Part shown: positions 1 to 64,000 of the stretch, one piece after another
How the letters are laid out: each line of letters starts with the position of its first letter
Position numbering within the stretch: the first letter of the stretch is position 1
DNA from: a virus
IMG/VR virus record: IMGVR_UViG_3300021471_000007
Location: 1 to 64,000 of that record
Length of the DNA: 64,000 bases
Direction: 5' to 3' (one strand)
The notes under the pieces: model-generated
Seen by the model: only the letters and a program-made list of their open reading frames with translations
Told to the model about the DNA's origin: nothing
Databases searched by the model: none
Program-made: the position numbers and the translations under genes

Positions 1-354
1 TGGTTTTAGGCGCTGGGGCTTTTTTTAGGTCGCTCTATTTGGTACCAAGCGGTAACAATTATTTTTTTTTTTTGCGGCGCCAGACGGAACGTTAGTTTAA
101 GCGGCACCGCTGCGGAACGTAATTTAAAGGCCAAGCCGGCCATCCGGATAGGCGCTGCATGGAACAACGTGGCGCTGAATATGGAAAACGGGCGCTGTAT
201 TTGTCCCTAAACAATAGTAAAAATGTTCGCACTTCCAAACAATCCAACGGTACCAAACGGAAACGCAAATCCGGAATGTGGACAGCGGCGCTAAATTGAT
301 TTATTGGAGCGGTGTCTTTAAGCGGAGTCGGTATGATAATTTAAGCGGCACCTG

Positions 355-620
355 GATATAGGACCAATTGGTCCAATTGGACCACGTGGTTATATAACGT
401 ATATAACCAATTGGTTAGTTACGTATATAACCAATTTGGATAGATACATATATATCCAATTGGATTAACGTATTGGTCCTAATTGGTTAGTTACGTTATA
501 TATATATGGAACGTATATAATGGCGTAACGTAACGTTATATATCCGCTATGACGAATACGTTTATACGTTATGGAACACGTTATACGGTACGTTACGTTA
601 ATACGTTATAATGGAATTGT
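355..620. repeat. Chain of overlapping palindromes and short repeats (candidate origin, terminus or packaging region)
   Basis: GGACCAATTGGTCC 361-374, GGTCCAATTGGACC 370-383, ACCACGTGGT 381-390, GTTATATAAC 389-398, TAACCAATTGGTTA 404-417, ATCCAATTGGAT 454-465; direct repeat AATTGGTTAGTTACGT at 409 and 481; no ORF of 60 aa or more. Confidence 0.8.
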
Positions 621-748
621 TACCTCTATGTTAATGGTTCTTTAATACTGGTGTTTATTCTTTAATATGATAAGTGCGGAATGCGCTCTTAATATGATAA
701 TGCGGGGAATTTGTTTGGAGCGGCGTGGAAATCGACAAATGTCGTATT

Positions 749-764
749 GCATAACTTTATATAC
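749..764 (+). promoter_or_regulatory. Archaeal TATA-box promoter
   Basis: GCATAACTTTATATAC, similar to the promoter motif at 2827, 13745 and 19802. Confidence 0.55.
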
Positions 765-895
765 TTTGAAGTTCAAAAAGTTATTAGAGTATGATTAACT
801 GCAAGATGTTAATTATATGTAAGCACGAAATATTGTAATAGAGTGGCGTTGCTTTTCGGAGCGATGTCATATATACAATATTGAGGTGAGTGCAA

Positions 896-1396
896 ATGGC
901 AATAAGTGTAGGAGAATACGAAGGCATAAGTTTGAGTAGAAAAAGAGGAGGTTCGAAGCGGTTCGATACAAAATTCACTAAAACGGAAATAAAAGCGATA
1001 TTAAAAGAACTGGCACAGCACAACGGAGAAATAAGGACAGATGCAGAAACAATAACTAAGGAACTTTTGAAAAGGAACAAAGTATTAGGAGCGAACAGGA
1101 TTGGATTCGAATTGAAGCAGTGGATTCACATAAATAATGCGGTTGTGGATTTTGTAGCACAGAACGGAAAGGAAAAGGCAAATGAGATATTACACAAAGC
1201 GGGATTAAGCACAGGAGATTTTCTCGGAGAGAGAGTGGATATCGATGTGAATACAAAAAAGATACTGCACAAAGGAAGTGAAGTGGAAGTCATTTTGTTA
1301 AATGCACGGAAACTTGACTATGCACACAAGACGGAATCCAGTTGGAGAAAATGCCTTTGTAGCGAATTCGGCAAACAATATCTAAATAGGGAATAG
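896..1396 (+). CDS. Hypothetical protein (first gene of the early arm)
   Basis: ORF with GAGGTGA RBS at 883-889; followed by a hairpin plus T-run. Confidence 0.8.
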   Translation: MAISVGEYEGISLSRKRGGSKRFDTKFTKTEIKAILKELAQHNGEIRTDAETITKELLKRNKVLGANRIGFELKQWIHINNAVVDFVAQNGKEKANEILHKAGLSTGDFLGERVDIDVNTKKILHKGSEVEVILLNARKLDYAHKTESSWRKCLCSEFGKQYLNRE

Positions 1397-1419
1397 GCAC
1401 AAATAACGCTTATGATATG

Positions 1420-1440
1420 AGGCGTGGTGCCTTTTTTTTA
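1420..1440 (+). terminator. Hairpin + oligo-T terminator
   Basis: AGGC-GTGGT-GCCT followed by a T-run just after the ORF ending at 1396. Confidence 0.5.
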
Positions 1441-1588
1441 TGAGGAACTTCTCGGTACCACGTGGAAACAGACACCCCCGCATCATAATATCATAATATT
1501 TATTCCTCCAAATTGTTCCAAATTAAGGGTAATCGGACTAAAATAGGCGCTCGATGTTGGCCAAGGCATGGTGTTTAAGGGCAAAACC

Positions 1589-1842
1589 TTGTGCCAAGCA
1601 GGAATTTTGGTGTTTGGGTATGTGTAGGCCTCAATATCTAAAATGCGGTGTGTGTTGTGTGCCATGGTGTGCCAAAACCTTTGGCACCTGTTTGGGAGCT
1701 TGTACCTATCAAATATGAAGGAATTTGGTATCTTGTGCCATGAAGTAGGCCCGGGACGTCTATAGCTATAGACATGGACCGCTTAAAACCATGGATTGGA
1801 TGCGTTTTATGATAGGGCATCTATAGACAAATCTATAGATGC
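1589..1842. repeat. Left operator-like array (GTGCCA repeats and TCTATAGA palindromes)
   Basis: GTGCCA at about 1591, 1659, 1669, 1735; palindrome GTCTATAGCTATAGAC 1758-1773; inverted repeat GCATCTATAGA-N4-TCTATAGATGC 1817-1842. Confidence 0.75.
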
Positions 1843-1999
1843 TCAGGTGCTCGTAGAGAGGTGTTTGGGATAGGAATAAAGCGTTCAATTTATTGAACAT
1901 GGAGAGAATTGGATATGATGGATAGTGTGGATATCGTGGAACACTTATGCGTTATGTTTTTATACTATGAAAACCAAATAAGATATGAGGTGATTTTTT

Positions 2000-2263
2000 A
2001 TGGTGCTAAATTATAAACATCAATATACTACTATTGAGTTACGGAAGGATACAAAACTCCGGCTTGACAAATTTAAGCGAAGTGGAATGAGTTATGATAA
2101 AACAATAACAGAAATGATAGATGAGTTGGAACGGCTTCTTGGAAAAGGTTCCTTAGTAAGCGTTGTATTTGAAAAAGAGGATTACGAGAAACTAAAAAAA
2201 ATGGCTTATTCTAATGGACTTGGTGTAACGGAATTAATCAAATACAAATTAATAAAAGAATAA
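2000..2263 (+). CDS. Small DNA-binding protein, ribbon-helix-helix/CopG-like (possibly two RHH units)
   Basis: TTIELRKDTKLRLDKFK...SYDKTITEMI and SVVFEKEDYEKLKKMA...GVTELIK, both RHH-like; GAGGTGA RBS. Confidence 0.7.
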   Translation: MVLNYKHQYTTIELRKDTKLRLDKFKRSGMSYDKTITEMIDELERLLGKGSLVSVVFEKEDYEKLKKMAYSNGLGVTELIKYKLIKE

Positions 2264-2354
2264 AAAAGTATGAATATAGGCAACACTAATTAAACACGTT
2301 CATACGGAATACAATATATATTGTATAAATAGGAATATAAAGGTATCGTTTTAG

Positions 2355-2702
2355 GTCTATAGATATCCTTATTATTATATACTGGCACAGGATTGTCTAT
2401 AGCGTCTGTACCTATCGAATTCAGGCGTTTGGACATCTATAGATATGTCTATAGATGCGGTTTTTATTTCAGCCCATACTTATCGAATTTGCAGGTTTGG
2501 AGAAAGGACATCTATAGCTATAGATGCGCCGGAGGTATGTTTTGGCACACAGTCCCGATTCCGGGTTGTTTGGATGCTTTTTATATTGCGGGAAGCACGC
2601 AGAACGCTTATTGAAAACATGGCACACGATGGCACACATGGCACAAAACTGACTTATCTTCTATATATGAAAGGTAGGACGCTCATACCTCAATTGGCAC
2701 AA
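2355..2702. repeat. Right operator-like array (mirror image of the left array)
   Basis: CATCTATAGA-N4-TCTATAGATG 2434-2457; palindrome CATCTATAGCTATAGATG 2509-2526; TGGCAC at about 2383, 2543, 2620, 2630, 2640, 2695. Confidence 0.75.
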
Positions 2703-2826
2703 AACACGCTTATTTGTTCAGGTTATTGAACATATTGTATATAGGAGCATATTCTGATAAAACAGGATACCTGTGGCCATGCCAAGGTTGTCCGCTTAAT
2801 GGATGACACTTCCGTGCGTTAACCAG

Positions 2827-2843
2827 AGCGATAAGTTTATATA
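2827..2843 (+). promoter_or_regulatory. Archaeal BRE-TATA promoter
   Basis: AGCGATAAGTTTATATA. Confidence 0.65.
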
Positions 2844-2908
2844 TAGTGAACACTATCTTATATTGTAATTATTATAGTGAGATAATGATAATTACGGATG
2901 GTGGTCAA

Positions 2909-3370
2909 ATGCTACATAAGTCGGATTATAATAATATGAAAGAATTAGATATTAGATACGGTACAAAACTTAATGATAAGGAATTAACTATTGCTAAACG
3001 GATACAAAACTGGAATTATATTGCTACTTTAAAATGTATTCAGGATTCAGGTGTTAATCATTATTCTGCTTCTAAAATACTAAAATGGCTCAGGAAAAAT
3101 GACGAAAGATATAGGAACGAAGTGCTATCTAAAAGACGGTTAAAAATCAGGAAGCAAAGAGAAATACGGCACTTAAATCATAATATTGATGTTGATAATG
3201 CGGTTTCATTACTTGGCATATTTTTCAATATAGAATTGAAAAACGAGGCTCGCAATCCCGAAACTGCCAGTGAGGATTGCGGTTTGCAAGACGAAGATGA
3301 CAATATCGGACATAATGATGGATTAGTGTCCGAACATGGTGTAAGCGTAGGCCCGGCATCGCCCATATAA
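2909..3370 (+). CDS. Hypothetical basic protein (3' end overlaps the structured RNA candidate)
   Basis: Open frame 2846-3370; ATG 2909 follows a GGTGG RBS-like site downstream of a TATA box. Confidence 0.6.
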   Translation: MLHKSDYNNMKELDIRYGTKLNDKELTIAKRIQNWNYIATLKCIQDSGVNHYSASKILKWLRKNDERYRNEVLSKRRLKIRKQREIRHLNHNIDVDNAVSLLGIFFNIELKNEARNPETASEDCGLQDEDDNIGHNDGLVSEHGVSVGPASPI

Positions 3371-3760
3371 AGTCGGTGCTTAGTTTTGGCAAGGATTAAC
3401 CTATCAAGACGAAAGGTCTCGGCACGAATTGCGAAGTAGGTTCGTGTTAGTCGGCAGAATTTATATTTAACAGGGTACCGGCGAAGCGGTTTGAGGCTAT
3501 GGCGGGCGTGTTTTGGATTATTATTTTTTGCTCGCCGTATTATATTTTTTAGGATTTCTTTATTTAAACATTAAAGGTTATCATTTTTGATAACCTGGTA
3601 GTTTTATGAAATGCGGATCTGGATTGCTAAATTACATCACACTCACAGAAACTGGCAAGCAGTTTGGATTCGCTCCATCGGGTTCTTCGTGTAATTTAAA
3701 GGCATCACGTCTTTGGTCACACCCCCAGGTGTTTTACACGGAGGACCCATTATTATTTAT
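3241..3760 (+). ncRNA. Candidate large structured RNA
   Basis: GC-richer region with many stems: CGCAATCC/GGATTGCG, TCGGACA/TGTCCGA, AGAC-GAAAG-GTCT, CACGAA/TTCGTG, TATGGCGGGCG/TGCTCGCCGTA (needs G-U pairs), AGGTTATCA/TGATAACCT, TAAATTACA/TGTAATTTA, AAACTG/CAGTTT. Confidence 0.5.
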
Positions 3761-3788
3761 TTATTATGAATTTTTAGGAGGGGATACT

Positions 3789-4016
3789 ATGAAAGAAACA
3801 CTTGTTGATTACGGAAAGAAAGAGGAGACGGAAGAAGAACAGGATGAAAATGAAACAAAAACTTTTGTTATAACTTGGTCTGAAACTGTTTGGTATAGGA
3901 CGGTTATTGATGCACACGATGAGGACGAGGCCTGGGATGCGTTTTGGGATGACGATGGAGATACGGAAGAAACAGGAAGAGATGTTAATGACGATGCGGA
4001 ACTGCAAGAAGTATAA
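3789..4016 (+). CDS. Very acidic 75-aa protein with N-terminal LxDY tag (possible DNA mimic)
   Basis: GGAGG RBS; starts MKETLVDY; about 28 D/E versus 6 K/R. Confidence 0.75.
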   Translation: MKETLVDYGKKEETEEEQDENETKTFVITWSETVWYRTVIDAHDEDEAWDAFWDDDGDTEETGRDVNDDAELQEV

Positions 4017-4119
4017 TATGAGTAAAAACAGGATTCGTTTTTAAAGGCGATTTTGCATTTTGATTTAGGTTTTGCATTTGAATTTAATTGTTTTATAATA
4101 TTAAATTAATTCTTACAAT

Positions 4120-4225
4120 CGGTTTACGGTTATGTCTGTGAGGCTCGGCGCTGAAAGTGCGTGAGTGCGTGCGGGGATGTGTCATGGAGCCGATGAGCGG
4201 TCTAACATCATGTAAAGGAGGTGTA
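4120..4225 (+). promoter_or_regulatory. GC-rich structured 5' leader downstream of a TATA-like box
   Basis: TTTTATAAT at 4091-4099; stems TTTAC/GTAAA, GGCTC/GAGCC, GCGC-TGAAA-GTGC; ends at the AGGAGGTG RBS. Confidence 0.45.
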
Positions 4226-4228
4226 AAT

Positions 4229-4399
4229 ATGTTAGGACATACAATAGAAATGATTAATATACTTGGAAAACTAATAAACAATAGCATAGATAGTGGATTA
4301 TCTTTGCTGGTTTTGTTAGTGTTTTTGGGTATATTGGTTCTTGCTGGGAGTAAAGTTTGGTCTTGGCTCGTAAAAATATTTAACGGCGTCAGAAAATGA
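4229..4399 (+). CDS. Small single-pass membrane protein
   Basis: AGGAGGTG RBS; hydrophobic segment LSLLVLLVFLGILVLAG. Confidence 0.7.
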   Translation: MLGHTIEMINILGKLINNSIDSGLSLLVLLVFLGILVLAGSKVWSWLVKIFNGVRK

Positions 4400-4413
4400 C
4401 GCCGGTGATGTTT

Positions 4414-4653
4414 ATGTTAAATAAATTATCGGACTACTATAATAGCGGATTAAACATAGGAATGCGTGTGAAAGTAGATTTGCTTAATGGTGCAGGTGCA
4501 TCTATTAATATGATTTCTGGTGATGATGATTATATTGATGGTACGGTAGTTGGATATAGTAAAATGGAAGTTACAATAAAAATAGAAGGACATGGATTCT
4601 TGGTATTACCAAGAGCATATAGAAAAAGATGGTATGATGGATGCGTGGTTTGA
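4414..4653 (+). CDS. SH3/KOW-like small protein, paralog 1 (LxDY tag)
   Basis: MLNKLSDY...IGMRVKV...GTVVGYS...RWYDGCVV; GGTGA RBS. Confidence 0.75.
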   Translation: MLNKLSDYYNSGLNIGMRVKVDLLNGAGASINMISGDDDYIDGTVVGYSKMEVTIKIEGHGFLVLPRAYRKRWYDGCVV

Positions 4654-4863
4654 GTGTTAAAACGGTTATTAGATTATTGTAAAAAACAAGACGATGGTTT
4701 ATATATCGGGATGCATGTAAAAGTCTCGCTTGGTGTTGGTTTGTATGATGCTATTGTAATTGAATTTGATAAATCATATGTTACGGTCAAAATAATTACA
4801 ACTGGGTTTAGGATGCAAATTATTCGTAAAAAACGTAAGTGGTATGATGGTGCAGTAATATAG
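4654..4863 (+). CDS. SH3/KOW-like small protein, paralog 2 (LxDY tag)
   Basis: MLKRLLDY...IGMHVKV...KWYDGAVI. Confidence 0.75.
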   Translation: MLKRLLDYCKKQDDGLYIGMHVKVSLGVGLYDAIVIEFDKSYVTVKIITTGFRMQIIRKKRKWYDGAVI

Positions 4864-4872
4864 GTGATGGCG

Positions 4873-5106
4873 ATGTTAAATAAATTATCGGATTATTCTA
4901 AACGTGGTATACATATAGGTATGACCGTGTTTATAGGAGGAGATAAATTAATTATATTTTATCCAAGTATCGACCCAAGGGAAAAATATAAAGGCACGGT
5001 TGTAGGTTATAGTGATAATTTAGTGCATGTTAAAATGGAATTTAATAAAAAAACATTGTCTATTATGAAGAAGGACTTTGTGTGGTATAATGGATGTGTG
5101 TTATAA
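4873..5106 (+). CDS. SH3/KOW-like small protein, paralog 3 (LxDY tag)
   Basis: MLNKLSDY...IGMTVFI...GTVVGYS...VWYNGCVL; AGGTGA RBS. Confidence 0.75.
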   Translation: MLNKLSDYSKRGIHIGMTVFIGGDKLIIFYPSIDPREKYKGTVVGYSDNLVHVKMEFNKKTLSIMKKDFVWYNGCVL

Positions 5107-5118
5107 TGAGGTGGTGTT

Positions 5119-5394
5119 ATGTATAAGTGGTGGAAAAAGTGGTATGATGCTATAAATAAGGTAGAGTTGGTTAAAGAATTGCCGGCATTACAAGACATAT
5201 TTAATAATATAGAAGACGAGGATGTTAAAAGGCGGGCACCTTTAATTATAAATAGTTTGTTTGAGGATTTAATTGATTTTTTATCTATAAATGAAAACGG
5301 AGGTGATTTCATGACGGACGAGTTCTATGAAAGAGAAGATGATTTAGGATTGGATATTGATATAGATGAACAGGAAGATGATGAGGAAGAATAA
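5119..5394 (+). CDS. Hypothetical protein with acidic tail
   Basis: GAGGTGG RBS; internal GGAGGTGA + ATG at 5311; D/E-rich C-terminus. Confidence 0.7.
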   Translation: MYKWWKKWYDAINKVELVKELPALQDIFNNIEDEDVKRRAPLIINSLFEDLIDFLSINENGGDFMTDEFYEREDDLGLDIDIDEQEDDEEE

Positions 5395-5423
5395 ATTAAT
5401 ATACAAGGAGGAGGTGAAATTAA

Positions 5424-5807
5424 ATGATAATTCAGAAATATATGTATGACGGCGTGATAGGATTAGCACAGGAACGTTTGGCTAAAGCAATTGACAAGGT
5501 GCATAAAAAATATAAAAGCAAAATTGATGATGCGGAAGAAAAAGCAGAAAAACTATTTGCAAAGGAAGTAGTAACACGGTGCTATGAAGGTAAGTTAGAA
5601 TTGAAATATGGTCCTGGACGTGGCTTTTATATTGAGTATGACAAAATGGAGAAATTGAAGGAAAAACACTGGAAAGAATACAGAAAATTAGAAGAACAGA
5701 AAATCAAGGAGCTGAAGGCACTTGACGAAAAATATAAAAAATGGAAACTAAAATTTATCAAAAACGTGGCTAAAGGCACGATGATAGATTTGCCTGTTTT
5801 TGATTAA
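5424..5807 (+). CDS. Helical hypothetical protein, paralog A
   Basis: GGAGGTGA RBS; similar to the next ORF (IDKVHKKY vs IDEVRKYY; KYKKWK vs KYNAWK). Confidence 0.8.
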   Translation: MIIQKYMYDGVIGLAQERLAKAIDKVHKKYKSKIDDAEEKAEKLFAKEVVTRCYEGKLELKYGPGRGFYIEYDKMEKLKEKHWKEYRKLEEQKIKELKALDEKYKKWKLKFIKNVAKGTMIDLPVFD

Positions 5808-5832
5808 AATAAAATAAAAGGAGGAGGATAAA

Positions 5833-6234
5833 ATGCAATTTAATGAATATGTAGCGGAGAAGCAAACAGAAATGGCAAAGTTGTTTCTTAATAGGAAAAT
5901 AGATGAAGTAAGGAAATACTATGCCGAACAAATAGAGGCAGAAGCAGACAAAATACGGGACAAAATATTGAGTGAAAATAAGAGGAAATTTATAAGAGTT
6001 AGTGGAGGACTCATGACTTTTCCTCTAATTCAAGTAAAGGATGCAGATATGATAAGAAACAAATACAAAAATGAATTTAATGAAGCGGTTGAACCAATTG
6101 AAAAGAAAAGAGATGCAGTAATCAGGCAATTAAAAGACAAATACAACGCTTGGAAAATGACGATGTTAAAAGCGTTGATGAACGGCAAGGCCATAGGGAT
6201 AGAACCAGCATACTACAATATAAAATACAAATAG
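5833..6234 (+). CDS. Helical hypothetical protein, paralog B
   Basis: GGAGGAGG RBS; paralog of 5424-5807. Confidence 0.8.
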   Translation: MQFNEYVAEKQTEMAKLFLNRKIDEVRKYYAEQIEAEADKIRDKILSENKRKFIRVSGGLMTFPLIQVKDADMIRNKYKNEFNEAVEPIEKKRDAVIRQLKDKYNAWKMTMLKALMNGKAIGIEPAYYNIKYK

Positions 6235-6270
6235 GCGGGACACAATGTCCCGTTTTTAATTTTTTATTCT
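6235..6270 (+). terminator. Hairpin + T-run terminator
   Basis: CGGGACA-CAA-TGTCCCG followed by TTTTTAATTTTTT. Confidence 0.7.
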
Positions 6271-6287
6271 TATTGAGGTGATTAATT

Positions 6288-6434
6288 ATGGAGAAGAAAG
6301 AATATAAATTGGGAATAACTTTGGATAGAACATTAGTAATTTTAGATGAGAATAAGGAAATAATTGGAAAGATACACCCAGAAAGTTTTGTAGATGTTAT
6401 AAAAAAAGTATTGTTTACAGGCATAAGGTATTAG
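6288..6434 (+). CDS. Small hypothetical protein (48 aa, below the ORF-track cutoff)
   Basis: GAGGTGA RBS, ATG 6288, MEKKEYKLGITLDRT..., TAG ending at 6434. Confidence 0.6.
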   Translation: MEKKEYKLGITLDRTLVILDENKEIIGKIHPESFVDVIKKVLFTGIRY

Positions 6435-6455
6435 AATGCAGTGGGGTGATTAATT

Positions 6456-6659
6456 ATGGAGATGGAAAATATATTATTTAGGGATGAAATTATAAACAAA
6501 GTAAAGGAAATAATGTCAAAAGATATAACAAATGAAAAAAAGAGGTTGTTATTAAATGAATTGGAAAACAAACATTATCAGGAAGTATTCATTAAAACGC
6601 ATTTGTGTTCGCATTGCGGAGCACTTGATGTTGAAATTTGGTTCAAAGAAGAATTTTAA
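6456..6659 (+). CDS. Hypothetical protein (CxxC)
   Basis: GGGGTGA RBS; LCSHCG. Confidence 0.65.
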   Translation: MEMENILFRDEIINKVKEIMSKDITNEKKRLLLNELENKHYQEVFIKTHLCSHCGALDVEIWFKEEF

Positions 6660-6672
6660 AGGAGGTGCTATT

Positions 6673-6861
6673 ATGAATAAAAGCCAAAGGTTAGTTTTAG
6701 GCAAAGTATTCAATATAATAGATGAAAGGCGGAGCGAACTACAAAAATATAGGTTTAAAGTATATAATGAATTGGAAATTTTGAAATTAAAGAATATTAT
6801 AAAGAAAGAATTTGGACTTAACGATAAGGAAACAGAATTACTAAAACATGAGGTAGTTTAA
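6673..6861 (+). CDS. Hypothetical protein
   Basis: GGAGGTG RBS before ATG 6673. Confidence 0.65.
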   Translation: MNKSQRLVLGKVFNIIDERRSELQKYRFKVYNELEILKLKNIIKKEFGLNDKETELLKHEVV

Positions 6862-7170
6862 ATGAGGATGAAACAATCTGCCTTTGAGGCATTAATCAGC
6901 AGTATAGTTAAGATAGGCAAACATAGGCAGAAAATGAAACTTAAACGGGTTATTGGAAAAGAAGGTGTTGGATATTGGTTTTGTCCGATATGTAATACTA
7001 CTATTTATCCTGAGGATATTAATGAAAATAAGGATATAGTAGATTGGGGCATATTTGATGGAATGCTTTATCCGGTGTGCCCTATGCATAATTATTTTAT
7101 GGAATATGGTGAGGTTGGTAAAAATGAGAATAAAACAGAAGCGTTTTATGGATTTGATTGGTGGTTTTAA
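6862..7170 (+). CDS. Zn-ribbon protein, paralog 1
   Basis: MRMKQSAF...WFCPIC...PVCPMH. Confidence 0.75.
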   Translation: MRMKQSAFEALISSIVKIGKHRQKMKLKRVIGKEGVGYWFCPICNTTIYPEDINENKDIVDWGIFDGMLYPVCPMHNYFMEYGEVGKNENKTEAFYGFDWWF

Positions 7171-7390
7171 AAAAGACAATAAATATTGTAGCAACGTGGT
7201 TTGGGTGTGGCAATGTAACAATTGCGGATTGATTACAAATGTTACAAATACACGCAATATGATGCTGGCATATGACAGGGATAAAAGAGAGTATATACCA
7301 TTATGTCCATCATGCGGTCAGAAAATGGAACTAAAAAATATAGACGAATTGGAGGATGATGATTATGCGTATGAGTCAGGAAGATTTTGA
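7124..7390 (+). CDS. Zn-ribbon protein, paralog 2
   Basis: MRIKQKRF...WQCNNC...PLCPSC. Confidence 0.75.
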   Translation: MRIKQKRFMDLIGGFKKDNKYCSNVVWVWQCNNCGLITNVTNTRNMMLAYDRDKREYIPLCPSCGQKMELKNIDELEDDDYAYESGRF

Positions 7391-7565
7391 AAAGATGATA
7401 AGTTTAGATAAGAAAAAAGGACTTTGGATATGTTCACATTGTGGTTATTATGTTTCTAATAATGCTTTAAATGAGATTAAGGTATATTATGAAAGCAACG
7501 GTGTAAAAATACCATATTGTCCAATATGTGGCAGAGAAATGGGTTTTTATAGGAGAGGTGATTAA
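7365..7565 (+). CDS. Zn-ribbon protein, paralog 3
   Basis: MRMSQEDF...WICSHC...PYCPIC. Confidence 0.75.
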   Translation: MRMSQEDFEKMISLDKKKGLWICSHCGYYVSNNALNEIKVYYESNGVKIPYCPICGREMGFYRRGD

Positions 7566-7566
7566 T

Positions 7567-7899
7567 ATTAAGAAATGTCTGGTAGATTATGTTTCTGGTG
7601 TGGTTATCGATGGTTTCTTCGATTATAAGGAGTATGATATAATACAAGAATTTCAGGTGGATGAGGTGCCTGTTGCTGATAAATTGCGTGAATTTAATGG
7701 AAAAAAAGTAAGGGTTGAGATAATTAACCACGGTACTGATACCAAGAATGTTTATGAAGGAACTTTAACAATAGAGGATGACGATGTGGATGGTATTATA
7801 TATCAGGGTAGTATACATATTAAAACAAAAAAAGGTATAGTTATACTGGATGAAATTATGGTGCCGAGTGCATCATGTTTAAAGGTATCGTTGTTATAG
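7567..7899 (+). CDS. Hypothetical protein with LxDY tag, probable ATT start
   Basis: GAGGTGA-ttaat-ATT AAG AAA TGT CTG GTA GAT TAT, i.e. (M)KKCLVDY; an in-frame GTG inside the RBS is the alternative start. Confidence 0.6.
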   Translation: MKKCLVDYVSGVVIDGFFDYKEYDIIQEFQVDEVPVADKLREFNGKKVRVEIINHGTDTKNVYEGTLTIEDDDVDGIIYQGSIHIKTKKGIVILDEIMVPSASCLKVSLL

Positions 7900-7913
7900 G
7901 AGGAGGTGTTATT

Positions 7914-8279
7914 ATGGGAAAAAAGAAAAGTATAGATGAGTTGTTAGACGGATTTGAATATGAAAGATACGACGGAAAAAGCAGAGGAAGCATTCAAATG
8001 ACAGAAGACACCATAAAACAATTGGTTAGCATTAAGGAATCTATTATAATTAAAGGCAAAACATCGGTGTTAATACCATTTGAATTGGTGAAGGAACAAT
8101 TTGGACACAATTATAAATATTTACATAGTTATACCTGGCAACTCAATAAAAAACTAAAACAGATACGAATAGGACTAAAAGTTGGAGAGAAAACAAAACG
8201 GCAACCGGGAGATGTTGGAAAAAGAAAATATGTTAGATTTTATTTATTTGATGAATGGAACGGAGGTGACGGCAAATGA
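7914..8279 (+). CDS. Hypothetical protein, possibly DNA-binding
   Basis: GGAGGTG RBS; basic protein. Confidence 0.75.
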   Translation: MGKKKSIDELLDGFEYERYDGKSRGSIQMTEDTIKQLVSIKESIIIKGKTSVLIPFELVKEQFGHNYKYLHSYTWQLNKKLKQIRIGLKVGEKTKRQPGDVGKRKYVRFYLFDEWNGGDGK

Positions 8280-8731
8280 AGTGTGTTCATTGCGGAAGAG
8301 AGTGTGATTCATATTTTGAAACTAAAAGCGGAAGACCGCTATGTATGAGGTGCAAAATATATTATTCAAAAAGTAGTAATGAATTGAGGTATGCTGATGA
8401 ATTTGAGGTTGAAATGATAAACTCTTTGTTAAATGATAGTAGCAACAAGCGGTTAAATATGAATTTTAATATAACGGGCGCTTATATAAGATTACACGAT
8501 ACAATAAAAAATATAGATTTAAATAAACCATATAATGGAAACAAAACCAGGTATCTGTTGTATTTTTATATGCCGGAATTAAATGATTTTACTTTTGATA
8601 TTATGTATGATGCGGATTTAAATTCGTTTTTATGTTCATCTGGCAAAACAAAAAAATACAAAACACTATTAGGTTGTTTTGTGGAAATGGCAAGACAGAT
8701 GAAAAAAATAATAAAAATAAGGAGGAATTAA
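8276..8731 (+). CDS. N-terminal Zn-finger hypothetical protein
   Basis: MKCVHCG...LCMRC. Confidence 0.75.
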   Translation: MKCVHCGRECDSYFETKSGRPLCMRCKIYYSKSSNELRYADEFEVEMINSLLNDSSNKRLNMNFNITGAYIRLHDTIKNIDLNKPYNGNKTRYLLYFYMPELNDFTFDIMYDADLNSFLCSSGKTKKYKTLLGCFVEMARQMKKIIKIRRN

Positions 8732-8732
8732 T

Positions 8733-9731
8733 ATGTGTGGAATAGGAGCATTGGTGATTAACAAGGAAGTAGATAATGAACGAAAAGAGAACATGATAGA
8801 AGGCATGTATAGAGCGTTAGAGAAACGTGGCTCGGATGCATCAGGAATGTTAACGATAGACAAAGACGGAGTGCCTTTTGTATACAAAAAACCGGTAGAA
8901 GCATCAGAATTTTTAGTGGATGTTGGATTCAGGAAGTTCTTAAAACAACATATAAAAAACAATATATTTGTGGTGCACACAAGAGCGAAAACAAAAGGAG
9001 AACCAGCAAACAATAACAATAACCACCCAATAATAGGAGATAGATACATAATAGTGCATAATGGTGTGGTATTGGATAGGTTGGATAAACTAATAAAGCA
9101 ATTAAACAAAAAACAATATGAACAGAAAAATATAGAGGTGGATTCATATGCAATAACGGTGCTATTAGACAAGTATGGTATAGAAGGATTAAGCAGTTTG
9201 GATTCAAGCAATGCAATAATAGGATATGATACAAAAGCCAAAAAGTTAATACTATGGAGGAACAAAAAAGAACTCCTTGTAGGTTATGGCAATGATATAT
9301 TTGTTGCGGCATCTAACAAGGAAGCAATAGAAAATGTATTTAACAAAAGAGAATATATATTAAATATCGTGGAGCATACAGAATATAATACGAATTATGT
9401 ATATTCGGATATGAAAGATAAAACACTATACGAAACAAAACTTAAGGATATAAATTTTAAAGCGATGCCAATATATTACAGGGCTAAAACGGTGGAAGAA
9501 ATAATCGACAAATTCAAGGGTTCGAGTGTGTGTGAAATAGACGGTATTTTCTATATAAAATTCATATCTGATTTGGAAAAGAAAACGAATAAGGCATTGA
9601 AGCGTGTATTCAGTAAATACAACGAATACTGGAAAGTAAGAGATACAAAACTGAGGCAATTTATAGAAATACTAAGCAAATATGAAAGTAATGAGTGGAA
9701 ACCGCACAAGCATAAGAGGTGGGGAAGATGA
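8733..9731 (+). CDS. Class II (Ntn) glutamine amidotransferase
   Basis: N-terminal MCGI, RGSDASG, HTRAKT, NNHP, VHNGV, EVDS. Confidence 0.93.
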   Translation: MCGIGALVINKEVDNERKENMIEGMYRALEKRGSDASGMLTIDKDGVPFVYKKPVEASEFLVDVGFRKFLKQHIKNNIFVVHTRAKTKGEPANNNNNHPIIGDRYIIVHNGVVLDRLDKLIKQLNKKQYEQKNIEVDSYAITVLLDKYGIEGLSSLDSSNAIIGYDTKAKKLILWRNKKELLVGYGNDIFVAASNKEAIENVFNKREYILNIVEHTEYNTNYVYSDMKDKTLYETKLKDINFKAMPIYYRAKTVEEIIDKFKGSSVCEIDGIFYIKFISDLEKKTNKALKRVFSKYNEYWKVRDTKLRQFIEILSKYESNEWKPHKHKRWGR

Positions 9732-10876
9732 AAACAAAATCATTTGGAATCGAAGTAGAATATCCGATGTGGGATTCTGGGGGAGGATACACGGCTTGGG
9801 TAGATGAGTTTAATATTCTGTCCAAAAAGTTACCAGGAAAGTTATACAGAGATGCAACACCGTGCGGAGAATATGCAACATCGGTGCACACGGATTACAA
9901 TGCTTTGTTGGATGAATTGTTTTCATCTTTCAAACAAATAATGGAAGCAGCAAACAATGACGGCGTATCTATTGGTCTAATAGGTGCATACGGTGGACTT
10001 AGAGAAACATGGAGCGGACATATGCATTTAGGCAAGGCTCCAGATAAGAAATTTACATATAAAGAACACGATGAATTAAAGCGGCAGTTGCATGGAGCAC
10101 AAACATTAATAGAGTTATTAGCACAAAACAAAGGTGATGGTACAAGAAAAGATAGGAGAGCAACTACACGGTCTTACTTTAGGAAATCTACTTTCTGGGC
10201 ACAAGAAACAGATAGAAATGTGAATTTGGCATGGAATGATTTAGGAACACTGGAATGTAGAATTCCGCCTTCATCGGATTTCTTTCATTTGGTATTTGTA
10301 TTAGCAACGATGAGGGCGTGGGCAAATTCAGAAATATATACATATGGATTATCATCAAATTGGGACCAAGCAATAAACAACGGTTCAGAAGGAAAGTATA
10401 TGATACCAACTCCAAACGGTGTTGAGATAGTATCATATCAGGCATATGTTACATATTGGCTCGAAAGGATAAAACCACAATTGGATGCAGAACTAAAAAC
10501 ACTTAAACAGAAATACAGGCACAAAGTAGAGGAATATAGGGAATTCTTACCATATACGACATTATCGGATGTAGTAACGCCTTGGACTAAAACAAAGTTA
10601 TTTAATAAGACAGCGGATTTAATAGTGAAAAAGCATACATATATAGATGGCATAAAATTAAATTTGTTGTTCCCAAACATAAAAGGAAAACTGGACAATA
10701 AAAAAATAATAGACATAATACAGCGTGTTGATAAAAGTGAGGAGTCAAAAGAATACAAAAGATTAAGATTATTTCAGGAAGCAATAAGGAGAGGAAAACC
10801 AACAATAGCAAAACCAGAAGACAGGGATAAAGTGAGGCTATATTTATCAAAGGAAATGATTAAGGAGGCGATATAG
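9728..10876 (+). CDS. COOH-NH2 ligase (glutamate-cysteine ligase/amidoligase fold)
   Basis: FGIEVEY (ExE), DAT..GEYAT, GHMHLG, TLECR; overlaps the GATase gene. Confidence 0.82.
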   Translation: MKTKSFGIEVEYPMWDSGGGYTAWVDEFNILSKKLPGKLYRDATPCGEYATSVHTDYNALLDELFSSFKQIMEAANNDGVSIGLIGAYGGLRETWSGHMHLGKAPDKKFTYKEHDELKRQLHGAQTLIELLAQNKGDGTRKDRRATTRSYFRKSTFWAQETDRNVNLAWNDLGTLECRIPPSSDFFHLVFVLATMRAWANSEIYTYGLSSNWDQAINNGSEGKYMIPTPNGVEIVSYQAYVTYWLERIKPQLDAELKTLKQKYRHKVEEYREFLPYTTLSDVVTPWTKTKLFNKTADLIVKKHTYIDGIKLNLLFPNIKGKLDNKKIIDIIQRVDKSEESKEYKRLRLFQEAIRRGKPTIAKPEDRDKVRLYLSKEMIKEAI

Positions 10877-11272
10877 TTGATATATGTATGTGCGCCACAT
10901 TATAAAACGGAAGATTTAACAGGTGATATAGCAGAGGAAATAGCAAAGGAAGCAGGTGTAGAGTTTGTAACAGGAACGGTGGATAATGCCATGTTTGTAT
11001 TAGAAATAGGCGGTATAGAAGACAAAGTGATAGATGGCAGCATACCGGATTTGTTGGTGGATGATAAAACACATACACAAATATTTAAAACCATATTTGA
11101 TAGAATATTTAATATACGAAAAACAACATTTAATACGGCATTATCCAACACATTTGATAGAAGGTATGCCAGATTGGAACTTACAAATAAAGTAAGATAT
11201 AGTGAAAAACACAGGAAACTGTTGGTAAAAACAGCAGCGGAAATATTAAGGGAGATTAAAAAACTCTTTTAA
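10877..11272 (+). CDS. Short or degenerate Zn-hydrolase-fold protein (N-formylglutamate amidohydrolase-like)
   Basis: VCAPH, FVLEIGG (His of DxHG missing), RLELT..VR; parallels the next gene. Confidence 0.55.
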   Translation: MIYVCAPHYKTEDLTGDIAEEIAKEAGVEFVTGTVDNAMFVLEIGGIEDKVIDGSIPDLLVDDKTHTQIFKTIFDRIFNIRKTTFNTALSNTFDRRYARLELTNKVRYSEKHRKLLVKTAAEILREIKKLF

Positions 11273-11325
11273 TTTTATTTTAAGGGATAGTGTTTAGGCA
11301 TTATTCCGAATAAAATAAAGGAGGT

Positions 11326-12102
11326 ATGAATATGAGTGTAACGAATTTTGGTGCAGGAGACGAAAATAGTGTTGTTATTTCGGTGCCGCATCATAAAGTA
11401 ATTAAAGTCAGGACAAGGCCGGTACGGATGTATGAAACGGAAGAAACCATGACAAAGGAAATAGGAAGGGAACTTGCTACTGAAACAAAATCGGCATTAG
11501 TATTAAATGAAACAGAAGTGGATGTAAATAATCCATATGACTTTTTTAAAAACGATGCGGAAATAAAAGAGCAATACTATAATGATATAAGGAAACTTAA
11601 ACCACGCTTGGTTTTGGATATACACGGGGCAGCAGACAAGGGACCATTGTTTCTTGGTTCCAATGTAAACGGAAAAAGGTATATGCGTGAGTATTACGAT
11701 AAACCTATAATGGAATCTGTTCCAAGACCGGATGTAGACATAGAATTCAGGAGGAAGATAGGCGATGTCACATCAAGAGGCATAGTAATACACAAGTTAT
11801 CTGAATTTCTGGCAAGACACGGATTGGTAGTTGGCATAGAGATGGTATATCCAGGAGGCAGAGTAATAAAAGAAACAGCAGGAATAAACACAGATAGTAT
11901 TGCTTTGGAAATAACAAAAAGAGTAAGGACAGACGATGAAAGACGGAGTCAGTTAATAGATGCGTTGTCTGAATTTATAAAGTGGTATAGGACAGGAGAA
12001 GATGAAGAAAACATAGACCATATAGAAAATGATGAAAGAAGGAGCGATGAAATAACATCGGAATTGGCACAGCATTCGCAAACAGAACGTTATATTGGCT
12101 GA
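11326..12102 (+). CDS. Zn-dependent amidohydrolase (N-formylglutamate amidohydrolase / poly-gamma-glutamate hydrolase-like)
   Basis: VVISVPH, E..T, LVLDIHG, Y.GG, ALEI..VR. Confidence 0.75.
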   Translation: MNMSVTNFGAGDENSVVISVPHHKVIKVRTRPVRMYETEETMTKEIGRELATETKSALVLNETEVDVNNPYDFFKNDAEIKEQYYNDIRKLKPRLVLDIHGAADKGPLFLGSNVNGKRYMREYYDKPIMESVPRPDVDIEFRRKIGDVTSRGIVIHKLSEFLARHGLVVGIEMVYPGGRVIKETAGINTDSIALEITKRVRTDDERRSQLIDALSEFIKWYRTGEDEENIDHIENDERRSDEITSELAQHSQTERYIG

Positions 12103-12125
12103 GGCCAATATTTCTTTTTTCTTTA
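12092..12125 (+). terminator. Hairpin + T-run terminator
   Basis: ATATTGGC-TGAG-GCCAATAT then TTCTTTTTT. Confidence 0.65.
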
Positions 12126-12137
12126 TGAGGTGTTGGT

Positions 12138-12401
12138 ATGAAAAAACGATTAATAGATTATGTAAAGAACGATGGATGTGGCATTGGTTGGGGAATTGTG
12201 AGAGAGGATTTATGTGAAGACCATATGTATGGAGAATATGTTGCAATTGATTCCATGATACGCTTCGCCGGATGTCTGGTGACTATAATAGAGGAACACT
12301 CTGATTACTTTAAAATCGCTGAGGATCCGGAAGAGTGTTGTTGGACCGAGGAAATGTTTTCTGAACTTCATATAAATAACAGATATGGGGTGGTTAGATG
12401 A
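12138..12401 (+). CDS. SH3/KOW-like small protein with LxDY tag
   Basis: MKKRLIDY...GCLVTI...WTEEMF. Confidence 0.72.
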   Translation: MKKRLIDYVKNDGCGIGWGIVREDLCEDHMYGEYVAIDSMIRFAGCLVTIIEEHSDYFKIAEDPEECCWTEEMFSELHINNRYGVVR

Positions 12402-12724
12402 AAAACAAATTGAATGATTATATAACGGATGATGTAATTTTTAGTATAACAATAGCAGGAAATGAACTAAAAACAAAAATAGGAAGGACTGCACTCGAGG
12501 AATTCATAGACGGTCCAATGAATACTACAAACTCTATAATGTTTTTTGTAGGACTATTGGATAACCTAACATCAGATGGAAATAAGGTTTCAGTTGAATA
12601 TATAAGTGACCATACAGAAGAAATTTTGGCAAAACTCACGGCAGAGGTGAGTAAATATGCATTTGAACAATATATGAAGGATATCATTAAAAAACTTAAT
12701 CTTGAAGTATTGGTGGAGGTTTGA
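12398..12724 (+). CDS. Hypothetical protein with LxDY tag
   Basis: MKNKLNDY; start overlaps the previous stop. Confidence 0.75.
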   Translation: MKNKLNDYITDDVIFSITIAGNELKTKIGRTALEEFIDGPMNTTNSIMFFVGLLDNLTSDGNKVSVEYISDHTEEILAKLTAEVSKYAFEQYMKDIIKKLNLEVLVEV

Positions 12725-12727
12725 TAT

Positions 12728-13024
12728 ATGAAAATAAAAATAATAAATTCGGGACACAGGCGGTTTAGATACAAAAAATACGATGATGACATCAATGATG
12801 GAATCACACTGGATTTTTCTTCATTTGCATATCCAGGATATGAAAGGATTGGTATGAACGAAAGTGTGGTTTTGCATATAGAAAACAAAATAACAGAGGA
12901 AGATATTATTAAATACTTTAAGAATATGTTTTGGCAAGACCAAGAAGAATTGTTAAGGCGGTTGAACAAATACAGAGCGGCACCGCTTAATATACAAAGA
13001 AATAATAATAGTGTTAATGAGTAG
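12728..13024 (+). CDS. Hypothetical protein
   Basis: GGAGGT RBS; co-oriented with neighbours. Confidence 0.7.
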   Translation: MKIKIINSGHRRFRYKKYDDDINDGITLDFSSFAYPGYERIGMNESVVLHIENKITEEDIIKYFKNMFWQDQEELLRRLNKYRAAPLNIQRNNNSVNE

Positions 13025-13090
13025 CGGCATAGCCATACGGCTGCGGAAAGTGCTCAGGAGGAGCGTGTACCGTTGTGTCATGCCGCTATT
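13021..13090. ncRNA. Small multi-stem structured element
   Basis: TAGCGGCAT/ATGCCGCTA closing stem enclosing AGCC-ATAC-GGCT and GCTC-AGGAG-GAGC hairpins. Confidence 0.45.
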
Positions 13091-13179
13091 CTCCATATAT
13101 GTCTATCTGGTACCAGATGGGAACGAAGTCGTGTAAAAAAACCGTAACCTTTATATTCCTATTTAGCCAATATATATGT

Positions 13180-13713
13180 ATGGTAGGAATAATAGATAGA
13201 ACCGAAGGTGCGGCGCAGTATATATTTAAACAGCGTGCAAAAGGTTTAGGATACAGGCAAATTGCAAGAGGATTAAAAGCGAATTTCGGTTTAAGCGTTT
13301 CACACATGACCGTTAAAAACTTCATAGAAAACAAATCTGGAGACATGCAATATTTGATACAAGGAAACAACGAATTAAAAGAAGAAACAGAAGAACTGGT
13401 AAAAGAAACGGTTAGGGAGTTGAAGATACTTAAAAAAAGGATGTGGGAGCTTCTTGATAAAGTTGATTATAAAGGCGATTCACGTGCTATGGTACAAACT
13501 GCTTCTGAAATAAGGAAAATATTAGAGACACAAGAACGCATAATGGATGTAATTACTAACCCAAGGCAAACTACAAACGTAAATATTTCGGATTTGAATT
13601 TAAGGATAGAAAATGTAATTCAAAATAACTTCATTGCAATATTACAGAAATTAGAAAAGCGTGGATTAATAAAAATCAAAGGAACAGAAAGCGAATTAAA
13701 ATCCTCATTATAA
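13180..13713 (+). CDS. HTH + coiled-coil protein, terminase small subunit-like (leaderless)
   Basis: GLGYRQIARGLKANFGLSVSHMTV HTH, helical body, TTNVNI tail; TTTATAT about 25-30 nt upstream of ATG 13180. Confidence 0.55.
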   Translation: MVGIIDRTEGAAQYIFKQRAKGLGYRQIARGLKANFGLSVSHMTVKNFIENKSGDMQYLIQGNNELKEETEELVKETVRELKILKKRMWELLDKVDYKGDSRAMVQTASEIRKILETQERIMDVITNPRQTTNVNISDLNLRIENVIQNNFIAILQKLEKRGLIKIKGTESELKSSL

Positions 13714-13744
13714 ATATTTCTTTTTAGGATAAATATGGAATTGT

Positions 13745-13764
13745 GAAGCGATAGCTTTATATAC
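13745..13764 (+). promoter_or_regulatory. BRE-TATA promoter (20-mer identical to 19802-19821)
   Basis: GAAGCGATAGCTTTATATAC; ATG 13785 follows with no RBS (leaderless). Confidence 0.8.
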
Positions 13765-13784
13765 GATGGTACCCAAATAGTAAT

Positions 13785-14069
13785 ATGACTGAAAAAAGGC
13801 TGCAACTAATATTCGGCAACACAACATTATTTAGGCTATTAGATGAGCTAATAATGAATAGACAGTATAGAACAATGACACAACTGGCACAGGATGCAAA
13901 TATAAGCAGAACTACATTGTTGAAACTAACACAAAAATTAAAAGAAACGAATATAATTAGTAGAACAAGGCGTGGACGTGAAACGTTGATACGACTCAGC
14001 AAAAACAGAATAGCAAAACAATTATGCGGTCTTGCATATGAAGTTGAGGAAGTATGGAAGAAGCAATGA
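13785..14069 (+). CDS. Winged-HTH transcriptional regulator
   Basis: TMTQLAQDANISRTTL...L.ETNII.RTRRGRE. Confidence 0.85.
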   Translation: MTEKRLQLIFGNTTLFRLLDELIMNRQYRTMTQLAQDANISRTTLLKLTQKLKETNIISRTRRGRETLIRLSKNRIAKQLCGLAYEVEEVWKKQ

Positions 14070-15073
14070 AAGGCTGGGTAACCATTTTAAAGGGCGAACA
14101 ATCAGATTTAATGGCTAATGATGAAAAAAATCCCTCATGGAGACCTATAGACGAAGTGGATGAACCACAATCGAGACAAGTTGTAGATTCGGAATTAATA
14201 TTTGACATTGACGGAGATGATTACGAACCAGCGAGGATGTTAGCACAAAACTTGGAAAATGAGTTATTCAGCCAGAACATTCCATTCTTAAGGTTTACTT
14301 CAGGAAGATTGTTTCACTATTCGGTCTTCATTGATCATGCATCAACATTTGATCCGGCGCACATGATCGATTATTATAAAAAAAATAAAAGCGAATTTGA
14401 TAAGAGGCATTATGTTTATAACTTTGCAAAAAAAATGAGGTATGCTGTATTTAAATATATATTAGATAAGGTGGCACCGGTTAAAGGCGCTAATATTGAC
14501 TGTGGCCTCATGAAATCAAAGAGACATTTAATACGTATTTGTGGTGGTCGGCACTCCTCCGGTTATTATAAGTCGCTCCTATCCAAAATTCCCGACCACC
14601 AACCACATATCAAAAAAGATGATGTAGTATATCCAAAGTCAATAAATTATTGGTTTGTAAATGATTTTATTACATCATTTGCATATAAATATCATTTAAG
14701 GCCAATTGTCCACAGGGGAAAAAGAGATAAAAAACAAAAACATATTAAATGGATTGAAAAAATATTTGAAATTGAAATAGACGATGGGAGACACCGCGTA
14801 GTAAACTTGATACTTGCACCGTATCTGGTAAATATCGTTGGAATGGATGTTGATAAAGCTACAGATAAAATATATGAGTGGGTTGAACATAACAAAGAAT
14901 TATCATACACACAAATAACAAGAGATTATATAAAGTATCAGGTTGAATATGCATTAAAGCGCGAATTACAACCACTATCAAAGGCAAGTCTAAGGTATTA
15001 TTTTAGTGAGAAAATACAAAAGAAACTATGTGGATACTATTATGATAATACATTAAAGGGGTTTAGTAAATGA
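14054..15073 (+). CDS. AEP DNA primase with C-terminal PriX-like domain
   Basis: IFDID, TSGRLFH, RHLIR primase motifs; WIEKI...DDGRHR...LAPYLVNI resembles PriX. Confidence 0.8.
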   Translation: MEEAMKGWVTILKGEQSDLMANDEKNPSWRPIDEVDEPQSRQVVDSELIFDIDGDDYEPARMLAQNLENELFSQNIPFLRFTSGRLFHYSVFIDHASTFDPAHMIDYYKKNKSEFDKRHYVYNFAKKMRYAVFKYILDKVAPVKGANIDCGLMKSKRHLIRICGGRHSSGYYKSLLSKIPDHQPHIKKDDVVYPKSINYWFVNDFITSFAYKYHLRPIVHRGKRDKKQKHIKWIEKIFEIEIDDGRHRVVNLILAPYLVNIVGMDVDKATDKIYEWVEHNKELSYTQITRDYIKYQVEYALKRELQPLSKASLRYYFSEKIQKKLCGYYYDNTLKGFSK

Positions 15074-15408
15074 CAGAAAAGGTGTTTGTATATGGTACAC
15101 TAAAGAATGGTACAGGGAAGCCCGCGTATGTTGTTGGTGAAATGAGGCACTGCCTTTATTATCCAACAATAAAACTTGGTGGAAAAACATTAGTAAAAGG
15201 AGAAATTCGAAAAGTGGATTTATCAACACTTTTTGAATGGGACCTGTTAGAGGGATACCATCCAGGCGATAAGAATAGTTTGTATATAAGGAGAGAAACA
15301 AAAACTACAGACGGTGAAGAAATTTGGGTATATGAAGGCAACCTTTCGTGGAGGTTATCTAAAAAAATGGTCCCCAAAAATAATATATATGAATGGAGGT
15401 CGATATAA
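15070..15408 (+). CDS. Gamma-glutamylcyclotransferase (AIG2-like)
   Basis: VFVYGTLK, VKGE, DLLEG...LYIR, WVYE. Confidence 0.9.
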   Translation: MTEKVFVYGTLKNGTGKPAYVVGEMRHCLYYPTIKLGGKTLVKGEIRKVDLSTLFEWDLLEGYHPGDKNSLYIRRETKTTDGEEIWVYEGNLSWRLSKKMVPKNNIYEWRSI

Positions 15409-15737
15409 TGGTCTATCATGGACATCCGATGTTTTATAAAATTTTGGATGAGTTAAAAGAACTACACGATAAAAAAAACCAACAATATGCTTCGGAGAAG
15501 GATCCATTATCTAACTTCAAAAGAGCATCTGCACTCGGTGAAAAACTGTTTAATCCTAATATAAAAAACAAGCCACTTGCATATTTGTTGGCACTGGTAT
15601 CAAAACAAATAGATTGTGTTTATGATATTGTTGGTGAAGGAAAAGAAAACACAATTGAGGAACTTGAGGACAAGTTAAAAGACATTGCAACATATGCAAT
15701 ACTTGCAATAATATTAGAAAGAGAATTTAAAAAATGA
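15408..15737 (+). CDS. DUF1599-like / all-helical nucleotide-modification-associated protein
   Basis: KKNQQYA...DPLSNF...K...DIATYAIL. Confidence 0.7.
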   Translation: MVYHGHPMFYKILDELKELHDKKNQQYASEKDPLSNFKRASALGEKLFNPNIKNKPLAYLLALVSKQIDCVYDIVGEGKENTIEELEDKLKDIATYAILAIILEREFKK

Positions 15738-15746
15738 GGTGTTTTT

Positions 15747-15998
15747 ATGGAACAAAAGAAATATGATAAGTTTATAAAATATATGTGCACAAAACTGGCA
15801 GATAGTATTATAAGGAGACGTATTAAAACAATTACGAAAGAAATACCAAAAAAAGATATAGAAAAAATATTAAACGAGAAGGATACGGACGAAACATATA
15901 AACTAAGTTTTGAACTTGAATTCGGTGCTCCTGTGATCCGTTTATTGTATTCATATTTTGAGGACGATATATTGTTCTTTGGGGTAGACGAACAATGA
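15747..15998 (+). CDS. Hypothetical protein
   Basis: GAGGTG RBS; stop overlaps the next start. Confidence 0.65.
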   Translation: MEQKKYDKFIKYMCTKLADSIIRRRIKTITKEIPKKDIEKILNEKDTDETYKLSFELEFGAPVIRLLYSYFEDDILFFGVDEQ

Positions 15999-16459
15999 AG
16001 TTAAATTTGGGCTGTGGTAAAAACAAAAAAACGGGTTTTATAAATGTAGATAAGCGAAAATGGGTAGAACCTGATGTAGTAATGGATTTGGAAAAAAAAT
16101 GGAAGTTCAAGGACAATACAGTTGATGAAGTCTTTATCAGCCATGTAATAGAGCATATCAAAGATTTACATCATTTTATGCGGGAACTATACAGAGTATG
16201 TAAAGATGGTGCGGAGATAACTATTATAGCACCATACTGGAAACACCACAGCGCATTTGACGATCCTGACCATTGTAGGTTTATGACAGAATATTCGTTT
16301 ATGTATTTCAATCAGGATACACACGGTAGCGACAAAAGTACAATGGAAGAGGCCTTTGGTTATTATGTCGATTTCAAAACAATGGATATACAGTATATTG
16401 TTCAAAACACCGAAATAACTACAATAAAATACATATTGAAGGTTGTAAAAAAACAGTGA
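15995..16459 (+). CDS. SAM-dependent methyltransferase (Methyltransf_11-like)
   Basis: KLNLGCG, NVD, HVIEH, ELYRVCKDG, DPDH. Confidence 0.9.
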   Translation: MKLNLGCGKNKKTGFINVDKRKWVEPDVVMDLEKKWKFKDNTVDEVFISHVIEHIKDLHHFMRELYRVCKDGAEITIIAPYWKHHSAFDDPDHCRFMTEYSFMYFNQDTHGSDKSTMEEAFGYYVDFKTMDIQYIVQNTEITTIKYILKVVKKQ

Positions 16460-16463
16460 GCAT

Positions 16464-17120
16464 ATGGGATATATAATAGGAATAGATGATGTAACGAGAT
16501 GCCCGGTCATAGGGAGTTTGATATGTGTGGGTGCTCTTATAGATGAATCTTTCATTCCATGTATGAAAAAGCTTGGAGTAAAGGATAGCAAAGTAATAAC
16601 ACATAAAAGAATACAAGAGCTTGCAAAAGAATTAAAACGATTGGGAGAATACCACTCTGTTAAGATTGATGCAAAAATGATAAGCAAATCTAAAACAGAC
16701 TTTAATATGAATGATATGGAATGTGCAGCATTTTGTTCAATAGCAGATACATTATTGGATTTACAACCAGATGCAAAGGTTCAAATAAATAATTTTGACA
16801 GAACACGCGAAAAATTTATACAAAGAGCAGAAAAACTTGGATTTAATTTTGATTGGAGCAAATGGATAATAGACCATGAAAACGAAACAAGAGATACTGT
16901 TGTTGGAGCAGCGAGCATAGTAGCAAAGGATTTATCATTAAAGGAATATGAAAAACTTAGAGAATTGTATGGTGATTTTGGCTCTGGTAACCCAAACGAT
17001 GAAAGGACGCTGACATTTTTAAGGGAAAAGTTAAGAAGTAATGAACACTGTCCTATAATAAGATATAATTGGAAAACAATTAAAAGATTAAAAGGCGAGA
17101 TAAACGAGGAAACAAATTGA
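16464..17120 (+). CDS. rnhB: Ribonuclease HII (divergent active site)
   Basis: IGIDD..R.PVIG, GVKDSK, AASIVAK, YGDFGSG.P.D..T, IR..WKT. Confidence 0.88.
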   Translation: MGYIIGIDDVTRCPVIGSLICVGALIDESFIPCMKKLGVKDSKVITHKRIQELAKELKRLGEYHSVKIDAKMISKSKTDFNMNDMECAAFCSIADTLLDLQPDAKVQINNFDRTREKFIQRAEKLGFNFDWSKWIIDHENETRDTVVGAASIVAKDLSLKEYEKLRELYGDFGSGNPNDERTLTFLREKLRSNEHCPIIRYNWKTIKRLKGEINEETN

Positions 17121-17337
17121 TAAAGTCAAGTTCAAACTTTTAGGAGAAGATGTTGTTGGTTATGTATCAGAAATCAAAATAGAGAACAGTATGGCACGGT
17201 TTACAATAGCGTTTCCGTCTTTTGATAAGAAACATAAACCAACTACAACAGATTTGATTATTAGGATACCGCTTACATCAAAACAACTGAAGATGCTTTT
17301 TGATTGGATGAATATACAAAATGAGGTGAATGATTAA
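17104..17337 (+). CDS. Hypothetical protein, possible ACG start
   Basis: Open frame (M)RKQIDKVKFKLLGEDVVGY... fills the gap between rnhB and 17337; first ATG is at codon 30. Confidence 0.5.
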   Translation, partial: TRKQIDKVKFKLLGEDVVGYVSEIKIENSMARFTIAFPSFDKKHKPTTTDLIIRIPLTSKQLKMLFDWMNIQNEVND

Positions 17338-17576
17338 TGTGGCCGTTTAAGACGAAAAAGGAAAAACACAAGGAGTATATACTAAGACTGTGGACAAATG
17401 CACCAACACTATTTTATATTGAGAAATATGATAATAAGGAACTTAGAGACAACCTATATTCAAATATAATTACTGACATTTTGGAAAACAAGAAAATATT
17501 AGTGTTATTAAATCATATAATAAAAACCGACACTGTAGTTGGTGTGGAAAGGTTTGATCGTGATGTGTATGAGTGA
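17337..17576 (+). CDS. Hypothetical protein
   Basis: GAGGTGA RBS. Confidence 0.7.
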   Translation: MWPFKTKKEKHKEYILRLWTNAPTLFYIEKYDNKELRDNLYSNIITDILENKKILVLLNHIIKTDTVVGVERFDRDVYE

Positions 17577-17886
17577 TGGCAACGAATTGTTTGTTTTGGA
17601 CTTCAAAACGTGGAAGAAATATTATGATAGTTTTGTCGAAGCTCAAATAAAACAAATGGATGCAATATTAGAAAATGGCAATATGACGGATAAAATGTCT
17701 GAACAGCTAAACAATTTACAAGAAAGTATATTATATAATAAAGAAGTCATAGAAAAGGCCAAAGCTGTCAAAGATGAAAGTATATTTTATATAGAAGATG
17801 GAATATTAGGTTATAGAACAGTTGGTAGGGAATTAAAAAAATTTTATGAAAAGAAAGAAACTGAAGCCAATATAGCATATGAATAA
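17569..17886 (+). CDS. Hypothetical protein
   Basis: Overlapping start/stop arrangement. Confidence 0.7.
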   Translation: MSDGNELFVLDFKTWKKYYDSFVEAQIKQMDAILENGNMTDKMSEQLNNLQESILYNKEVIEKAKAVKDESIFYIEDGILGYRTVGRELKKFYEKKETEANIAYE

Positions 17887-17898
17887 AGAGGTGATAAA

Positions 17899-18063
17899 AT
17901 GAATCTAAACGAATTGGCAAAAACAATAACCTTATCTGAAGGCGGAAAAATATCAATATCTATAGCACAGGTAAAAGAAGTTATGAAGATATTGTTCAGA
18001 GAATTGAACGAGTATTCAGATGAGGATATACTAAAAACAATACGCAGATACAGAGGTTATTAA
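17899..18063 (+). CDS. Small helical protein, HU-like N-terminal helices
   Basis: GAGGTGA RBS; MNLNELAKTIT...SIAQVKEVMKILF. Confidence 0.6.
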   Translation: MNLNELAKTITLSEGGKISISIAQVKEVMKILFRELNEYSDEDILKTIRRYRGY

Positions 18064-18064
18064 T

Positions 18065-18211
18065 ATGCCATTACCAAAACCGCGAGAAGGAGAAGAAGAA
18101 CAAAACTTTATAGCGAGGTGTATCAGATTCATAAAAGATGAGGATCCTGATATAAGCAATCAACAAGCAGTAGCTATGGCATACAGTCAGTGGAAACGTT
18201 TTAAGAAGTGA
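18065..18211 (+). CDS. Small phage protein (MPLPKP...FIxRC...A.A..W motif)
   Basis: MPLPKPREGEEEQNFIARCI...QAVAMAYSQW; motif recalled from ChaB-like/head-associated phage domains. Confidence 0.65.
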   Translation: MPLPKPREGEEEQNFIARCIRFIKDEDPDISNQQAVAMAYSQWKRFKK

Positions 18212-18328
18212 TGCTATGCAGGAAATAAAATTCAAATGTATGTGCGGCAGAACAATAAAAATAAAATTCTTAACTCCTGTAGTAATAGAACAAACGTCCG
18301 AATATGAATTAAGAGGTGAAGAATCCAA

Positions 18329-19621
18329 ATGAAAAAAGTAATAATAACAATGCCAATAAGAAATCGTGATTGGTGTATTAGCAATGTGTTGAATAGTATT
18401 AAGGATCAAACATATAATCTTAAGGATATCGGATTGTATTTTTTATTAAACGATTCTACGGACAACACAGAAAAAATATTAACAAAATTCAAAAATGATA
18501 ATGAACAGTTGTTTAGGGAGATAATAATAGAAACAAAAAATATGGGAGAGATGGAGCTCGATGATCATATATGGAATAAAACAAATTATAGTAGAATAAG
18601 TAAATTAAGAAACGAATGTCTAAAACAAATAAAGGATTACGATTATTTATTAATGTTGGACTCAGATACGTGTTTAAATCCAAATGTAATTAAGCATCTA
18701 GTAGAACTTGACAAAGATGTTATAACTGAAAACGGTTGGGCTACATGGAATACAGTATTTGGTGAAGTTTATCCATATGTTACAACAAAAAAAGATCCAC
18801 TGAATCCAGATTATTGGTTGCTGGATGATAGTATAGATATATTGAGAAAACCAGGTACTTATAAATTTACTCCAAACAGGCATATGCGAAGCGGTGGTTG
18901 TGTATTGATAAAAAGAAACGTAATAGAATCCGGTGTAGATTACACACCAGAATTTAAAAACCCAATTACATTATTACAATATCAAGATGAACTGACCGTA
19001 TTTAGTCATAATTTACAAAAACACGGATATGATCATTGGATAGATACACATTATGAATGTTATACATATGAACAATATGAACCAAAAAATCTTGTAACAA
19101 CCATATCACATGATTTATATACGAATGCGATAGACTTTTTGAAGAAAGCAGGAGTCAAAACAGTTATAGATGTTGGAACGGGAGTTGGATATGGCATGAA
19201 CATGCTATCAAAATATTTCAAAGTGCGTGGCATTGAAAAAGACCGAAATGTTTATAAACAGGCCATATTAAATTATCCAAAACTGAAAATAGATAATATT
19301 GATATGTTTCACTATAATAACGAAAAAGCAGATGCTGTTATATCATGTGAACTGATAGAGCATATTCCTTTTTTAAGGGATTATTTCAATAAGCTAAGGA
19401 GCATGACTAAAGAACATGGTTATGTTTTTATATCAACACCAAATTCAGAATTGTTTGAAAAACAACCAGCATATCATATACATAGATTTACAAAAAAAGT
19501 ATTTGAAAACATATGTAGTGAATATATTGTTGGAGATTGTTACTATTTGTATGAAAAAAACGAATATACAAATAACAAGACATTGAAAACAAATTTAATG
19601 TATTTCGGGAAATGGAGGTGA
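18329..19621 (+). CDS. GT-A (GT2-like) glycosyltransferase fused to a class I SAM methyltransferase
   Basis: ITMPIRN, NDSTD, RN, LDSD (DxD), GCVLIKR; then IDVGTGVG, ELIEH, ISTPN. Confidence 0.88.
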   Translation: MKKVIITMPIRNRDWCISNVLNSIKDQTYNLKDIGLYFLLNDSTDNTEKILTKFKNDNEQLFREIIIETKNMGEMELDDHIWNKTNYSRISKLRNECLKQIKDYDYLLMLDSDTCLNPNVIKHLVELDKDVITENGWATWNTVFGEVYPYVTTKKDPLNPDYWLLDDSIDILRKPGTYKFTPNRHMRSGGCVLIKRNVIESGVDYTPEFKNPITLLQYQDELTVFSHNLQKHGYDHWIDTHYECYTYEQYEPKNLVTTISHDLYTNAIDFLKKAGVKTVIDVGTGVGYGMNMLSKYFKVRGIEKDRNVYKQAILNYPKLKIDNIDMFHYNNEKADAVISCELIEHIPFLRDYFNKLRSMTKEHGYVFISTPNSELFEKQPAYHIHRFTKKVFENICSEYIVGDCYYLYEKNEYTNNKTLKTNLMYFGKWR

Positions 19622-19801
19622 AATTATGGCAAAATCGCCAGGGTATTTGTTTAATGAGAAAACGCTATGTAATTTTTGTAACGAGGGACCAATGGCAGAC
19701 CATAGTATGTGCATTATAGCATACCAAATAAAAGAATTAAGGGAAGCAGTTCAAAAGCTAACAATAGTTTTGGCAAGTAAACAAAACAATTGAGGAACTA
19801 C

Positions 19802-19821
19802 GAAGCGATAGCTTTATATAC
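19802..19821 (+). promoter_or_regulatory. BRE-TATA promoter
   Basis: GAAGCGATAGCTTTATATAC, identical to 13745-13764. Confidence 0.8.
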
Positions 19822-19853
19822 TAACAAAATAATATGTAATAGAGGTGAAATAA

Positions 19854-19979
19854 ATGTTTGAATGTGAATGTTTGAAATGTGGATACAGGATGAGTTCTGA
19901 ACAGCACTGTATGAGTATTAAATGTCCAAAGTGCGGCGGAGAAATGAGAAGAGTAGATAGACCAGGGATTGGCAGATAA
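19854..19979 (+). CDS. 41-aa Cys-rich Zn-ribbon protein
   Basis: GAGGTGA RBS; MFECECLKCG...HC...CPKCGGEMRR..RPG. Confidence 0.75.
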   Translation: MFECECLKCGYRMSSEQHCMSIKCPKCGGEMRRVDRPGIGR

Positions 19980-20184
19980 AACAATAATTAAGCTGGGCTA
20001 TTAATACCTTTTTAATTTTATATATGAGGTGATAAGACGTTTTACATTAAAACTGAAAAAAGGGTTGGATTTTTCACACTTTCAAAAACGTGGAAAGTAG
20101 AAACAGATGACAAAACAGAAGCTATTTTGTTAATAAAGGAGAAAGACGATGGAAGAATCACAGAGGTAAACAGAGAGTGATATC

Positions 20185-20619
20185 ATGAAACCAAAACCAT
20201 TAGATTTAGAAGATTTAGCAAAAATAGAACATGAGCAGTGGATAGAATGGAGCAAAGATATAGCAAAAAACGAACCTATATCAAAAGAACGAATTGAAAG
20301 GTGGAAGCAGTTTTGGATACCTTATGAAAAACTTCCAGAAAAAGTAAAAGAAGATGACAGGAAATATGCACGAAGAGTTATGGAACGCATCAAAAAAGTG
20401 TGTGAATTTTGGTTGAAATATGCTGATAGTCCAGAAAGACTACTAAAAGAAAGAGAGGATTTGATAAACAATTCAGAAGCAAGAAAAATAATATCTACTG
20501 CAATAAAAAGTAGAATAGGATTAAAAATAGATAAAAGTTTTGTGGTTAAATCAGTAAGAAATTACAACACTTGGCTATTAAAATTGGCATTTATGAACAA
20601 TGGAGGTGAAACTTTTTGA
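20185..20619 (+). CDS. RyR-domain-like protein
   Basis: LAKIEHEQW...IPYEKLPEKVKEDDR. Confidence 0.65.
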   Translation: MKPKPLDLEDLAKIEHEQWIEWSKDIAKNEPISKERIERWKQFWIPYEKLPEKVKEDDRKYARRVMERIKKVCEFWLKYADSPERLLKEREDLINNSEARKIISTAIKSRIGLKIDKSFVVKSVRNYNTWLLKLAFMNNGGETF

Positions 20620-20802
20620 CCAATTTTAAAGAAATAATAATAGATTTCAATGATAAAATAGCTAAGGATTTTGAGGTAAGATATAAAGGAAAGAAAATAC
20701 TGGCACGTCGAGTATGTGTTTTAGTAGATTTGGATAAAATAGAATTTGTGAAAGATGAGGATCGGGACCTACAAGAGGCATGAATTAAATACAGGTGATA
20801 AT

Positions 20803-20979
20803 ATGAGAAAAATATTTTGTGATATATGTGGAAAAGAAATAGAAAAACCAGACATTACAATTAATTTAGATTTGATAAATTGGGAAGAAGATACAGAAGA
20901 AATTATTTCACAATTCGATGTGTGCGAAAACTGTACGAGAGAAGCTATTGAAAAACTAAAGAAGTTTAACTTGAAGTGA
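20803..20979 (+). CDS. Small Zn-finger protein
   Basis: AGGTGA RBS; CDICG...DVCENC. Confidence 0.7.
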   Translation: MRKIFCDICGKEIEKPDITINLDLINWEEDTEEIISQFDVCENCTREAIEKLKKFNLK

Positions 20980-21004
20980 TTAATGCAATTTGTTTTAAAA
21001 AATC

Positions 21005-21078
21005 ATACTCCGCTATGAAGAGGAGCTGCCTGTCCCTCGGTGTAAAGGGGAACTGGAGCGGAGCCCCAACAGGCACAA
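21005..21078 (+). ncRNA. Candidate pseudoknotted RNA
   Basis: Crossing helices CTCCGCT/AGCGGAG and TGCCTGT/ACAGGCA plus a CCCT/AGGG hairpin in a GC-rich intergenic island. Confidence 0.45.
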
Positions 21079-21097
21079 ATTAAAATGAGTCGATTAA

Positions 21098-21274
21098 ATG
21101 AATAAAAAAGAAGTAAAAGAGTTTATAGAAAACAAATTAAAAGTAAAAGATGAGGTTTGGTTTAGTGAATTGGTGGATAAGTTTTGTAAATCAAAAGTGT
21201 TTGAATTTTTTAATGATATGGGAAAACTAAAACAAATTGTAAATCAGCTTCAAAAAGAAAAGGTGATTATATGA
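21098..21274 (+). CDS. Small wHTH-like protein
   Basis: 58-aa ORF ...VWFSELVDKF...KQIVNQLQKEKVI. Confidence 0.5.
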   Translation: MNKKEVKEFIENKLKVKDEVWFSELVDKFCKSKVFEFFNDMGKLKQIVNQLQKEKVII

Positions 21275-21388
21275 CTATGGAAGCAGACATAAAAGATGAT
21301 TTGTATTGTTCAAGGTGTATGCACCATATAGGCTACAGGAACTGGAATGGATACGAATACACCTGTCCAAATTGCGGTGGTGTTTTAG

Positions 21389-21580
21389 ATGGAGAGGAAT
21401 ATTTACAAGATTAAAATAAAGCGAAATTCTACAAAACATAAGACAGACAATGGTGTAGAATTTGAAGTAACAAACTATCATGTTGTAACAATTGATGATG
21501 GTTATATTAAAATGTCGAAGCGTATAGATAATAAAAACGAACTAATGAAGTTTTTAAGAGATAATATATTGTTGATGTGA
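21389..21580 (+). CDS. Hypothetical protein
   Basis: ORF track; GGTGGTG RBS. Confidence 0.6.
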   Translation: MERNIYKIKIKRNSTKHKTDNGVEFEVTNYHVVTIDDGYIKMSKRIDNKNELMKFLRDNILLM

Positions 21581-21982
21581 TCAAATGACTGTAGAACCAA
21601 TAGCAATAGTAATCATAGGTTGTATGATAATAGCTCTAACGTTTATAATAGCACTAATATATGGAGAGTGCTGCTGAGGTGGTTGTGTGGTAGTAGAATT
21701 AAAAGCAGAAAACATATCGAAAATTATAGTTACATTGCCTGTATCTATAGTGATTGGAAATGAACGAATAACTGGTTTCCTTAATGGAACACTTGATGCA
21801 GATGATGTGACAACTGTTATTACAAACAAAAAAGAAAAAGTAAAAATTGAGGAATGATTGAATGCAATGTCCATACTGTCATAATGAAATATCCGATGGA
21901 CTCACGGTTTGCCCATTTTGCAACAGAGACATCAATGAAAATGCGATTGCAGCTGTTAATATGATGGGATTTTTAAAAATGT

Positions 21983-22210
21983 TTGGATGATATTATGAAA
22001 TGGAAAAAAAGACGAAGTAGTCTTATAGTGACAAAAATGACATGCCCTAAATGTGGACATAAAAAGGCATGGTTAAAAGGAAACAAGCTTATATGCACCG
22101 CATGTAAATATGAATATGAGTTGAAAGAAGATGATAACATACAACGATCTGAAACTATTACAGAAAATGAAAGGCAAGACAAAAACACGAATACAGATAA
22201 AGACAATTGA
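21983..22210 (+). CDS. Zn-ribbon protein
   Basis: CPKCG...CTAC. Confidence 0.65.
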   Translation: MDDIMKWKKRRSSLIVTKMTCPKCGHKKAWLKGNKLICTACKYEYELKEDDNIQRSETITENERQDKNTNTDKDN

Positions 22211-22460
22211 TGGGAATGTATATCGTGGAAGATGGAACTTTAATAAAGAAAAGATTTGGGTTTATGATCATTATTCGGGTACAGAAAAAACACCGGGTAA
22301 GCTCAAATTTAAAATAGAATTTGAATTGCCAACAAATGACATTGTTGAAATAGATTATATTAAAAAACGCATAGTATGTCCACGGTGTTATTATATAAAT
22401 GAATATAAGACAAAAAGACCAAAATATTGTAAGAATTGTGGATATGTACTGGTTGTTTAA
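22131..22460 (+). CDS. Hypothetical protein with C-terminal Zn ribbon
   Basis: CPRC...CKNCG. Confidence 0.65.
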   Translation: MITYNDLKLLQKMKGKTKTRIQIKTIDGNVYRGRWNFNKEKIWVYDHYSGTEKTPGKLKFKIEFELPTNDIVEIDYIKKRIVCPRCYYINEYKTKRPKYCKNCGYVLVV

Positions 22461-22484
22461 TAATAAAATAAAAGAGGTGAGAAA

Positions 22485-22793
22485 ATGAAAGGTATTGCAA
22501 GAAACTTTAGTCCAAATAACAAAGGCATTAAAATTGAAGTAGATGGAAAAGAAGAGTGGTTTACAGTAAAAGATACAGTATACGAAAACTTTGTGCAGGG
22601 CAAAATAAACAAAGGAGACACCATATTGTTCTCTCTTGTTGATGATAAAGTCTCTTATATAAAGACTCTTAAAGCAGGTGAAAGTACAGACAGTAAAGAA
22701 GAACCAAAAGCTCAAAGTGGCAATGAATTAATGGAAGCGATTGACAAATTAGATAAAAAAATAGACACTATAATAAACATGCTGGGGGCATAA
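22485..22793 (+). CDS. OB-fold-like protein (possible ssDNA-binding) with coiled tail
   Basis: GIKIEVDGKEEWF...INKGDTI; located in the replication cluster. Confidence 0.5.
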   Translation: MKGIARNFSPNNKGIKIEVDGKEEWFTVKDTVYENFVQGKINKGDTILFSLVDDKVSYIKTLKAGESTDSKEEPKAQSGNELMEAIDKLDKKIDTIINMLGA

Positions 22794-22795
22794 AT

Positions 22796-23104
22796 ATGTC
22801 CTCACGCTCTACTTGGAAAAGACATGAAAGAATTACAGCTAAATTATTCAATACTGAAAGGAATCCACTATCAGGATCCGCTGGTAAACATACATCTAGT
22901 GATACACTACATCCTGATTTTTATATAGAATGTAAATATAAAAGTTCAGGGTTTACTTTAATAAAAAATTACTTTATGGATGTTGTTGAAAAAGCAAAAA
23001 AAGAAAATAAAATACCAATATTGTCTTTGAAAGAGGGTAAAAAGAAGGGGTTTTATTTAGTTATACGAGCACAAGATTTAAAAAAAATATGTAAACATGT
23101 GTGA
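22796..23104 (+). CDS. Holliday junction resolvase-like PD-(D/E)xK nuclease
   Basis: WKRHER, PLSGS, SD, YIECK, KIP. Confidence 0.8.
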   Translation: MSSRSTWKRHERITAKLFNTERNPLSGSAGKHTSSDTLHPDFYIECKYKSSGFTLIKNYFMDVVEKAKKENKIPILSLKEGKKKGFYLVIRAQDLKKICKHV

Positions 23105-23261
23105 TGACAATGGAAGAATCATTTAGTAGTTATGAAAAGAAATGTAAATATCATAAGCAGTCCGCAAAAACTAAGAAATGTTATTGTTCATATAATGAGA
23201 AATCATATACGTGTAACAAATCAAATTGTCCGTTTTATAATGGTAGGCGAAGGAGATAATT

Positions 23262-24983
23262 ATGGATGAAAGGGAATTTAAATTATTGGCTGAAATGTCA
23301 GACGAAGAAGAAAAGGCAGCATTACAATTGATAAACGATTTAGGTACAGCTACGAAAGAACAAATTGCAAAGTATGTGTCTCCTGCACACTTCTCTGATT
23401 TTTTAATAAAATACAAGGATTTGATAGGAAACATAAGGGGCGATGAATGGTTTTTGAATGCGGATGGAAAAAACTTTGTGTCTTATATAAATAATATCGA
23501 TAACGAGGTATTGAGAGACTATTCTGAATATGATGACGAAGCTGAAAAACATTTGGAAGACGATCCGCTTGTGTTCTTTTTACAAGTAATGAACAAAATG
23601 TTTAAGGGAAGCGATAAACAAAAGATATTACAATTTGCATCAGCACTGTCTGCTCCACTTGGGACTAGACCATTAAACGATTGGGGAGTAGGAAGATCTG
23701 GTGTAGGAAAATCAGCAATAAAAAGAAGAACATTAACTTGCATACCAAATAACATGTGGATAAAGTTTAATTCGATGTCTGACAAAAGAATCTTTTATAC
23801 TGTATTAAAAAACGGTTCTGATTATTATAAAGGCAAGACGCTGTTCTTTGATGAGGTTGACATTGGAACAGAACAACTTACATTATTAAGAGCATTGACA
23901 GATCCAGACATGAGTGAAAAATATATTGTACACCAAACCCTTGATATGCAAAGCAAAGAAAAAATATTGGATCTAAAGATAGAAAAACCAATAACAGTGT
24001 GGTTTACAAGTGTAGAAGCTGTTAAAGATGATCAATTAAAGAACAGGTTCTTATTATCAAATCCGCAGGAAGATGAAAGTATAGACAGGATGGTTTTTGA
24101 ACATCAAATGTATTATGAACAGAGAGGAATTGATCCAGATAAGGTAAATGCTCCTGAAGCAGATATTGTTAGGAGAATGGTAATTAAGATTGTTGAAAAT
24201 ACAAAGAATTTATTAACTCTGCATCCTTATGATGTTGAATGGGTAAAAATAACAAATCGTAGATTACTCCCATTCTTTATGACGTTGGTTGGTATAATTA
24301 CTAGGATATATTATAAAAAAAGGAAGATATTAAAAAACAAATACATAGTATCGACAATTGACGATTTAAAAATAGCGGCTGCAATATGGGAGGAAATTGC
24401 AGGAACAACAGTATACCAAGTCAGCGAAGCAGCACTAAAACTACTTCCACATATTCCAGATGAGCCTGAAAATGCAATAACAAGATCAGAATTAATGAGC
24501 AAATTAAAAGGACTCGGAAGATATGCAATAAGATACAGAACTGACAACCTCGCTGATGCTGGTTTGATCAATTCAAAAAAGATAAAAAACACGTGGGTAT
24601 ATTGGAAGACAGATGAAGGAAAAGCTATCAATAGTGACAATTCATTGAAACATAGTGTTAATGAAGAGAATGTGAAAGCAATAATAGGTAATCTTTCAGA
24701 TGAGCCAATAGACAAAATGATAGAATACATAAAAAGAAGCAATACTAAGCTGTTAGATTTGTTATCCAAGCCCTTAGAAGAGAGATACGACCATAATCAT
24801 AGAATTAACATGAGTGCTATAGATAAAATTGTAAATGATGTACGTATAAAGACAGTTGATGAATATTCATCTTATTGTGATGGCCATCATGGATATGGGA
24901 TAATAAAATATGAAGTAACAGATAAAAATGGTAATATAATGAGATATTGTAGAAAATGTGGTGAGAAATTTGAAAACGCATAA
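23262..24983 (+). CDS. AAA+ ATPase/helicase (MCM-clade-like) with wHTH domains
   Basis: Walker A GRSGVGKS, Walker B LFFDE, Arg finger QLKNRF, C-terminal wHTH. Confidence 0.8.
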   Translation: MDEREFKLLAEMSDEEEKAALQLINDLGTATKEQIAKYVSPAHFSDFLIKYKDLIGNIRGDEWFLNADGKNFVSYINNIDNEVLRDYSEYDDEAEKHLEDDPLVFFLQVMNKMFKGSDKQKILQFASALSAPLGTRPLNDWGVGRSGVGKSAIKRRTLTCIPNNMWIKFNSMSDKRIFYTVLKNGSDYYKGKTLFFDEVDIGTEQLTLLRALTDPDMSEKYIVHQTLDMQSKEKILDLKIEKPITVWFTSVEAVKDDQLKNRFLLSNPQEDESIDRMVFEHQMYYEQRGIDPDKVNAPEADIVRRMVIKIVENTKNLLTLHPYDVEWVKITNRRLLPFFMTLVGIITRIYYKKRKILKNKYIVSTIDDLKIAAAIWEEIAGTTVYQVSEAALKLLPHIPDEPENAITRSELMSKLKGLGRYAIRYRTDNLADAGLINSKKIKNTWVYWKTDEGKAINSDNSLKHSVNEENVKAIIGNLSDEPIDKMIEYIKRSNTKLLDLLSKPLEERYDHNHRINMSAIDKIVNDVRIKTVDEYSSYCDGHHGYGIIKYEVTDKNGNIMRYCRKCGEKFENA

Positions 24984-25761
24984 AATATATATTGGAGATT
25001 CAAGAAAAGTATTAACAAAGTTTGATTCAAACAGTATCAACTTTGTTGTAACATCACCACCATATTTTGTTGGTAAGCAATATGGTGAATCATATGAAGA
25101 TGCAGGAGAATATATAGATTATATTAAAATGTTAACTGTCGTGTTCAAAGAGTGCTATCGCGTATTAACTGAACATTCGTTTATATGTGTTAACATTGGT
25201 AGAAATACCGGAGTGAACACGGTTGCACACATATCACATATATTGGAAAACATAGGCTTTAAATATGTGCATAATATACAATGGAAAAAACCTTATGGAG
25301 CAGGTATTGTAACATTCTTCCACAAATATCCATATGCGAGATATTATATGCCTGTTCTTGTAACCGAAGACATATTAGTATATTCAAAGGGTGAAATTAA
25401 TGGATACAGGGGAGAAAGAAAAACAATAGTACCAGACGACATTGTAAATAAATATGATACAAACGTTTGGGAAATAAATCCAAAAACCAATTCAAAACAT
25501 CCAGCACCATTTCCTTTGCAGCTTCCGTTAAATTGTATTTATTTATATACCAATAAGGATGATATTGTACTAGATCCATTTCTGGGAAGTGGTACAACAA
25601 TTAAAGCCGCATCAATAGCAGGGAGGAACTCGATTGGAATAGAAATAAACAAAGATTACATTCCAATGATAAAGAGCTATATTGGATACGGCCAACAAAA
25701 AATTGGAGAACAAGTAAAATATGAAATAATAGAGGGTGATATAGATGGAGAGAGAGCGTGA
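24958..25761 (+). CDS. Beta-class amino-DNA methyltransferase (SPPY, probably N4-cytosine)
   Basis: TSPPY, HPAPFP, VLDPFLGSGTT, GIEIN. Confidence 0.92.
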   Translation: MVRNLKTHKIYIGDSRKVLTKFDSNSINFVVTSPPYFVGKQYGESYEDAGEYIDYIKMLTVVFKECYRVLTEHSFICVNIGRNTGVNTVAHISHILENIGFKYVHNIQWKKPYGAGIVTFFHKYPYARYYMPVLVTEDILVYSKGEINGYRGERKTIVPDDIVNKYDTNVWEINPKTNSKHPAPFPLQLPLNCIYLYTNKDDIVLDPFLGSGTTIKAASIAGRNSIGIEINKDYIPMIKSYIGYGQQKIGEQVKYEIIEGDIDGERA

Positions 25762-25975
25762 TGAAGAGATTCTCAATTTCATAAAAAAGAAAGGAAAAAC
25801 ATGTGTGAGAGAAATATCTGATGCACTAAACATACCAACAACGATAGTATCTATTAGATTAAGATCATTAAACAAATGGGGCAATGTTGGATTTGAAACC
25901 AACCCAGATCCACATAAAGGAGATATAATGTCGCGTGCATACAAATGGTGGTATATTAAAGAGGTGAATAAATGA
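25745..25975 (+). CDS. Winged-HTH protein
   Basis: CVREISDALNIPTTIVSIRLRSLNKWG. Confidence 0.8.
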   Translation: MERERDEEILNFIKKKGKTCVREISDALNIPTTIVSIRLRSLNKWGNVGFETNPDPHKGDIMSRAYKWWYIKEVNK

Positions 25976-26664
25976 AATTTTCAAATATAGTAAACGATTT
26001 CGTTAATACGACAAAAGAAGAACGAAAACCGAACACAATATTCTGTTCAGAGCTAGGTATGTGTATGCGGAGAATATTTTTTAATATAAAAGAACCTGTC
26101 GAGTTTCCTCCAGAAACATTGAAAGTATTCTTATTAGGAAACATGATGCATGATAAGATGAGTGAAATATTGTCCCTTAGTGACAAAATAGAAGAAGTAC
26201 AAAGCGAGATACCAGCAACAATTTATGTGCCTGGCATAGGCTTAAGATTATCTGGAAGATGTGATGATATTATAACAGTCGATGGTAAAAAATATATAGT
26301 AGAAAAAAAATCATGTTCGTCTTTATCATATTATAGAGAACAAAACAAACCGTCAGAACATCATAAACTTCAGATTATGGCATACATGGCAGCATTTGGA
26401 ATACACCAGGGGTTTTTGTTATATATGAATAAAAAGAATTTTGATACAGAAAGTTTTGAAATTGAGTTTGATCAAAAAACATTCGACAAAGAACTTGATA
26501 GAGTCAAAGACATAATGGTTTTTGTTAATAATAACATAATACCTAAAGCAGAGGCGAAATTCAATAAGGAATTAAAGTGGCAATGCCAGTTTTGTCCATA
26601 TAAAGAGAGATGTGATAAAATTGGTGTGGAAGAAAGGAACTATATGGAAGAACAAAGCGATTGA
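25972..26664 (+). CDS. Cas4-like PD-(D/E)xK exonuclease
   Basis: C.RR, G...H, GRCDD, VEKK, QIMAY, CQFCPYKERC (Fe-S type Cys pattern). Confidence 0.88.
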   Translation: MKFSNIVNDFVNTTKEERKPNTIFCSELGMCMRRIFFNIKEPVEFPPETLKVFLLGNMMHDKMSEILSLSDKIEEVQSEIPATIYVPGIGLRLSGRCDDIITVDGKKYIVEKKSCSSLSYYREQNKPSEHHKLQIMAYMAAFGIHQGFLLYMNKKNFDTESFEIEFDQKTFDKELDRVKDIMVFVNNNIIPKAEAKFNKELKWQCQFCPYKERCDKIGVEERNYMEEQSD

Positions 26665-26672
26665 TTTATATA
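26655..26672 (+). promoter_or_regulatory. BRE-TATA promoter
   Basis: AAGCGATTGATTTATATA upstream of ATG 26704. Confidence 0.55.
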
Positions 26673-26703
26673 TCAATTACTATAATATATATATGCGAGT
26701 TAA

Positions 26704-26973
26704 ATGAAATCTAATAAAAAGCTTGGTGAGATTTGCATGGAAATATATAGGGAAATGTATAAACAAGCAGATCCACCAGCGGATTTTGACAAATTAATTA
26801 AAAGCGGTGAAACCAAAAATAGACAATGGTTTATGAACTATTATTTACCAATGGAAAAACAAGAAGAGATTACAGCAAATATATGCAAAAAACACAAGCT
26901 TACTAAACAGGAAATAATGCGTGTATATTATACCGTATTCCTGGGTGCTTCACCGACTTCAGTTAAGGGGTAA
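26704..26973 (+). CDS. Hypothetical protein
   Basis: IYREMYKQADPPADF...YYL...LGASP. Confidence 0.75.
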   Translation: MKSNKKLGEICMEIYREMYKQADPPADFDKLIKSGETKNRQWFMNYYLPMEKQEEITANICKKHKLTKQEIMRVYYTVFLGASPTSVKG

Positions 26974-26977
26974 TTAT

Positions 26978-27241
26978 ATGTTAGATAACCTTATTAATAT
27001 ACTCATCGGTATGTTTGGTATAATATTGATGAATGGATCTGCACTACCACAAATCTATAAAACATTTAAAACCAAGAGTGTGGGCGACTTAACTTTAGCA
27101 AGAGAGGCCATGTTATTAATTGGAGTACTTTTTTATTGGACTTATGGCTTTCTACGCAAAGACATAGTAATACTCGTATCAAATACATGGGCTGCTATTA
27201 TGTTCATTACAATGATAATAATGTATTTGAAATATAAGTGA
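26978..27241 (+). CDS. SemiSWEET/PQ-loop three-TM transporter
   Basis: LPQIYKTFKTKSVGDLT, WTYG, VSN; three hydrophobic helices. Confidence 0.85.
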   Translation: MLDNLINILIGMFGIILMNGSALPQIYKTFKTKSVGDLTLAREAMLLIGVLFYWTYGFLRKDIVILVSNTWAAIMFITMIIMYLKYK

Positions 27242-27246
27242 TATGC

Positions 27247-27456
27247 ATGGTTTATGTGTTATCAGAAAAACAAAAAAAGGAGTTAATAAAGCTTATAGGC
27301 GAATGTGAAGATTGTGGTTCAAAAGAGAATTTACAATTACATAGAATAAATAGAGGATATCAAGGAGGTAAATACACATTAAGAAATGTTAAAGTATTAT
27401 GTGCTCGTTGCCATAGACTTTATCATTATAATGAATCTGGTATAAGAAATAAATGA
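27247..27456 (+). CDS. Small HNH endonuclease
   Basis: CEDCG...LQLHRI...GG...NVKVLCARCH. Confidence 0.85.
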   Translation: MVYVLSEKQKKELIKLIGECEDCGSKENLQLHRINRGYQGGKYTLRNVKVLCARCHRLYHYNESGIRNK

Positions 27457-27465
27457 GGTAATAAA

Positions 27466-27699
27466 ATGACAGAACTGTGCTCAAATTGCAAATACAATAA
27501 AAAATGTCCATTTACAATGACTAGAATTACAATGACAAAAGAAGGTATCGAATTCATAAAAGATACAGTAGGATTAAATGAAAATGATCTAAGTAGGATG
27601 GTAGCAGAAGAATTCGATAAAAATAAATTATCATTTATACATAAGCATTTTGTTCCGTTGTTTAAAAAAGTCATGTGTAAAGGAGGTAATGCAAAATGA
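27466..27699 (+). CDS. Hypothetical protein (Cys motif)
   Basis: CSNCKYNKKCPF; GAGGT RBS. Confidence 0.65.
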   Translation: MTELCSNCKYNKKCPFTMTRITMTKEGIEFIKDTVGLNENDLSRMVAEEFDKNKLSFIHKHFVPLFKKVMCKGGNAK

Positions 27700-28307
27700 A
27701 GATAATGTTGGCAATGCCAATTGGTGAAAGCAAATTAGAAGAACAGACATATGATGGATATGGTCTGGATAAGATTGAAAAAAACATATTATCTATTAAG
27801 GGATTGGATCCAAAAGACGTTTATATATTTTCCGATAGACCAATTAGAACACGATTTAATAATCAAATCATAAATCAGGAATATTTAAAAAAACTCAATA
27901 CGCCATTTATGGTAAAATGTGACAATCCAATATTAATGAATATTACTCTCGCAAGAGAAGCGGCACGAGAATTCTTTTTGAAATCTGATTATGATGCAAT
28001 ATTATTTTTGGATTCTGATATTGAAGTACAGCCGGATATCTTAATAAAATTGAAAGCTGCTGTTGAAGATGATGCCGGAACTTTAATAGCATCCAATTTA
28101 TATCCACCAGATTATTCAACCAAGCAATTAGGATGCTCCTTAATACTAAGAGAAGCTCTAGAATATATTAATTTCGTGGCATATTCAAAAGACACAAATA
28201 CTGTAGGGGAGGATTGGCATTTTATACGAATGGCAGAATTATTGGGAATACCAATTAGATTGGAACGTTTCTCTGATGTAAAACACCACAGCTGGGCATA
28301 CAAATAG
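27696..28307 (+). CDS. GT-A (GT2-like) glycosyltransferase
   Basis: MLAMP, ARE, FLDSD, GCSLI, GED. Confidence 0.8.
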   Translation: MKIMLAMPIGESKLEEQTYDGYGLDKIEKNILSIKGLDPKDVYIFSDRPIRTRFNNQIINQEYLKKLNTPFMVKCDNPILMNITLAREAAREFFLKSDYDAILFLDSDIEVQPDILIKLKAAVEDDAGTLIASNLYPPDYSTKQLGCSLILREALEYINFVAYSKDTNTVGEDWHFIRMAELLGIPIRLERFSDVKHHSWAYK

Positions 28308-28315
28308 GAGATTTT

Positions 28316-28579
28316 ATGGAAGAATGTGAAATATGCAATCTATACGATAATGCAAAAATAATATGGGAAGATGATATCTGTTGGATTGGTTTAATAGAAG
28401 AAAGCGAATATCCAATTGTAGCACTTACACATCATTATGAAGATTGCACAACAGAAGAATGGAATCACATTTGGTATCTAGTTAATCTGTTTTTTAAAAA
28501 AGATAACAGAATAATATCGTATTCTGGACACGGCTATAAACACTGGTTTATAAATATAATAATAGAAGAAGAATATTAA
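28316..28579 (+). CDS. HIT-like protein (degenerate)
   Basis: CEIC...IIWEDD...HH...HW resembles the HIT fold; HxHxH incomplete. Confidence 0.5.
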   Translation: MEECEICNLYDNAKIIWEDDICWIGLIEESEYPIVALTHHYEDCTTEEWNHIWYLVNLFFKKDNRIISYSGHGYKHWFINIIIEEEY

Positions 28580-28896
28580 GGGCAATATCTTGATATGCAT
28601 AATGCACTTTTTTCTTCAGTATAATAACAAAACTTGCCGTCTTTCATATCCACTTCTCTGTTTTCTCCATAAACCGCATCTACAACATCACACATATTAA
28701 CCGTTGTTGTCGTTGTTGCTGTAGTTGTTATAGAATTCACGCGTGTTTTTATTTTTTGTTGTAATTTAAGGCGTCTTTCTTCCCCTAAAGTTCTTGTTTC
28801 TTCCATGAAAGAATTGTATCTCTCTATAGATAAATATGCTAGAAAGCCAGCTATTAACAAAAATATTATTAATGTTGCTGCCCATCGTAATTTCAT
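28576..28896 (-). CDS. Membrane-anchored protein with Thr-rich linker and Cys-rich tip
   Basis: N-terminal TM, TTTATTTTT, 4 Cys; GGAGG RBS. Confidence 0.75.
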   Translation of the reverse strand: MKLRWAATLIIFLLIAGFLAYLSIERYNSFMEETRTLGEERRLKLQQKIKTRVNSITTTATTTTTVNMCDVVDAVYGENREVDMKDGKFCYYTEEKSALCISRYCP

Positions 28897-28928
28897 TTCA
28901 TCATCCTCCTATAAATTTATGTTTACAA

Positions 28929-30728
28929 TTATAAACTCACGTGCACATCTTTTTTGTCTCCAAAAAACTTGATCTTTGCGACTCCTTTTTTACCTGGTTT
29001 ATATCCTTTCTTTTCTGCATATGTGCCTTCGTAATTTAAAAAGTGTCCAGTATTAATATAATATCTTTTGTGTTTTACAACCATTTTGTTTTTATAATCT
29101 ATCTTTCTTAGTTCATCAGTCTGTAATGATAAATCATGAGTATGCCCCGAACAATTTCCTGTAATCGATACTTTTCCGTTTCTTCTTATTATTACTGTTC
29201 CATTAAATGTAGTTACATCCCACATTTTTTTGTCTTCCATCCTATGTTCTATTAAATTCTTTGACAATGCAAGTGTAACATCTTGTCTATTGCAAATTCC
29301 CAATGTATAATTAACTGTATTAGCAAAACCACTGATTCTTTGAAGTTTTCTTGTTCTATAACCAAATATGGTGCATGCTGCTTGTAATTTGTCTATTAAT
29401 TTTTCGTTTGCCGAATAATATTCATAAACTCCATCATAGTGTTTGTGTCCATCTCCTGCAATCAAAGTTTCAAGGAATATATCAAATTGTCTTTTACTGA
29501 GCTTATTTATCCAATCTGGTATATCTTTTTCTGATATTAGCTCCCTTATCTTTTCTCCTTGCTTTGCTTTTATATAAAACACCATGTCAAGTTTTTCTTT
29601 TCCTCTTATATAAATTGAAAAATCTAATTTTAATCTTTCTAATAGTGATGTAATTTCATTGGCTTTTTCTCCTTTTCTTTGGTATATCATTATTGCCTTA
29701 TGTGCTCCGTGTTCATTTTTAAAATGTCCTTCGCTTATGATCCACGCAACTAATCGAATTTCATCATCAGACAAATCATAATCTTTATTATCCATAATTC
29801 CTGTTAGTGGAATTTTTATTTGTCCTTTTAATTTCGCTAATTCCTTTGCAGGCTTGATTAAATATTCACCTTTATATTTGTATATCATTCTTTGATTTGG
29901 GCTTAAACACTGACTAATTGAGGACATCTCTATATTATATGATTCTTTTTCTTCTGTTTCAATTTTGTTCAATACTACATCTTTTTCGATTTTGTTATTA
30001 ATCAAATTAAGGTTAAGTATTATATCTCCAATGTTAACCTCGTCTTTTTTCTTCCAACCATCTGTTGTCAATATTTCTGTTTCTTCATCAAAACAATAGA
30101 CGTCAGCATCGAATGATTCACCTAATCTTCTTATTGCTCTTAATTTTCCTTCTGGCGTCGATGCACCACTTGCACCATGTGTTACATACATCGAATAATT
30201 ATTCTTTCCAACTCTTAATTTTATAAACCCAGCATATCCCATATATGGTACGCCGAGTTTACTTGCAAGCATCCTGGTTAAATCAAATCCTATTTCTTTG
30301 TAAGTCCTCTCTTCATGATTTCCTGTTAACAATGCAAGTATTTGTTTTCTTATTGGAGAAAGATATTCTACCATATTATCGAATTGATCTTCTGGAGACA
30401 TGTCTTCATAAGTATTACTCACAGAATTCATAGTAGCATTATTTAAATAATCACCCATTCCAATAACATAAGAACCAGATTTTTTAATATAATCCAAAGT
30501 GCCTTCGAACAATTTGACATCACAAGATCTTGCTCCGTAATGTATATCTCCCAGAGGTATTACCTTTATTTCTTTTTCCTTTGGAAAATCAAAACATTGT
30601 AATTTGCTTCTTTTTCTTAATCTAATTTCATCTAATTCTTCATTTAACTGTCCAATAAATTTCATCAATTCACCCTTCTTCATCTTTTTTACATCTTTCA
30701 TAACTTCATTTATATTCATAAGTAGCAC
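28929..30728 (-). CDS. Calcineurin-like metallophosphoesterase containing an intein
   Basis: GDIH, GD, GNHE, THG and GHTH motifs, with the last separated from the rest by the intein. Confidence 0.9.
   Translation of the reverse strand: MLLMNINEVMKDVKKMKKGELMKFIGQLNEELDEIRLRKRSKLQCFDFPKEKEIKVIPLGDIHYGARSCDVKLFEGTLDYIKKSGSYVIGMGDYLNNATMNSVSNTYEDMSPEDQFDNMVEYLSPIRKQILALLTGNHEERTYKEIGFDLTRMLASKLGVPYMGYAGFIKLRVGKNNYSMYVTHGASGASTPEGKLRAIRRLGESFDADVYCFDEETEILTTDGWKKKDEVNIGDIILNLNLINNKIEKDVVLNKIETEEKESYNIEMSSISQCLSPNQRMIYKYKGEYLIKPAKELAKLKGQIKIPLTGIMDNKDYDLSDDEIRLVAWIISEGHFKNEHGAHKAIMIYQRKGEKANEITSLLERLKLDFSIYIRGKEKLDMVFYIKAKQGEKIRELISEKDIPDWINKLSKRQFDIFLETLIAGDGHKHYDGVYEYYSANEKLIDKLQAACTIFGYRTRKLQRISGFANTVNYTLGICNRQDVTLALSKNLIEHRMEDKKMWDVTTFNGTVIIRRNGKVSITGNCSGHTHDLSLQTDELRKIDYKNKMVVKHKRYYINTGHFLNYEGTYAEKKGYKPGKKGVAKIKFFGDKKDVHVSL
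29154..30095 (-). mobile_element. Intein (314 aa) with LAGLIDADG homing endonuclease
   Basis: Starts CFDEETEILT, ends VSITGN before extein Cys; LVAWIISEG and FLETLIAGDG motifs. Confidence 0.9.
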
Positions 30729-30819
30729 ACCTTAAAATTTTATATATTCATCAGCTACTTACATCTATCTTCAAATTCAATAATGACGCCTCACATAACA
30801 ATCATCGGCATTCAGTCAC

Positions 30820-30933
30820 TTATAACAGTGACTGTAGTACTCCGAATCCGGTTACGGACAAACCAACAATAGCTAGTATTGCAGCTATTGTCAAAGCAAC
30901 GTTCGTTATTATTGATATGCTTTCTTTCTCCAT
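30820..30933 (-). CDS. 37-aa membrane peptide
   Basis: GGAGGTGA RBS; MEKESISIITNVALTIAAILAIVGLSVTGFGVLQSLL. Confidence 0.55.
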   Translation of the reverse strand: MEKESISIITNVALTIAAILAIVGLSVTGFGVLQSLL

Positions 30934-30970
30934 GAATTGTCACCTCCATTTAACTTTTGATGACTATGAT

Positions 30971-31159
30971 TTACTTGTCTTCCTTTTTCCATACAATTGG
31001 TTCTTTTGTTACTAACCTTAGTATGAAGTTTATTACAACTAGTATTGATGCTACCAACTCTGGACTTAATTCTATACCAAAGTATTGACTAGATATCATG
31101 CCAGCCAATGTAAGTAGATTTACCCAAAAGGTTTTTGATTTCAAAATAGTTTTTCCCAT
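30971..31159 (-). CDS. Holin-like two-TM protein
   Basis: KSKTFWVN...NFILRLVTKEPI. Confidence 0.7.
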   Translation of the reverse strand: MGKTILKSKTFWVNLLTLAGMISSQYFGIELSPELVASILVVINFILRLVTKEPIVWKKEDK

Positions 31160-31338
31160 ACAAACACCTCACATTATTATTGTATTAATTATATATATAA
31201 ATCTAACTCCGCCTAATCCATACGCTTCCATCAAAGATTTCCATGGGTATGTATGTGTTCACACATATCGTGTTTACAATTGGGCTGTTATGCAACATTT
31301 ATAACACCGTTTTAAGCTCTTAAAATGCTTGTTTTTTG

Positions 31339-32811
31339 TTATGAATACAATATTGAGAAACCTTCCACTTGTGGATTCGGGTTAAATGAATCTATATGGA
31401 AATTAAATTTTATTCTTAATTTTTTGCCAGCATTGCTTGTAGAGTACTTTGTACCAGTATATACCGTACCAACAGCCGGTTCCCAATTAAGACCGCCATC
31501 TACACTAATCTTTACCTCTGTTTGTGCTAAATCCTGACCAGATATTTTTAGCTCATAGTATTGTATATTATCTGTTGTGTCTGCATCATAAACTTCACTT
31601 ATCCAAGTACCGTTAGAACTACCAGATTGTAGTTGTAATTTACCATCTAATATCAATGTATTTGTATGCGTACCGGAATCCGCATCAAATGTTTCGTTTA
31701 CACTATAATCTAAGTCATTTTCATTTACAACATCTTCAAGAGAAAGCTCTTTTTCTGTATGTTTTCTAAATAACGAGGGTATGTGTTTTTTTGTTTGTAT
31801 TGTTGATTTTGTTTGTAACTCCGGAAATTTGTGTTTAAATTTATAAATCTTAAATTGCTGATGTATCGATTGTGTTGGGTTAGATATCCAAATAAAATCA
31901 CCAGGTCTTAATGATGGTAACAATAATGATTTTGCTGTACCTCTTTTTTGTGGAGTTTTTAATAATTCTAATTCTGCATTTGCACGTTCTTTTGCTTGCT
32001 GTAGTGTTGTTATTGATTTGTCCTTCACTATCTTTTCTTTGACATTGAGTGATGCAGATGAATCCATTGCTGTATATACTATCTCAAGTCCACTGTTGTC
32101 TTCACCATATACAATAACTTTGTTTTTGACGTCTTTTGTATCTGTACCGATACCCTCTATTTTAATAAGATTATCATTCCACACTATGGCTTCGTCTGGA
32201 TTTGTTTGTGTAAATTCTTCAAAGAAATGGCAATCCTTGTTATCATCTACATAGAAATCATATCCAGCTATCTCACACAAATCTTTTATACAATCCCAAA
32301 ATGGTTTTTGGCTCCAGTTTATAGTCGCCTTTGTTGTATTAGTTGCAACATTTGTTGTCGTAAACGATTCTGACAATTTGGAATTCGCGTCTGCTATTAT
32401 AGTATTTAATATCGAATCACTTGTACCACTGATCTGCGTGTCTTCAAATGTTCGTGTAATTGTTATATCCAATAATTTTTCTGAATAATGACTGCCTTTT
32501 ACAGTAAGAAAATATGCTCGATCAAATTTCTGTTCAACAACATCTATCAGTCCGAGATACCTTAATGTTTCAGTTCCATCTCTGGTTATGTATAATTTGA
32601 CTATTTCGCCGCCAGTATATTTATCATTATAAGAACCATCGGTATTTATTAGTTCGAATGAAAATTTGCCAACACCGTCTGTTACTGTTTTTTCAAATTC
32701 TGCTTTAACAATATCATCTGTTACATCTACTTCGTCTATTAATATTCTATATGATATGTTAAGCTTTCTCGGTATCCAAATAAATACTTCTTGAGATCCA
32801 CGTGTTGACAT
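31339..32811 (-). CDS. Tail tip/baseplate hub protein
   Basis: GKFSFEL.N, WD.IKDLC..AGYDFYVD, VKNKVIVYG, A..RA..EL, LRPGD. Confidence 0.8.
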   Translation of the reverse strand: MSTRGSQEVFIWIPRKLNISYRILIDEVDVTDDIVKAEFEKTVTDGVGKFSFELINTDGSYNDKYTGGEIVKLYITRDGTETLRYLGLIDVVEQKFDRAYFLTVKGSHYSEKLLDITITRTFEDTQISGTSDSILNTIIADANSKLSESFTTTNVATNTTKATINWSQKPFWDCIKDLCEIAGYDFYVDDNKDCHFFEEFTQTNPDEAIVWNDNLIKIEGIGTDTKDVKNKVIVYGEDNSGLEIVYTAMDSSASLNVKEKIVKDKSITTLQQAKERANAELELLKTPQKRGTAKSLLLPSLRPGDFIWISNPTQSIHQQFKIYKFKHKFPELQTKSTIQTKKHIPSLFRKHTEKELSLEDVVNENDLDYSVNETFDADSGTHTNTLILDGKLQLQSGSSNGTWISEVYDADTTDNIQYYELKISGQDLAQTEVKISVDGGLNWEPAVGTVYTGTKYSTSNAGKKLRIKFNFHIDSFNPNPQVEGFSILYS

Positions 32812-32815
32812 CTAA

Positions 32816-35800
32816 TCAACTCCAACAATTTATGCAATCTGCACAACACAAATCATAAGTTACATTAGCCGTAACCAAACTATGCAGTTCTGTTGCATTG
32901 CAATTATATAAATCAACCCAAAACCACAAACCATACCAGGTAGTTACCGGTAGAGTTTCAATATTATTTAATATTGGATATTTTGTTGTATTTAATATAA
33001 CGGCATCATCTTTTGAGCTTGTTGTGCTTACACTCATATTAATGCAAGATGGCAGATTGGAATTTAAATATATGCTCATATTTGCGGTTTTGTCATAGGA
33101 CATTGTTGTTATATTCCAAAACGGTATTGTATCACTCTGACCATACGGTGTTATATTAGTGTCATTTAAAAAAGATGGAAAGAACTCCATGTATGGATAT
33201 AATGTATTGAGATTAACATCTGAATAAACATTCATAATAGAATGTGTGTCAGAACTTGGCGCATATTCACTATCACCATAAAAATTTGCTGTTACTGTTA
33301 TATTATCAGAACCTTTATAATATATGGCAAGATCACTCATCTCAACTGTGCCATTAGAATCTGAAGATATAATAAACGGCACATTAACCGTTTCATCATT
33401 TGAATTATTCAGATAATATGATATTGCTGTTGTATTTAATGTAATTGGATTATATTGTTGTGTATAATTTATTTCTATATTATCTATTGTAAGCGTTCCA
33501 CCATCTGACTTTAAATTAATTGGTATTAGACAATAGCCAAATGAATCTGGTGTGCAAGTACTCAAATAATCGGATAACTCAGAACCGAAATCATCGGTTG
33601 TATTTGTTATATTGAAATCACCATTTTCTATCCATTCAACATCACCATCACCACTGACATCAATGTATGATGCATGCGGATACATTTTAACATTCAGCCA
33701 TCCTTCATAATAATTGATTTGATCCATATCACCAAGATCACCATATATCTTTATTCTTATCATATCATCTTGATAATAATCTGTCATGTTGGAACCAGCA
33801 ACTGTTACATTAGAATAATAAGTAGGAATGCTTGGCAATGAATTATCAAACAGATCCCAAGTATCATCTGTGAAATTATATATATATGCTCCGCGTGTAC
33901 CGCCCACAAAAACAATAATTCTTCCATACCATTTTATGTATTCTATGTTTGTTGCATCTGCACCAATGGTGTAATTTTGTATAATATAACCAGCATGATT
34001 GCTTCCAAGCATAGCCGATGTTGAATAATCAGAATCACATGCATCGGTGTAAAACGACCAACCGTTTGTAATAGCAGTACATCCCTCTAGAGCAGACACG
34101 GACTGTTTTCCTGTTACATTCACAGTTGCATTATTTACTATTGCTGTTTTTGGCAATTCAAAATAACCCGTTATTGTTTTTGGTGAATCATATACAAAGT
34201 CTTTTGTTTTAGTACCATCATTAAATGTACTTAGTGTTACATTGCCTTCTTTTAATTCACCAACAATATTTGTATCCAAAACATTATCTATATATAACTT
34301 TACATTCTTTGGCAAACCATTAGTATTATAACCTGTAAGCGATATGTTTCCACTGGTTACATAATCATATTTGTTAAATGTAACATTAACTGTTTTATTA
34401 ATCGATGAATTTGTATACACTATTTTTATATAAGGCATAAATGATCCATATTCTTTTGAATAGAATTGTATTAAGTCAGATCCGCTTTGTGCACCACTAA
34501 AAAATAATGATGCATTATGCTCATTGTTTCGTTCGAGTTCGAGCCAATCCGTTATATCAAAAGACATCCAATATGGTGTTGCATTATCACCATAGTATGT
34601 GCTGTTTTTAGTTATAAATTGACTATAAGACGGTCTTTCATTCCATGTGATATCGTTTTCAGACCAAGTTTGATCGTTTACCTGGTAGACACTTATGTTT
34701 ATCTGCTCACCACTTTCATATGTAGTATCATATACATAAACAAACAATCTTGCATTTAGTATTTGTTTATCAAAAACATCAGATAAATTAAACTTCATGT
34801 AACCATATACTAAATCTGATACATACGTTCCAACACTTATATGATCATCTGTTCCATAATTTGAATCCGGATAACTTTGCACAACATACGCATCGTCTAA
34901 TATCGAATCTGAATTCAGTTGTATATCATAACCATAAAATTCATCAAATGTTACATTCTTTGCTGTAGATCCATCACTAAATTCCTGTTTTGCTGCGAAT
35001 GTAGTAAAATTATATTCGAAGTTTAAAATACCGAATCTAACTTTAGTTTCATACCAATTTGTTAGATAACTGCCACTTTCATCTACTAACATATCATCTA
35101 TTTGTAGTATACCATCAGATAAAAAGTCTGTTGCATTATCAGATGTTATGTTTACTTGCCTATATATCATTCCTGATGTTCCACCCTCATCTGATGAATT
35201 ATATACAACTTGCCAATCGTTGGAAGTATAATTATAAAGCCTTAATACCGAATGTGCACCAAGATCATCTGCTTGTTCTGCTTTGAAATATATTTGTGCA
35301 CTCCTTACATTCGATGGTATTGTATAATTCTCATATACATGTGAATTGCCTATATAGCTACCAGTTGTAGCAGCAGCAGAAACCCAATCTTCATCAACAG
35401 CATGCGAACAATCATATGTGCCTGTACTAAATGTGCCTTCACAAGCATAACTGTCTTCCGTATCATCCCAATCAAGCCACGTAATGTTAACACTTGATGA
35501 GTTTATATAGTCAACACCAAAGCCCGGTGCATATATTGATAAATACATTTCTTTGTCTATATCAGAACTGAAATTGGCTTTTAGTGTTACAACTGAACCT
35601 TGATCATAATAACGATCTGCATTTAAACCATTAAGATATAAATTTATATGTGATGATTTTAAAACATCTAGATATAACGTATCTGAACTCGATGTATAGT
35701 TATCATTGCCTTCATAAAAACCGGTTATATTAAATTTTCCAAACTCACTTAACAATGTATAATTATATAATGGTGTTGTGCCGGTTTGTATCGTCCACCC

Positions 35801-37726
35801 AGTCATATTTGTATCCAAACCAACCGTTTCTCCGCTAGCATTAACATATACAGTAAAATTCGCCACTGTACCATTGCCTAAAGTACTATCAGAATGTGTT
35901 CCATTTATTAATAATATTGTTTGCGTCTGCGCCGTGCTTATCGTAGTAATCCAACTATCTGTAGAACTCCATAAATCTTCAGAGTCATTTGCATAAAACT
36001 TCCAAGTATACGTTCCAGCACCCAATATTATATCGTAATAGGATGTATTTTCATCTCTTGTAGTTGTATAATTATGCGGTGTTCCTGTATAATTTATTTC
36101 TATATAACTAAAATTATAACCATTGGAATCTTTGTCATCACTCCACGTTACATTAAATTGTGAATGTATTAAAGGAGAATATGATGATGGACTATATGAG
36201 TTATTTGCTGACCATTGTGGTGATATTTTTGATACAGTTTCTGAACCAATTGAATATGTGGGTTCTGGATCTGCTAATAAATATAATGTAAAATTATCGC
36301 CTGAAACATTACACGCAGTCGATGGACTGCTTAATGAAAACAAAAAACCAACCGTATCACTATTAGGAAAAGTTGCTGCATGATTCTGATTTTCAACTAC
36401 ACTAAAAACCGGATCATCCCAAGTAAAATTTTCACAGGTATTATTCATTTTTATGATTAAATGATGCCAATCTTGATCTTGTGCCCAAGAGTTGTCTCCA
36501 GTTTTCCAACCATTCAAATTCCATTTCCATCCGTATGAAGCCCATGATTGGTGTTCGATTCTCCAAGCTATAGTAGAATCATTGGAACCAAACATCGCTG
36601 AATGTGAGTCACCGGAATGTGTTCCGTCTTGCATATAATCAAGTTCCATGACAATATACACTCCACTAGAAAAATTAAAATGTTTTTTTGAAACTAAGTC
36701 CGTTCCTTTATTCTCAGGAAAAGTGACAATTCCATCACCCACATCGGGTAAATCGCCTCCAGTAAAACGTGGAGACCATATTGATGTATTAATTGCATTA
36801 CCATCAAATGCATCATAGATGTTATATCTAATATCATTCCAACTTGAATTAGCAAAATTAGCATTAGTGTTGCCATAATAAACATTATAGTCCGATGTTG
36901 ATGATGCATTTACATCAATCTTAAAAGTCAATTCCACATGTGTTGAATTGCAATTTCTTAAACCAAAATCAATTTCATTGTCTGTGGTATTTATAACTCT
37001 TATGTCTGAACAATCGGCCTTTGCGTTTCCACTATGATTAAACCAAACAACAATGGGATAATTTATCAAATCATTCCCAGAATTTTCTGTTATTGTTATT
37101 GTTTTTCTATAATTCCAATTTGAATTCCACCACGTAGGATCAAACAATCTAACATTAAACACTTCATAATCAGATTTAATATCATACTGTGCTTTTACAA
37201 TTCCTGTTTTATAAACCCATGCCCAACGATAGTCTGGGTTTAAGCTAACTTTCATATTCTTGCCAAATTCTAATAGTGTTTCTCCGTGTAACTTATAAGT
37301 AGGGCCATCATATGTCAAGTCTCTTACTTCATATCTATAAAATTTACCAGAAGCATTAAATATTTCAACTTGGTGTGATATTGGAAACAATTCCTTGTTT
37401 TTTATATCACCTCTAAAATAATAAGTATCTTTGATTACAGGCCCTCTTATATATTTAGTATATCGAGTGATATAGACATCATTACCACTAATATTAGTAT
37501 CAATATGAATAGACGACAAATCACGATTCATTTGTTTAGAACCGTCAAACAGCTTATTGTATTCACGACCAGACACTGTCCAAATCCAACTATATTTTTC
37601 ACTAGGCACATAAAACGTTGTTTTATCTCTGTCAACTCTTATACGCACCTGGTTACTAAAAGTAACATAAACACTAGTAAGTGTTATTAATACTATTAAA
37701 AAACCAACAATCTGTTTTTTGTTCAT
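32816..37726 (-). CDS. 1636-aa membrane-anchored adhesin-like protein (DUF2341, DNRLRE/CBM96-like domains)
   Basis: N-terminal TM; WWNSNWNYRK.ITI, DCSDIRV, YYGN; DAYV...PDSNYG...YMKFNLS...W.E..ITWN; many NxS/T sequons. Confidence 0.8.
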   Translation of the reverse strand: MNKKQIVGFLIVLITLTSVYVTFSNQVRIRVDRDKTTFYVPSEKYSWIWTVSGREYNKLFDGSKQMNRDLSSIHIDTNISGNDVYITRYTKYIRGPVIKDTYYFRGDIKNKELFPISHQVEIFNASGKFYRYEVRDLTYDGPTYKLHGETLLEFGKNMKVSLNPDYRWAWVYKTGIVKAQYDIKSDYEVFNVRLFDPTWWNSNWNYRKTITITENSGNDLINYPIVVWFNHSGNAKADCSDIRVINTTDNEIDFGLRNCNSTHVELTFKIDVNASSTSDYNVYYGNTNANFANSSWNDIRYNIYDAFDGNAINTSIWSPRFTGGDLPDVGDGIVTFPENKGTDLVSKKHFNFSSGVYIVMELDYMQDGTHSGDSHSAMFGSNDSTIAWRIEHQSWASYGWKWNLNGWKTGDNSWAQDQDWHHLIIKMNNTCENFTWDDPVFSVVENQNHAATFPNSDTVGFLFSLSSPSTACNVSGDNFTLYLLADPEPTYSIGSETVSKISPQWSANNSYSPSSYSPLIHSQFNVTWSDDKDSNGYNFSYIEINYTGTPHNYTTTRDENTSYYDIILGAGTYTWKFYANDSEDLWSSTDSWITTISTAQTQTILLINGTHSDSTLGNGTVANFTVYVNASGETVGLDTNMTGWTIQTGTTPLYNYTLLSEFGKFNITGFYEGNDNYTSSSDTLYLDVLKSSHINLYLNGLNADRYYDQGSVVTLKANFSSDIDKEMYLSIYAPGFGVDYINSSSVNITWLDWDDTEDSYACEGTFSTGTYDCSHAVDEDWVSAAATTGSYIGNSHVYENYTIPSNVRSAQIYFKAEQADDLGAHSVLRLYNYTSNDWQVVYNSSDEGGTSGMIYRQVNITSDNATDFLSDGILQIDDMLVDESGSYLTNWYETKVRFGILNFEYNFTTFAAKQEFSDGSTAKNVTFDEFYGYDIQLNSDSILDDAYVVQSYPDSNYGTDDHISVGTYVSDLVYGYMKFNLSDVFDKQILNARLFVYVYDTTYESGEQINISVYQVNDQTWSENDITWNERPSYSQFITKNSTYYGDNATPYWMSFDITDWLELERNNEHNASLFFSGAQSGSDLIQFYSKEYGSFMPYIKIVYTNSSINKTVNVTFNKYDYVTSGNISLTGYNTNGLPKNVKLYIDNVLDTNIVGELKEGNVTLSTFNDGTKTKDFVYDSPKTITGYFELPKTAIVNNATVNVTGKQSVSALEGCTAITNGWSFYTDACDSDYSTSAMLGSNHAGYIIQNYTIGADATNIEYIKWYGRIIVFVGGTRGAYIYNFTDDTWDLFDNSLPSIPTYYSNVTVAGSNMTDYYQDDMIRIKIYGDLGDMDQINYYEGWLNVKMYPHASYIDVSGDGDVEWIENGDFNITNTTDDFGSELSDYLSTCTPDSFGYCLIPINLKSDGGTLTIDNIEINYTQQYNPITLNTTAISYYLNNSNDETVNVPFIISSDSNGTVEMSDLAIYYKGSDNITVTANFYGDSEYAPSSDTHSIMNVYSDVNLNTLYPYMEFFPSFLNDTNITPYGQSDTIPFWNITTMSYDKTANMSIYLNSNLPSCINMSVSTTSSKDDAVILNTTKYPILNNIETLPVTTWYGLWFWVDLYNCNATELHSLVTANVTYDLCCADCINCWS

Positions 37727-38202
37727 TACTTATCCACCCCTATAACAAACACACCAGTAAATCCAATCTTCCTATAAGGTGTAACTGACTCATCTTCTTT
37801 TATCGCACCGACTTTTTCTGAGAATTTCATTTTATTTATATTAACTGTATATTTTTGCTGTTGGTTATCAGCAGATTTACCCCATACAACAGTGCACGTT
37901 CCACCAGAGTTTGCAATATTAAGTAAGTTGTTTTTCTTTTCTAATGCCGATATACTAGCTTCATCTGTAAGAACACCATTAACAGTTATTGCCTGTTTAA
38001 CCTGAAGCAAATCGATTAACAATCTTTGAGGATCAGTTGATCCACGTTGATCCTGTGGAACAGGTAAAGGTATATCTATTAAATCTTTAGCATAATCAAA
38101 ATCAACACTAAACGTACTTATCTTAACAGTAGTACCGCCTGTTATTGTATCGCCAGATACCGTTCCAGTTGTTACAAAAAAATCTTCAGTAACATCAACC
38201 AT
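37726..38202 (-). CDS. Distal tail protein-like
   Basis: 158-aa beta-rich ORF immediately after the tape measure gene. Confidence 0.6.
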   Translation of the reverse strand: MVDVTEDFFVTTGTVSGDTITGGTTVKISTFSVDFDYAKDLIDIPLPVPQDQRGSTDPQRLLIDLLQVKQAITVNGVLTDEASISALEKKNNLLNIANSGGTCTVVWGKSADNQQQKYTVNINKMKFSEKVGAIKEDESVTPYRKIGFTGVFVIGVDK

Positions 38203-38206
38203 ATAA

Positions 38207-40393
38207 TCACCTTCTTATCATTTCCTCAATATCCTCAATCCATTCTTTGCTTAATTTGTCTTTTACGACATCAATATCAAGTTCACTTGCTGCGTTAATA
38301 GTAATATCAACATTAGGATTAAAATTTATTATTTGTTGTGAACCGAGTGAAGTTTTCTTTAATGGAATCACAGCTTCTGGACCTGCTTCTCCAATTCGCG
38401 TAACAAGTGGCTTTGTTACAATTCCACCCATTTGCATTTCAGGTATTATACCAGAAAATCCTTGTCCATTTATTGTATACTCACCATATGTTTTGCCACC
38501 CTCTGTGCCCATAACTTTTGTGACTTTAACACCAGAATATCTAGCATGTCCGGTAGAATGTTTTTCTATGATTTCGTGTATAGTAGATTTATATGGTGGA
38601 ATTGCATCTATTTTGTCTATTAATTCCGATGCTTTTATCGAACTTTTATCAAAATTGGTTGCAGTCATATCTAATCCAACATTTGTCTCTTTGAGTGATG
38701 TGTTTGTAAATGAATCCATTGTTTTTGTTAAATTAGATGTCATGTTTTTTGATTTATCTATTGCCCCAGTAAAATTGTCAGTGACTCCAGTAAGTTCGTC
38801 TGTTGCGTTTGTAGTATCGTTAAGACTTGGCATAAAGTTTCCGGTTAAGTTGCCAGTTAAATCCGATATGGTTCCACCAACAGATTTGAGAGCAGGATCT
38901 AAAAACCCAGTACCTTTTATTAAGCCCTTGTCAATCTTATCCCCGGTTTCTATTGTATCATTGCCCAATTGTTTCAAAGTTGGTGCAACGTTGTCCATGG
39001 TCTTCCTCCAAGCTGCCACCGATTTTCCAGTAGACACAAGCTGATCATGTAAACTCTCCGATAATGCTGTTTTGCTTTTGTTTAATTCTCTTTCTAATTC
39101 CTTTGTACTTGATTTATATTTAGATAAATCTAGTTTTGGAAATGGTGGTAGTTTTTTGCCAAGGAATCCTGCAACAGTTCTTACTGAATTCCAAAGAGCC
39201 CTTAATGGTCCGGTAAGTATATTGTTAACAAAAAATTCTATACCAGACAAAATAGCATTACCTGCTTTTGTAGATGCTATAACCATTGATAACCATGAAA
39301 CTTTCCATATAAGACCAGCTTTCGTTATAGCAAATGCTATCATATCTTTTAGTGCTATGATACCAGCACCAATTACAGTTAAAACCGGTTTTATGTATTT
39401 ATCAAATACATCTGCAAACCACAATACAAAATGTCCAGTGTGTTGTCTTATATGCCCCCAATTGTTTTTCCATGCAGCATTTAATATTGCTATAGCAGCT
39501 ATAATTGCAACAATAGCTAATATTATTGGCATCATACTAACAGAACCTGCAGCACCAGCAGATGACATAGATGCTTTGAAACCGTTTAAAGTTTTTCCAA
39601 TTTTAGAAAATCCTTTTTTGAATGCTCCAACTAATCCACCCATTTTTTTCAACTTTGCAAATGCTGCAAATGTGATAGATAATCCATCTATAGCTAGGCC
39701 AAGCTGTCCTACTGCAAACAATGCCATACCCATAACAAGTCCTAGAAGTACGAATATACCTATGGCCATCTTTGTACCATGGCTTAATTTATTAACTATT
39801 CCCAATAACCAAAGCATCGCTCTTAATATTAAGAGTGCAACTGGAAGAAACATAATTGTTAAAATTGTACTCCATATCTTAAATACACCGGTGACTTTCA
39901 TTGCCGGTTGCAATAGCCCACCAAATGTTTTCTGCATTTGCATACCAAGAAACATCACAGACAAAAGCTCCATCCTAAATGGTTTCATTCCACGTGCCAT
40001 TTTTCTCTGCGCTTGTGCATTAGACAATGTTCTACCAGTACTAATGTCTATAAGTTTATTGTTTTTTCCCATTGCTATGCCTACATTACGCATCATTCGT
40101 GGTAAATATCCTAACCCTTCTGTAAATCTACCATTTTTATCTGTTCCAAAATCAATAGACTTAGCAAAATTCTTTAAAGTACCGATTTGTTTGTTTGTCC
40201 CTTTATATAATGGTCCTAAGTATTTCTGCATATCCTCGGTCGACATACCAAACGTTTTCATCGATTTGCTGATTTTTTCAGTTCTTGTGTTTAGTGTCGA
40301 TGCTGCTTTCTCTATACCTTTCATATCGTATTCTATCTTTTTGGCATCGTTTTGTTCTTCTCTTATATTAAAGTTAATATTAACATCTGGCAT
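38207..40393 (-). CDS. Tail tape measure protein
   Basis: Long helical Ala/Gly-rich protein with hydrophobic segments; AAWKNNW; C-terminal GGIV...IGEAGPEAVIPL. Confidence 0.88.
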   Translation of the reverse strand: MPDVNINFNIREEQNDAKKIEYDMKGIEKAASTLNTRTEKISKSMKTFGMSTEDMQKYLGPLYKGTNKQIGTLKNFAKSIDFGTDKNGRFTEGLGYLPRMMRNVGIAMGKNNKLIDISTGRTLSNAQAQRKMARGMKPFRMELLSVMFLGMQMQKTFGGLLQPAMKVTGVFKIWSTILTIMFLPVALLILRAMLWLLGIVNKLSHGTKMAIGIFVLLGLVMGMALFAVGQLGLAIDGLSITFAAFAKLKKMGGLVGAFKKGFSKIGKTLNGFKASMSSAGAAGSVSMMPIILAIVAIIAAIAILNAAWKNNWGHIRQHTGHFVLWFADVFDKYIKPVLTVIGAGIIALKDMIAFAITKAGLIWKVSWLSMVIASTKAGNAILSGIEFFVNNILTGPLRALWNSVRTVAGFLGKKLPPFPKLDLSKYKSSTKELERELNKSKTALSESLHDQLVSTGKSVAAWRKTMDNVAPTLKQLGNDTIETGDKIDKGLIKGTGFLDPALKSVGGTISDLTGNLTGNFMPSLNDTTNATDELTGVTDNFTGAIDKSKNMTSNLTKTMDSFTNTSLKETNVGLDMTATNFDKSSIKASELIDKIDAIPPYKSTIHEIIEKHSTGHARYSGVKVTKVMGTEGGKTYGEYTINGQGFSGIIPEMQMGGIVTKPLVTRIGEAGPEAVIPLKKTSLGSQQIINFNPNVDITINAASELDIDVVKDKLSKEWIEDIEEMIRR

Positions 40394-40396
40394 CTA

Positions 40397-40640
40397 TTAT
40401 CCCCTAAACGTACTTTTGCGCATACTTCTATTTTGTTGTTTATTTACTTCCTTATAATATTTATCAATTTGTTTTATCTGCTCAATAAATCTAACTGCTG
40501 GATAATGCGGATGTATCTTGCATCCAAGCTCTTTCTCTATCAAAAAACAGTATTCTGCATATGTTTCATCAATGCTCTTTGGCAAAACACTGTTTACGAG
40601 ACCGGATTTAATTAATGCTGCACTTAACCCCTTTTTTTCA
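40397..40640 (-). CDS. Tail assembly chaperone C-terminal extension (-1 frame)
   Basis: The -1 frame is open from the A7G4 run at the end of 40624-40956 to 40397; no RBS before TTG 40585. Confidence 0.5.
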
Positions 40641-40956
40641 TTTCGTTTACTTTCTTAGTATTGTTTATAGTATTCACAGTTTTATCCTGCAATCCAAGAG
40701 CATCCGAAAACTTTATCATAAATTCCACCAAATTATGCACTAAAAACGCTTCTATTGCCTTTGGATCCTCATCTGGATATGATCTCTTTAATATATCTTT
40801 GAACACACTAATTATTGTCTCCAGAGACTTTTTCTTATCCTGTTCGTCTTGAGCAGCTGTTAATGTAACAAGATCTTGAAGTTCTATTATTAAACTTAGA
40901 TCTTCACCATTAACATTCATTTTACACTCTGATATATACTTTGCAAATTTTCCCAT
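40624..40956 (-). CDS. Tail assembly chaperone
   Basis: Between the tail tube and tape measure genes; ends ATG AAA AAA AGG GGT TAA. Confidence 0.7.
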   Translation of the reverse strand: MGKFAKYISECKMNVNGEDLSLIIELQDLVTLTAAQDEQDKKKSLETIISVFKDILKRSYPDEDPKAIEAFLVHNLVEFMIKFSDALGLQDKTVNTINNTKKVNEMKKRG

Positions 40957-40968
40957 CTTACATCACCT

Positions 40969-41271
40969 CTATTCAACTTTACCAGCAAATGTGGTAACTT
41001 TCTTTTTATTTTTATTGTTTTCGAGTTTCGATATTCTGTCTTCTAACTCGTCTACTTTGTTCATTAAATAAATTTTTAGTAGTTTTTCGGATTCAATCAA
41101 ATGATCCATTCCAGCTTCCATTACCTTCCAAACCTGATTATCGAAATGTAATTTTGCATAACTAATGTATTTGTTTATAAGTTCTCTTTTATCAGTCGGA
41201 ACGTATACACGGAAGACCAAATGATCCGGTATCTCCTTTCTTTCCTCACCTACTACAACTTTCTTTTCCAT
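40969..41271 (-). CDS. Hypothetical protein
   Basis: AGGTGA RBS; coiled C-terminus. Confidence 0.7.
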   Translation of the reverse strand: MEKKVVVGEERKEIPDHLVFRVYVPTDKRELINKYISYAKLHFDNQVWKVMEAGMDHLIESEKLLKIYLMNKVDELEDRISKLENNKNKKKVTTFAGKVE

Positions 41272-41283
41272 TCAATCACCTAT

Positions 41284-41811
41284 TTATATGTTATCTTCTG
41301 CATAGAAATCTTTTACAAGACAACCAGCACTTATAGTAAGTTCTGCTGTTCCATCAGCAGCTAAACTTATTTCACCAGTTGTTGTAAAGTATGCATGATT
41401 CATTAATATGTTTATCTGTTTTGTACCGTCGGTCAGTTTTATTAATATTGCTTTATCTTTTCTGTCACCGGTTGAATCAACAAAGGACCACCTATAATAT
41501 GATCCGCTTGGATTTGATTCGGTTTGTGTCGACAATCCAAAGTATTCCAAATCCGAAATGTCCTGGAACACCAATGTGAGATCGCATGTTCTCAATTCGG
41601 GTCTCTTTTCTTCTTTATATTGTGTATTGAATACATTTAGAACATCTGCACCAGCCGCTCCTCCGCCAAAGGTGACCTCTTTTAATTTTGCACTTACACT
41701 CGAACCAGACGCATTATTTGCAAAATCTGTAGCTAGGTCTTGTGTTGTTGATACACCTGTCCATGCATCACCAATGCTAACCGTGGCTTGTGTTGCATAC
41801 CATAAAGTCAT
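41284..41811 (-). CDS. Major tail tube protein, copy 2
   Basis: Paralog of 41826-42344; position upstream of chaperone and tape measure genes. Confidence 0.7.
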   Translation of the reverse strand: MTLWYATQATVSIGDAWTGVSTTQDLATDFANNASGSSVSAKLKEVTFGGGAAGADVLNVFNTQYKEEKRPELRTCDLTLVFQDISDLEYFGLSTQTESNPSGSYYRWSFVDSTGDRKDKAILIKLTDGTKQINILMNHAYFTTTGEISLAADGTAELTISAGCLVKDFYAEDNI

Positions 41812-41825
41812 TATTAGTCACCTCC

Positions 41826-42344
41826 TTATATGTCGTCTTCTGCATAGAAGTCCTTTACTAAACAAACAGCACTCATTGTTAATTCAGCTGTACCGTCTGC
41901 GGCAAGTGATATTTCACCCGTGGTAGTAAAGTAAGCATTGTTCATTAAAACATTAACCGTATTTGTACCGTTTGTTAATGTAAATAATATGCTTTTATTT
42001 TCCCTGTTTCCTGTCTTATCAGAACCGTTTACTCTGTAGTAAGATCCTGTAACATATGTAGCAGTTCCAAAAATCCATTCTAAGGCATCTATATCAGAAG
42101 CTACCAATGTAAAATCAACTGTTCTGAGCTCTGGTCTTTTTTCTTCCTTTAGCTGTGTACTAAAAACATTCAAAACATCAACACCTGCAGCTCCACCACC
42201 GAATGTAACTTCCTTCAAGTCTGCACTAAAGTCTGCACCATTAGCATTTGCATCAAAGTCTGATTTTAAATCTGTGGTTGTTGAAACAGAACTCATTGCA
42301 TCCCCTATGCTAACAGTTCCCTGAGTTGCGTACCATAAAGTCAT
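41826..42344 (-). CDS. Major tail tube protein, copy 1
   Basis: MTLWYATQ...LKEVTFGGGAAG...AYFTTTGEISLAADGTAELT...CLVKDFYAED shared with copy 2. Confidence 0.7.
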   Translation of the reverse strand: MTLWYATQGTVSIGDAMSSVSTTTDLKSDFDANANGADFSADLKEVTFGGGAAGVDVLNVFSTQLKEEKRPELRTVDFTLVASDIDALEWIFGTATYVTGSYYRVNGSDKTGNRENKSILFTLTNGTNTVNVLMNNAYFTTTGEISLAADGTAELTMSAVCLVKDFYAEDDI

Positions 42345-42348
42345 TTAC

Positions 42349-42555
42349 TTACACCTCTTTTGTATTTTTTTTAAAATCTTTTTTATTTTCAAATATGATT
42401 GGTTTATCTATCTTCTTCTCTTCCTCTACTATTTCAAACTTGCTATGTAAAACAGCACCCTTCTTTATTTCTACTTCTTGCGTCTCGTGTGGTTGTATAA
42501 CAACACCGTTTATCGTTCTTGTTCTATGATCATTGTTTTTTATTTTTACTTTCAT
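42349..42555 (-). CDS. Small hypothetical structural-region protein
   Basis: GAGGTGA RBS. Confidence 0.65.
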   Translation of the reverse strand: MKVKIKNNDHRTRTINGVVIQPHETQEVEIKKGAVLHSKFEIVEEEKKIDKPIIFENKKDFKKNTKEV

Positions 42556-42559
42556 TGAA

Positions 42560-43009
42560 TCACCTCAATTTCAATCTTGATAAGAGCCTCCTTATTGCTT
42601 TTTTATGAATACGTTGTAATCGTAAATACATCGGACTCACACCCAATACTTGGTCTACTGCGGGTTTTATATATGGTGTGTGTTTTGAAACATAAACAAA
42701 ACCTCTTGCTCCATTTTCAATATAACTTCTCGGAACAACATGCGGCCTGAATCCTACCTCCTGATACAGTGCATATGGTGCATTTGGACCACCGGCTTTA
42801 ATAATAGCACCAGTATCTGTTTTCTTTGCTGATATTGTATCCGCCAACTTTCCTGTGTGTTTAGGAGCTAAAATTCTTGCACGCTCAGCAACACGTTTTG
42901 CTTCTTCATAAGTAGCAGACCGAATTGTACCTAGTCCTCGCTTAGACAGCATATTTATTCTATTTATGTTTTCCTTTAAACCGTCAAACTGAACCTCAAT
43001 ATAAACCAT
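42560..43009 (-). CDS. HK97 gp10-like tail completion protein
   Basis: APKHTGKLADTI, YALYQEVG, PYIKPA. Confidence 0.85.
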   Translation of the reverse strand: MVYIEVQFDGLKENINRINMLSKRGLGTIRSATYEEAKRVAERARILAPKHTGKLADTISAKKTDTGAIIKAGGPNAPYALYQEVGFRPHVVPRSYIENGARGFVYVSKHTPYIKPAVDQVLGVSPMYLRLQRIHKKAIRRLLSRLKLR

Positions 43010-43482
43010 TATACGCCACCATATGATAGTTCAATATCTATAGATTTTATCATAATTATTTTAGAACCTGCTCCGGTGGTTGTATCTGCATCATCTGCGG
43101 AAGCATGCATAAAAAACAAAGAATTGTCTGCCATTGTAGTAGAATCTGAATCAGCTGATGTTGCATCTCCCAGAACACTTATTATTTTGTCTGATATTAT
43201 TTCCTTGTCATGATTTTTGTCTGACCAGACTTCAATATGAACAACAACATCTGCACCGACATAATTATTGCCGAACACGTTCTTGTGTACATCTACATTC
43301 GAACTTATTATAACAAGCGGATAATCAACTACTCTACGTTTTGGCATGCCTTTGAGTATCCAATCGCTTGCAGAACGAGCAGGGTTTTGTGTATCTGTTA
43401 AATTATTCCTAAGAACATCTCTAACAAATTCACCTACCGAATCCTCAATAGTATCCAATGTAACTGTGACCGACATCACCAA
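43009..43482 (-). CDS. Tail terminator-like protein
   Basis: YPLVII, HIEVWS; head-tail joining position. Confidence 0.65.
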   Translation of the reverse strand: MVMSVTVTLDTIEDSVGEFVRDVLRNNLTDTQNPARSASDWILKGMPKRRVVDYPLVIISSNVDVHKNVFGNNYVGADVVVHIEVWSDKNHDKEIISDKIISVLGDATSADSDSTTMADNSLFFMHASADDADTTTGAGSKIIMIKSIDIELSYGGV

Positions 43483-43529
43483 TTAACTCCGTTGAGTTAT
43501 AAAAGTCCGTTGACTTTAATATTATTGTC

Positions 43530-43551
43530 ATTAAAAGGATATATATTATTA
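43530..43551 (-). promoter_or_regulatory. Candidate late promoter (21 of 22 bases identical to 48555-48576)
   Basis: Plus strand ATTAAAAGGATATATATTATTA versus ATTAAATGGATATATATTATTA. Confidence 0.6.
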
Positions 43552-43920
43552 TTGTATCCTTTCGCACCAACATTCATTCATTATAATTGTTCCATCAGAT
43601 GCATAATCTGGTAAGATTTTTTTAACTCTATACCAATCAGAATCTGTATTGATTTGAATTTCATCGTCAATATTAATTGTAGTTTCTGGTTTAAAATAAA
43701 CAACAATGTCTCCAACTTTTAGTTCTCCACCAGTATCTTGTATATTTTCTTCATCCATAAACTCTAATACACCGTATGCTGTTGTAGATGATATTGTTGG
43801 ATTATAATCATCGTGCGAATCCCATGCCTTTGTTATGTTTCGAATATTAAACTTGGTTTTAAACAAATCATATAACTTATCAAATGCATTTTTCATTGTT
43901 TCGTTTATGTTCTTTGACAT
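43549..43920 (-). CDS. Head closure (stopper) protein
   Basis: G.L..GD..VYF...I.IDDEI...WYRV; position after the adaptor. Confidence 0.7.
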   Translation of the reverse strand: MSKNINETMKNAFDKLYDLFKTKFNIRNITKAWDSHDDYNPTISSTTAYGVLEFMDEENIQDTGGELKVGDIVVYFKPETTINIDDEIQINTDSDWYRVKKILPDYASDGTIIMNECWCERIQ

Positions 43921-44231
43921 TATGCCACCTTCACTACTCTAGCAAGATGATCTATAGCATTGCCGTTTGTAAGTATATTTGTAAGCAAAAATAATCCCAA
44001 TGTAAACAATATACCTATTAGCCACTTATGATACCTTATCGCAATCGAATTCCTTGAAACGCGTTCATTTATTTTATAAGTATATAATATTTGTTTATCC
44101 AATTTTTCTCCAAGTTTTTCGATATTGTGATTTGCAGCAATTATAAGATCTTTATTTGTAAAGTTATTATTACCGTTTGTTTGTTTGAACTCGTCTACAA
44201 TTCTTTTTATATCTTTCGCATCCAAAGACAT
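43920..44231 (-). CDS. Coiled-coil + TM protein in the head-tail module
   Basis: WLIGILFTLGLFLL TM segment. Confidence 0.7.
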   Translation of the reverse strand: MSLDAKDIKRIVDEFKQTNGNNNFTNKDLIIAANHNIEKLGEKLDKQILYTYKINERVSRNSIAIRYHKWLIGILFTLGLFLLTNILTNGNAIDHLARVVKVA

Positions 44232-44233
44232 AA

Positions 44234-44884
44234 TTACCTCCTCATATTACTTCTGCCACCAATACGTGGCATTTTATCGGAAATAAGTTGTAAATACCGT
44301 TTATATTCGTTATAATGTATACTAAATGGTTTTGGTTGCATTGTTACTTCTAATGTTCTTAAACTTATTTTCTTAAAGTCGTCCGAATCCAATTTAGTAT
44401 ATGCCATCGACGCTGCCAAATGTGCACATGCCCATTTTACAAGATTATCTGGAGTAGACACATCAACAGGAACATATGCATAACTTGCCAATAATGATGT
44501 AGATCCAGTTTCTGGTGCAACCTCTAAAACAACCTTTCCGGTATTATAATCTATTGTTGTTATATTATGTGCATAGATTGTTTCATCACTTTTCCATTCT
44601 TCTATCTTTACATCATCAGTAGTAATATCACCAGAGTTTGTACTATCGCCAACATACCATCCTTCTTGTGGTTTTCTTAAATAGAATGTTTTATTTGAAC
44701 CATCAATCGTGTTTTGATGGTGTTCATCTATATATGTCATGTTTTCCCTATAAATATATGAGTTTATTGCTCTATTCAATATGGTCTGTGCTGCATTTAT
44801 TATTTGTAACAATACAGAATCTGTCATATCGTCTGTTGATATGTTTGCCAAGTCTCTTACATCTTTTGGTGTACAGTACGTCAT
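44234..44884 (-). CDS. Head-tail adaptor
   Basis: MTYCTPKDVR...I.AA...N; P..VKWACAHLAAS. Confidence 0.8.
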   Translation of the reverse strand: MTYCTPKDVRDLANISTDDMTDSVLLQIINAAQTILNRAINSYIYRENMTYIDEHHQNTIDGSNKTFYLRKPQEGWYVGDSTNSGDITTDDVKIEEWKSDETIYAHNITTIDYNTGKVVLEVAPETGSTSLLASYAYVPVDVSTPDNLVKWACAHLAASMAYTKLDSDDFKKISLRTLEVTMQPKPFSIHYNEYKRYLQLISDKMPRIGGRSNMRR

Positions 44885-45324
44885 ATAAATTCTATCCCCC
44901 TTTCTTTAACATCTTCCATTGTACCAAATATATATATTTTTCCATTAAGACCAAGTTTATATTTATCATTACCTGTCAATCTTGGTTTATATTTACTTAT
45001 ATCTACCTTCTTTACTGGTAGAAATCTTGTTATCAAAGACAACATTCTATGCGCTCCGATCATTTTAGCTTTGACTAATGGATGCAAGCGATCTTTATTG
45101 TTTTCCCTAATAAATGGCTCAAATGATACCAAATCCTCTATAACTTGATCCATTACTTCTTCTGAATTACAATATTCGAAAAAACGGATTTCTCTTAATG
45201 TACCAGCACCATAATGTTCTTTTCCATCTTTGTCAACATATCTGTATTTCTTATTCGCAAGCCAATCTACAAAACGCTGCATACTTCCACGTGCATCATC
45301 CTGCTTCATAAATAATAAATGCAC
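44881..45324 (-). CDS. Hypothetical protein
   Basis: AGGTGA RBS, GTG start. Confidence 0.7.
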   Translation of the reverse strand: MHLLFMKQDDARGSMQRFVDWLANKKYRYVDKDGKEHYGAGTLREIRFFEYCNSEEVMDQVIEDLVSFEPFIRENNKDRLHPLVKAKMIGAHRMLSLITRFLPVKKVDISKYKPRLTGNDKYKLGLNGKIYIFGTMEDVKERGIEFI

Positions 45325-45332
45325 AATATCAC

Positions 45333-45503
45333 CTAGTACGCAATGCGTTTTCTGTAGATAGCAACATAGTTTGTACCATCATGAAATACATTTATAACAT
45401 CAGACGGATTGCTTGTATTGGCCGCTATTACTGCTAAAATATCAGCAAGCGTGGCACTGGTAGCTGTTTCATACATCCCGTTTTGACTAGTTGTAGCAGC
45501 CAT
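45333..45503 (-). CDS. 56-aa hypothetical protein
   Basis: MAATTSQNGMYET...HDGTNYVAIYRK; fills the gap; GAGGT RBS. Confidence 0.6.
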   Translation of the reverse strand: MAATTSQNGMYETATSATLADILAVIAANTSNPSDVINVFHDGTNYVAIYRKRIAY

Positions 45504-45784
45504 TATCTAGACCTCTTTTTTCTTTTATAAGATCTTATTCTTTTTTTCTTAACCCCTTCTGTTGGATCAACATCTCTTATATGAGATCTAACAGTCTCTA
45601 ATTCTGTACTTTCTATTTTTATTCCCTTTGGTAGTTTTGTAGATTTGAATCCAGTTGCCTTAAATGGTAACTTTATTTCAACACCTGCTTCTTTGAACTT
45701 TTTAAAAAGTTCTGTGTTATCTCCATTCTTACGAATATGTATTGGTCCTTTAATCGTTGGCATTTTTATCACCACGTAAACCAA
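45503..45784 (-). CDS. Basic hypothetical protein
   Basis: ORF track; likely start at MPTIKG. Confidence 0.65.
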   Translation of the reverse strand: MVYVVIKMPTIKGPIHIRKNGDNTELFKKFKEAGVEIKLPFKATGFKSTKLPKGIKIESTELETVRSHIRDVDPTEGVKKKRIRSYKRKKRSR

Positions 45785-46338
45785 TTTGTTCCATCAGAAT
45801 AGAGTCTTGTTGTAGCATAATTTGTTGATACTGTCTTAGACGCAGCACCATCTATGGTTTCTGAACCTTCTGTTGCTATTGTTATATTGTTTGATCCCGC
45901 ATCGCCACCTTCGTCTTTTATTATATATACAGCACCTGCGGATACTAATGCACTAGCTAAAGTTATTGTAACTGCACCACCAGTTGTATCTACTCCGATT
46001 ATATAATCGTTTACAGTAGCAGTATAGTTTTCACTCTTAGATACATGTTTCACTGTCATTCCTGCATCAAATACAACTGAACCTGAAATAGTTATGTCGT
46101 CAGCACCGGATCCATCTGCAGCTAATTTAAATTTTCCATCTGCAGGAGAGTTCATATATATACCGGTGTCTCTAAATTGTAATTTGTTTGTTGATGAAAC
46201 TGTAGCAACTGCATTAAATGTTGAAGCACCTGTTACTGTTAATTTGTCTGTAGATGCATCACCGAATGTCATGCTTCCAGTAATATCAAGCTCTTCGCAA
46301 GTAAGTTTACCTGAATGCCATCCAAATTTTTTGCTCAT
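45769..46338 (-). CDS. Capsid decoration/fibre-like protein
   Basis: Directly after the major capsid gene; YTAT..D..I.VDT...TITL...IKD...TIDG...SDGTNW domain. Confidence 0.7.
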   Translation of the reverse strand: MSKKFGWHSGKLTCEELDITGSMTFGDASTDKLTVTGASTFNAVATVSSTNKLQFRDTGIYMNSPADGKFKLAADGSGADDITISGSVVFDAGMTVKHVSKSENYTATVNDYIIGVDTTGGAVTITLASALVSAGAVYIIKDEGGDAGSNNITIATEGSETIDGAASKTVSTNYATTRLYSDGTNWFTW

Positions 46339-46475
46339 TAATTACACCTCTTTATATTGTTAACCACCATGATCATCGATATTAATCTCCATGGATTGTG
46401 CCACTCATTTGTCCTACCCTAAACATTATGGCACCCACGCTCCCTAATAAATAATGGGAGGGGATAATTCTAAAT

Positions 46476-47438
46476 TTAATCTGCAGCTTTTAGTATAGCC
46501 AAAGCACCGACTTGCAATAAAGCTATAGCGAATTTCATGCTGAGATAAATTCTCTTTTCGTTATAATCTATTCTATCTTCAACTGAAATGTCACCGTGTT
46601 TTGCCCATGCTATTGCTACTGGTCTTTTTGCTTTCATTAAATAAGCTGAATGACCATCAACTGCCCATACTTTGCCGTCTGTAGTATCGGTTGTACCTGA
46701 TGTATAACCTTTGCATTGTGAAGTTGATATAACTTTAACACCAAGGTATTTTCCTATTTCACCATTTAATACAACTTCGTTACTACCATATTCAGCAGCA
46801 TTTACAAATTGACTGTCTTTCATTAAAGCTTCTTCCTGTTCAGGAGCTATGAACAACACATATGGTTCGTCTTTTGTGTTGTAATAATTGTTGCTTCTTA
46901 AACCCCTTATTGCTTTTACTATCATATCAGTGTTGAATGTATCTGTTGCGCTCAATCCGCTAACATCACTAACTGAGCCAGGGTATATAACACCACCTGT
47001 TGCCAAACTGCCCTTAGTAGCACCTTCCAAAGCATCTCTTATAAGAGTATCTACTCTTGTAGCTGCCCATTCTGCTAACTGCATTCTAGCAAATTTTAAA
47101 ACATCAACTGCGTTCTCTTCGATTGCTTCGTATGAAATTCTAACAGCATTCCTTCTGTATGTAGGAGTCAAAGTTGCACTTGATATTGAACCAGTCAAAT
47201 CAGTGAAAGTTGCAACTGTGTTTTCTGCTGTAACTTCCTCACCAGAAAAGTCAACTGCACTAGAAATTGGAAGTTTGTAAGAATAAACTCCTTGTGGCAT
47301 CTTAACCGGGAATGCAATTTGCTCGAACTTTCTAAGTGCTCTAGCTTCTTTTATAAGCTCTGCGCTCCACTGAGTTACTTTAGTATTAATGTCTGTAGAT
47401 GAGGTTGGTCCTTCAGCAAGCATCTCTATTTTTCTCAT
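46476..47438 (-). CDS. Major capsid protein (HK97 fold)
   Basis: WSAELI, E....T, IS.EA, D..I..AL, FIAP.Q...L.KD, NGEIGKYLGVKVI. Confidence 0.9.
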   Translation of the reverse strand: MRKIEMLAEGPTSSTDINTKVTQWSAELIKEARALRKFEQIAFPVKMPQGVYSYKLPISSAVDFSGEEVTAENTVATFTDLTGSISSATLTPTYRRNAVRISYEAIEENAVDVLKFARMQLAEWAATRVDTLIRDALEGATKGSLATGGVIYPGSVSDVSGLSATDTFNTDMIVKAIRGLRSNNYYNTKDEPYVLFIAPEQEEALMKDSQFVNAAEYGSNEVVLNGEIGKYLGVKVISTSQCKGYTSGTTDTTDGKVWAVDGHSAYLMKAKRPVAIAWAKHGDISVEDRIDYNEKRIYLSMKFAIALLQVGALAILKAAD

Positions 47439-48541
47439 TGATTAACACCTCCTTTTAGTATCGACATAAAACTAGCATCTACATCAGAAGTACCTGCATA
47501 TCTAACAGATTTTCTGGATGGTCTGCTAAGTTCCTCTATTTTCTTTGATAATTCTTCTATTTTCTTATCTTTCTCTGCAACAATGGCAGAAAGTTCTGCT
47601 GTTTTTTCTTCTGATTGTTTCTTTATTATTGGTTCCTTCTCGTCATCCGGATATGGATATTTTTTCTTTTTGTTTTTCACATCTGGATATTTTTTGTCTT
47701 CTGGATAAGGATATTTCTTTTTCTTTAGTTCCTCAGCAACTATTTCAGAAACAAGCTCTCTTATTCTCTCTTCGCTTAATGGCTCTGTTTCAGGTTCTTC
47801 TTCGGTTGACTCAGGTTCTTCTTCCTCGAGTTCCTTTGTTTCCTCTTTTGGCTCATCCGTTTCTGGTTCTGTTTGTTCTTTTGTAGTCTCTTCTGCTGGT
47901 TGTTCCTCTTCTTCCTTGTCATCTTCCTGAAGATCTGCTAAGATCTCTTGTAATTGCTGTATGTCCTCACTGGTGAAGTCTTCTTTTTGTACAGCTTCTA
48001 GCTCAGTGAGCACGTCTTTCAGTGTTTTTTTATTTTCTTGCATTTCTACACCTCCATATATTATTTTTTCAGTTTTACCTGTTGAACTGTTGTTTATATA
48101 AGCTGTTTTCACAGCTGGATCATAAACAACTGAAAAGTTCTCAAATCTAAAATCATTTATAACACCACGATCTTCATCAATTCGCAATCTTGGCGATATA
48201 CCAAATTTTGCACCATACTTCAAATTTATCGCAGTCTGTAAATCAGTAATATATAAATCACCAACTACATCATCACCTTCTAAATGTATGTTTTTGACGT
48301 CTCCAATCCATTTTGATGCTTCTGTATCCTTATGATCTAAGAACAATGAGCATACTTCATCATTAAAATCAGTATTCTTTAATGCATCTAATACCGTATC
48401 TCTAGAATAATATTTATTATTCCAAATACCCGGACTCATCAATATTTTATTACGCAACACGAGTAAAGGTTTACCTTTACCAACAGCATCTAATAAATCA
48501 AATTTTGTTGCACTATTTAAAATACTACTATTTATTTTCAT
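47435..48541 (-). CDS. Prohead protease-scaffold fusion
   Basis: G.WN...Y, LFLDH, WIG.V, FGISP, SVV.DPA; acidic linker, KYPYP repeats, coiled coil. Confidence 0.8.
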   Translation of the reverse strand: MKINSSILNSATKFDLLDAVGKGKPLLVLRNKILMSPGIWNNKYYSRDTVLDALKNTDFNDEVCSLFLDHKDTEASKWIGDVKNIHLEGDDVVGDLYITDLQTAINLKYGAKFGISPRLRIDEDRGVINDFRFENFSVVYDPAVKTAYINNSSTGKTEKIIYGGVEMQENKKTLKDVLTELEAVQKEDFTSEDIQQLQEILADLQEDDKEEEEQPAEETTKEQTEPETDEPKEETKELEEEEPESTEEEPETEPLSEERIRELVSEIVAEELKKKKYPYPEDKKYPDVKNKKKKYPYPDDEKEPIIKKQSEEKTAELSAIVAEKDKKIEELSKKIEELSRPSRKSVRYAGTSDVDASFMSILKGGVNQ

Positions 48542-48554
48542 ATAATTACCTTTA

Positions 48555-48576
48555 ATTAAATGGATATATATTATTA
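48555..48576 (-). promoter_or_regulatory. Candidate late promoter
   Basis: Near-identical to 43530-43551; directly upstream of the protease-capsid genes. Confidence 0.6.
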
Positions 48577-48578
48577 TC

Positions 48579-48743
48579 CTATTTTACATACTTTTTTTGA
48601 TATCTCCACACAGTAGACATCCCACATCCAACTTCCATTGCTATTTCTCGTCTTGAATAAACGGGATCTGTGGAATTTGTCATTAATATTATCTTTTTAA
48701 TTTGTTCTAACGATATGTTTGGTGTACCAGACGGTCTTGAAAT
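48579..48743 (-). CDS. Small HTH protein (ATT start, or GTG at 48752)
   Basis: (M)SRPSGTPNISLEQIKKI...YSRREIAMEVGCGMSTVWRYQ. Confidence 0.7.
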   Translation of the reverse strand: MSRPSGTPNISLEQIKKIILMTNSTDPVYSRREIAMEVGCGMSTVWRYQKKYVK

Positions 48744-48752
48744 ACGAATCAC

Positions 48753-49061
48753 CTACAACGAAACTTCAACGAGATCAATGTAATCTCTGTTTACAACTTG
48801 TTTCGAATTCACCATTGCAATAACCTCTATTGAATATTGTCCTATTGTATCATCCACAGCTGTCTCCCAATCATAATAAAATACCCCCTGTGACTCTCTA
48901 GTCATAGTCACCGAATCAACCTTTGTCGTACCAGTAGTTACATCGCGAATTGTTATGGTAATTTTGTAATCCGTGTCCTGATCTGGATCAACAAGATTGT
49001 CGTTTATATCCCGCAAATAAACTTTTATTCTTGCGGTTTGTCCTCTTTCATATTCAGTCAT
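48753..49061 (-). CDS. Ig-like/BppU-N-like structural protein
   Basis: ERGQT..I...D....VDP...GVFYY.W....G.Y. Confidence 0.65.
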   Translation of the reverse strand: MTEYERGQTARIKVYLRDINDNLVDPDQDTDYKITITIRDVTTGTTKVDSVTMTRESQGVFYYDWETAVDDTIGQYSIEVIAMVNSKQVVNRDYIDLVEVSL

Positions 49062-49065
49062 ATAA

Positions 49066-49917
49066 TCACCCGTATATATAATTTATAATTATTTTTCCAT
49101 AATCAAAATATTCGATATATGCATGTATTGGTGGGAATCCCGACCAATTATAATCTATCAATTTTAAGACATCTGTCACACTTCTAATATAAGACACAGT
49201 TCTATTATATATATCTGCAATATCCAGAACATCTGCAATACTTCTTCCAAGTGTTGCTGTTCTGTTATATATATCAGATAATGTTAAAACAGATGAAATA
49301 ATTTTAAGTGTTTCTCTATATATTGCATCTGATAATGATATCACTGCAATTATAATTTCACTATAACCAATGTTAAGTATATCAGATAAAACTGCAGCAT
49401 CAGTATATAATCTATAATAAGTTCCGGCTCTTTGAAAAACATCATTTAATAGCATCTGCGCAACCAATGTTCTTGCAAAAAATAAAACCTTACTGTATGA
49501 ATCAACTATAGAAGCATTATCCGATAAAATCTTCATTATAAGAGCTTCTTTTGAGTCAACCAAACTCAGAGATTCTTTCTTTTCATATAAACTTATTAAT
49601 TTATTAAACGTATCATTTTCAATTAGTATATCACTGTAAGATCTAAATCCTGTATAGGATCTACTATATGTATCAGACCCAACCAACATCGCTGTTAATA
49701 GCTTTTGTACTCCAAGTATATACGTATCATCAATTGTTATAGTAGACATGTTTTGTTTATAAATACATTTTATAAGACTGTCGCTAAATATAACAGTCTC
49801 ACTCAATATTTTTGTAAGTGCAGCACCGATAGCTGAAATATTAAGCAATCCCAACTCTGTCCTATTCGCACCAGTACTTATTAAACCAAGCGTAGTTCTT
49901 ATATCAGTATCGGTCAT
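49066..49917 (-). CDS. Repeat-rich fibre protein (about 19-aa SD.I.L.D repeats)
   Basis: Periodic LSE/SD..L.D units; related to 56375-58873. Confidence 0.7.
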   Translation of the reverse strand: MTDTDIRTTLGLISTGANRTELGLLNISAIGAALTKILSETVIFSDSLIKCIYKQNMSTITIDDTYILGVQKLLTAMLVGSDTYSRSYTGFRSYSDILIENDTFNKLISLYEKKESLSLVDSKEALIMKILSDNASIVDSYSKVLFFARTLVAQMLLNDVFQRAGTYYRLYTDAAVLSDILNIGYSEIIIAVISLSDAIYRETLKIISSVLTLSDIYNRTATLGRSIADVLDIADIYNRTVSYIRSVTDVLKLIDYNWSGFPPIHAYIEYFDYGKIIINYIYG

Positions 49918-51278
49918 TGCTTAATCACCTTGAACAATGTTAGGTTATTATTTGCATCATAAGATGCTGTCATTTTATATTTTGCAATCAAACCGGTGGT
50001 TTTATCATGTGTTGTTGCATTTGCAGCACTATCATAACAATATAAATATGATTCTGTTTTGTTGCCGTTGGCATCTCTAGATATATCATCCTCTACATGA
50101 TTCTCTAATACCATACCGAGTATTTTCCACAACGATTCTCCAAATGTCCCAGATGTACTATGATCAGAAACGTTTTCATCCCAAACCTGATCGGATATAG
50201 TCAACGGATTCAATAAATAACTTATATCTACATTGGCCGAAGAGTTGTTTATAATTTTTCCAACACCTCTAATTGTTATATCACCGTTTGTAACTGTGCT
50301 ATCAAGAACTACCTTGCCACTGTTTAGGTCTATGCGTATGCTGTCTGTTCCTGTTTTGTTTATTATTTTTATTCCTCCATTGTAATTTCGGAGTGATAGG
50401 CCTTGGCCGCTTCCACCCATGTCTATTACCGGTGGATCTGTCCCAATGATACCGTTCCAACAATCCAAAAAATGAGCGTCGCTTCCTCCTCCTAACGTTA
50501 TAGTTCCTTCCAACATGCATGATTCTATCACCCCGTAAATATAATTTAAATCTCCAATTCTACATTGATATAGTTTACAATTACCATCTAAAGTTCCTGT
50601 TACATATGCATTTTCAAATTCACAATTAGTAACATCGGCTGCCGAACTAATGGTGATATTAGTTTTAGTCATAGATTCTCCCATAAACAGCATACCAGAA
50701 TAATCACCACCGGTATCTATTGTCAAATCACCAATTACATAAATAGTATCAAAACCTCTTTCGTCTGCTATTAACATAGCATCTGTTAAATTATTGACTG
50801 GCTCTTGCAAAGTCCCAACTGGAAAATCTGTTCCACTATAAGGACTTGTTACATCAATTGTAACCCCACCATTAAATGAACTATATTGAATAGATGATAA
50901 TTCCTGCAATGTTGCAGAAGACGAACTCGTAAGCGTAACAGTAACATATGCAGATGGTTCAATTGGCGATTCATAGCTAGAAGTCGCGGTATTGTACATA
51001 ACCAAATTACCACCACTAACATTACAAATAATATAACTTGGACCAGATCGGTCTTCAAATTTTAATTTCCAATCTATAAGTTTGAGTGTTAAACCAACAT
51101 AAACTCCTCCACCAAGTTCTTCTTTTCCTGTGCAATCTGCTACTTTGTAAACTTCCATGTTTTCTGGTTCGTCTTCCCAGTCTCTAATATTGTTATAAAG
51201 ATCTTGTATGGTAACCTCAGTGTCTGGAGCTTTGACTATAATAAGCTTATTAATTTTATCAAATTCATATACTACCAC
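49914..51278 (-). CDS. Virion-associated protein with beta-helix-like region
   Basis: IQDLY..IRDWED N-domain; GT...PVNNL.DA; beta-rich. Confidence 0.7.
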   Translation of the reverse strand: MVVYEFDKINKLIIVKAPDTEVTIQDLYNNIRDWEDEPENMEVYKVADCTGKEELGGGVYVGLTLKLIDWKLKFEDRSGPSYIICNVSGGNLVMYNTATSSYESPIEPSAYVTVTLTSSSSATLQELSSIQYSSFNGGVTIDVTSPYSGTDFPVGTLQEPVNNLTDAMLIADERGFDTIYVIGDLTIDTGGDYSGMLFMGESMTKTNITISSAADVTNCEFENAYVTGTLDGNCKLYQCRIGDLNYIYGVIESCMLEGTITLGGGSDAHFLDCWNGIIGTDPPVIDMGGSGQGLSLRNYNGGIKIINKTGTDSIRIDLNSGKVVLDSTVTNGDITIRGVGKIINNSSANVDISYLLNPLTISDQVWDENVSDHSTSGTFGESLWKILGMVLENHVEDDISRDANGNKTESYLYCYDSAANATTHDKTTGLIAKYKMTASYDANNNLTLFKVIKQ

Positions 51279-51294
51279 TAGACCACCCTAAAAA

Positions 51295-51328
51295 ATCAAA
51301 GGGAAGGGGGGCTAACCCCTCTTTTAAT
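51295..51328 (-). terminator. Hairpin terminator/attenuator
   Basis: Minus strand AAGAGGGG-TTAG-CCCCCTT followed by TTTGATTTTTT. Confidence 0.45.
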
Positions 51329-51329
51329 T

Positions 51330-53966
51330 TTATGCTACTATTGAATCTGTCGTTCTAATAGCAGACACACTAAGTCCGCTGCTTCCAACGGTACCACTTG
51401 TCTCAAATGGTAGTATTCCCTTCTTTCTTACTCTGATCAATACTGTCCTGTCTGAGTTATATAGTATAGTTACTTGTGCTGTTGTTGAAGTTGCCGTTGT
51501 ATCTATAAATGGAACATAACACGTGTCTATTCCACCATAATCTCTGTCTAATTTATTTGTATCATAGTTATCTGATACTGACCAACCGCTAGATAATCCG
51601 GCTGTAGTTAGCTGTGTTGAACTATCAATTGACACAACATATCCACTTTCGGCTGTTGTTGTATTTCTTATTACATCTCCAACTTGTACATCATCTGTCC
51701 CACCAAAGTCTGCTGCAGAATCTACTAATGTTTGACCAGTTGAACCAGATGTCGCAGAACCAGCCGCTCCTGTTTTTAGCGTAAATGTTGAACCACTCCA
51801 ACTTGAATATCTATATCTTTGTTCTTCGCTAGTAGAAGTATCTACCACTCTCAAAGTACCACTTGATGGAACGTCTGTATCAATAGATTCTTGTATTACA
51901 AACGATGTATTTCCATCGGTATTGCTTGTTGCATGACTCGTATATATTGATTTGTCTATTGATCCACCGGTTGTCCTGAATACAGCAACTCTGTCTCCAG
52001 AAACAACGTTTGTTACTGATATTGTTATGCTTGTATATGGTGTTCTCACATTACCATTGCTGTCTATGAACTGGTACGATTGATCTGATGCCATACCTTC
52101 AATCCATACACCCTGTGCACCAAAGAACTTACCACCCGCGAATGTCCCGAATGGTGATTGTTTAGTTGGTGTATATCCTGTATATGCTTGTATGTATTCT
52201 TCACCGTCTAATGGTGTAATTACACTAGAAACAACTGTATACATCTGGTATGTTGAATTAGATTGTGTAACAAATTTGAGATATTCATATACGTCAGCTA
52301 ATGTTCTACCAGTATTATATATGTCTCCTGCATTTATTATAACATCATATGGATATGCACTCTGCTGTTGGAAGGCTTTATTCATTGTATGTGCAGATTG
52401 CAAATCTTGACTTGCTGTACACGATGCTCCTGACAAATCACCAGTTATTGCCTTTCCGTTTAATGATGTACTAGTACAGTTTCCCAAAGTTAATTCAGAT
52501 CCAGAATCATATAATACAATTCCTTCTCCGCCACTCCATGTTACTCTCTCGCCTGCTGTAAATGTTCCTGTTGTTCCACCATGACTAACTGTTCCGTTAA
52601 CGAATGCTATTGTAATATCAGAATAACCAGATACCACAGTTGTTGAATCACCATTCGCTGTAGCTGAACCAGGTGTTCCATTATCATCAGTTATTGTTTC
52701 ATCGTCCTGGAAATCCTTATAATATGCTGCTCTACTAGATCCTGTAACAGTTGTGTCCACTTGTAGTAAGAGCTTTCCAGTAGTACCGTCATCTTGTAGA
52801 CCAACTATCTTTCTCTTTGCTCCACTTGTTCCACCGGTTAACACTGCTCCTACGGTAAAGGTTGATGTTTCAGCATCGTATTCTAAATATGTATCACCAA
52901 CTGTTCCATTTATATCAGCAGTTGCACCAGATGTTCCTCCAGTAAATGAATCGTTGTCGCTTATTGTTCCTTTAACGCCACGTATTTCAAGCATTCCCTC
53001 GGTGCCCCAATCAGTTACGGATACAACTTCTGCATCCCAACCACCACCAGAGCTTGATATTATTTCTTTTGCTTGGAATGGTCCACTAGATTCATTATCA
53101 TAGAATATATAATAATCTCCAGTTGCATTGTTCAGATCCTCTGAAGTAGACAAAGGAACCGCACTACGACCTCCTGATGTTAGATCTATTTCAAAGTTAT
53201 CAAACAGATCTCCCTCTTGTCTTGCAAATACTGTTATGTTAGCACCATCTATTTCTGATCCGGCTTCTTTAACTTGAATTAATACATCTATATGTCCTCT
53301 GTCCCAATTGCTCAAAGAACTCCATTCAGCTATTCTTTCTCCCTGCTGGAATATATATATCTGCGGATACGGATTTGTTTCAATAGTACCCAAAGTATAT
53401 ACATTTGCATATAGCTCTTCGCCTGTAACGGAACCACCACTATCTATCAAATTACCTGCTCCTGTTCCAGACCCATCATCTATATCCAATGCTGTACTTG
53501 TATCAGAAAATGTATCTCCTGTATCATCTACTCTAACCCACCAATATCTTCGTGTATTATCGTATCCCAATAATGTTCCTGTATCTGCGGGTGAACCGCC
53601 TGAATAACCAACCTGCTTTCCTATATCACTAGCAACACAGTTTGTATACCCCGAAGATTCAAGTTTTAACAATCTTATACCATCATTGTTCGAACTAGCA
53701 TCATAACCAGAAGTAGCTATAGCACCACCCTTTAGGTATTTGTGACTTTCGTATGTTGCACTTATATCTAGCCACCACCCATTGATCATGGTATAAGCAG
53801 TAGGCGTCTGTGCTGACATTGGAACCTTATCATCCATTTGTGTTGGCTCATCAAATGTATCTTGTAAATACGAGTATAACTCATTTACTGTATATACTGT
53901 AGTACCGCTTGAATGATAAATCCTTTTGTTGGTGTAATCAATGGTCCAATCGTCTCCTATTGCCAT
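51330..53966 (-). CDS. 878-aa virion-associated protein
   Basis: YTVNELYSYLQD N-domain; repeated F..GE.ITGGTSGA units; Gly/Ser/Thr-rich. Confidence 0.75.
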   Translation of the reverse strand: MAIGDDWTIDYTNKRIYHSSGTTVYTVNELYSYLQDTFDEPTQMDDKVPMSAQTPTAYTMINGWWLDISATYESHKYLKGGAIATSGYDASSNNDGIRLLKLESSGYTNCVASDIGKQVGYSGGSPADTGTLLGYDNTRRYWWVRVDDTGDTFSDTSTALDIDDGSGTGAGNLIDSGGSVTGEELYANVYTLGTIETNPYPQIYIFQQGERIAEWSSLSNWDRGHIDVLIQVKEAGSEIDGANITVFARQEGDLFDNFEIDLTSGGRSAVPLSTSEDLNNATGDYYIFYDNESSGPFQAKEIISSSGGGWDAEVVSVTDWGTEGMLEIRGVKGTISDNDSFTGGTSGATADINGTVGDTYLEYDAETSTFTVGAVLTGGTSGAKRKIVGLQDDGTTGKLLLQVDTTVTGSSRAAYYKDFQDDETITDDNGTPGSATANGDSTTVVSGYSDITIAFVNGTVSHGGTTGTFTAGERVTWSGGEGIVLYDSGSELTLGNCTSTSLNGKAITGDLSGASCTASQDLQSAHTMNKAFQQQSAYPYDVIINAGDIYNTGRTLADVYEYLKFVTQSNSTYQMYTVVSSVITPLDGEEYIQAYTGYTPTKQSPFGTFAGGKFFGAQGVWIEGMASDQSYQFIDSNGNVRTPYTSITISVTNVVSGDRVAVFRTTGGSIDKSIYTSHATSNTDGNTSFVIQESIDTDVPSSGTLRVVDTSTSEEQRYRYSSWSGSTFTLKTGAAGSATSGSTGQTLVDSAADFGGTDDVQVGDVIRNTTTAESGYVVSIDSSTQLTTAGLSSGWSVSDNYDTNKLDRDYGGIDTCYVPFIDTTATSTTAQVTILYNSDRTVLIRVRKKGILPFETSGTVGSSGLSVSAIRTTDSIVA

Positions 53967-53970
53967 CTAA

Positions 53971-54180
53971 TCACCTCTTTTTCCTCTTTCTTTTAATTTT
54001 TTTGCTTTTAGTTTTTTTAACCTTAACTTCATTTTTTATTTCATCTATCAATCCATTTCTTAATGCTACATGATATAACATCAATTCTGGATGATCCTTT
54101 GCTTCATTCTTATCAACTCTAACAACGTTTCCCTTCTTAAAATCTTCTGTATCAAATATTACATAATATGTCTTTTCCAT
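53971..54180 (-). CDS. Small basic hypothetical protein
   Basis: GGAGG RBS. Confidence 0.65.
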   Translation of the reverse strand: MEKTYYVIFDTEDFKKGNVVRVDKNEAKDHPELMLYHVALRNGLIDEIKNEVKVKKTKSKKIKRKRKKR

Positions 54181-54193
54181 TGTTTCAACCTCC

Positions 54194-55786
54194 TTAAGCT
54201 ATATCATCCTGATATAACACTGATGTAAGCGAGTATCCACTACTCGTTATTGTTCCTGTCGTGGAAACTGGCAAATACCTTGTGTCTCCTGACGAAGATT
54301 TTCTAATTCTTATATTAATTGGTGTATCAGAAAGATAATTGTATGTAGTAGACACATTACCGTTTACATCAGTACTTGAATTTAAAATTTGAGACTGATC
54401 TGATGCTTTTTCTATATATACCTGCGCACCATATACATTATTACCATCAACATCTTCAACATGAACAGATATCGAAACTGAATTATTTATTGTTGTTGAA
54501 CCACCACCAGTATTCTCATAGTATGATGGATCAGATCCATTTATAGCATTTATAACAACAGATCCAGATGTTGTGTTTTCAATATCATAGTTAGTAGAAC
54601 CGTCTGTCCCAGTAAATGTCAAATTATCAAACGTATATGTTCCAGCTGTTGTTATTTCAACCGAATGATTTGTTGGACTAATAAAACTACAATCTGTTAC
54701 ATTAAAAGATGTACTTGAAACCGTTATCGCATCATCTGTTGCAGATATAAAAGTACAATGTTGAACATCACAGGTATCTACAGTAACTTTTCCAGCAATG
54801 TTCCATGTACAGCTTATAACTTCTTTGTTTGTTGCATTAGAAGGTAATGTTGTTGCACCAACATCAATAAATGATGTTCCATATAATTTTACTTCATCAA
54901 AGTTAGAATCGCTAAAGTCTAATGCAACTTTCGCTGAACCGGCCGACTTTATTACACAACCATTAATGCCTACAGATCCTGATTTTTCACCCAATACAAA
55001 ACTGTTAGTTCCTGTAGAATTCCCAACCAAAGTAATCTTATAATATGAACTCGGAACCGTCCTATCTTCAAATATTACAAGTGCGTTTGTATCTTTAAAA
55101 TAACTGCTCCCTGTACCAGAATCACCAAATTCTAATGCACCCTGAACACCATAAACTCCAGATTGTAATTTTCTAATAATGCCATAAGCATTAGAAGTAG
55201 ATTCGTCTTGTGCAACAATTTCTGAAAAAGTACCCTCTGTTGTGGATCCACCACCACCTATAGTAAGTGCTGCAGAACTATTGGATATATATCTACATAT
55301 ATCAATAAATACATTATCACCTGATCCTACTGCTTTTATTGGAACATTAAATTCAACACCAACTTGCGTTATTGCAGTTAATGTTGGTGCAGAACTACCA
55401 TTAATTTGATGATAAGAAGTTGGTAAATTTGATGTATCCAAAATAAAACATGACCATGCGCCCAACTGGAAACCATAATCATCACTACCGCCAACATAAT
55501 ATGCACGTGTATTTGTTCCATCTCCAATTATTATTCTGAAACCGCCGTTTGCTTTTGTATCAACCGATCCAGCATTCATCCAAGAATAAATTATACAATT
55601 TGAAAGATTAGTAGAACTTATTGTCTTATAAGCATATACTGTACCCTGTGAACCTTGCATACCAAGACAATATGTTCCCTCCCTCTGAAAACCGGTATAT
55701 GTTGTAACAGTATCGTCTGTAGTCCAATTACTAGTGCTTTCTGCATCATACAGCGTTGTCATATTATTTGTTATCGTGACTGACAT
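54194..55786 (-). CDS. Virion-associated protein (CBM-like N-domain, beta-helix, Ig-like C-domain)
   Basis: ITQVGV, V.D.DGN.V.GAQV...TD.NG. Confidence 0.7.
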   Translation of the reverse strand: MSVTITNNMTTLYDAESTSNWTTDDTVTTYTGFQREGTYCLGMQGSQGTVYAYKTISSTNLSNCIIYSWMNAGSVDTKANGGFRIIIGDGTNTRAYYVGGSDDYGFQLGAWSCFILDTSNLPTSYHQINGSSAPTLTAITQVGVEFNVPIKAVGSGDNVFIDICRYISNSSAALTIGGGGSTTEGTFSEIVAQDESTSNAYGIIRKLQSGVYGVQGALEFGDSGTGSSYFKDTNALVIFEDRTVPSSYYKITLVGNSTGTNSFVLGEKSGSVGINGCVIKSAGSAKVALDFSDSNFDEVKLYGTSFIDVGATTLPSNATNKEVISCTWNIAGKVTVDTCDVQHCTFISATDDAITVSSTSFNVTDCSFISPTNHSVEITTAGTYTFDNLTFTGTDGSTNYDIENTTSGSVVINAINGSDPSYYENTGGGSTTINNSVSISVHVEDVDGNNVYGAQVYIEKASDQSQILNSSTDVNGNVSTTYNYLSDTPINIRIRKSSSGDTRYLPVSTTGTITSSGYSLTSVLYQDDIA

Positions 55787-56132
55787 TCTTCCTCCTCCTG
55801 TCTTCCAATACTATTCCACAGGCAACCGCTCCAAATAAAGCAATCGAACTGTCTGTATTTATTCTAACGGATTGTTTGTCTGGAAAATCGTGTTTTAAGT
55901 CCAACCCAGTTCTTCCAAATAAATAAATTGCATCATCCGGATGCTTGAAGTTTTCAAGTGAAATATCTCCGTTCTCATCAAATATTACAATATTCTTTGC
56001 ATCAATCTCATTAATGTTATCAATCATTTTCAAATCAACACCATATGCTCTGCATGTCTGATCATATAAGCGATATTCTGTTCTTTTATTATCATACCAA
56101 CCCTTTTCTCTAACAGCAACAACAGTAATCAT
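55764..56132 (-). CDS. Minimal SPOUT (TrmL/TrmH-like) methyltransferase
   Basis: LENFKHPDDAIYLFG, VRINT, LFGAVACGIVLEDR knot-region motifs. Confidence 0.72.
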   Translation of the reverse strand: MITVVAVREKGWYDNKRTEYRLYDQTCRAYGVDLKMIDNINEIDAKNIVIFDENGDISLENFKHPDDAIYLFGRTGLDLKHDFPDKQSVRINTDSSIALFGAVACGIVLEDRRRKNVSHDNK

Positions 56133-56137
56133 TTATA

Positions 56138-56365
56138 TCACAATTTTATCATAGGATTTAATTCTTTAAACTCATCTAGCGGATACCATTCCTTCCATTC
56201 TGATCTACCAACAGATTTCGGAATTATTTTAACTTCAACAAATTTAACAGTAATTGTCTCACCTTCCTTTGCATTTGGTCCGATTGCAGGCACCTTATGT
56301 TTTATTACTTTCAAAGAAGTTGGATCAATTTCTCTTTCTTTGTGGTTTATATCAATTATTATCAT
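56138..56365 (-). CDS. Hypothetical protein
   Basis: GAGGTG RBS. Confidence 0.7.
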   Translation of the reverse strand: MIIIDINHKEREIDPTSLKVIKHKVPAIGPNAKEGETITVKFVEVKIIPKSVGRSEWKEWYPLDEFKELNPMIKL

Positions 56366-56374
56366 TTAAACACC

Positions 56375-58873
56375 TCATAAATAAGTAATTTGTATAGTCG
56401 CATATTTCTCACTCGAAATTGTAATAGAGCCATAATTAAGGTTTGCATACGCAAATACAAGCCTTCCGAAATCTATATAATCATTAATTATATTAAATGG
56501 ATTTAAATAATTAATTATTATTCTAAACGGTGCAACGCCCAAGGTAGGTCCAAGTGAACGTAGAGACAACGATTCCAACAAATCAACCATAAACACGTTT
56601 TGCGTACCATCTATAAGTTCTATAGACTCTAACAACATTCTCCCTGGCAGTTTTATAAATACATCATTTACTATCATGGACTCCAGTAATAAAAGCACAT
56701 ATGCTTTAGAAAAGATATCTGATAATACAATAATATCTGACATTGATATATATCTTCCTCTGTATATATTATCAACCAAAACAAGTGTATCGCTTATGGT
56801 TCTAATTCTGTCGGTGTATTTTATAAACGAATCAGCAAGCACAACCGATGCTGAATAATAAACACTAATTGCAGTATTTTTTACATCTTCTAGTGTTACT
56901 ACATCAGATATAGTTCTAATTGAAGCCTGCGTTCTATTATAAATATCATTTGTTTGTATAACAGATGATAATAGCTTATTCGCAATTCTGTTTGCTCCAT
57001 CATATAGTATTGTTGTATCTGATAAAATGCGAACAGAATCATATGTGCGCATATATAAATCATTCAAAGTCACAACATCGCTTAAATGTATTAGAGCAGA
57101 TTTTATTATATTATCGAGCAGTATCATTTCATCCGATATTGATTTGCTGATTGATCTATATAATGTATCATTAAGAGATGACTGTTCTTGCAACAGCTTC
57201 AATGATGTCTTTATAATGTTATCTGTAATAGTCACAACATCACTAAGAATAGTAAACATTTTATATAATTCTACATCCTGCAACATAACAACATCGTCAA
57301 TGGTTCTAATACCATCGTATATTCTATTATAAATGTCAGACGTCTGTATAGCAGTTATCAATATCTTATTTGCAATACGGTTTGACCCATCATAAAGAAC
57401 TGTAGTGTCAGATAAAAATCTAACCGAATCATATATACGCAAGTACAAATCATTAAGAACTATAACATCACTTAAATGTATCAGAGTAGATCTTGTTATT
57501 ATATCAACAGATGTCACAACATCCAATAATATTCTGCTCGTTGCCTTGTGCAAAACGTCATCAAAATATGTTTGATCCTTTAATATTTTTGATGTTAATT
57601 TAAGAACATTATCATTAATAGTTAATATATTATTAAGTACAAAAAGTGTTTTTAATGATCGCACGTCTTGTAATATAATTGAATCATCGGCACTTCTAAT
57701 TCCAGAATATGTTCTATTATAAACATCTGCTAGCTGCAATATAGATGAAAACAATTTTGAAACATACCTACCAGCACCATCACTAAGCAAAATTGTTTCT
57801 GTAAATGTCCTTATAAGAACAAATATGCTCGATATGGTATCATTAAGAACACATGCTTCTGATAGTGTGTGCGATAAACTCTTTGTTTTATAATCAGATA
57901 ACAATATGTTAGTAAGCTCAGTTCTATAATATGTTGAAATCCTACTAAATCCATCTACATAGACAACATAATCTGACAACACTTTATGTGAAGCTATGTT
58001 GCTACCGTCATATAACAACATGTTTTCTGTTTTAATTAATTGTGAATATTTGTTTACAGCATCACTCAAAACAACGTTTGATAATAATACTTTTTGTTGT
58101 ATTTTTGATGTTACATCAAATAATGTTATTGTATCGCCTAATAAACGTGTTGCATCTAATATATCAGATTCTGTATCAGATAAAATAATATTGTCAGAAA
58201 ATTCACGCATAATCAATGCAAGTGTGTCTATAACATCTGATAGTATAACAGCATCTGTCAAGTTCCTATACAAAGAAGAAGATTTTAATAGTGTATCAGA
58301 TAAAACAACAGCATCACTGTATTCACGAACAGCACCATAAATGCTGCTTGTTGTATCATCAATAATAATTTCAGAAGATAATAATTTTGATGTAAATATA
58401 TTTACATTGTCTGTCCCTGTTATAATGTCTGATAATGTTATCAATGCATTATAAGCACTACCGTCTTGTAATAAAATGCTATCTGATTGCTGACGCACCG
58501 CTGATAAAAGTCTGGTAGTTATGTCAGATATAATAAGTTCATCAGCATATTTGCGTACAACCATTAATGACTTAATTATAACATCAGACATAGTAATGTT
58601 TTCTGTTTGTTGTCGTGCAGCTGTTAAAGCTCTATTTAATGTGTCTGAAACAACAATTACATCCGTATTAAGTTTATGTGATCCTTTTATAATACTTGCA
58701 ATCAGAGTAGACTGTTCAGTCGAAATTCTATAAAAATTACCAACTTTAGAATAATTGTCTGCGGTTACAATAATGTCTGATTTAAATATCGATTGTTTTT
58801 TGTTTTTTGTATCAGATAATAACAAGGTTTCTGTTAAATTCTTTTTTATCTCCGCATAAAGAGGAATGGGCAT
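56375..58873 (-). CDS. 832-aa repeat fibre protein (about 19-aa repeats, about 130-aa higher-order duplication)
   Basis: Repeated SD.I.L.D; duplicated LIHLSDV..LNDLY.R.YDSVR.LSDTT.LYDG.NRIANK. Confidence 0.75.
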   Translation of the reverse strand: MPIPLYAEIKKNLTETLLLSDTKNKKQSIFKSDIIVTADNYSKVGNFYRISTEQSTLIASIIKGSHKLNTDVIVVSDTLNRALTAARQQTENITMSDVIIKSLMVVRKYADELIISDITTRLLSAVRQQSDSILLQDGSAYNALITLSDIITGTDNVNIFTSKLLSSEIIIDDTTSSIYGAVREYSDAVVLSDTLLKSSSLYRNLTDAVILSDVIDTLALIMREFSDNIILSDTESDILDATRLLGDTITLFDVTSKIQQKVLLSNVVLSDAVNKYSQLIKTENMLLYDGSNIASHKVLSDYVVYVDGFSRISTYYRTELTNILLSDYKTKSLSHTLSEACVLNDTISSIFVLIRTFTETILLSDGAGRYVSKLFSSILQLADVYNRTYSGIRSADDSIILQDVRSLKTLFVLNNILTINDNVLKLTSKILKDQTYFDDVLHKATSRILLDVVTSVDIITRSTLIHLSDVIVLNDLYLRIYDSVRFLSDTTVLYDGSNRIANKILITAIQTSDIYNRIYDGIRTIDDVVMLQDVELYKMFTILSDVVTITDNIIKTSLKLLQEQSSLNDTLYRSISKSISDEMILLDNIIKSALIHLSDVVTLNDLYMRTYDSVRILSDTTILYDGANRIANKLLSSVIQTNDIYNRTQASIRTISDVVTLEDVKNTAISVYYSASVVLADSFIKYTDRIRTISDTLVLVDNIYRGRYISMSDIIVLSDIFSKAYVLLLLESMIVNDVFIKLPGRMLLESIELIDGTQNVFMVDLLESLSLRSLGPTLGVAPFRIIINYLNPFNIINDYIDFGRLVFAYANLNYGSITISSEKYATIQITYL

Positions 58874-61800
58874 TTAGCTCACCGCCTGCATATCGATATC
58901 TACATTCGGATTACCAGAAACATAACTACAATTTGCATACAACCAAACGTTCTTTTCCTCACTAGCAGCAACATCATTCCAAAGTGTCTGCCAAGAATTG
59001 GATAGTAAAATACAGTTGGACGATGTTTTTGGATCTGTGCTAGATGCATTACAAGACCAAAGTTTCCAACCATCGGCTAATGTGCCGATATACTCTATCT
59101 GGAAATCTCCTGTTGCAGTACCATTGTTCGTTGCATTTATTATTCCATGAGTATCTGTTTGGTATTGTGGTTCACTTGGATAATATTCCCAATCTGGAGA
59201 ACAGTTTACAAACATAATTCTTGTTGCACCAGTATTCGAATTTATCGAATATTCTATGTCTGGTGCTCCAGGGTTTTGACTAATCTCCTCTGCTATTGGA
59301 TGATAATCGGTATTGTCTATATCTAATATATATGCATCATCACAGAAACCATCAGAATTTGTATCCTTACAATTATCAGATTCGCTATATCCGCTTCCAT
59401 CTGGTTTAAACCAAGCATTGCCCCAAATGTATCCTAAACTATCATTCCAAATGTTTGTTCCTGTTTGATAAGAAGTATTCCAATCATTTGCATATACTGT
59501 TCCAACAAAACCAAAACTATCTGTGTTATTAAGTATGTTATTATAAATTGTATTTGAACCAGCACCTTTATATAAATAAATACCACAATATGAATTATCT
59601 TGTAGTTTTGAATCTTTTATAATATTAAAATCAGAACTATATAGATATAACCCATATGTATTTGAATTGGATGTGATATCAGTTAAATTATTAGAATCAG
59701 AGCTATAAAAATACAATCCATAGCTATTATAATCGGTTGTAATATTAGTTAAGTTGTTATAATCTGAGGAACCATATAAATATAAACCAGCAGCACTGTT
59801 TGAATTTGATGTAATATTAAACAAGCTGTTAGAATCAGAATGTAATATATGTAAACCATTGTGGTTGGAATTTGCTGTGATGTTAGTTATTATATTAGAA
59901 TTAGCATTATCGAGACAAATTCCACCAGCATTCCAATCTGTAACAACACAATTTTTTATAGTTATATTTGTATTAGTTGATGAATCTCTATAAACATAAA
60001 TTCCATACTCGGTCGTGTCATTTCCATCAATCGTATGATGTTTGCAATCAAAAATAATATTATTAGCACTTATGTTTATGCAAGGTGTAGTTGATGAATC
60101 CGTTATATTATTATCCAAATAATAAATGCCACCGTCTACATTTAAATTAGAACAATCTGTTAAATGTGGATTGTATGTCGTTTCAAAACTATAAACATCT
60201 GAGGCATTCCAATTGTCGTTACTATCATTTGCATATACTTTCCAAGCAATTGTTGCTCCTACTGTCGAATTTACAACTTTCGTAACGTTTGACCAATTCA
60301 TTGTTCCTGACATTGATACCCAAGAGTCATTCATCCAATTATCTTTTACTATTTTCCAATATATTTTTTCTTCATATATTTTAGCACCATCCTCATCACC
60401 TTCTCCAATAGGAACTGTGGATACCCAACTCGAACCATTCCAACATTGTGCATCAAAAGTTGTTCCAAATGCACTTATATATATTCTTAACTGCAAAATA
60501 TTTTGATTCCAGCAATCGCCTAAAGTATAATTTAAAGGATATGCACCACCCTCATCTGATATTACTTCCCATCGAGTTTCATTTATGGCTCCGTTGGGAA
60601 CAGTATAATTTACATAAGCATAGGTATCAGAGAACGCATCCGATTGTGTTGAATATGTTATATCATTACCATCATACCAATTATTGTTATCGAGATTTGT
60701 AGAAGAATAACTTCCTGTTCCTAATCCACCACAATCTGTGGACTCGTTTGCAAATTCTTGATAGCAAATTATATTCTGAAATCCGCAACTTGTCCCATTC
60801 CAAGTCCCATTACAAAAGCTGAAGATGTATCCAGATAACCCAACATTATCATTCCATTTTAGCCTGTGTTCAACTGGTGTTCCCGCTAATGTTGAATTCG
60901 TAGAATTGTCTGAATATGTTGGAGGCATTTTTTCAGTTATTCCAATTTCTTTAGCTATTGGATGATAATCTATGTTATCGCTTGATAATTCATAAGAATT
61001 GTCGCAGAAACCATCGTTGTTATTATCATTACAAGTATATTCACTAAATCCCGTTCCATCTGGCTTAAACCATGCGTTTCCCCATATATATCCTAAACTA
61101 CTATTCCAGATGTTCGTTCCAGATTGATATGATGTGCTATAATTATTATAGTAATTCGGTGCTCCATTATAATTGGCTGTGTTATTAAATAAGTTGTTAT
61201 ATATTTTGTTTGGGTCATTATATCCTGCTGTGTCTTTGACTCTTATACCGTATTGATTAGAATTCTTAATTACACAATCCTTAATAATATTATTTGAAAC
61301 ATAGCTTTGGAGTTTTATTCCGTTTCCGTTGTTATCGAGAGTTATATCTGATATTTCATTATATTTTGAATTTGAACCCTCTAAAATTACCCCAGCATGA
61401 CTATTCCAAGTATCTCCCGAAGAAGTTCCTTTAATTGTTGAATTCTTTAATATACCATATCCAGCGTAATAAATAAGAATTCCATAATCCCCTCCATCGG
61501 ATATAACATCAGATATGTTAAAATAATCACACCATGCTACCTGAATTCCAGATGTATCCGAAATATTGACATCATAAATTGTAACATTATCAGCGTAATA
61601 TACATCTATAGCTCTTCTATACCAATCACTTATGCTACAATTTTTTATTGTTACATTAGCTGTTTCTTTTGAGCTTCTGGAAATTTTAATCCCATAATCA
61701 CCAGCCCATCCCTTTCCATCTATCGTAAATCCTTTGCAATCAAAGGTTACATTATTAGCTGTTATATCCATACAATAACTTGTAGACGAATCTGTTATAT

Positions 61801-63580
61801 TGTTAGCCAAATAATAAATACCGTTTGGAATATCTAACACAGAACAATCCGTAATGGTTATATTAGATATATTTATATATGTCACATTTAAATATGGCCT
61901 ATCTGCGGTTGTTGAATATTCTTTTGAATAAAGATCGATATACCAATAACTTCCATAATTAAAATCCGGTGTAGCATTCATTACAAAGCTTACATTATCT
62001 TTTCCAGAATCATATTCGGAGTCAACCCAACTAGTCACATTAAAACCATGGAACGTTCCTAACTTATCATATGTTGCATTAAGAGTAGTTTTTGATATAA
62101 GACTGCCAATATCAGAACTCATGTTGGATTGATTCCACCATATATCATCTTCGTTCCATGTCTGGTTATCTAATTCATATATAGTAATGTTTTCAACACC
62201 AGCTTCAAGTCCATTGTCTTTGAGATATAACATAGCATTTGTCACCGGGCCACCTATAGAGCTAATATTAAATTTTATATATATCATTCTGTAAGCATCT
62301 GTTCCATCATGCGCTAAACCAAGTATACTGTTGCTTCCATATTGTATATCTTGTTGTTTAATTGTCCCAACATCTTCCAAATTTTCAGTATTGGCTTCTT
62401 GTAACTTAACCGTAGGATCTAAATACAAATTTCCGTTTTCGATATTATTTGTGATGTTTCCTATTAATATTCTTCTGTTTGTTAAATCTAAATCGACTGT
62501 ATACTTGTTAAGCAGGTCATCAAAGTATAATCCCATTTTTTTAACAACAAATCTCTTTTTTGCACCCTTTAAATCATTTAATGAAAAACCATAGTGCTCT
62601 TTATATGTCAATGTAATAAAATCAATGTTTGGTTGTATATCAGCAGATATGTTTGAAATGTTTACCGCATATTTCCAATATGTCTGATGTTTTTCTGTTG
62701 GAAACGATATTGACATTTCTGGATGTGATTGCATAACATTGTTAAATGAATGATAATTACCATTATAAATAACTCCGGCTTCAAATGTTATGTTATAATA
62801 TTCATCCTTGCCATTATAATGAAATGTTATATCGTCTCCATTTTTTGTTATGTAAAAAACATCTGAAGCATTTATCCATTTACCATTATTGTCTTGAGCA
62901 TACATAACACCAGAGTATATAGTTCTAGAACATTCTTGAACCGTTATGTTATTCCATCTACAAACCTCACCGTATCCACCACTACAATAAATAGTTCCGT
63001 TTTCATAGGAATCCCAATCTAAACATTGATTATTACATATATATTTTGATTTTAGAACGGGGTGACAAACCTCATCCCAATCTTTTCCGTATTTTTTTAT
63101 AGCATTACTAATTCCATACCAATATGGATCTATGTCTCCAAAACTCCATTTGATATCTTGATGAGGATTAAATTTATAACCAACAAATCTTATCTGATAA
63201 TTTTTTCCTTTGCTAAATTTAACTGCATATTTAACTTTAGAATTCCATGTTTTATTTAAATAAATAGTTCTCCAAGAGTCACCCCAACTACGCTGCAATA
63301 TAACTTCTTTGATTGGTGGTGTTGTACTAAACGTCCAATTCTGATTAGGATAAATATAAATGTCAGTATTTGCTGTGAAATTGATATAAGCATAACAAGG
63401 ATCCTCTTCTGTTCCTGCACAAGTCATATTCCCCGAGTAACCTGTTACAGTAATGTCACCACGTTGCATGAGTAACATAAATAAAATGAAAATAGGTATG
63501 CCTACTGCACCAATCTTCTTCATATATCTTTTGATTGTGTCATAGTAGACACGCCTATACTTTACCATGTCTTTTACCAA
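58874..63580 (-). CDS. 1568-aa membrane-anchored adhesin-like protein (DNRLRE/CBM96-like, duplicated NosD-like beta-helices)
   Basis: TM IGAVGIPIFILFMLL; YIKFNIS...W.EDDI.WN...SKE...RPYL.V; two NIWN.SLGYIWGNAWFKPDG.G.SE modules; many NxS/T sequons. Confidence 0.8.
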   Translation of the reverse strand: MVKDMVKYRRVYYDTIKRYMKKIGAVGIPIFILFMLLMQRGDITVTGYSGNMTCAGTEEDPCYAYINFTANTDIYIYPNQNWTFSTTPPIKEVILQRSWGDSWRTIYLNKTWNSKVKYAVKFSKGKNYQIRFVGYKFNPHQDIKWSFGDIDPYWYGISNAIKKYGKDWDEVCHPVLKSKYICNNQCLDWDSYENGTIYCSGGYGEVCRWNNITVQECSRTIYSGVMYAQDNNGKWINASDVFYITKNGDDITFHYNGKDEYYNITFEAGVIYNGNYHSFNNVMQSHPEMSISFPTEKHQTYWKYAVNISNISADIQPNIDFITLTYKEHYGFSLNDLKGAKKRFVVKKMGLYFDDLLNKYTVDLDLTNRRILIGNITNNIENGNLYLDPTVKLQEANTENLEDVGTIKQQDIQYGSNSILGLAHDGTDAYRMIYIKFNISSIGGPVTNAMLYLKDNGLEAGVENITIYELDNQTWNEDDIWWNQSNMSSDIGSLISKTTLNATYDKLGTFHGFNVTSWVDSEYDSGKDNVSFVMNATPDFNYGSYWYIDLYSKEYSTTADRPYLNVTYINISNITITDCSVLDIPNGIYYLANNITDSSTSYCMDITANNVTFDCKGFTIDGKGWAGDYGIKISRSSKETANVTIKNCSISDWYRRAIDVYYADNVTIYDVNISDTSGIQVAWCDYFNISDVISDGGDYGILIYYAGYGILKNSTIKGTSSGDTWNSHAGVILEGSNSKYNEISDITLDNNGNGIKLQSYVSNNIIKDCVIKNSNQYGIRVKDTAGYNDPNKIYNNLFNNTANYNGAPNYYNNYSTSYQSGTNIWNSSLGYIWGNAWFKPDGTGFSEYTCNDNNNDGFCDNSYELSSDNIDYHPIAKEIGITEKMPPTYSDNSTNSTLAGTPVEHRLKWNDNVGLSGYIFSFCNGTWNGTSCGFQNIICYQEFANESTDCGGLGTGSYSSTNLDNNNWYDGNDITYSTQSDAFSDTYAYVNYTVPNGAINETRWEVISDEGGAYPLNYTLGDCWNQNILQLRIYISAFGTTFDAQCWNGSSWVSTVPIGEGDEDGAKIYEEKIYWKIVKDNWMNDSWVSMSGTMNWSNVTKVVNSTVGATIAWKVYANDSNDNWNASDVYSFETTYNPHLTDCSNLNVDGGIYYLDNNITDSSTTPCINISANNIIFDCKHHTIDGNDTTEYGIYVYRDSSTNTNITIKNCVVTDWNAGGICLDNANSNIITNITANSNHNGLHILHSDSNSLFNITSNSNSAAGLYLYGSSDYNNLTNITTDYNSYGLYFYSSDSNNLTDITSNSNTYGLYLYSSDFNIIKDSKLQDNSYCGIYLYKGAGSNTIYNNILNNTDSFGFVGTVYANDWNTSYQTGTNIWNDSLGYIWGNAWFKPDGSGYSESDNCKDTNSDGFCDDAYILDIDNTDYHPIAEEISQNPGAPDIEYSINSNTGATRIMFVNCSPDWEYYPSEPQYQTDTHGIINATNNGTATGDFQIEYIGTLADGWKLWSCNASSTDPKTSSNCILLSNSWQTLWNDVAASEEKNVWLYANCSYVSGNPNVDIDMQAVS

Positions 63581-63998
63581 ATGTCATTTTTTTGCCTGTG
63601 AGTTTGTTCCATGTGTCACGGGTCTGCATTTGCAACGTTGCCGCTTGATATAACAAATGATTTATGTGCCACAAACCAACTGTCTTATAGTGTTCACAAA
63701 TGTGTTTCACGGAAACATAGATCTTAAACTTGTTCTTTTTTACCTTTTGCGAAAACGAATAATCCTCGCTATATGCTATGTCTCCCCAATCGTTATATTG
63801 GAACCTAAACCAGTTTGATTTTATTTTTTCTAAAACATCGCGTCTTATAACAATACACCCGCATCCAACACCATCAACTTCAATCAGACCGTCTTTATCT
63901 ACTTCATTGTTTATTTCAGACAGGTTTACCATTGTATACATTTTTTTGCTATTCATTTTCATTACAAGCGGATGTGGTATGCCATTTTGCATTCCCAT
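63555..63998 (-). CDS. GT-A glycosyltransferase (5'-truncated by the window edge)
   Basis: GCGCIVIRRDVLEKI, SED..F, C.H. Confidence 0.75.
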   Translation of the reverse strand: MGMQNGIPHPLVMKMNSKKMYTMVNLSEINNEVDKDGLIEVDGVGCGCIVIRRDVLEKIKSNWFRFQYNDWGDIAYSEDYSFSQKVKKNKFKIYVSVKHICEHYKTVGLWHINHLLYQAATLQMQTRDTWNKLTGKKMTFGKRHGKV

Positions 63999-64000
63999 AA

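What the first reader, a model, noticed from the sequence alone, without database searches (positions are those of the whole stretch)
1..14300. Leading 14 kb is almost free of GATC (and apparently CTAG) while the rest of the genome is not
Seen by eye: only two GATC (about 3616 and 12324) in 1-14,300 despite very many GAT trinucleotides, versus roughly 30 in the next 14 kb of same-strand coding DNA (starting at about 14333, 14351, 14364). I saw no CTAG in the first 14 kb, and AGCT is rare there. Inference: this end enters the cell first and must survive restriction before protective functions act (early anti-defence genes, the MTase at 24958), as with the first-entering DNA of T5/T7-like phages. 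This would predict staged DNA injection in an archaeal virus and mark this end as the leading one.
Basis: partly seen in the sequence, partly recalled or inferred. Interest (0 to 1): 0.72.

Follow-up and report, generated by a model that had tools for sequence, protein, structure and literature searches.

The report
Restriction-site-free early module of archaeal virus
A 15-kb block of small early-type genes in an uncultured, probably archaeal, head-tail virus has lost the short palindromes that restriction enzymes cut, while the other 60 kb keeps them; related viruses have similar blocks, so this part of the genome seems to face host restriction unprotected.

Summary
In 1-14,300, GATC occurs twice (3616, 12324) against 22-25 expected. 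CTAG and CGCG never occur (19 and 8-13 expected), and AGCT occurs 7 times (24-27 expected). Of 1,171 words of 4-6 bases, these four palindromes are the four most depleted. Synonymous-codon shuffles, Markov models and context-dependent codon choice rule out low C content or codon usage.

On the circular map the zone runs from 73.7 kb across the contig junction to 13.4 kb. It is not bounded by the contig end. That end is a 189-bp overlap, so no physical end has been shown.

Both zone borders fall in intergenic regions, and the zone holds about 30 mostly orphan small ORFs upstream of the replication genes.

Ten distant relatives lack GATC, CTAG, GTAC, AGCT or CGCG genome-wide. Four of the five closest also have a small-ORF block with extra palindrome loss.

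Best reading: selection by Type II restriction is concentrated on an early-exposed module, as in T5 and T7-like phages. Staged DNA entry is inferred, not shown.

Main rival: the module was imported from a lineage that avoids these sites genome-wide.

The pattern is new for archaeal viruses, but the principle is known.

The parts
1..13400 (.). Window part of the palindrome-depleted zone. The whole zone is genome 73,701 -> junction -> 13,401 (14.76 kb); the first 1.36 kb lies beyond the window at genome 73,701-75,060.
   Evidence: Circular two-changepoint fit on pooled GATC+CTAG+CGCG+AGCT: 6 sites against about 97 expected, LLR 65.5. Support intervals: start 73.70-74.00 kb, end 13.10-13.75 kb. 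Shuffle and Markov tests.
1..189 (.). Terminal overlap: copy of genome 75,061-75,248 (99.5% identical, one T-run indel). Could be an assembly overlap or a direct terminal repeat.
   Evidence: blastn of the contig ends. A Logan contig from run X3 extends 100 nt beyond position 1 (table 8).
190..889 (.). Repeat-dense non-coding region inside the zone (direct and inverted repeats rich in ACGT, GCGC and GGCC). Candidate origin, packaging or regulatory region. It has no GATC, CTAG, CGCG or AGCT.
   Evidence: the repeat finder; motif counts.
3616..3619 (.). One of the two GATC sites left in the zone, at the start of the acidic-protein ORF 3606-4016.
12324..12327 (.). The second GATC site left in the zone, in ORF 12138-12401.
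1758..1771 (.). 14-bp palindrome TCTATAGCTATAGA holding one of the four AGCT sites in the zone. A second copy is at about 2510-2523. These look like operator sites, so the AGCT may be kept by function.
   Evidence: the repeat finder D2/I1; AGCT positions 1764 and 2516.
3606..4016 (+). Small, very acidic protein (136 aa, pI 4.1, net charge -23). Candidate DNA mimic or anti-restriction protein; a lead only.
   Evidence: Charge calculation. No Pfam or PHROG hit. Atlas model is low confidence with no usable hit.
5119..5394 (+). Small, very acidic protein (91 aa, pI 4.1, net charge -20, 32% D+E). Candidate DNA mimic; a lead only.
13025..13200 (.). Right border of the zone: an intergenic stretch with a 12-nt GC-rich inverted repeat (13019-13030 / 13080-13091), followed by a TATA-like A/T-rich element. 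The first AGCT beyond it is at 13448.
13785..14069 (+). Winged-helix HTH regulator just outside the zone, directly upstream of the primase gene.
   Evidence: Pfam HTH_11 and related families, all below the gathering scores.
14054..15073 (+). Primase-like protein with a PriX domain, the first replication gene. It holds the first cluster of GATC (14333, 14351, 14365) and the first CGCG (14795).
   Evidence: Pfam PF18689, E 3.9e-9; homologues in DPANN MAGs; site positions.
18698..18701 (.). First CTAG in the genome after a CTAG-free span from 72,121 across the junction. A strain variant in run X4 lacks it (C>T).
24958..25761 (+). Beta-class DNA N6-adenine/N4-cytosine methyltransferase, target unknown. 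It lies outside the zone.
   Evidence: PF01555, E 1e-45; PDB 2zie, E 1.4e-26; NCBIfam hits.

Best explanation
The zone is an early-gene module. It begins at an AT-rich intergenic region at 73.8-74.3 kb, crosses the contig junction and ends at an intergenic hairpin at about 13.1 kb.

Shown: selection acting on the DNA itself has removed the recognition sites of several Type II restriction systems from this module. GATC, CTAG, CGCG and AGCT are almost or wholly gone. ACWGT and AGWCT are strongly reduced. GTAC, GTNNAC and ACNNGT are reduced to about half. Codons are chosen according to their neighbours so that these palindromes never form. The remaining 60 kb is not purged.

Inferred: this module meets host restriction before the virus's counter-measures work, while sites elsewhere are shielded. 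The shield could be late entry of the remaining DNA, as in T5 first-step transfer or the slow entry of T7-like phages. It could also be early anti-restriction products, or both together. Restriction would then select on only part of the genome, as shown experimentally for T5 and murciaviruses.

Not shown: that the module is transcribed early, which end enters first, and that entry is staged.
For: 1. Motif-specific depletion under three null models, with the four top-ranked words of 1,171 all 4-bp palindromes.
2. Context-dependent codon choice in the zone. Asp before a C-starting codon is GAT 1 / GAC 7, against 174/46 elsewhere in the zone and 23/8 in 13.1-28.6 kb. Leu CTA before a G-starting codon is 0 of 95, against 35 of 204 elsewhere. 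Ile ATC after a G-ending codon is 0 of 41. Ser AGC before a T-starting codon is 0 of 34.
3. More palindromic classes are depleted only in the zone: ACWGT 3 against 15.3 and AGWCT 1 against 10.4.
4. The borders for four motifs coincide within about 1.3 kb on each side and fall in intergenic regions.
5. Codon usage changes smoothly across the border. Block 8.3-13.0 kb correlates better with the block outside (r 0.93) than with the rest of the zone (0.89). The border is therefore not a general compositional break.
6. All ten distant relatives lack GATC, CTAG, GTAC, AGCT, CGCG, ACGT or GGCC genome-wide, so these motifs are real targets in this virus group.
7. Four of the five closest relatives have a 5-13.5-kb block of small ORFs with extra loss: 11 observed against 55.8 expected, 63 against 159, 48 against 105, and 17 against 66. 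In G004, GATC is 0 against 16.9 in the block while 56 sites remain elsewhere. These blocks share no detectable protein homology with the G000 zone.
8. The broadest motif sets (six or more) occur only in such blocks, never genome-wide.
9. Archaeal Type II systems for CTAG, GATC, GTAC, CGCG and AGCT are on record (PMC11033074).
10. Precedent exists for restriction acting only on first-entering DNA (PMC12455610; bioRxiv 10.1101/866236).
Against: - No physical terminus is known. The zone straddles the contig junction, so if the contig ends were the real ends, 1.36 kb of the zone would enter last.
- There are no expression data, so 'early' rests on gene content and position.
- No recognised anti-restriction gene lies in the zone.
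- Outside the zone GATC is at expectation (ratio 1.05). The present host may therefore simply lack a GATC system, which fits the relic reading equally well.
- In G002 the block also contains the RNase HII and methyltransferase genes, so it is not purely 'pre-replication'.
- G005-G010 show no block, though most are fragments.
- The closest relative, a 56.8-kb contig with a primase 56% identical, could not be fetched.
Confidence: 0.55

Rival explanations
1. Mosaic relic. The module was recently acquired by recombination from a related virus that avoids these palindromes genome-wide, or it circulates among viruses and keeps the 'memory' of several past hosts. The present virus is under no such selection, and the depletion is decaying passively.
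For: Relatives with genome-wide loss of the same motifs exist. G007 and G010 lack GATC, AGCT, CGCG and ACGT. G001, G004 and G005 lack CTAG. The rest of G000 shows no GATC, AGCT or CGCG avoidance at all. The borders lie in intergenic regions, where modules are usually exchanged. Early regions are the most mosaic parts of tailed-virus genomes (established knowledge). Imports that bring in forbidden sites would be lost, which biases what we see towards 'more depleted' blocks.
Against: The zone offers about 1,950 single-substitution routes to the four motifs, yet only 6 sites exist. By my estimate, a relic would have to be younger than about 3% neutral divergence. The zone is compositionally continuous with its neighbour outside. 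No relative avoids genome-wide as many motifs as the zone does; sets of six or more occur only in small-ORF blocks. The relic idea therefore still needs a cause specific to such blocks. In G004 and G002 the motifs lost in the block are partly depleted in the rest of the same genome, which looks like graded selection rather than import.
Confidence: 0.27
2. Self-inflicted selection. The virus makes early site-specific nucleases that degrade host DNA, as Davison proposed for T5 A1. Only the viral DNA present or unprotected at that time, the zone, must lack their sites.
For: The idea is published for T5 first-step-transfer DNA (bioRxiv 10.1101/866236). The zone is full of ORFs of unknown function.
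Against: No nuclease fold was recognised in the zone. The Cas4-like PD-(D/E)XK nuclease lies outside it at 25972-26664. Four to seven different specificities would need as many enzymes. The reading also still needs staged entry or another shield for the other 60 kb.
Confidence: 0.06
3. Tolerance through repair. The whole genome enters at once. Cuts outside the zone are resealed by a virion-borne ligase and end-repair protein (the 1113-aa protein after the portal gene). The early genes must stay uncut so that they can be transcribed and shut restriction down.
For: G002 has a homologue (38% identity over 524 aa) and also has the largest depleted block. The BASEL study credits DNA ligation with a part in T5's restriction resistance (PMC8594841).
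Against: The genome outside the zone holds about 400 sites for the four motifs, so it would be cut into hundreds of pieces, two motifs giving blunt ends by their known isoschizomers. Faithful rejoining is implausible. G001, G003 and G004 have blocks but no detected homologue of that protein. Packaging of the protein into virions is unproven.
Confidence: 0.05
4. Artefact of base composition, codon usage or amino-acid content of the early genes (low C).
For: GC skew is high (0.44-0.47) at 4-8 kb, so the coding strand is C-poor there.
Against: The synonymous shuffle that keeps proteins and the region's own codon usage gives 22 GATC and 19 CTAG, against 2 and 0 observed. C at third positions is 0.10 in all blocks and GAT/GAC and ATC usage are the same. 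One-off neighbour words are as frequent as outside. Other C-containing palindromes (ACGT, CATG, CCGG, GGCC, GCGC) are not depleted.
Confidence: 0.01

Closest known systems
First-step-transfer (FST) region of phage T5 and its insensitivity to EcoRI
   Same: The restriction sites that matter are those in the first-entering, pre-early part of the genome, and sites elsewhere are tolerated. That part is a block of small, poorly known early ORFs beside repeat-rich non-coding DNA (bioRxiv 10.1101/866236; summarised in PMC12455610).
   Different: In T5 the two-step entry, the physical end and the stop signal are experimentally known. Here none of them is. T5's FST lies in a 10-kb terminal repeat, whereas here the only repeat is a 189-bp overlap and the zone spans it. 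The zone is cleared of at least four to seven 4-5-bp palindromes, not one 6-bp site. The host is probably archaeal.
Leading (early-injected) region of T7-like Autographiviridae (Murciavirus and the Mme2I Type I system; T7 Ocr)
   Same: Selection by restriction acts on part of the genome, the DNA that enters first and carries variable anti-defence genes. Motifs elsewhere do not cause restriction (PMC12455610).
   Different: That case concerns a Type I bipartite motif, one or a few sites, and podoviruses with transcription-coupled entry. This is a long-tailed virus (it has a tape-measure protein) with Type II-like 4-bp palindromes and dozens of expected sites removed. No Ocr-like gene was recognised; there are only two very acidic small proteins as candidates.
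Genome-wide palindrome avoidance in archaeal tailed viruses (HF1-group haloviruses lacking GATC and CTAG; HRTV-7 also AGCT)
   Same: The motifs are the same (GATC, CTAG, AGCT) and so is the presumed cause, host Type II restriction or methylation-directed defence (PMC7230728). The IMG/VR relatives found here behave the same way, with zero GATC, CTAG, GTAC, AGCT or CGCG genome-wide.
   Different: In this genome the avoidance is confined to 20% of the DNA and the rest is at expectation. That regional pattern is not described in the halovirus papers I read.
Leading regions of conjugative plasmids
   Same: [quoted passage not shown]
   Different: A survey of 1,751 plasmids found that the leading region is not consistently depleted in 4-8-bp palindromes (PMC13478746). 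Plasmid leading DNA enters single-stranded. Here the depletion is extreme.

Membership tests
Restriction-site (Type II palindrome) avoidance | Specific short palindromes are far below the expectation from composition and coding, while their one-off neighbour words are not | tested here: met
   GATC 2 against 22-25, CTAG 0 against 19-20, CGCG 0 against 8-13, AGCT 7 against 24-27. One-off words 636 against 633.
Restriction-site (Type II palindrome) avoidance | Avoidance is achieved by synonymous or neighbour-dependent codon choice, that is, selection on DNA rather than protein | tested here: met
   GAT before C-starting codons 1/8 in the zone against 23/31 outside; CTA before G-starting codons 0/95; ATC after G-ending codons 0/41; AGC before T-starting codons 0/34.
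Restriction-site (Type II palindrome) avoidance | Cognate restriction systems exist in the host | not testable with these tools
   The host is unknown. Archaeal systems for CTAG, GATC, GTAC, CGCG and AGCT are on record (PMC11033074), and relatives avoid the same motifs.
Leading-region / first-step-transfer type restriction evasion (T5, T7-like) | Depletion is confined to one contiguous part of the genome, with sites tolerated elsewhere | tested here: met
   zone 73,701 to 13,401, LLR 65.5; rest of the genome at or near expectation.
Leading-region / first-step-transfer type restriction evasion (T5, T7-like) | The depleted part lies at the fixed physical end that enters the cell first | not testable with these tools
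   The contig has a 189-bp overlap. Only Logan contigs were available, not raw reads. The zone straddles the junction.
Leading-region / first-step-transfer type restriction evasion (T5, T7-like) | Stepwise or slow genome entry | not testable with these tools
   Needs infection experiments. The only sequence feature at the right border is a 12-nt inverted repeat.
Leading-region / first-step-transfer type restriction evasion (T5, T7-like) | An early-expressed anti-restriction function is encoded in the depleted part | tested here: inconclusive
   No Pfam or PHROG anti-restriction family found. Two very acidic small proteins are candidates only.
Genome-wide palindrome avoidance (HF1-group haloviruses, phage K type) | The motif is absent or nearly absent over the whole genome | tested here: not met
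   G000 has 157 GATC, 61 CTAG and 164 AGCT overall. The feature is met in relatives G001-G010.

The most novel reading that the evidence does not exclude
A clade of uncultured archaeal head-tail viruses delivers or exposes its genome in stages. A 5-15-kb module of small early genes meets the host's Type II restriction enzymes alone and has therefore been purged of up to seven palindromic motifs. Products of that module then make the rest of the genome immune. This virus has taken the strategy furthest, with no genome-wide avoidance left. It would be the first evidence for T5/T7-like staged genome entry, and for early anti-restriction proteins, in viruses of archaea. The sequence pattern alone would then mark the leading region and candidate anti-defence genes in metagenomic viral genomes.
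Probability: 0.3. Interest if true: 0.8.

Novelty: new member of a known kind. Interest (0 to 1): 0.6.

Why it matters
Almost nothing is known about how archaeal tailed viruses deliver their DNA or counter restriction. Here, sequence alone marks a sharply bounded module in which restriction sites are not tolerated. The pattern recurs in related viruses whose blocks share no detectable protein homology with this one.

This gives three testable leads: which DNA is exposed first, where the physical end should lie, and which orphan genes to test for anti-restriction activity. The two very acidic proteins are the first candidates.

It also shows that genome-wide averages can miss restriction avoidance completely. 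Averaged over the whole genome, this virus shows no palindrome avoided by the criterion used here (observed/expected below 0.3). Surveys of metagenomic viruses should therefore scan by region.

Tried and rejected
- **Composition or codon artefact:** rejected.
- **Near-identical or close relatives:** megablast of 1-14,300 against GenBank phages found no match. Single-protein scans of IMG/VR with the primase, the major capsid protein and the 385-aa zone protein found none. The primase alignment found none in IMG/VR.
- The closest relative (P0002, 56% identical primase, 56.8-kb contig) and the long TerL-relative contigs could therefore not be fetched through it.
- **Metagenome scan with the primase alignment:** gave only 3.3- and 6.5-kb contigs.
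- **Genome scan:** gave an Aenigmatarchaeota MAG contig with only 1.2 kb upstream of the primase gene.
- **Primase search in 371 genomes of that phylum:** led to a 79.3-kb contig with 382-bp inverted terminal repeats. It shares only the primase and shows no avoidance, so it is not a relative of the zone.
- **Terminus mapping:** all six runs that hold the sequence are kept as Logan contigs, so no read starts or ends can be seen. Parts without cover in run X1 prove nothing.
- **Strain variants from runs X2-X4:** the 26 listed variants in the zone create no new site. Only about one site creation is expected, so the test has no power.
- **Protein atlas searches of the two acidic proteins:** no usable hit and low-confidence models. 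I therefore ran no structure predictions.
- **Target of the methyltransferase:** cannot be read from its homologues.
- **Earlier findings of this scan:** no look-alike stretches in other genomes.

Full report
**What the DNA is.** The window is the first 64 kb of a single 75,248-bp viral contig.
- Its two ends overlap by 189 bp at 99.5% identity, with one T-run indel.
- Genes on the minus strand from 71.0 kb down to 28.6 kb encode the large terminase, portal, major capsid protein, tape-measure protein and tail proteins.
- Plus-strand genes run from 71.1 kb across the junction to 28.6 kb.
- They include a primase-like protein with a PriX domain, RNase HII, a DNA methyltransferase and a Cas4-like nuclease.
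- The primase has homologues in DPANN archaeal MAGs.
- The runs that hold the sequence are hydrothermal-vent, marine and sediment metagenomes.
- It is therefore an uncultured, probably archaeal, long-tailed virus. Its host is unknown.

**The observation.**
- GATC occurs only at 3616 and 12324 before 14333.
- There are 33 GATC in the next 14.3 kb.
- The first CTAG is at 18,698.
- AGCT is rare.
- I also found that CGCG is absent before 14,795.

**Three null models agree.**
- For 1-14,300 the max-order Markov expectations are GATC 25.0, CTAG 19.7, CGCG 12.8 and AGCT 23.7.
- A shuffle of synonymous codons keeps every protein and the region's own codon usage. It gives 22.4+-3.5, 19.0+-3.6, 8.4+-2.6 and 26.7+-4.2. 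GTAC is also low (16 observed against 33.4). None of 2,000 shuffles reached the observed values.
- The next 14.3 kb on the same strand is at expectation under the same test.
- So is the structural region for GATC (ratio 1.05), CGCG (0.95) and AGCT (0.86).
- In an unbiased scan of 1,171 words of 4-6 bases, the four most under-represented words in the region are exactly these four palindromes.
- Among degenerate palindromes, ACWGT (3 against 15.3) and AGWCT (1 against 10.4) are strongly depleted in the zone. ACNNGT and GTNNAC are reduced to about half. None of these is depleted next door.

**It is not low C content or codon usage.**
- C at third codon positions is 0.10 in every block of the genome.
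- GAT/GAC and ATC usage are the same everywhere.
- Words one substitution away from GATC are as common in the zone as outside (636 against 633).
- Codons are chosen according to their neighbours. In the zone, Asp before a C-starting codon is GAT once and GAC seven times. Before other codons it is 174/46, and in the adjoining region before C it is 23/8.
- CTA never precedes a G-starting codon (0 of 95, against 35 of 204 otherwise). ATC never follows a G-ending codon (0 of 41). AGC never precedes a T-starting codon (0 of 34).
- This is selection on the DNA word itself.

**Where the zone really is.**
- On the circularised unit, the pooled four motifs give a maximum-likelihood zone from 73,701 across the junction to 13,401.
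- It is 14.76 kb long and holds 6 sites where the outside rate predicts about 97 (log-likelihood ratio 65.5).
- The left border follows the last AGCT and GATC at 73,689 and 73,696. It opens into a roughly 490-bp AT-rich non-coding stretch.
- The right border is an intergenic stretch at 13,025-13,200 with a 12-nt inverted repeat and a TATA-like element.
- The CTAG-free span is wider, from 72,121 to 18,697.
- The 'leading 14 kb' is therefore partly a product of where the contig was opened. The zone starts about 1.36 kb before the contig end.
- The zone also contains the repeat-dense non-coding region at 190-889.
- Two of the four AGCT sites left in the zone sit in 14-bp palindromes that look like operators.
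- Paralogous genes (35% identity) flank the junction.

**Content of the zone.**
- It holds about 30 plus-strand ORFs, and nearly all have no Pfam or PHROG match.
- There are tandem families of small paralogues.
- Two proteins are very acidic: 3606-4016 with net charge -23, and 5119-5394 with net charge -20.
- Their charge recalls DNA-mimic anti-restriction proteins, but nothing confirms that.
- A winged-helix regulator and the primase gene follow directly after the zone.

**Relatives.** An alignment of terminases found IMG/VR contigs with 26-34% terminase identity, and I read ten of them whole.
- All ten lack some 4-bp palindromes completely, genome-wide.
- GATC is 0 or 1 against 77-155 expected in eight of the ten.
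- CTAG is 0 against 67-80 expected in three.
- GTAC is 0 in two.
- AGCT is 0 against 92-200 expected in four.
- CGCG and ACGT are 0 in two, and GGCC is 0 or 1 in two.
- The motifs missing from this virus's zone are therefore the usual restriction targets of this virus group.

Four of the five closest relatives also have one block of small ORFs (median 69-94 aa). It is usually transcribed divergently from the rest. In it, palindromes that the genome otherwise tolerates are also missing.

| Relative | Block | Sites observed | Sites expected |
|---|---|---|---|
| G001 | 1.7-8.7 kb | 11 | 55.8 |
| G002 | 7.6-21.1 kb | 63 | 159 |
| G003 | 30.2-35.5 kb | 48 | 105 |
| G004 | 7.7-14.5 kb | 17 | 66 |

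- In G004 the block has no GATC (16.9 expected) while 56 sites remain elsewhere. That is the same picture as here.
- These blocks share no detectable protein homology with this zone.
- Sets of six or more avoided motifs occur only in such blocks, never over a whole genome.

**Interpretation.** The palindromic nature of the words, their match to known archaeal Type II systems (PMC11033074), and the behaviour of the relatives and of haloarchaeal tailed viruses (PMC7230728) make restriction avoidance the cause. I hold that with high confidence.

Why it is regional is less certain.
- A restriction cut anywhere in a naked genome is lethal. Regional avoidance therefore implies that the rest of the DNA is not exposed in the same way.
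- The published precedents are T5 and T7-like murciaviruses.
  - In T5, only EcoRI sites in the first-step-transfer DNA are cleaved (bioRxiv 10.1101/866236).
  - In murciaviruses, only a Type I motif in the first-injected region causes restriction (PMC12455610).
- By analogy, I think the zone is the early-exposed module. Its products, delayed entry of the remaining DNA, or both would shield the other 60 kb.
- Shown: selection is motif-specific and region-specific, the borders lie in intergenic DNA, and the pattern recurs in relatives.
- Inferred: early expression, the order of entry and the existence of an anti-restriction function.

**The main rival.** The zone may have been imported from a lineage that avoids these motifs genome-wide.
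- In favour: GATC, AGCT and CGCG outside the zone are fully at expectation, so the present host may lack these systems.
- Against:
  - The zone offers about 1,950 single-substitution routes to the four motifs but has only 6 sites, so by my estimate a relic would have to be very young.
  - Its codon usage is continuous with the neighbouring DNA.
  - No relative avoids as many motifs genome-wide as these blocks do.
  - In G002 and G004 the same motifs are partly depleted in the rest of the genome, which suggests graded selection.

Two minor rivals, a virus-made nuclease and tolerance through repair, are listed with their weaknesses.

The claim that this contig end leads and that injection is staged cannot be judged.
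- The end is an assembly overlap or a short terminal repeat that lies inside the zone.
- Only assembled Logan contigs of the runs were available, so termini could not be mapped.

**Novelty.**
- Restriction avoidance is known, and so is its concentration on first-entering DNA in a few bacteriophages.
- I found no report of it for archaeal viruses in four relevant full-text searches.
- A large plasmid survey found no consistent palindrome depletion in leading regions (PMC13478746).
- I therefore rate this as a new member of a known kind. It is an unusually clean example, and it makes genome delivery and early counter-defence in archaeal viruses testable.

Noticed in passing
genome 74,274-74,768 (L001:10274-10768) and window 890-1396: Two paralogous plus-strand genes (35% identity, E 2e-34) flank the repeat-dense non-coding region that holds the contig junction. 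This may be a trace of an old terminal duplication.
   Followed up: partly
window 4396-5106; also 12138-12724: Three tandem paralogues of 69-85 aa (43-45% identity) share an N-terminal LxDY...G..IGM motif. Two more distant members lie near the end of the zone. This is an expanded family of small early proteins of unknown function.
   Followed up: partly
window 3606-4016 and 5119-5394: Two very acidic small proteins (pI 4.1, net charge -23 and -20) lie early in the zone. Their charge resembles DNA-mimic anti-restriction proteins such as Ocr. There are no database matches and the atlas models are low confidence.
   Followed up: partly
IMG/VR relatives G007 (47.7 kb) and G010 (33.3 kb), loci L106-L108 and L114-L115: These two relatives lack four palindromes completely, genome-wide: GATC, AGCT, CGCG and ACGT (0 against 27-200 expected each). 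G008 and G009 lack GATC and AGCT. G006 lacks GATC and GGCC.
   Followed up: partly
G139:C5 (loci L128-L131), 79,289 bp: This contig in a MAG of the Aenigmatarchaeota phylum has 382-bp inverted terminal repeats (94% identical) and a primase 34% identical to the one here. Nothing else is shared and there is no palindrome avoidance. It is probably a different linear virus or plasmid.
   Followed up: partly
window 18698 and 18794: A strain variant in run X4 (sediment metagenome) has C>T changes at 18698 and 18797 that remove the first CTAG (18698) and the GATC at 18794. The edge of the CTAG-free span therefore differs between strains.
   Followed up: partly
window 26921-27241 and 25972-26664: A SemiSWEET-like transporter homologue (E 1.3e-12, below the curated cut-off) and a Cas4-like PD-(D/E)XK nuclease lie in the replication module.
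   Followed up: no
window 5552-5718: A Logan contig of the probable source run (X1) replaces 165 nt with 162 unrelated letters, and the long contig ends at 5784. This is strain heterogeneity inside the zone.
   Followed up: no
window 28581-64000 (whole structural region to 71,050): TGCA and CCGG are over-represented (ratios 1.17 and 1.32). GTAC, CTAG and ACGT are mildly under-represented (0.72-0.78) against synonymous shuffles.
   Followed up: no

Follow-up and report, generated by a model that had tools for sequence, protein, structure and literature searches.

An eight-residue N-terminal tag common to seven small proteins of an uncultured hydrothermal-vent virus

Introduction

Short shared peptides let viruses connect a changing set of effectors to a single machine. 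Phage T4 uses such a peptide to load anti-restriction proteins into its head, and it is also through short peptides that replication enzymes bind the sliding clamp. The capsid-targeting sequence (CTS) of the T4 internal proteins IPI, IPII and IPIII is a short peptide at the extreme N-terminus of otherwise unrelated small proteins. The T-even internal-protein genes encode small, diverse and fast-changing proteins that counter host defences, and the CTS is their sole common part (PMC3012670).

PIP boxes (Qxx[LIM]xx[FY][FY]) are terminal, disordered segments that form a mini-helix, with an aromatic residue three positions after a hydrophobic one, and are carried by unrelated clients. PIP motifs lie mostly at the extreme N- or C-terminus (PMC3504372), and human DNA ligase 1 (Lig1) has its PIP in the disordered N-terminus (PMC9767926). 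RiPP and graspetide leaders are conserved N-terminal recognition segments ahead of variable products, with a carboxylate-amine ligase encoded nearby and Lys or Asp acting as cross-link or acceptor. For phage amidoligase-type systems, metabolite synthesis or a part in modulating gene expression has been proposed (PMC11706807).

Here we describe an N-terminal tag with likenesses to each of these systems, found in an uncultured hydrothermal-vent virus whose full genome is 75,248 bp (32% GC) and whose host is probably an archaeon. The window is the stretch of 64,000 nucleotides that was analysed, positions 1 to 64,000 of IMG/VR record IMGVR_UViG_3300021471_000007. No published description of a comparable tag in archaeal viruses turned up in literature searches.

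Results

The tagged genes and their setting

Seven genes at the front end of the genome, all on the + strand between positions 3789 and 12724, encode proteins that begin with the eight-residue consensus M-[K/L]-x-x-L-x-D-Y. The first-pass annotation had reported these N-termini with invariant Leu5, Asp7 and Tyr8 and a basic residue among positions 2-4. All seven were recovered at the coordinates given there by a six-frame scan, and the basic residue is a lysine in each, compared with 31% of all genes having Lys at positions 2-4. Residue 2 is K or L in 7/7 tags, and residue 9 is G, Y, C, S, V, V or I.

The first gene (3789..4016, +; tag codons 3789-3812) encodes a 75-aa, very acidic protein (pI 4.05, 28 D/E) beginning MKETLVDY; P0009, a gene call from another assembly, starts at the same Met. 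Three clear tandem paralogues with Tudor/SH3-like barrels follow on the same strand: paralogue A (4414..4653, MLNKLSDY, 79 aa, tag codons 4414-4437), paralogue B (4654..4863, MLKRLLDY from a GTG start, 69 aa, tag codons 4654-4677), for which the best Foldseek matches are Tudor/SH3 domains, and paralogue C (4873..5106, MLNKLSDY, 77 aa, tag codons 4873-4896). The fifth gene (7567..7899, +; tag codons 7567-7590) encodes a beta-rich protein of 110 aa beginning (ATT)KKCLVDY, and the sixth (12138..12401, +; tag codons 12138-12161) an 87-aa protein with an SH3_15-like domain beginning MKKRLIDY. The seventh (12398..12724, +; MKNKLNDY, 108 aa, tag codons 12398-12421) had been called helical; its AF2 single-sequence model, of low confidence (pLDDT 55), has a helix at residues 4-7, a beta hairpin, four helices and one strand, and its weak Atlas neighbours are not SH3-like; alpha/beta is the better description. 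Likewise, the reported group of four SH3-like proteins consists of the three Tudor/SH3-like paralogues and the SH3_15-like protein at 12138, while the acidic and beta-rich assignments stand.

These carriers are small (8-12 kDa) orphans, seven of about 150 genes, and are confined to the leading operon. They lie within the leading 14 kb, which is depleted in GATC and CTAG sites, and TATA-like boxes at 2836 and 13756 bracket them together with a GATase/amidoligase cluster, so that all tags fall inside one putative transcription unit. The position of the tagged genes in a GATC-poor leading operon on the replication-gene strand suggests early expression, and with the TATA-like box at 2836 upstream of them the earlier designation of the proteins as early is plausible. 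The 5424/5833 paralogues and a zinc-ribbon trio, also seen in the tagged region, have conserved N-termini of their own.

Start sites

An SD-like element (GGAGG, GGTGAT, GAGGTG or GGGGTGG) is located 4-7 nt upstream of each of the seven tags, which bears out the first-pass placement of the starts by ribosome-binding site. GGAGG precedes the start at 3789 by 7 nt, GGTGAT that at 4414 by 4 nt and AGGTGAT that at 4873 by 4 nt. The start at 7567 is an ATT, one base past the stop of the preceding gene, and follows GGAGAGGTGAT by 4 nt; this spacing from GGTGAT is the same geometry as at 4414 and 4873, while the upstream GTG at 7528 chosen by gene callers lacks an SD. In a variant contig of a different metagenome, 2 nt are inserted after 4868, between upstream GTG/ATG codons and the ATG at 4873. 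The insertion excludes the upstream in-frame starts in that variant and supports 4873 as the start.

Motif statistics and selection at the peptide level

Scanning the complete 75,248-bp genome in six frames for [ATG/GTG/TTG/ATT/ATA/ATC/CTG]-x3-L-x-D-Y returned exactly seven sites, none of them outside the set described above. The chance expectation for L5/D7/Y8 at the N-terminus is about 0.04 (152 genes x 2.6e-4). Internal L.DY is not enriched (7 found vs 5.4 expected proteome-wide), and a relaxed motif search adds a single gene, at 896, which appears chance-like. In an unbiased test, in which the best residue triple at positions 2-10 was compared with 300 shuffles, all genes together gave 7 against a usual shuffle maximum of 3 (the highest, 5, occurred once). 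The excess over shuffled N-termini persisted when the three paralogues were collapsed (5 vs at most 4 in 300 shuffles). It was lost when the five beta-barrel proteins were collapsed to one (3 vs 3, no longer above chance); the quadruple K2-L5-D7-Y8, also with the five barrels collapsed, gave 3, which was equalled in 12/300 shuffles.

Leucine 5 is encoded by CTT, TTA, CTG and TTG across the tags, and GAT-TAT is common to 5/7. Pairwise nucleotide identity is mostly 13-19/24 within the tag and mostly 4-13/24 in the flanking 24 nt on either side, and the tag is more conserved than the bodies, with a similarity sharply bounded at codon 8. Strain variants in the covered tags comprise a synonymous site (3800 A>G in the tag at 3789) and a change of variable position 4 (7577 G>A, Cys to Tyr, in the tag at 7567), and nothing else. 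Since the leucine codons vary and the DNA similarity ends at codon 8, selection acts at the level of the peptide. The tag is position-specific and is selected as a peptide.

Structure of the tag

The AF2 model of the protein at 4654 has a barrel with pLDDT of 77-92, whereas residues 1-9 are below 50 and contain a short helix at 5-9; this model, with its low-confidence tag, rests on a 4-sequence alignment. The low-confidence model of 12398 also has a short helix at the corresponding end of the chain, as described above. In 12138, Atlas structural matches begin at residue 15 and the match to PHROG 17705/7488 covers residues 20-77. The models and matches place the tag outside the folded domain. 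Helix alpha-1 of the Sm-like fold, which packs on a five-stranded barrel with Sm1/Sm2 motifs, was considered as an identity for the tag and is not supported: the AF2 helix is of low confidence and the best Foldseek matches are to Tudor/SH3, not Sm.

Relatedness of the bodies and search for homologues

Comparison by hhalign of the other four bodies with the paralogues detected no sequence relation (probabilities 0.5-12%) and aligned the tag itself only. The alignment of 12398 covers residues 1-11 only, and 7567 shows no relation. The tag is present on at least three sequence-unrelated bodies, and as judged from sequence there are probably five such bodies. The claim of different folds is weaker than first put, as 5/7 bodies are small beta-barrels; what holds is the lack of a detectable sequence relation. 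If these five constitute one diverged family, three independent lineages are left.

An exhaustive HMMER search with the paralogue profile yielded only P0005 and one weak repeat protein. P0005, encoded on a 502-bp ENA contig, is the sole foreign homologue found among 1.8 billion proteins; it retains 7/8 tag residues of 4654 against 31/61 (51%) of the body. The tag is thus kept in this homologue, and conservation across viruses is suggested by this one sequence. Word-based searches with 12138, 12398 and 7567 returned the virus itself only. Among Pfam and PHROG families, the seven proteins had no significant match but that noted for 12138, whose relative gp49 of Clostridium phage phiCP26F starts at the SH3 strand and has no tag. 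By megablast, the region matched no GenBank phage. Queries with the MCP, P0005, amidoligase, primase and alignments of the paralogues, run against IMG/VR, JGI metagenomes and GTDB genomes, returned nothing useful, and in the same collections degenerate patterns partly derived from the tag brought up no protein related to the tagged ones. A scan of IMG/VR DNA for MK[KN]xLxDY starts gave, among the matches listed, single chance-like ones and two double-match loci that are unrelated. The search with the terminase large subunit (TerL) found one relative (70% identity), on a 9.5-kb contig that includes neither the leading region nor a tag; in genomes, TerL gave distant bacterial matches only.

Discussion

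A docking peptide or a family feature

We give about an even chance to the reading of the tag as a short linear docking motif, private to this virus and borne by fast-evolving early accessory proteins. The tag would form a small amphipathic helix carried on a flexible arm; selection would keep it on small accessory proteins encoded in the leading operon, poor in restriction sites, of an archaeal-type tailed virus, and all carriers would be plugged through this peptide into one common partner.

A serious rival, which we consider possible though not probable, is that the tag is a family heirloom with no external reader. Tandem duplication of one gene for an N-terminal helix and a small barrel would have given rise to all or most carriers, the helix being kept for folding or self-association, and the two non-barrel carriers would have acquired it by 5'-end exchange or extreme divergence. 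Three carriers are indeed tandem paralogues in a region rich in such sets (5424/5833 and the zinc-ribbon trio). At 4414 and 4873 the tag DNA is identical at 22/24 nt, including the TCG codon, compared with 47% in the rest of the gene. In the five barrel proteins a G-h-x-I-G/D strand begins 1-5 residues past the tag, and treating them as one diverged family leaves three independent carriers and makes the post-hoc-corrected statistics marginal, the triple falling to chance level. Against common descent, hhalign detects no similarity among the bodies, 12138 belongs with a separate, recognised family of phage SH3 proteins that have no tag, SH3-like folds in general open with a G-h-x-h-G strand, AF2 leaves the tag unpacked on the barrel, and 12398 is modelled as alpha/beta. 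Under common descent too, no other part of the proteins comes near the tag in conservation.

Candidate partners

If the tag docks, its partner may be the interior of the prohead, in a 'load and perhaps clip' manner analogous to the T4 CTS; this is a tentative choice, and the others within the docking reading are weaker: a host hub protein is rather unlikely and PCNA in particular very unlikely, the co-transcribed GATase/amidoligase system, which would modify Lys or Asp of the tag, is quite unlikely, and a protease that would recognise the tag as a degron has only a slim chance.

As a capsid-targeting sequence, the tag would bind the scaffold or prohead interior, so that effectors, for instance anti-restriction proteins, would be packaged and injected with the DNA. 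This explanation can be held only loosely. A short, extreme N-terminal peptide common to otherwise unrelated small proteins is the pattern of the T-even internal-protein genes, and the carriers are small orphans, one of them very acidic. The T4 prohead cleavage signature is hydrophobic-x-acidic (L/I-x-E). The L-x-D of the tag has this form, so that a prohead protease might cut there, but the resemblance is in form only and such cleavage is putative. The head module contains an HK97-type MCP next to a candidate protease-scaffold fusion, itself lacking any family match. On the other side, the tagged genes belong to the first and apparently early operon, 35 kb from the head module and on the opposite strand, nothing resembling the tag was seen in the scaffold/protease, MCP or portal, and the tag has no sequence likeness to the T4 CTS. 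In contrast to T4, this is an archaeal-type virus with an HK97-like head module.

The tag may instead be the recognition and acceptor site for the GATase-II/amidoligase/hydrolase system (8733-12102), with L-x-D-Y being read and a nearby Lys or Asp7 being modified. Two tagged genes are directly 3' of this cluster and one is 1.2 kb upstream, all between the TATA-like boxes. Carboxylate-amine ligases act on amines and carboxylates, and every tag offers both, as Lys at positions 2-4 and Asp7. We nevertheless consider this improbable: Pfam and NCBIfam confirm the GATase only and not the amidoligase, they show no leader-recognition domain in 7914, 8276, 9728, 10877 or 11332, a search with the amidoligase found no relatives of the locus, four tags are 4-5 kb away, and the roles proposed for such phage systems (PMC11706807) are of another kind. 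The tag carriers are also folded 8-12 kDa proteins, unlike the short precursor peptides of RiPPs and graspetides, and the neighbouring enzyme is not an ATP-grasp ligase. Equally doubtful is the broadest version of the docking reading, a virus-private address code that would route immediate-early effectors that evolve fast to one receptor and, at its boldest, would mark them through Lys 2-4 or Asp7 as substrates of a GATase/amidoligase/hydrolase 'writer-eraser'. If true, the carriers would be the first defined protein targets of phage amidoligase systems.

The proposal that the tag is a PIP-box-like peptide that binds host PCNA, L5 and Y8 corresponding to PIP positions 4 and 7, appears remote. 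L-x-x-Y spacing with an acidic residue ahead of the aromatic fits many PIPs, and the tag has the expected terminal, apparently disordered location, as in Lig1. The virus has no recognised DNA polymerase and so may lean on the host replisome. However, Gln at PIP position 1 is absent (0/7), a second aromatic occurs in 1/7 tags, the Asp, invariant here, is not among the residues that define a PIP, and the carriers are not replication or other DNA enzymes. The canonical form is already in use in the primase subunit, which has QKKLCGYY close to its C-terminus, and the RNase HII of the virus has no C-terminal PIP. The suggested PIP-box likeness therefore holds for the L5/Y8 spacing and the terminal site, and not for Gln1 or the second aromatic.

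That the shared letters are a translation operator, a downstream box, a protein-binding site, or the outcome of chance or mis-called starts is hardly credible: GAT-TAT recurs and every tag is at a fixed distance from its SD, but GAT and TAT are what codon preference at 32% GC would give, the x positions vary freely, the different leucine codons and the abrupt end of the similarity speak against an RNA- or DNA-level element, the chance expectation is far below the count, and SD geometry and the indel variant back the starts.

Significance of a shared label

By itself this is a modest case, limited to seven genes of an orphan virus and to a putative function. With a docking motif and an identified reader, the tag would be a handle with which to pull out the host or viral hub, and it could deliver foreign cargo. 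New early effectors would be recognisable by label rather than by homology, which is useful because these genes have essentially no homology.

A possible eighth copy

The first gene past the TATA-like box at 2836 (2909..3370, +) encodes a 153-aa protein that begins MLHKSDY, as if L5 had been deleted. Its DNA, ATGCTACATAAGTCGGATTAT, matches the 4873 tag DNA minus the TTA codon at 18/21 positions, the TCG codon included; a match of this type is expected 0.01 times per window, and a second, apparently unrelated one was also found. The gene at 2909 may be a degenerate eighth tag copy, an uncertain assignment, and it has GGTGGT 3 nt upstream of its start.

A shared N-terminal peptide on seven genes

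The seven N-termini of the form Met-x-x-x-Leu-x-Asp-Tyr listed by the first-pass annotation were all present as described, in plus-strand genes starting at 3789, 4414, 4654, 4873, 7567, 12138 and 12398. A six-frame scan of the whole genome, in which seven possible start codons were allowed, returned exactly seven occurrences of a start followed by x3-L-x-D-Y, all of them the known tags. The carriers lie on one strand within 9 kb, and a Shine-Dalgarno (SD)-like element precedes every tag site by 4–7 nt (7/7). The start of 4654 is a GTG directly after the stop of 4414. The start of 7567 is an ATT one base past the previous stop, preceded by GGAGAGGTGAT with a spacing of 4 nt, the same SD geometry as at 4414 and 4873; no SD was seen upstream of GTG 7528, the choice of automatic gene callers. 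A variant contig has 2 nt inserted between ATG 4873 and the in-frame GTG/ATG further upstream; of these starts, 4873 is the one that remains usable. What may be an eighth tag, degenerate in that it lacks Leu5, reads MLHKSDY and opens a 153-residue protein (2909-3370, plus strand) that is the first gene after a TATA-like box at 2836. With one codon left out, the 4873 tag agrees with the DNA of this copy at 18 of 21 positions, and an SD-like GGTGGT stands 3 nt upstream of the copy.

Given the composition of this proteome, N-terminal L5/D7/Y8 would be expected ~0.04 times among 152 genes, as against the seven seen, and internal L.DY is not enriched across the whole proteome (7 seen, 5.4 expected). 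Lysine occurs at positions 2–4 in 7/7 tags compared with 31% of genes. A relaxed motif search added a single gene, a chance-like yield. Post-hoc choice of the motif was allowed for by comparing the commonest residue triple at positions 2–10 with that in 300 shuffles of the N-termini. With all genes included, the triple was observed seven times, and the shuffles usually reached a maximum of three and once five. The motif also exceeded shuffled N-termini when the three paralogues (4414, 4654 and 4873) were collapsed, with five observed and never more than four in the 300 shuffles, but it did not when five beta-barrels (the paralogues, 12138 and 7567) were collapsed, where three observed copies match the three typical of the 300 shuffles. 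The quadruple K2-L5-D7-Y8, with the same five collapsed, was observed three times and equalled in 12 of 300 shuffles. The strength of the case for one tag on unrelated proteins consequently hinges on the independence of the barrels.

Selection at the peptide level

The tags use the Leu codons CTT, TTA, CTG and TTG, and their x positions vary freely. Pairwise nucleotide identity is mostly 13–19/24 within the tag and drops to mostly 4–13/24 in the flanking 24 nt on each side. Because the codons vary and identity falls outside the tag, selection is, on this codon-level evidence, on the peptide and stops at codon 8. The pair 4414/4873 departs from this pattern: 22/24 nt of the tags are identical, including a TCG codon, against 47% in the rest of the genes, suggesting that the two 5' ends share a common origin or have undergone gene conversion.

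Protein bodies behind the tag

Genes 4414, 4654 and 4873 are clear paralogues with 42–45% identity. An AlphaFold model based on a 4-sequence alignment shows a five-stranded barrel with pLDDT values of 77–92, the best Foldseek matches of which are Tudor and SH3 domains. Residues 1–9 of this confident barrel model have pLDDT values below 50 and contain a short helix at 5–9 only; a short helix at 4–7 is also seen in the low-confidence model of 12398. These models and the structural matches to 12138, which begin only at residue 15, fit a flexible terminal mini-helix, the usual form of short linear docking motifs, although the shallow alignment makes this no more than suggestive.

Residues 20–77 of the 12138 product match PHROGs 17705 and 7488, and its Atlas structure neighbours, SH3_15 proteins among them, align from residue 15. 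Since its relative gp49 of a Clostridium phage begins directly with the SH3 strand, the tag on 12138 looks like an add-on. The 7567 product is, in our reading, beta-rich, with a barrel-like segment that follows the tag after ~45 residues. The product of 3789 is a 75-residue protein that has 28 acidic residues and a pI of 4.05. For 12398, the low-confidence model gives four helices and a strand along with a beta hairpin; the Atlas neighbours of this protein are weak, and none is SH3-like. Comparison of the paralogue profile with each of the other four carriers found nothing past the tag (probabilities 0.5–12%). At least three unrelated bodies, and probably five, carry the tag. The main competing explanation, that the tag is an N-terminal helix conserved within one family that has expanded in tandem and diverged widely, would make the barrels related, the grouping at which the triple fell to chance; we consider it less likely than a docking peptide.

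Conservation in relatives and strain variants

The paralogue profile, searched exhaustively with HMMER against 1.84 billion representatives, yielded a sole foreign homologue (P0005), encoded on a 502-bp ENA contig. It reads MKKRLLDY after four leading residues that are probably due to a mis-called start. Compared with 4654, the tag is identical at 7/8 positions and the remainder at only 31/61, so that the tag is kept in an orthologue, although its conservation beyond this virus rests on that one sequence. Among strain variants from other metagenomes, the covered tags are altered at two places only: the change at 3800 is synonymous, and that at 7577, a Cys-to-Tyr replacement, falls on position 4, a variable one, in the 7567 tag. 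Several strain changes and an in-frame indel occur in the bodies of 3789 and 4654.

Further relatives were not found among GenBank phages, IMG/VR, JGI metagenomes or GTDB genomes. One related contig (TerL 70% identical) is without the leading region, and by these searches the virus is nearly an orphan. In two other metagenome runs, contigs lead from 10692 back to 6264 through 28 foreign letters, which indicates that a relative exists whose early region is rearranged or mosaic; about half of the matched material from those runs continues into sequence unlike this virus.

Genomic context

The genome is a single contig of 75,248 bp, of which the window covers the first 64 kb, with a GC content of 30–39% across the window. 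Its first 50 bases are found again at ~75061-75110, 188 bases before the contig end, and the first 100 have no exact second match there, which points to either a closed assembly or a short, imperfect terminal repeat. Judging from the encoded HK97-type major capsid protein (MCP), tape-measure protein, tail proteins, large terminase and portal, the virus is tailed. An archaeal affinity is suggested by a primase subunit (14054-15073, plus strand) with a PriX domain scoring above the curated cut-off. Genes are preceded by strong SD sites of the GGAGGTGAT type, and the viral DNA occurs in hydrothermal-vent, marine and sediment metagenomes, among which are runs containing 6–35% of the words sampled from the tagged region.

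The plus strand carries non-structural genes from ~71 kb across the origin as far as 28.5 kb; the virion genes are on the minus strand, between 28.9 and 71 kb. Upstream of the MCP gene, a 368-residue protein (47435-48541, minus strand) reads as a candidate fusion of protease and acidic scaffold: the N-terminal half, with an FLDHKD motif, is protease-like by our reading, and the other half is very acidic, coiled-coil and scaffold-like, with a repeated KKYPYP(E/D)D. It has no match in Pfam, PHROG, NCBIfam or PDB sequences. Adjacent paralogues of 172 and 175 residues (41284-42344, minus strand), both starting MTLWYATQ.TVSIGDA, appear to be tandem duplicates of a tail or tube-type protein.

Counts per 5 kb over the first 15 kb are 1, 0 and 4 for GATC and 0, 0 and 0 for CTAG, compared with ~7–21 and ~1–12, respectively, over most of the remaining genome; GTAC and TCGA show no comparable depletion. 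The pattern marks the first 15 kb as a stretch that faces special restriction pressure, as DNA that leads or enters first would. The virus also encodes an N6/N4 DNA methylase (24958-25761). TATA-like boxes at 2836 and 13756, identified by consensus match only, bracket all tags together with the GATase/amidoligase cluster (8733-12102). In view of the site depletion and these boxes, the tagged genes are probably accessory genes expressed early; that they lack homologues would fit fast-evolving host-takeover or anti-defence functions. Tandem duplications are abundant in the leading region: 5424/5833 is another pair, and a zinc-ribbon trio (6862-7565, plus strand; starts 6862, 7124 and 7359) shares a different N-terminal motif, MR[MI][KS]Q-x-x-F-x-x-[LM]-I.

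Possible functions of the tag

The tag is terminal, short, amphipathic and unpacked, is the most conserved part of its proteins and stands on unrelated bodies. For these reasons, the best reading, to which we give an even chance, is a docking peptide recognized by a single shared partner. The finding is real but small. The closest known systems are the T4 capsid-targeting sequence (CTS) and terminal clamp-binding peptides, and no account of this kind of tag in archaeal viruses turned up in limited literature searches.

Capsid loading is ranked first among the candidate partners by analogy with the T4 CTS, which among precedents with just this arrangement of genes is the best documented (PMC3012670), and the L-x-D of the tag is similar to a protease signature; however, the tagged genes lie in an early-looking operon, and the motif was not found in the scaffold, MCP or portal. 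The PIP-box-like docking to PCNA that had been proposed is a further candidate, for which the L-x-x-aromatic core fits and nothing more: Gln and the second aromatic, two defining positions, are missing, and the primase subunit has a canonical QKKLCGYY that lies ~10 residues short of its C-terminus. No C-terminal PIP is present in the viral RNase HII (16464-17120). Reading by the GATase/amidoligase system, also a candidate, gains only from co-location and from the Lys and Asp in every tag, and the ligase itself has no family match in Pfam or NCBIfam. A role as a degron is possible.
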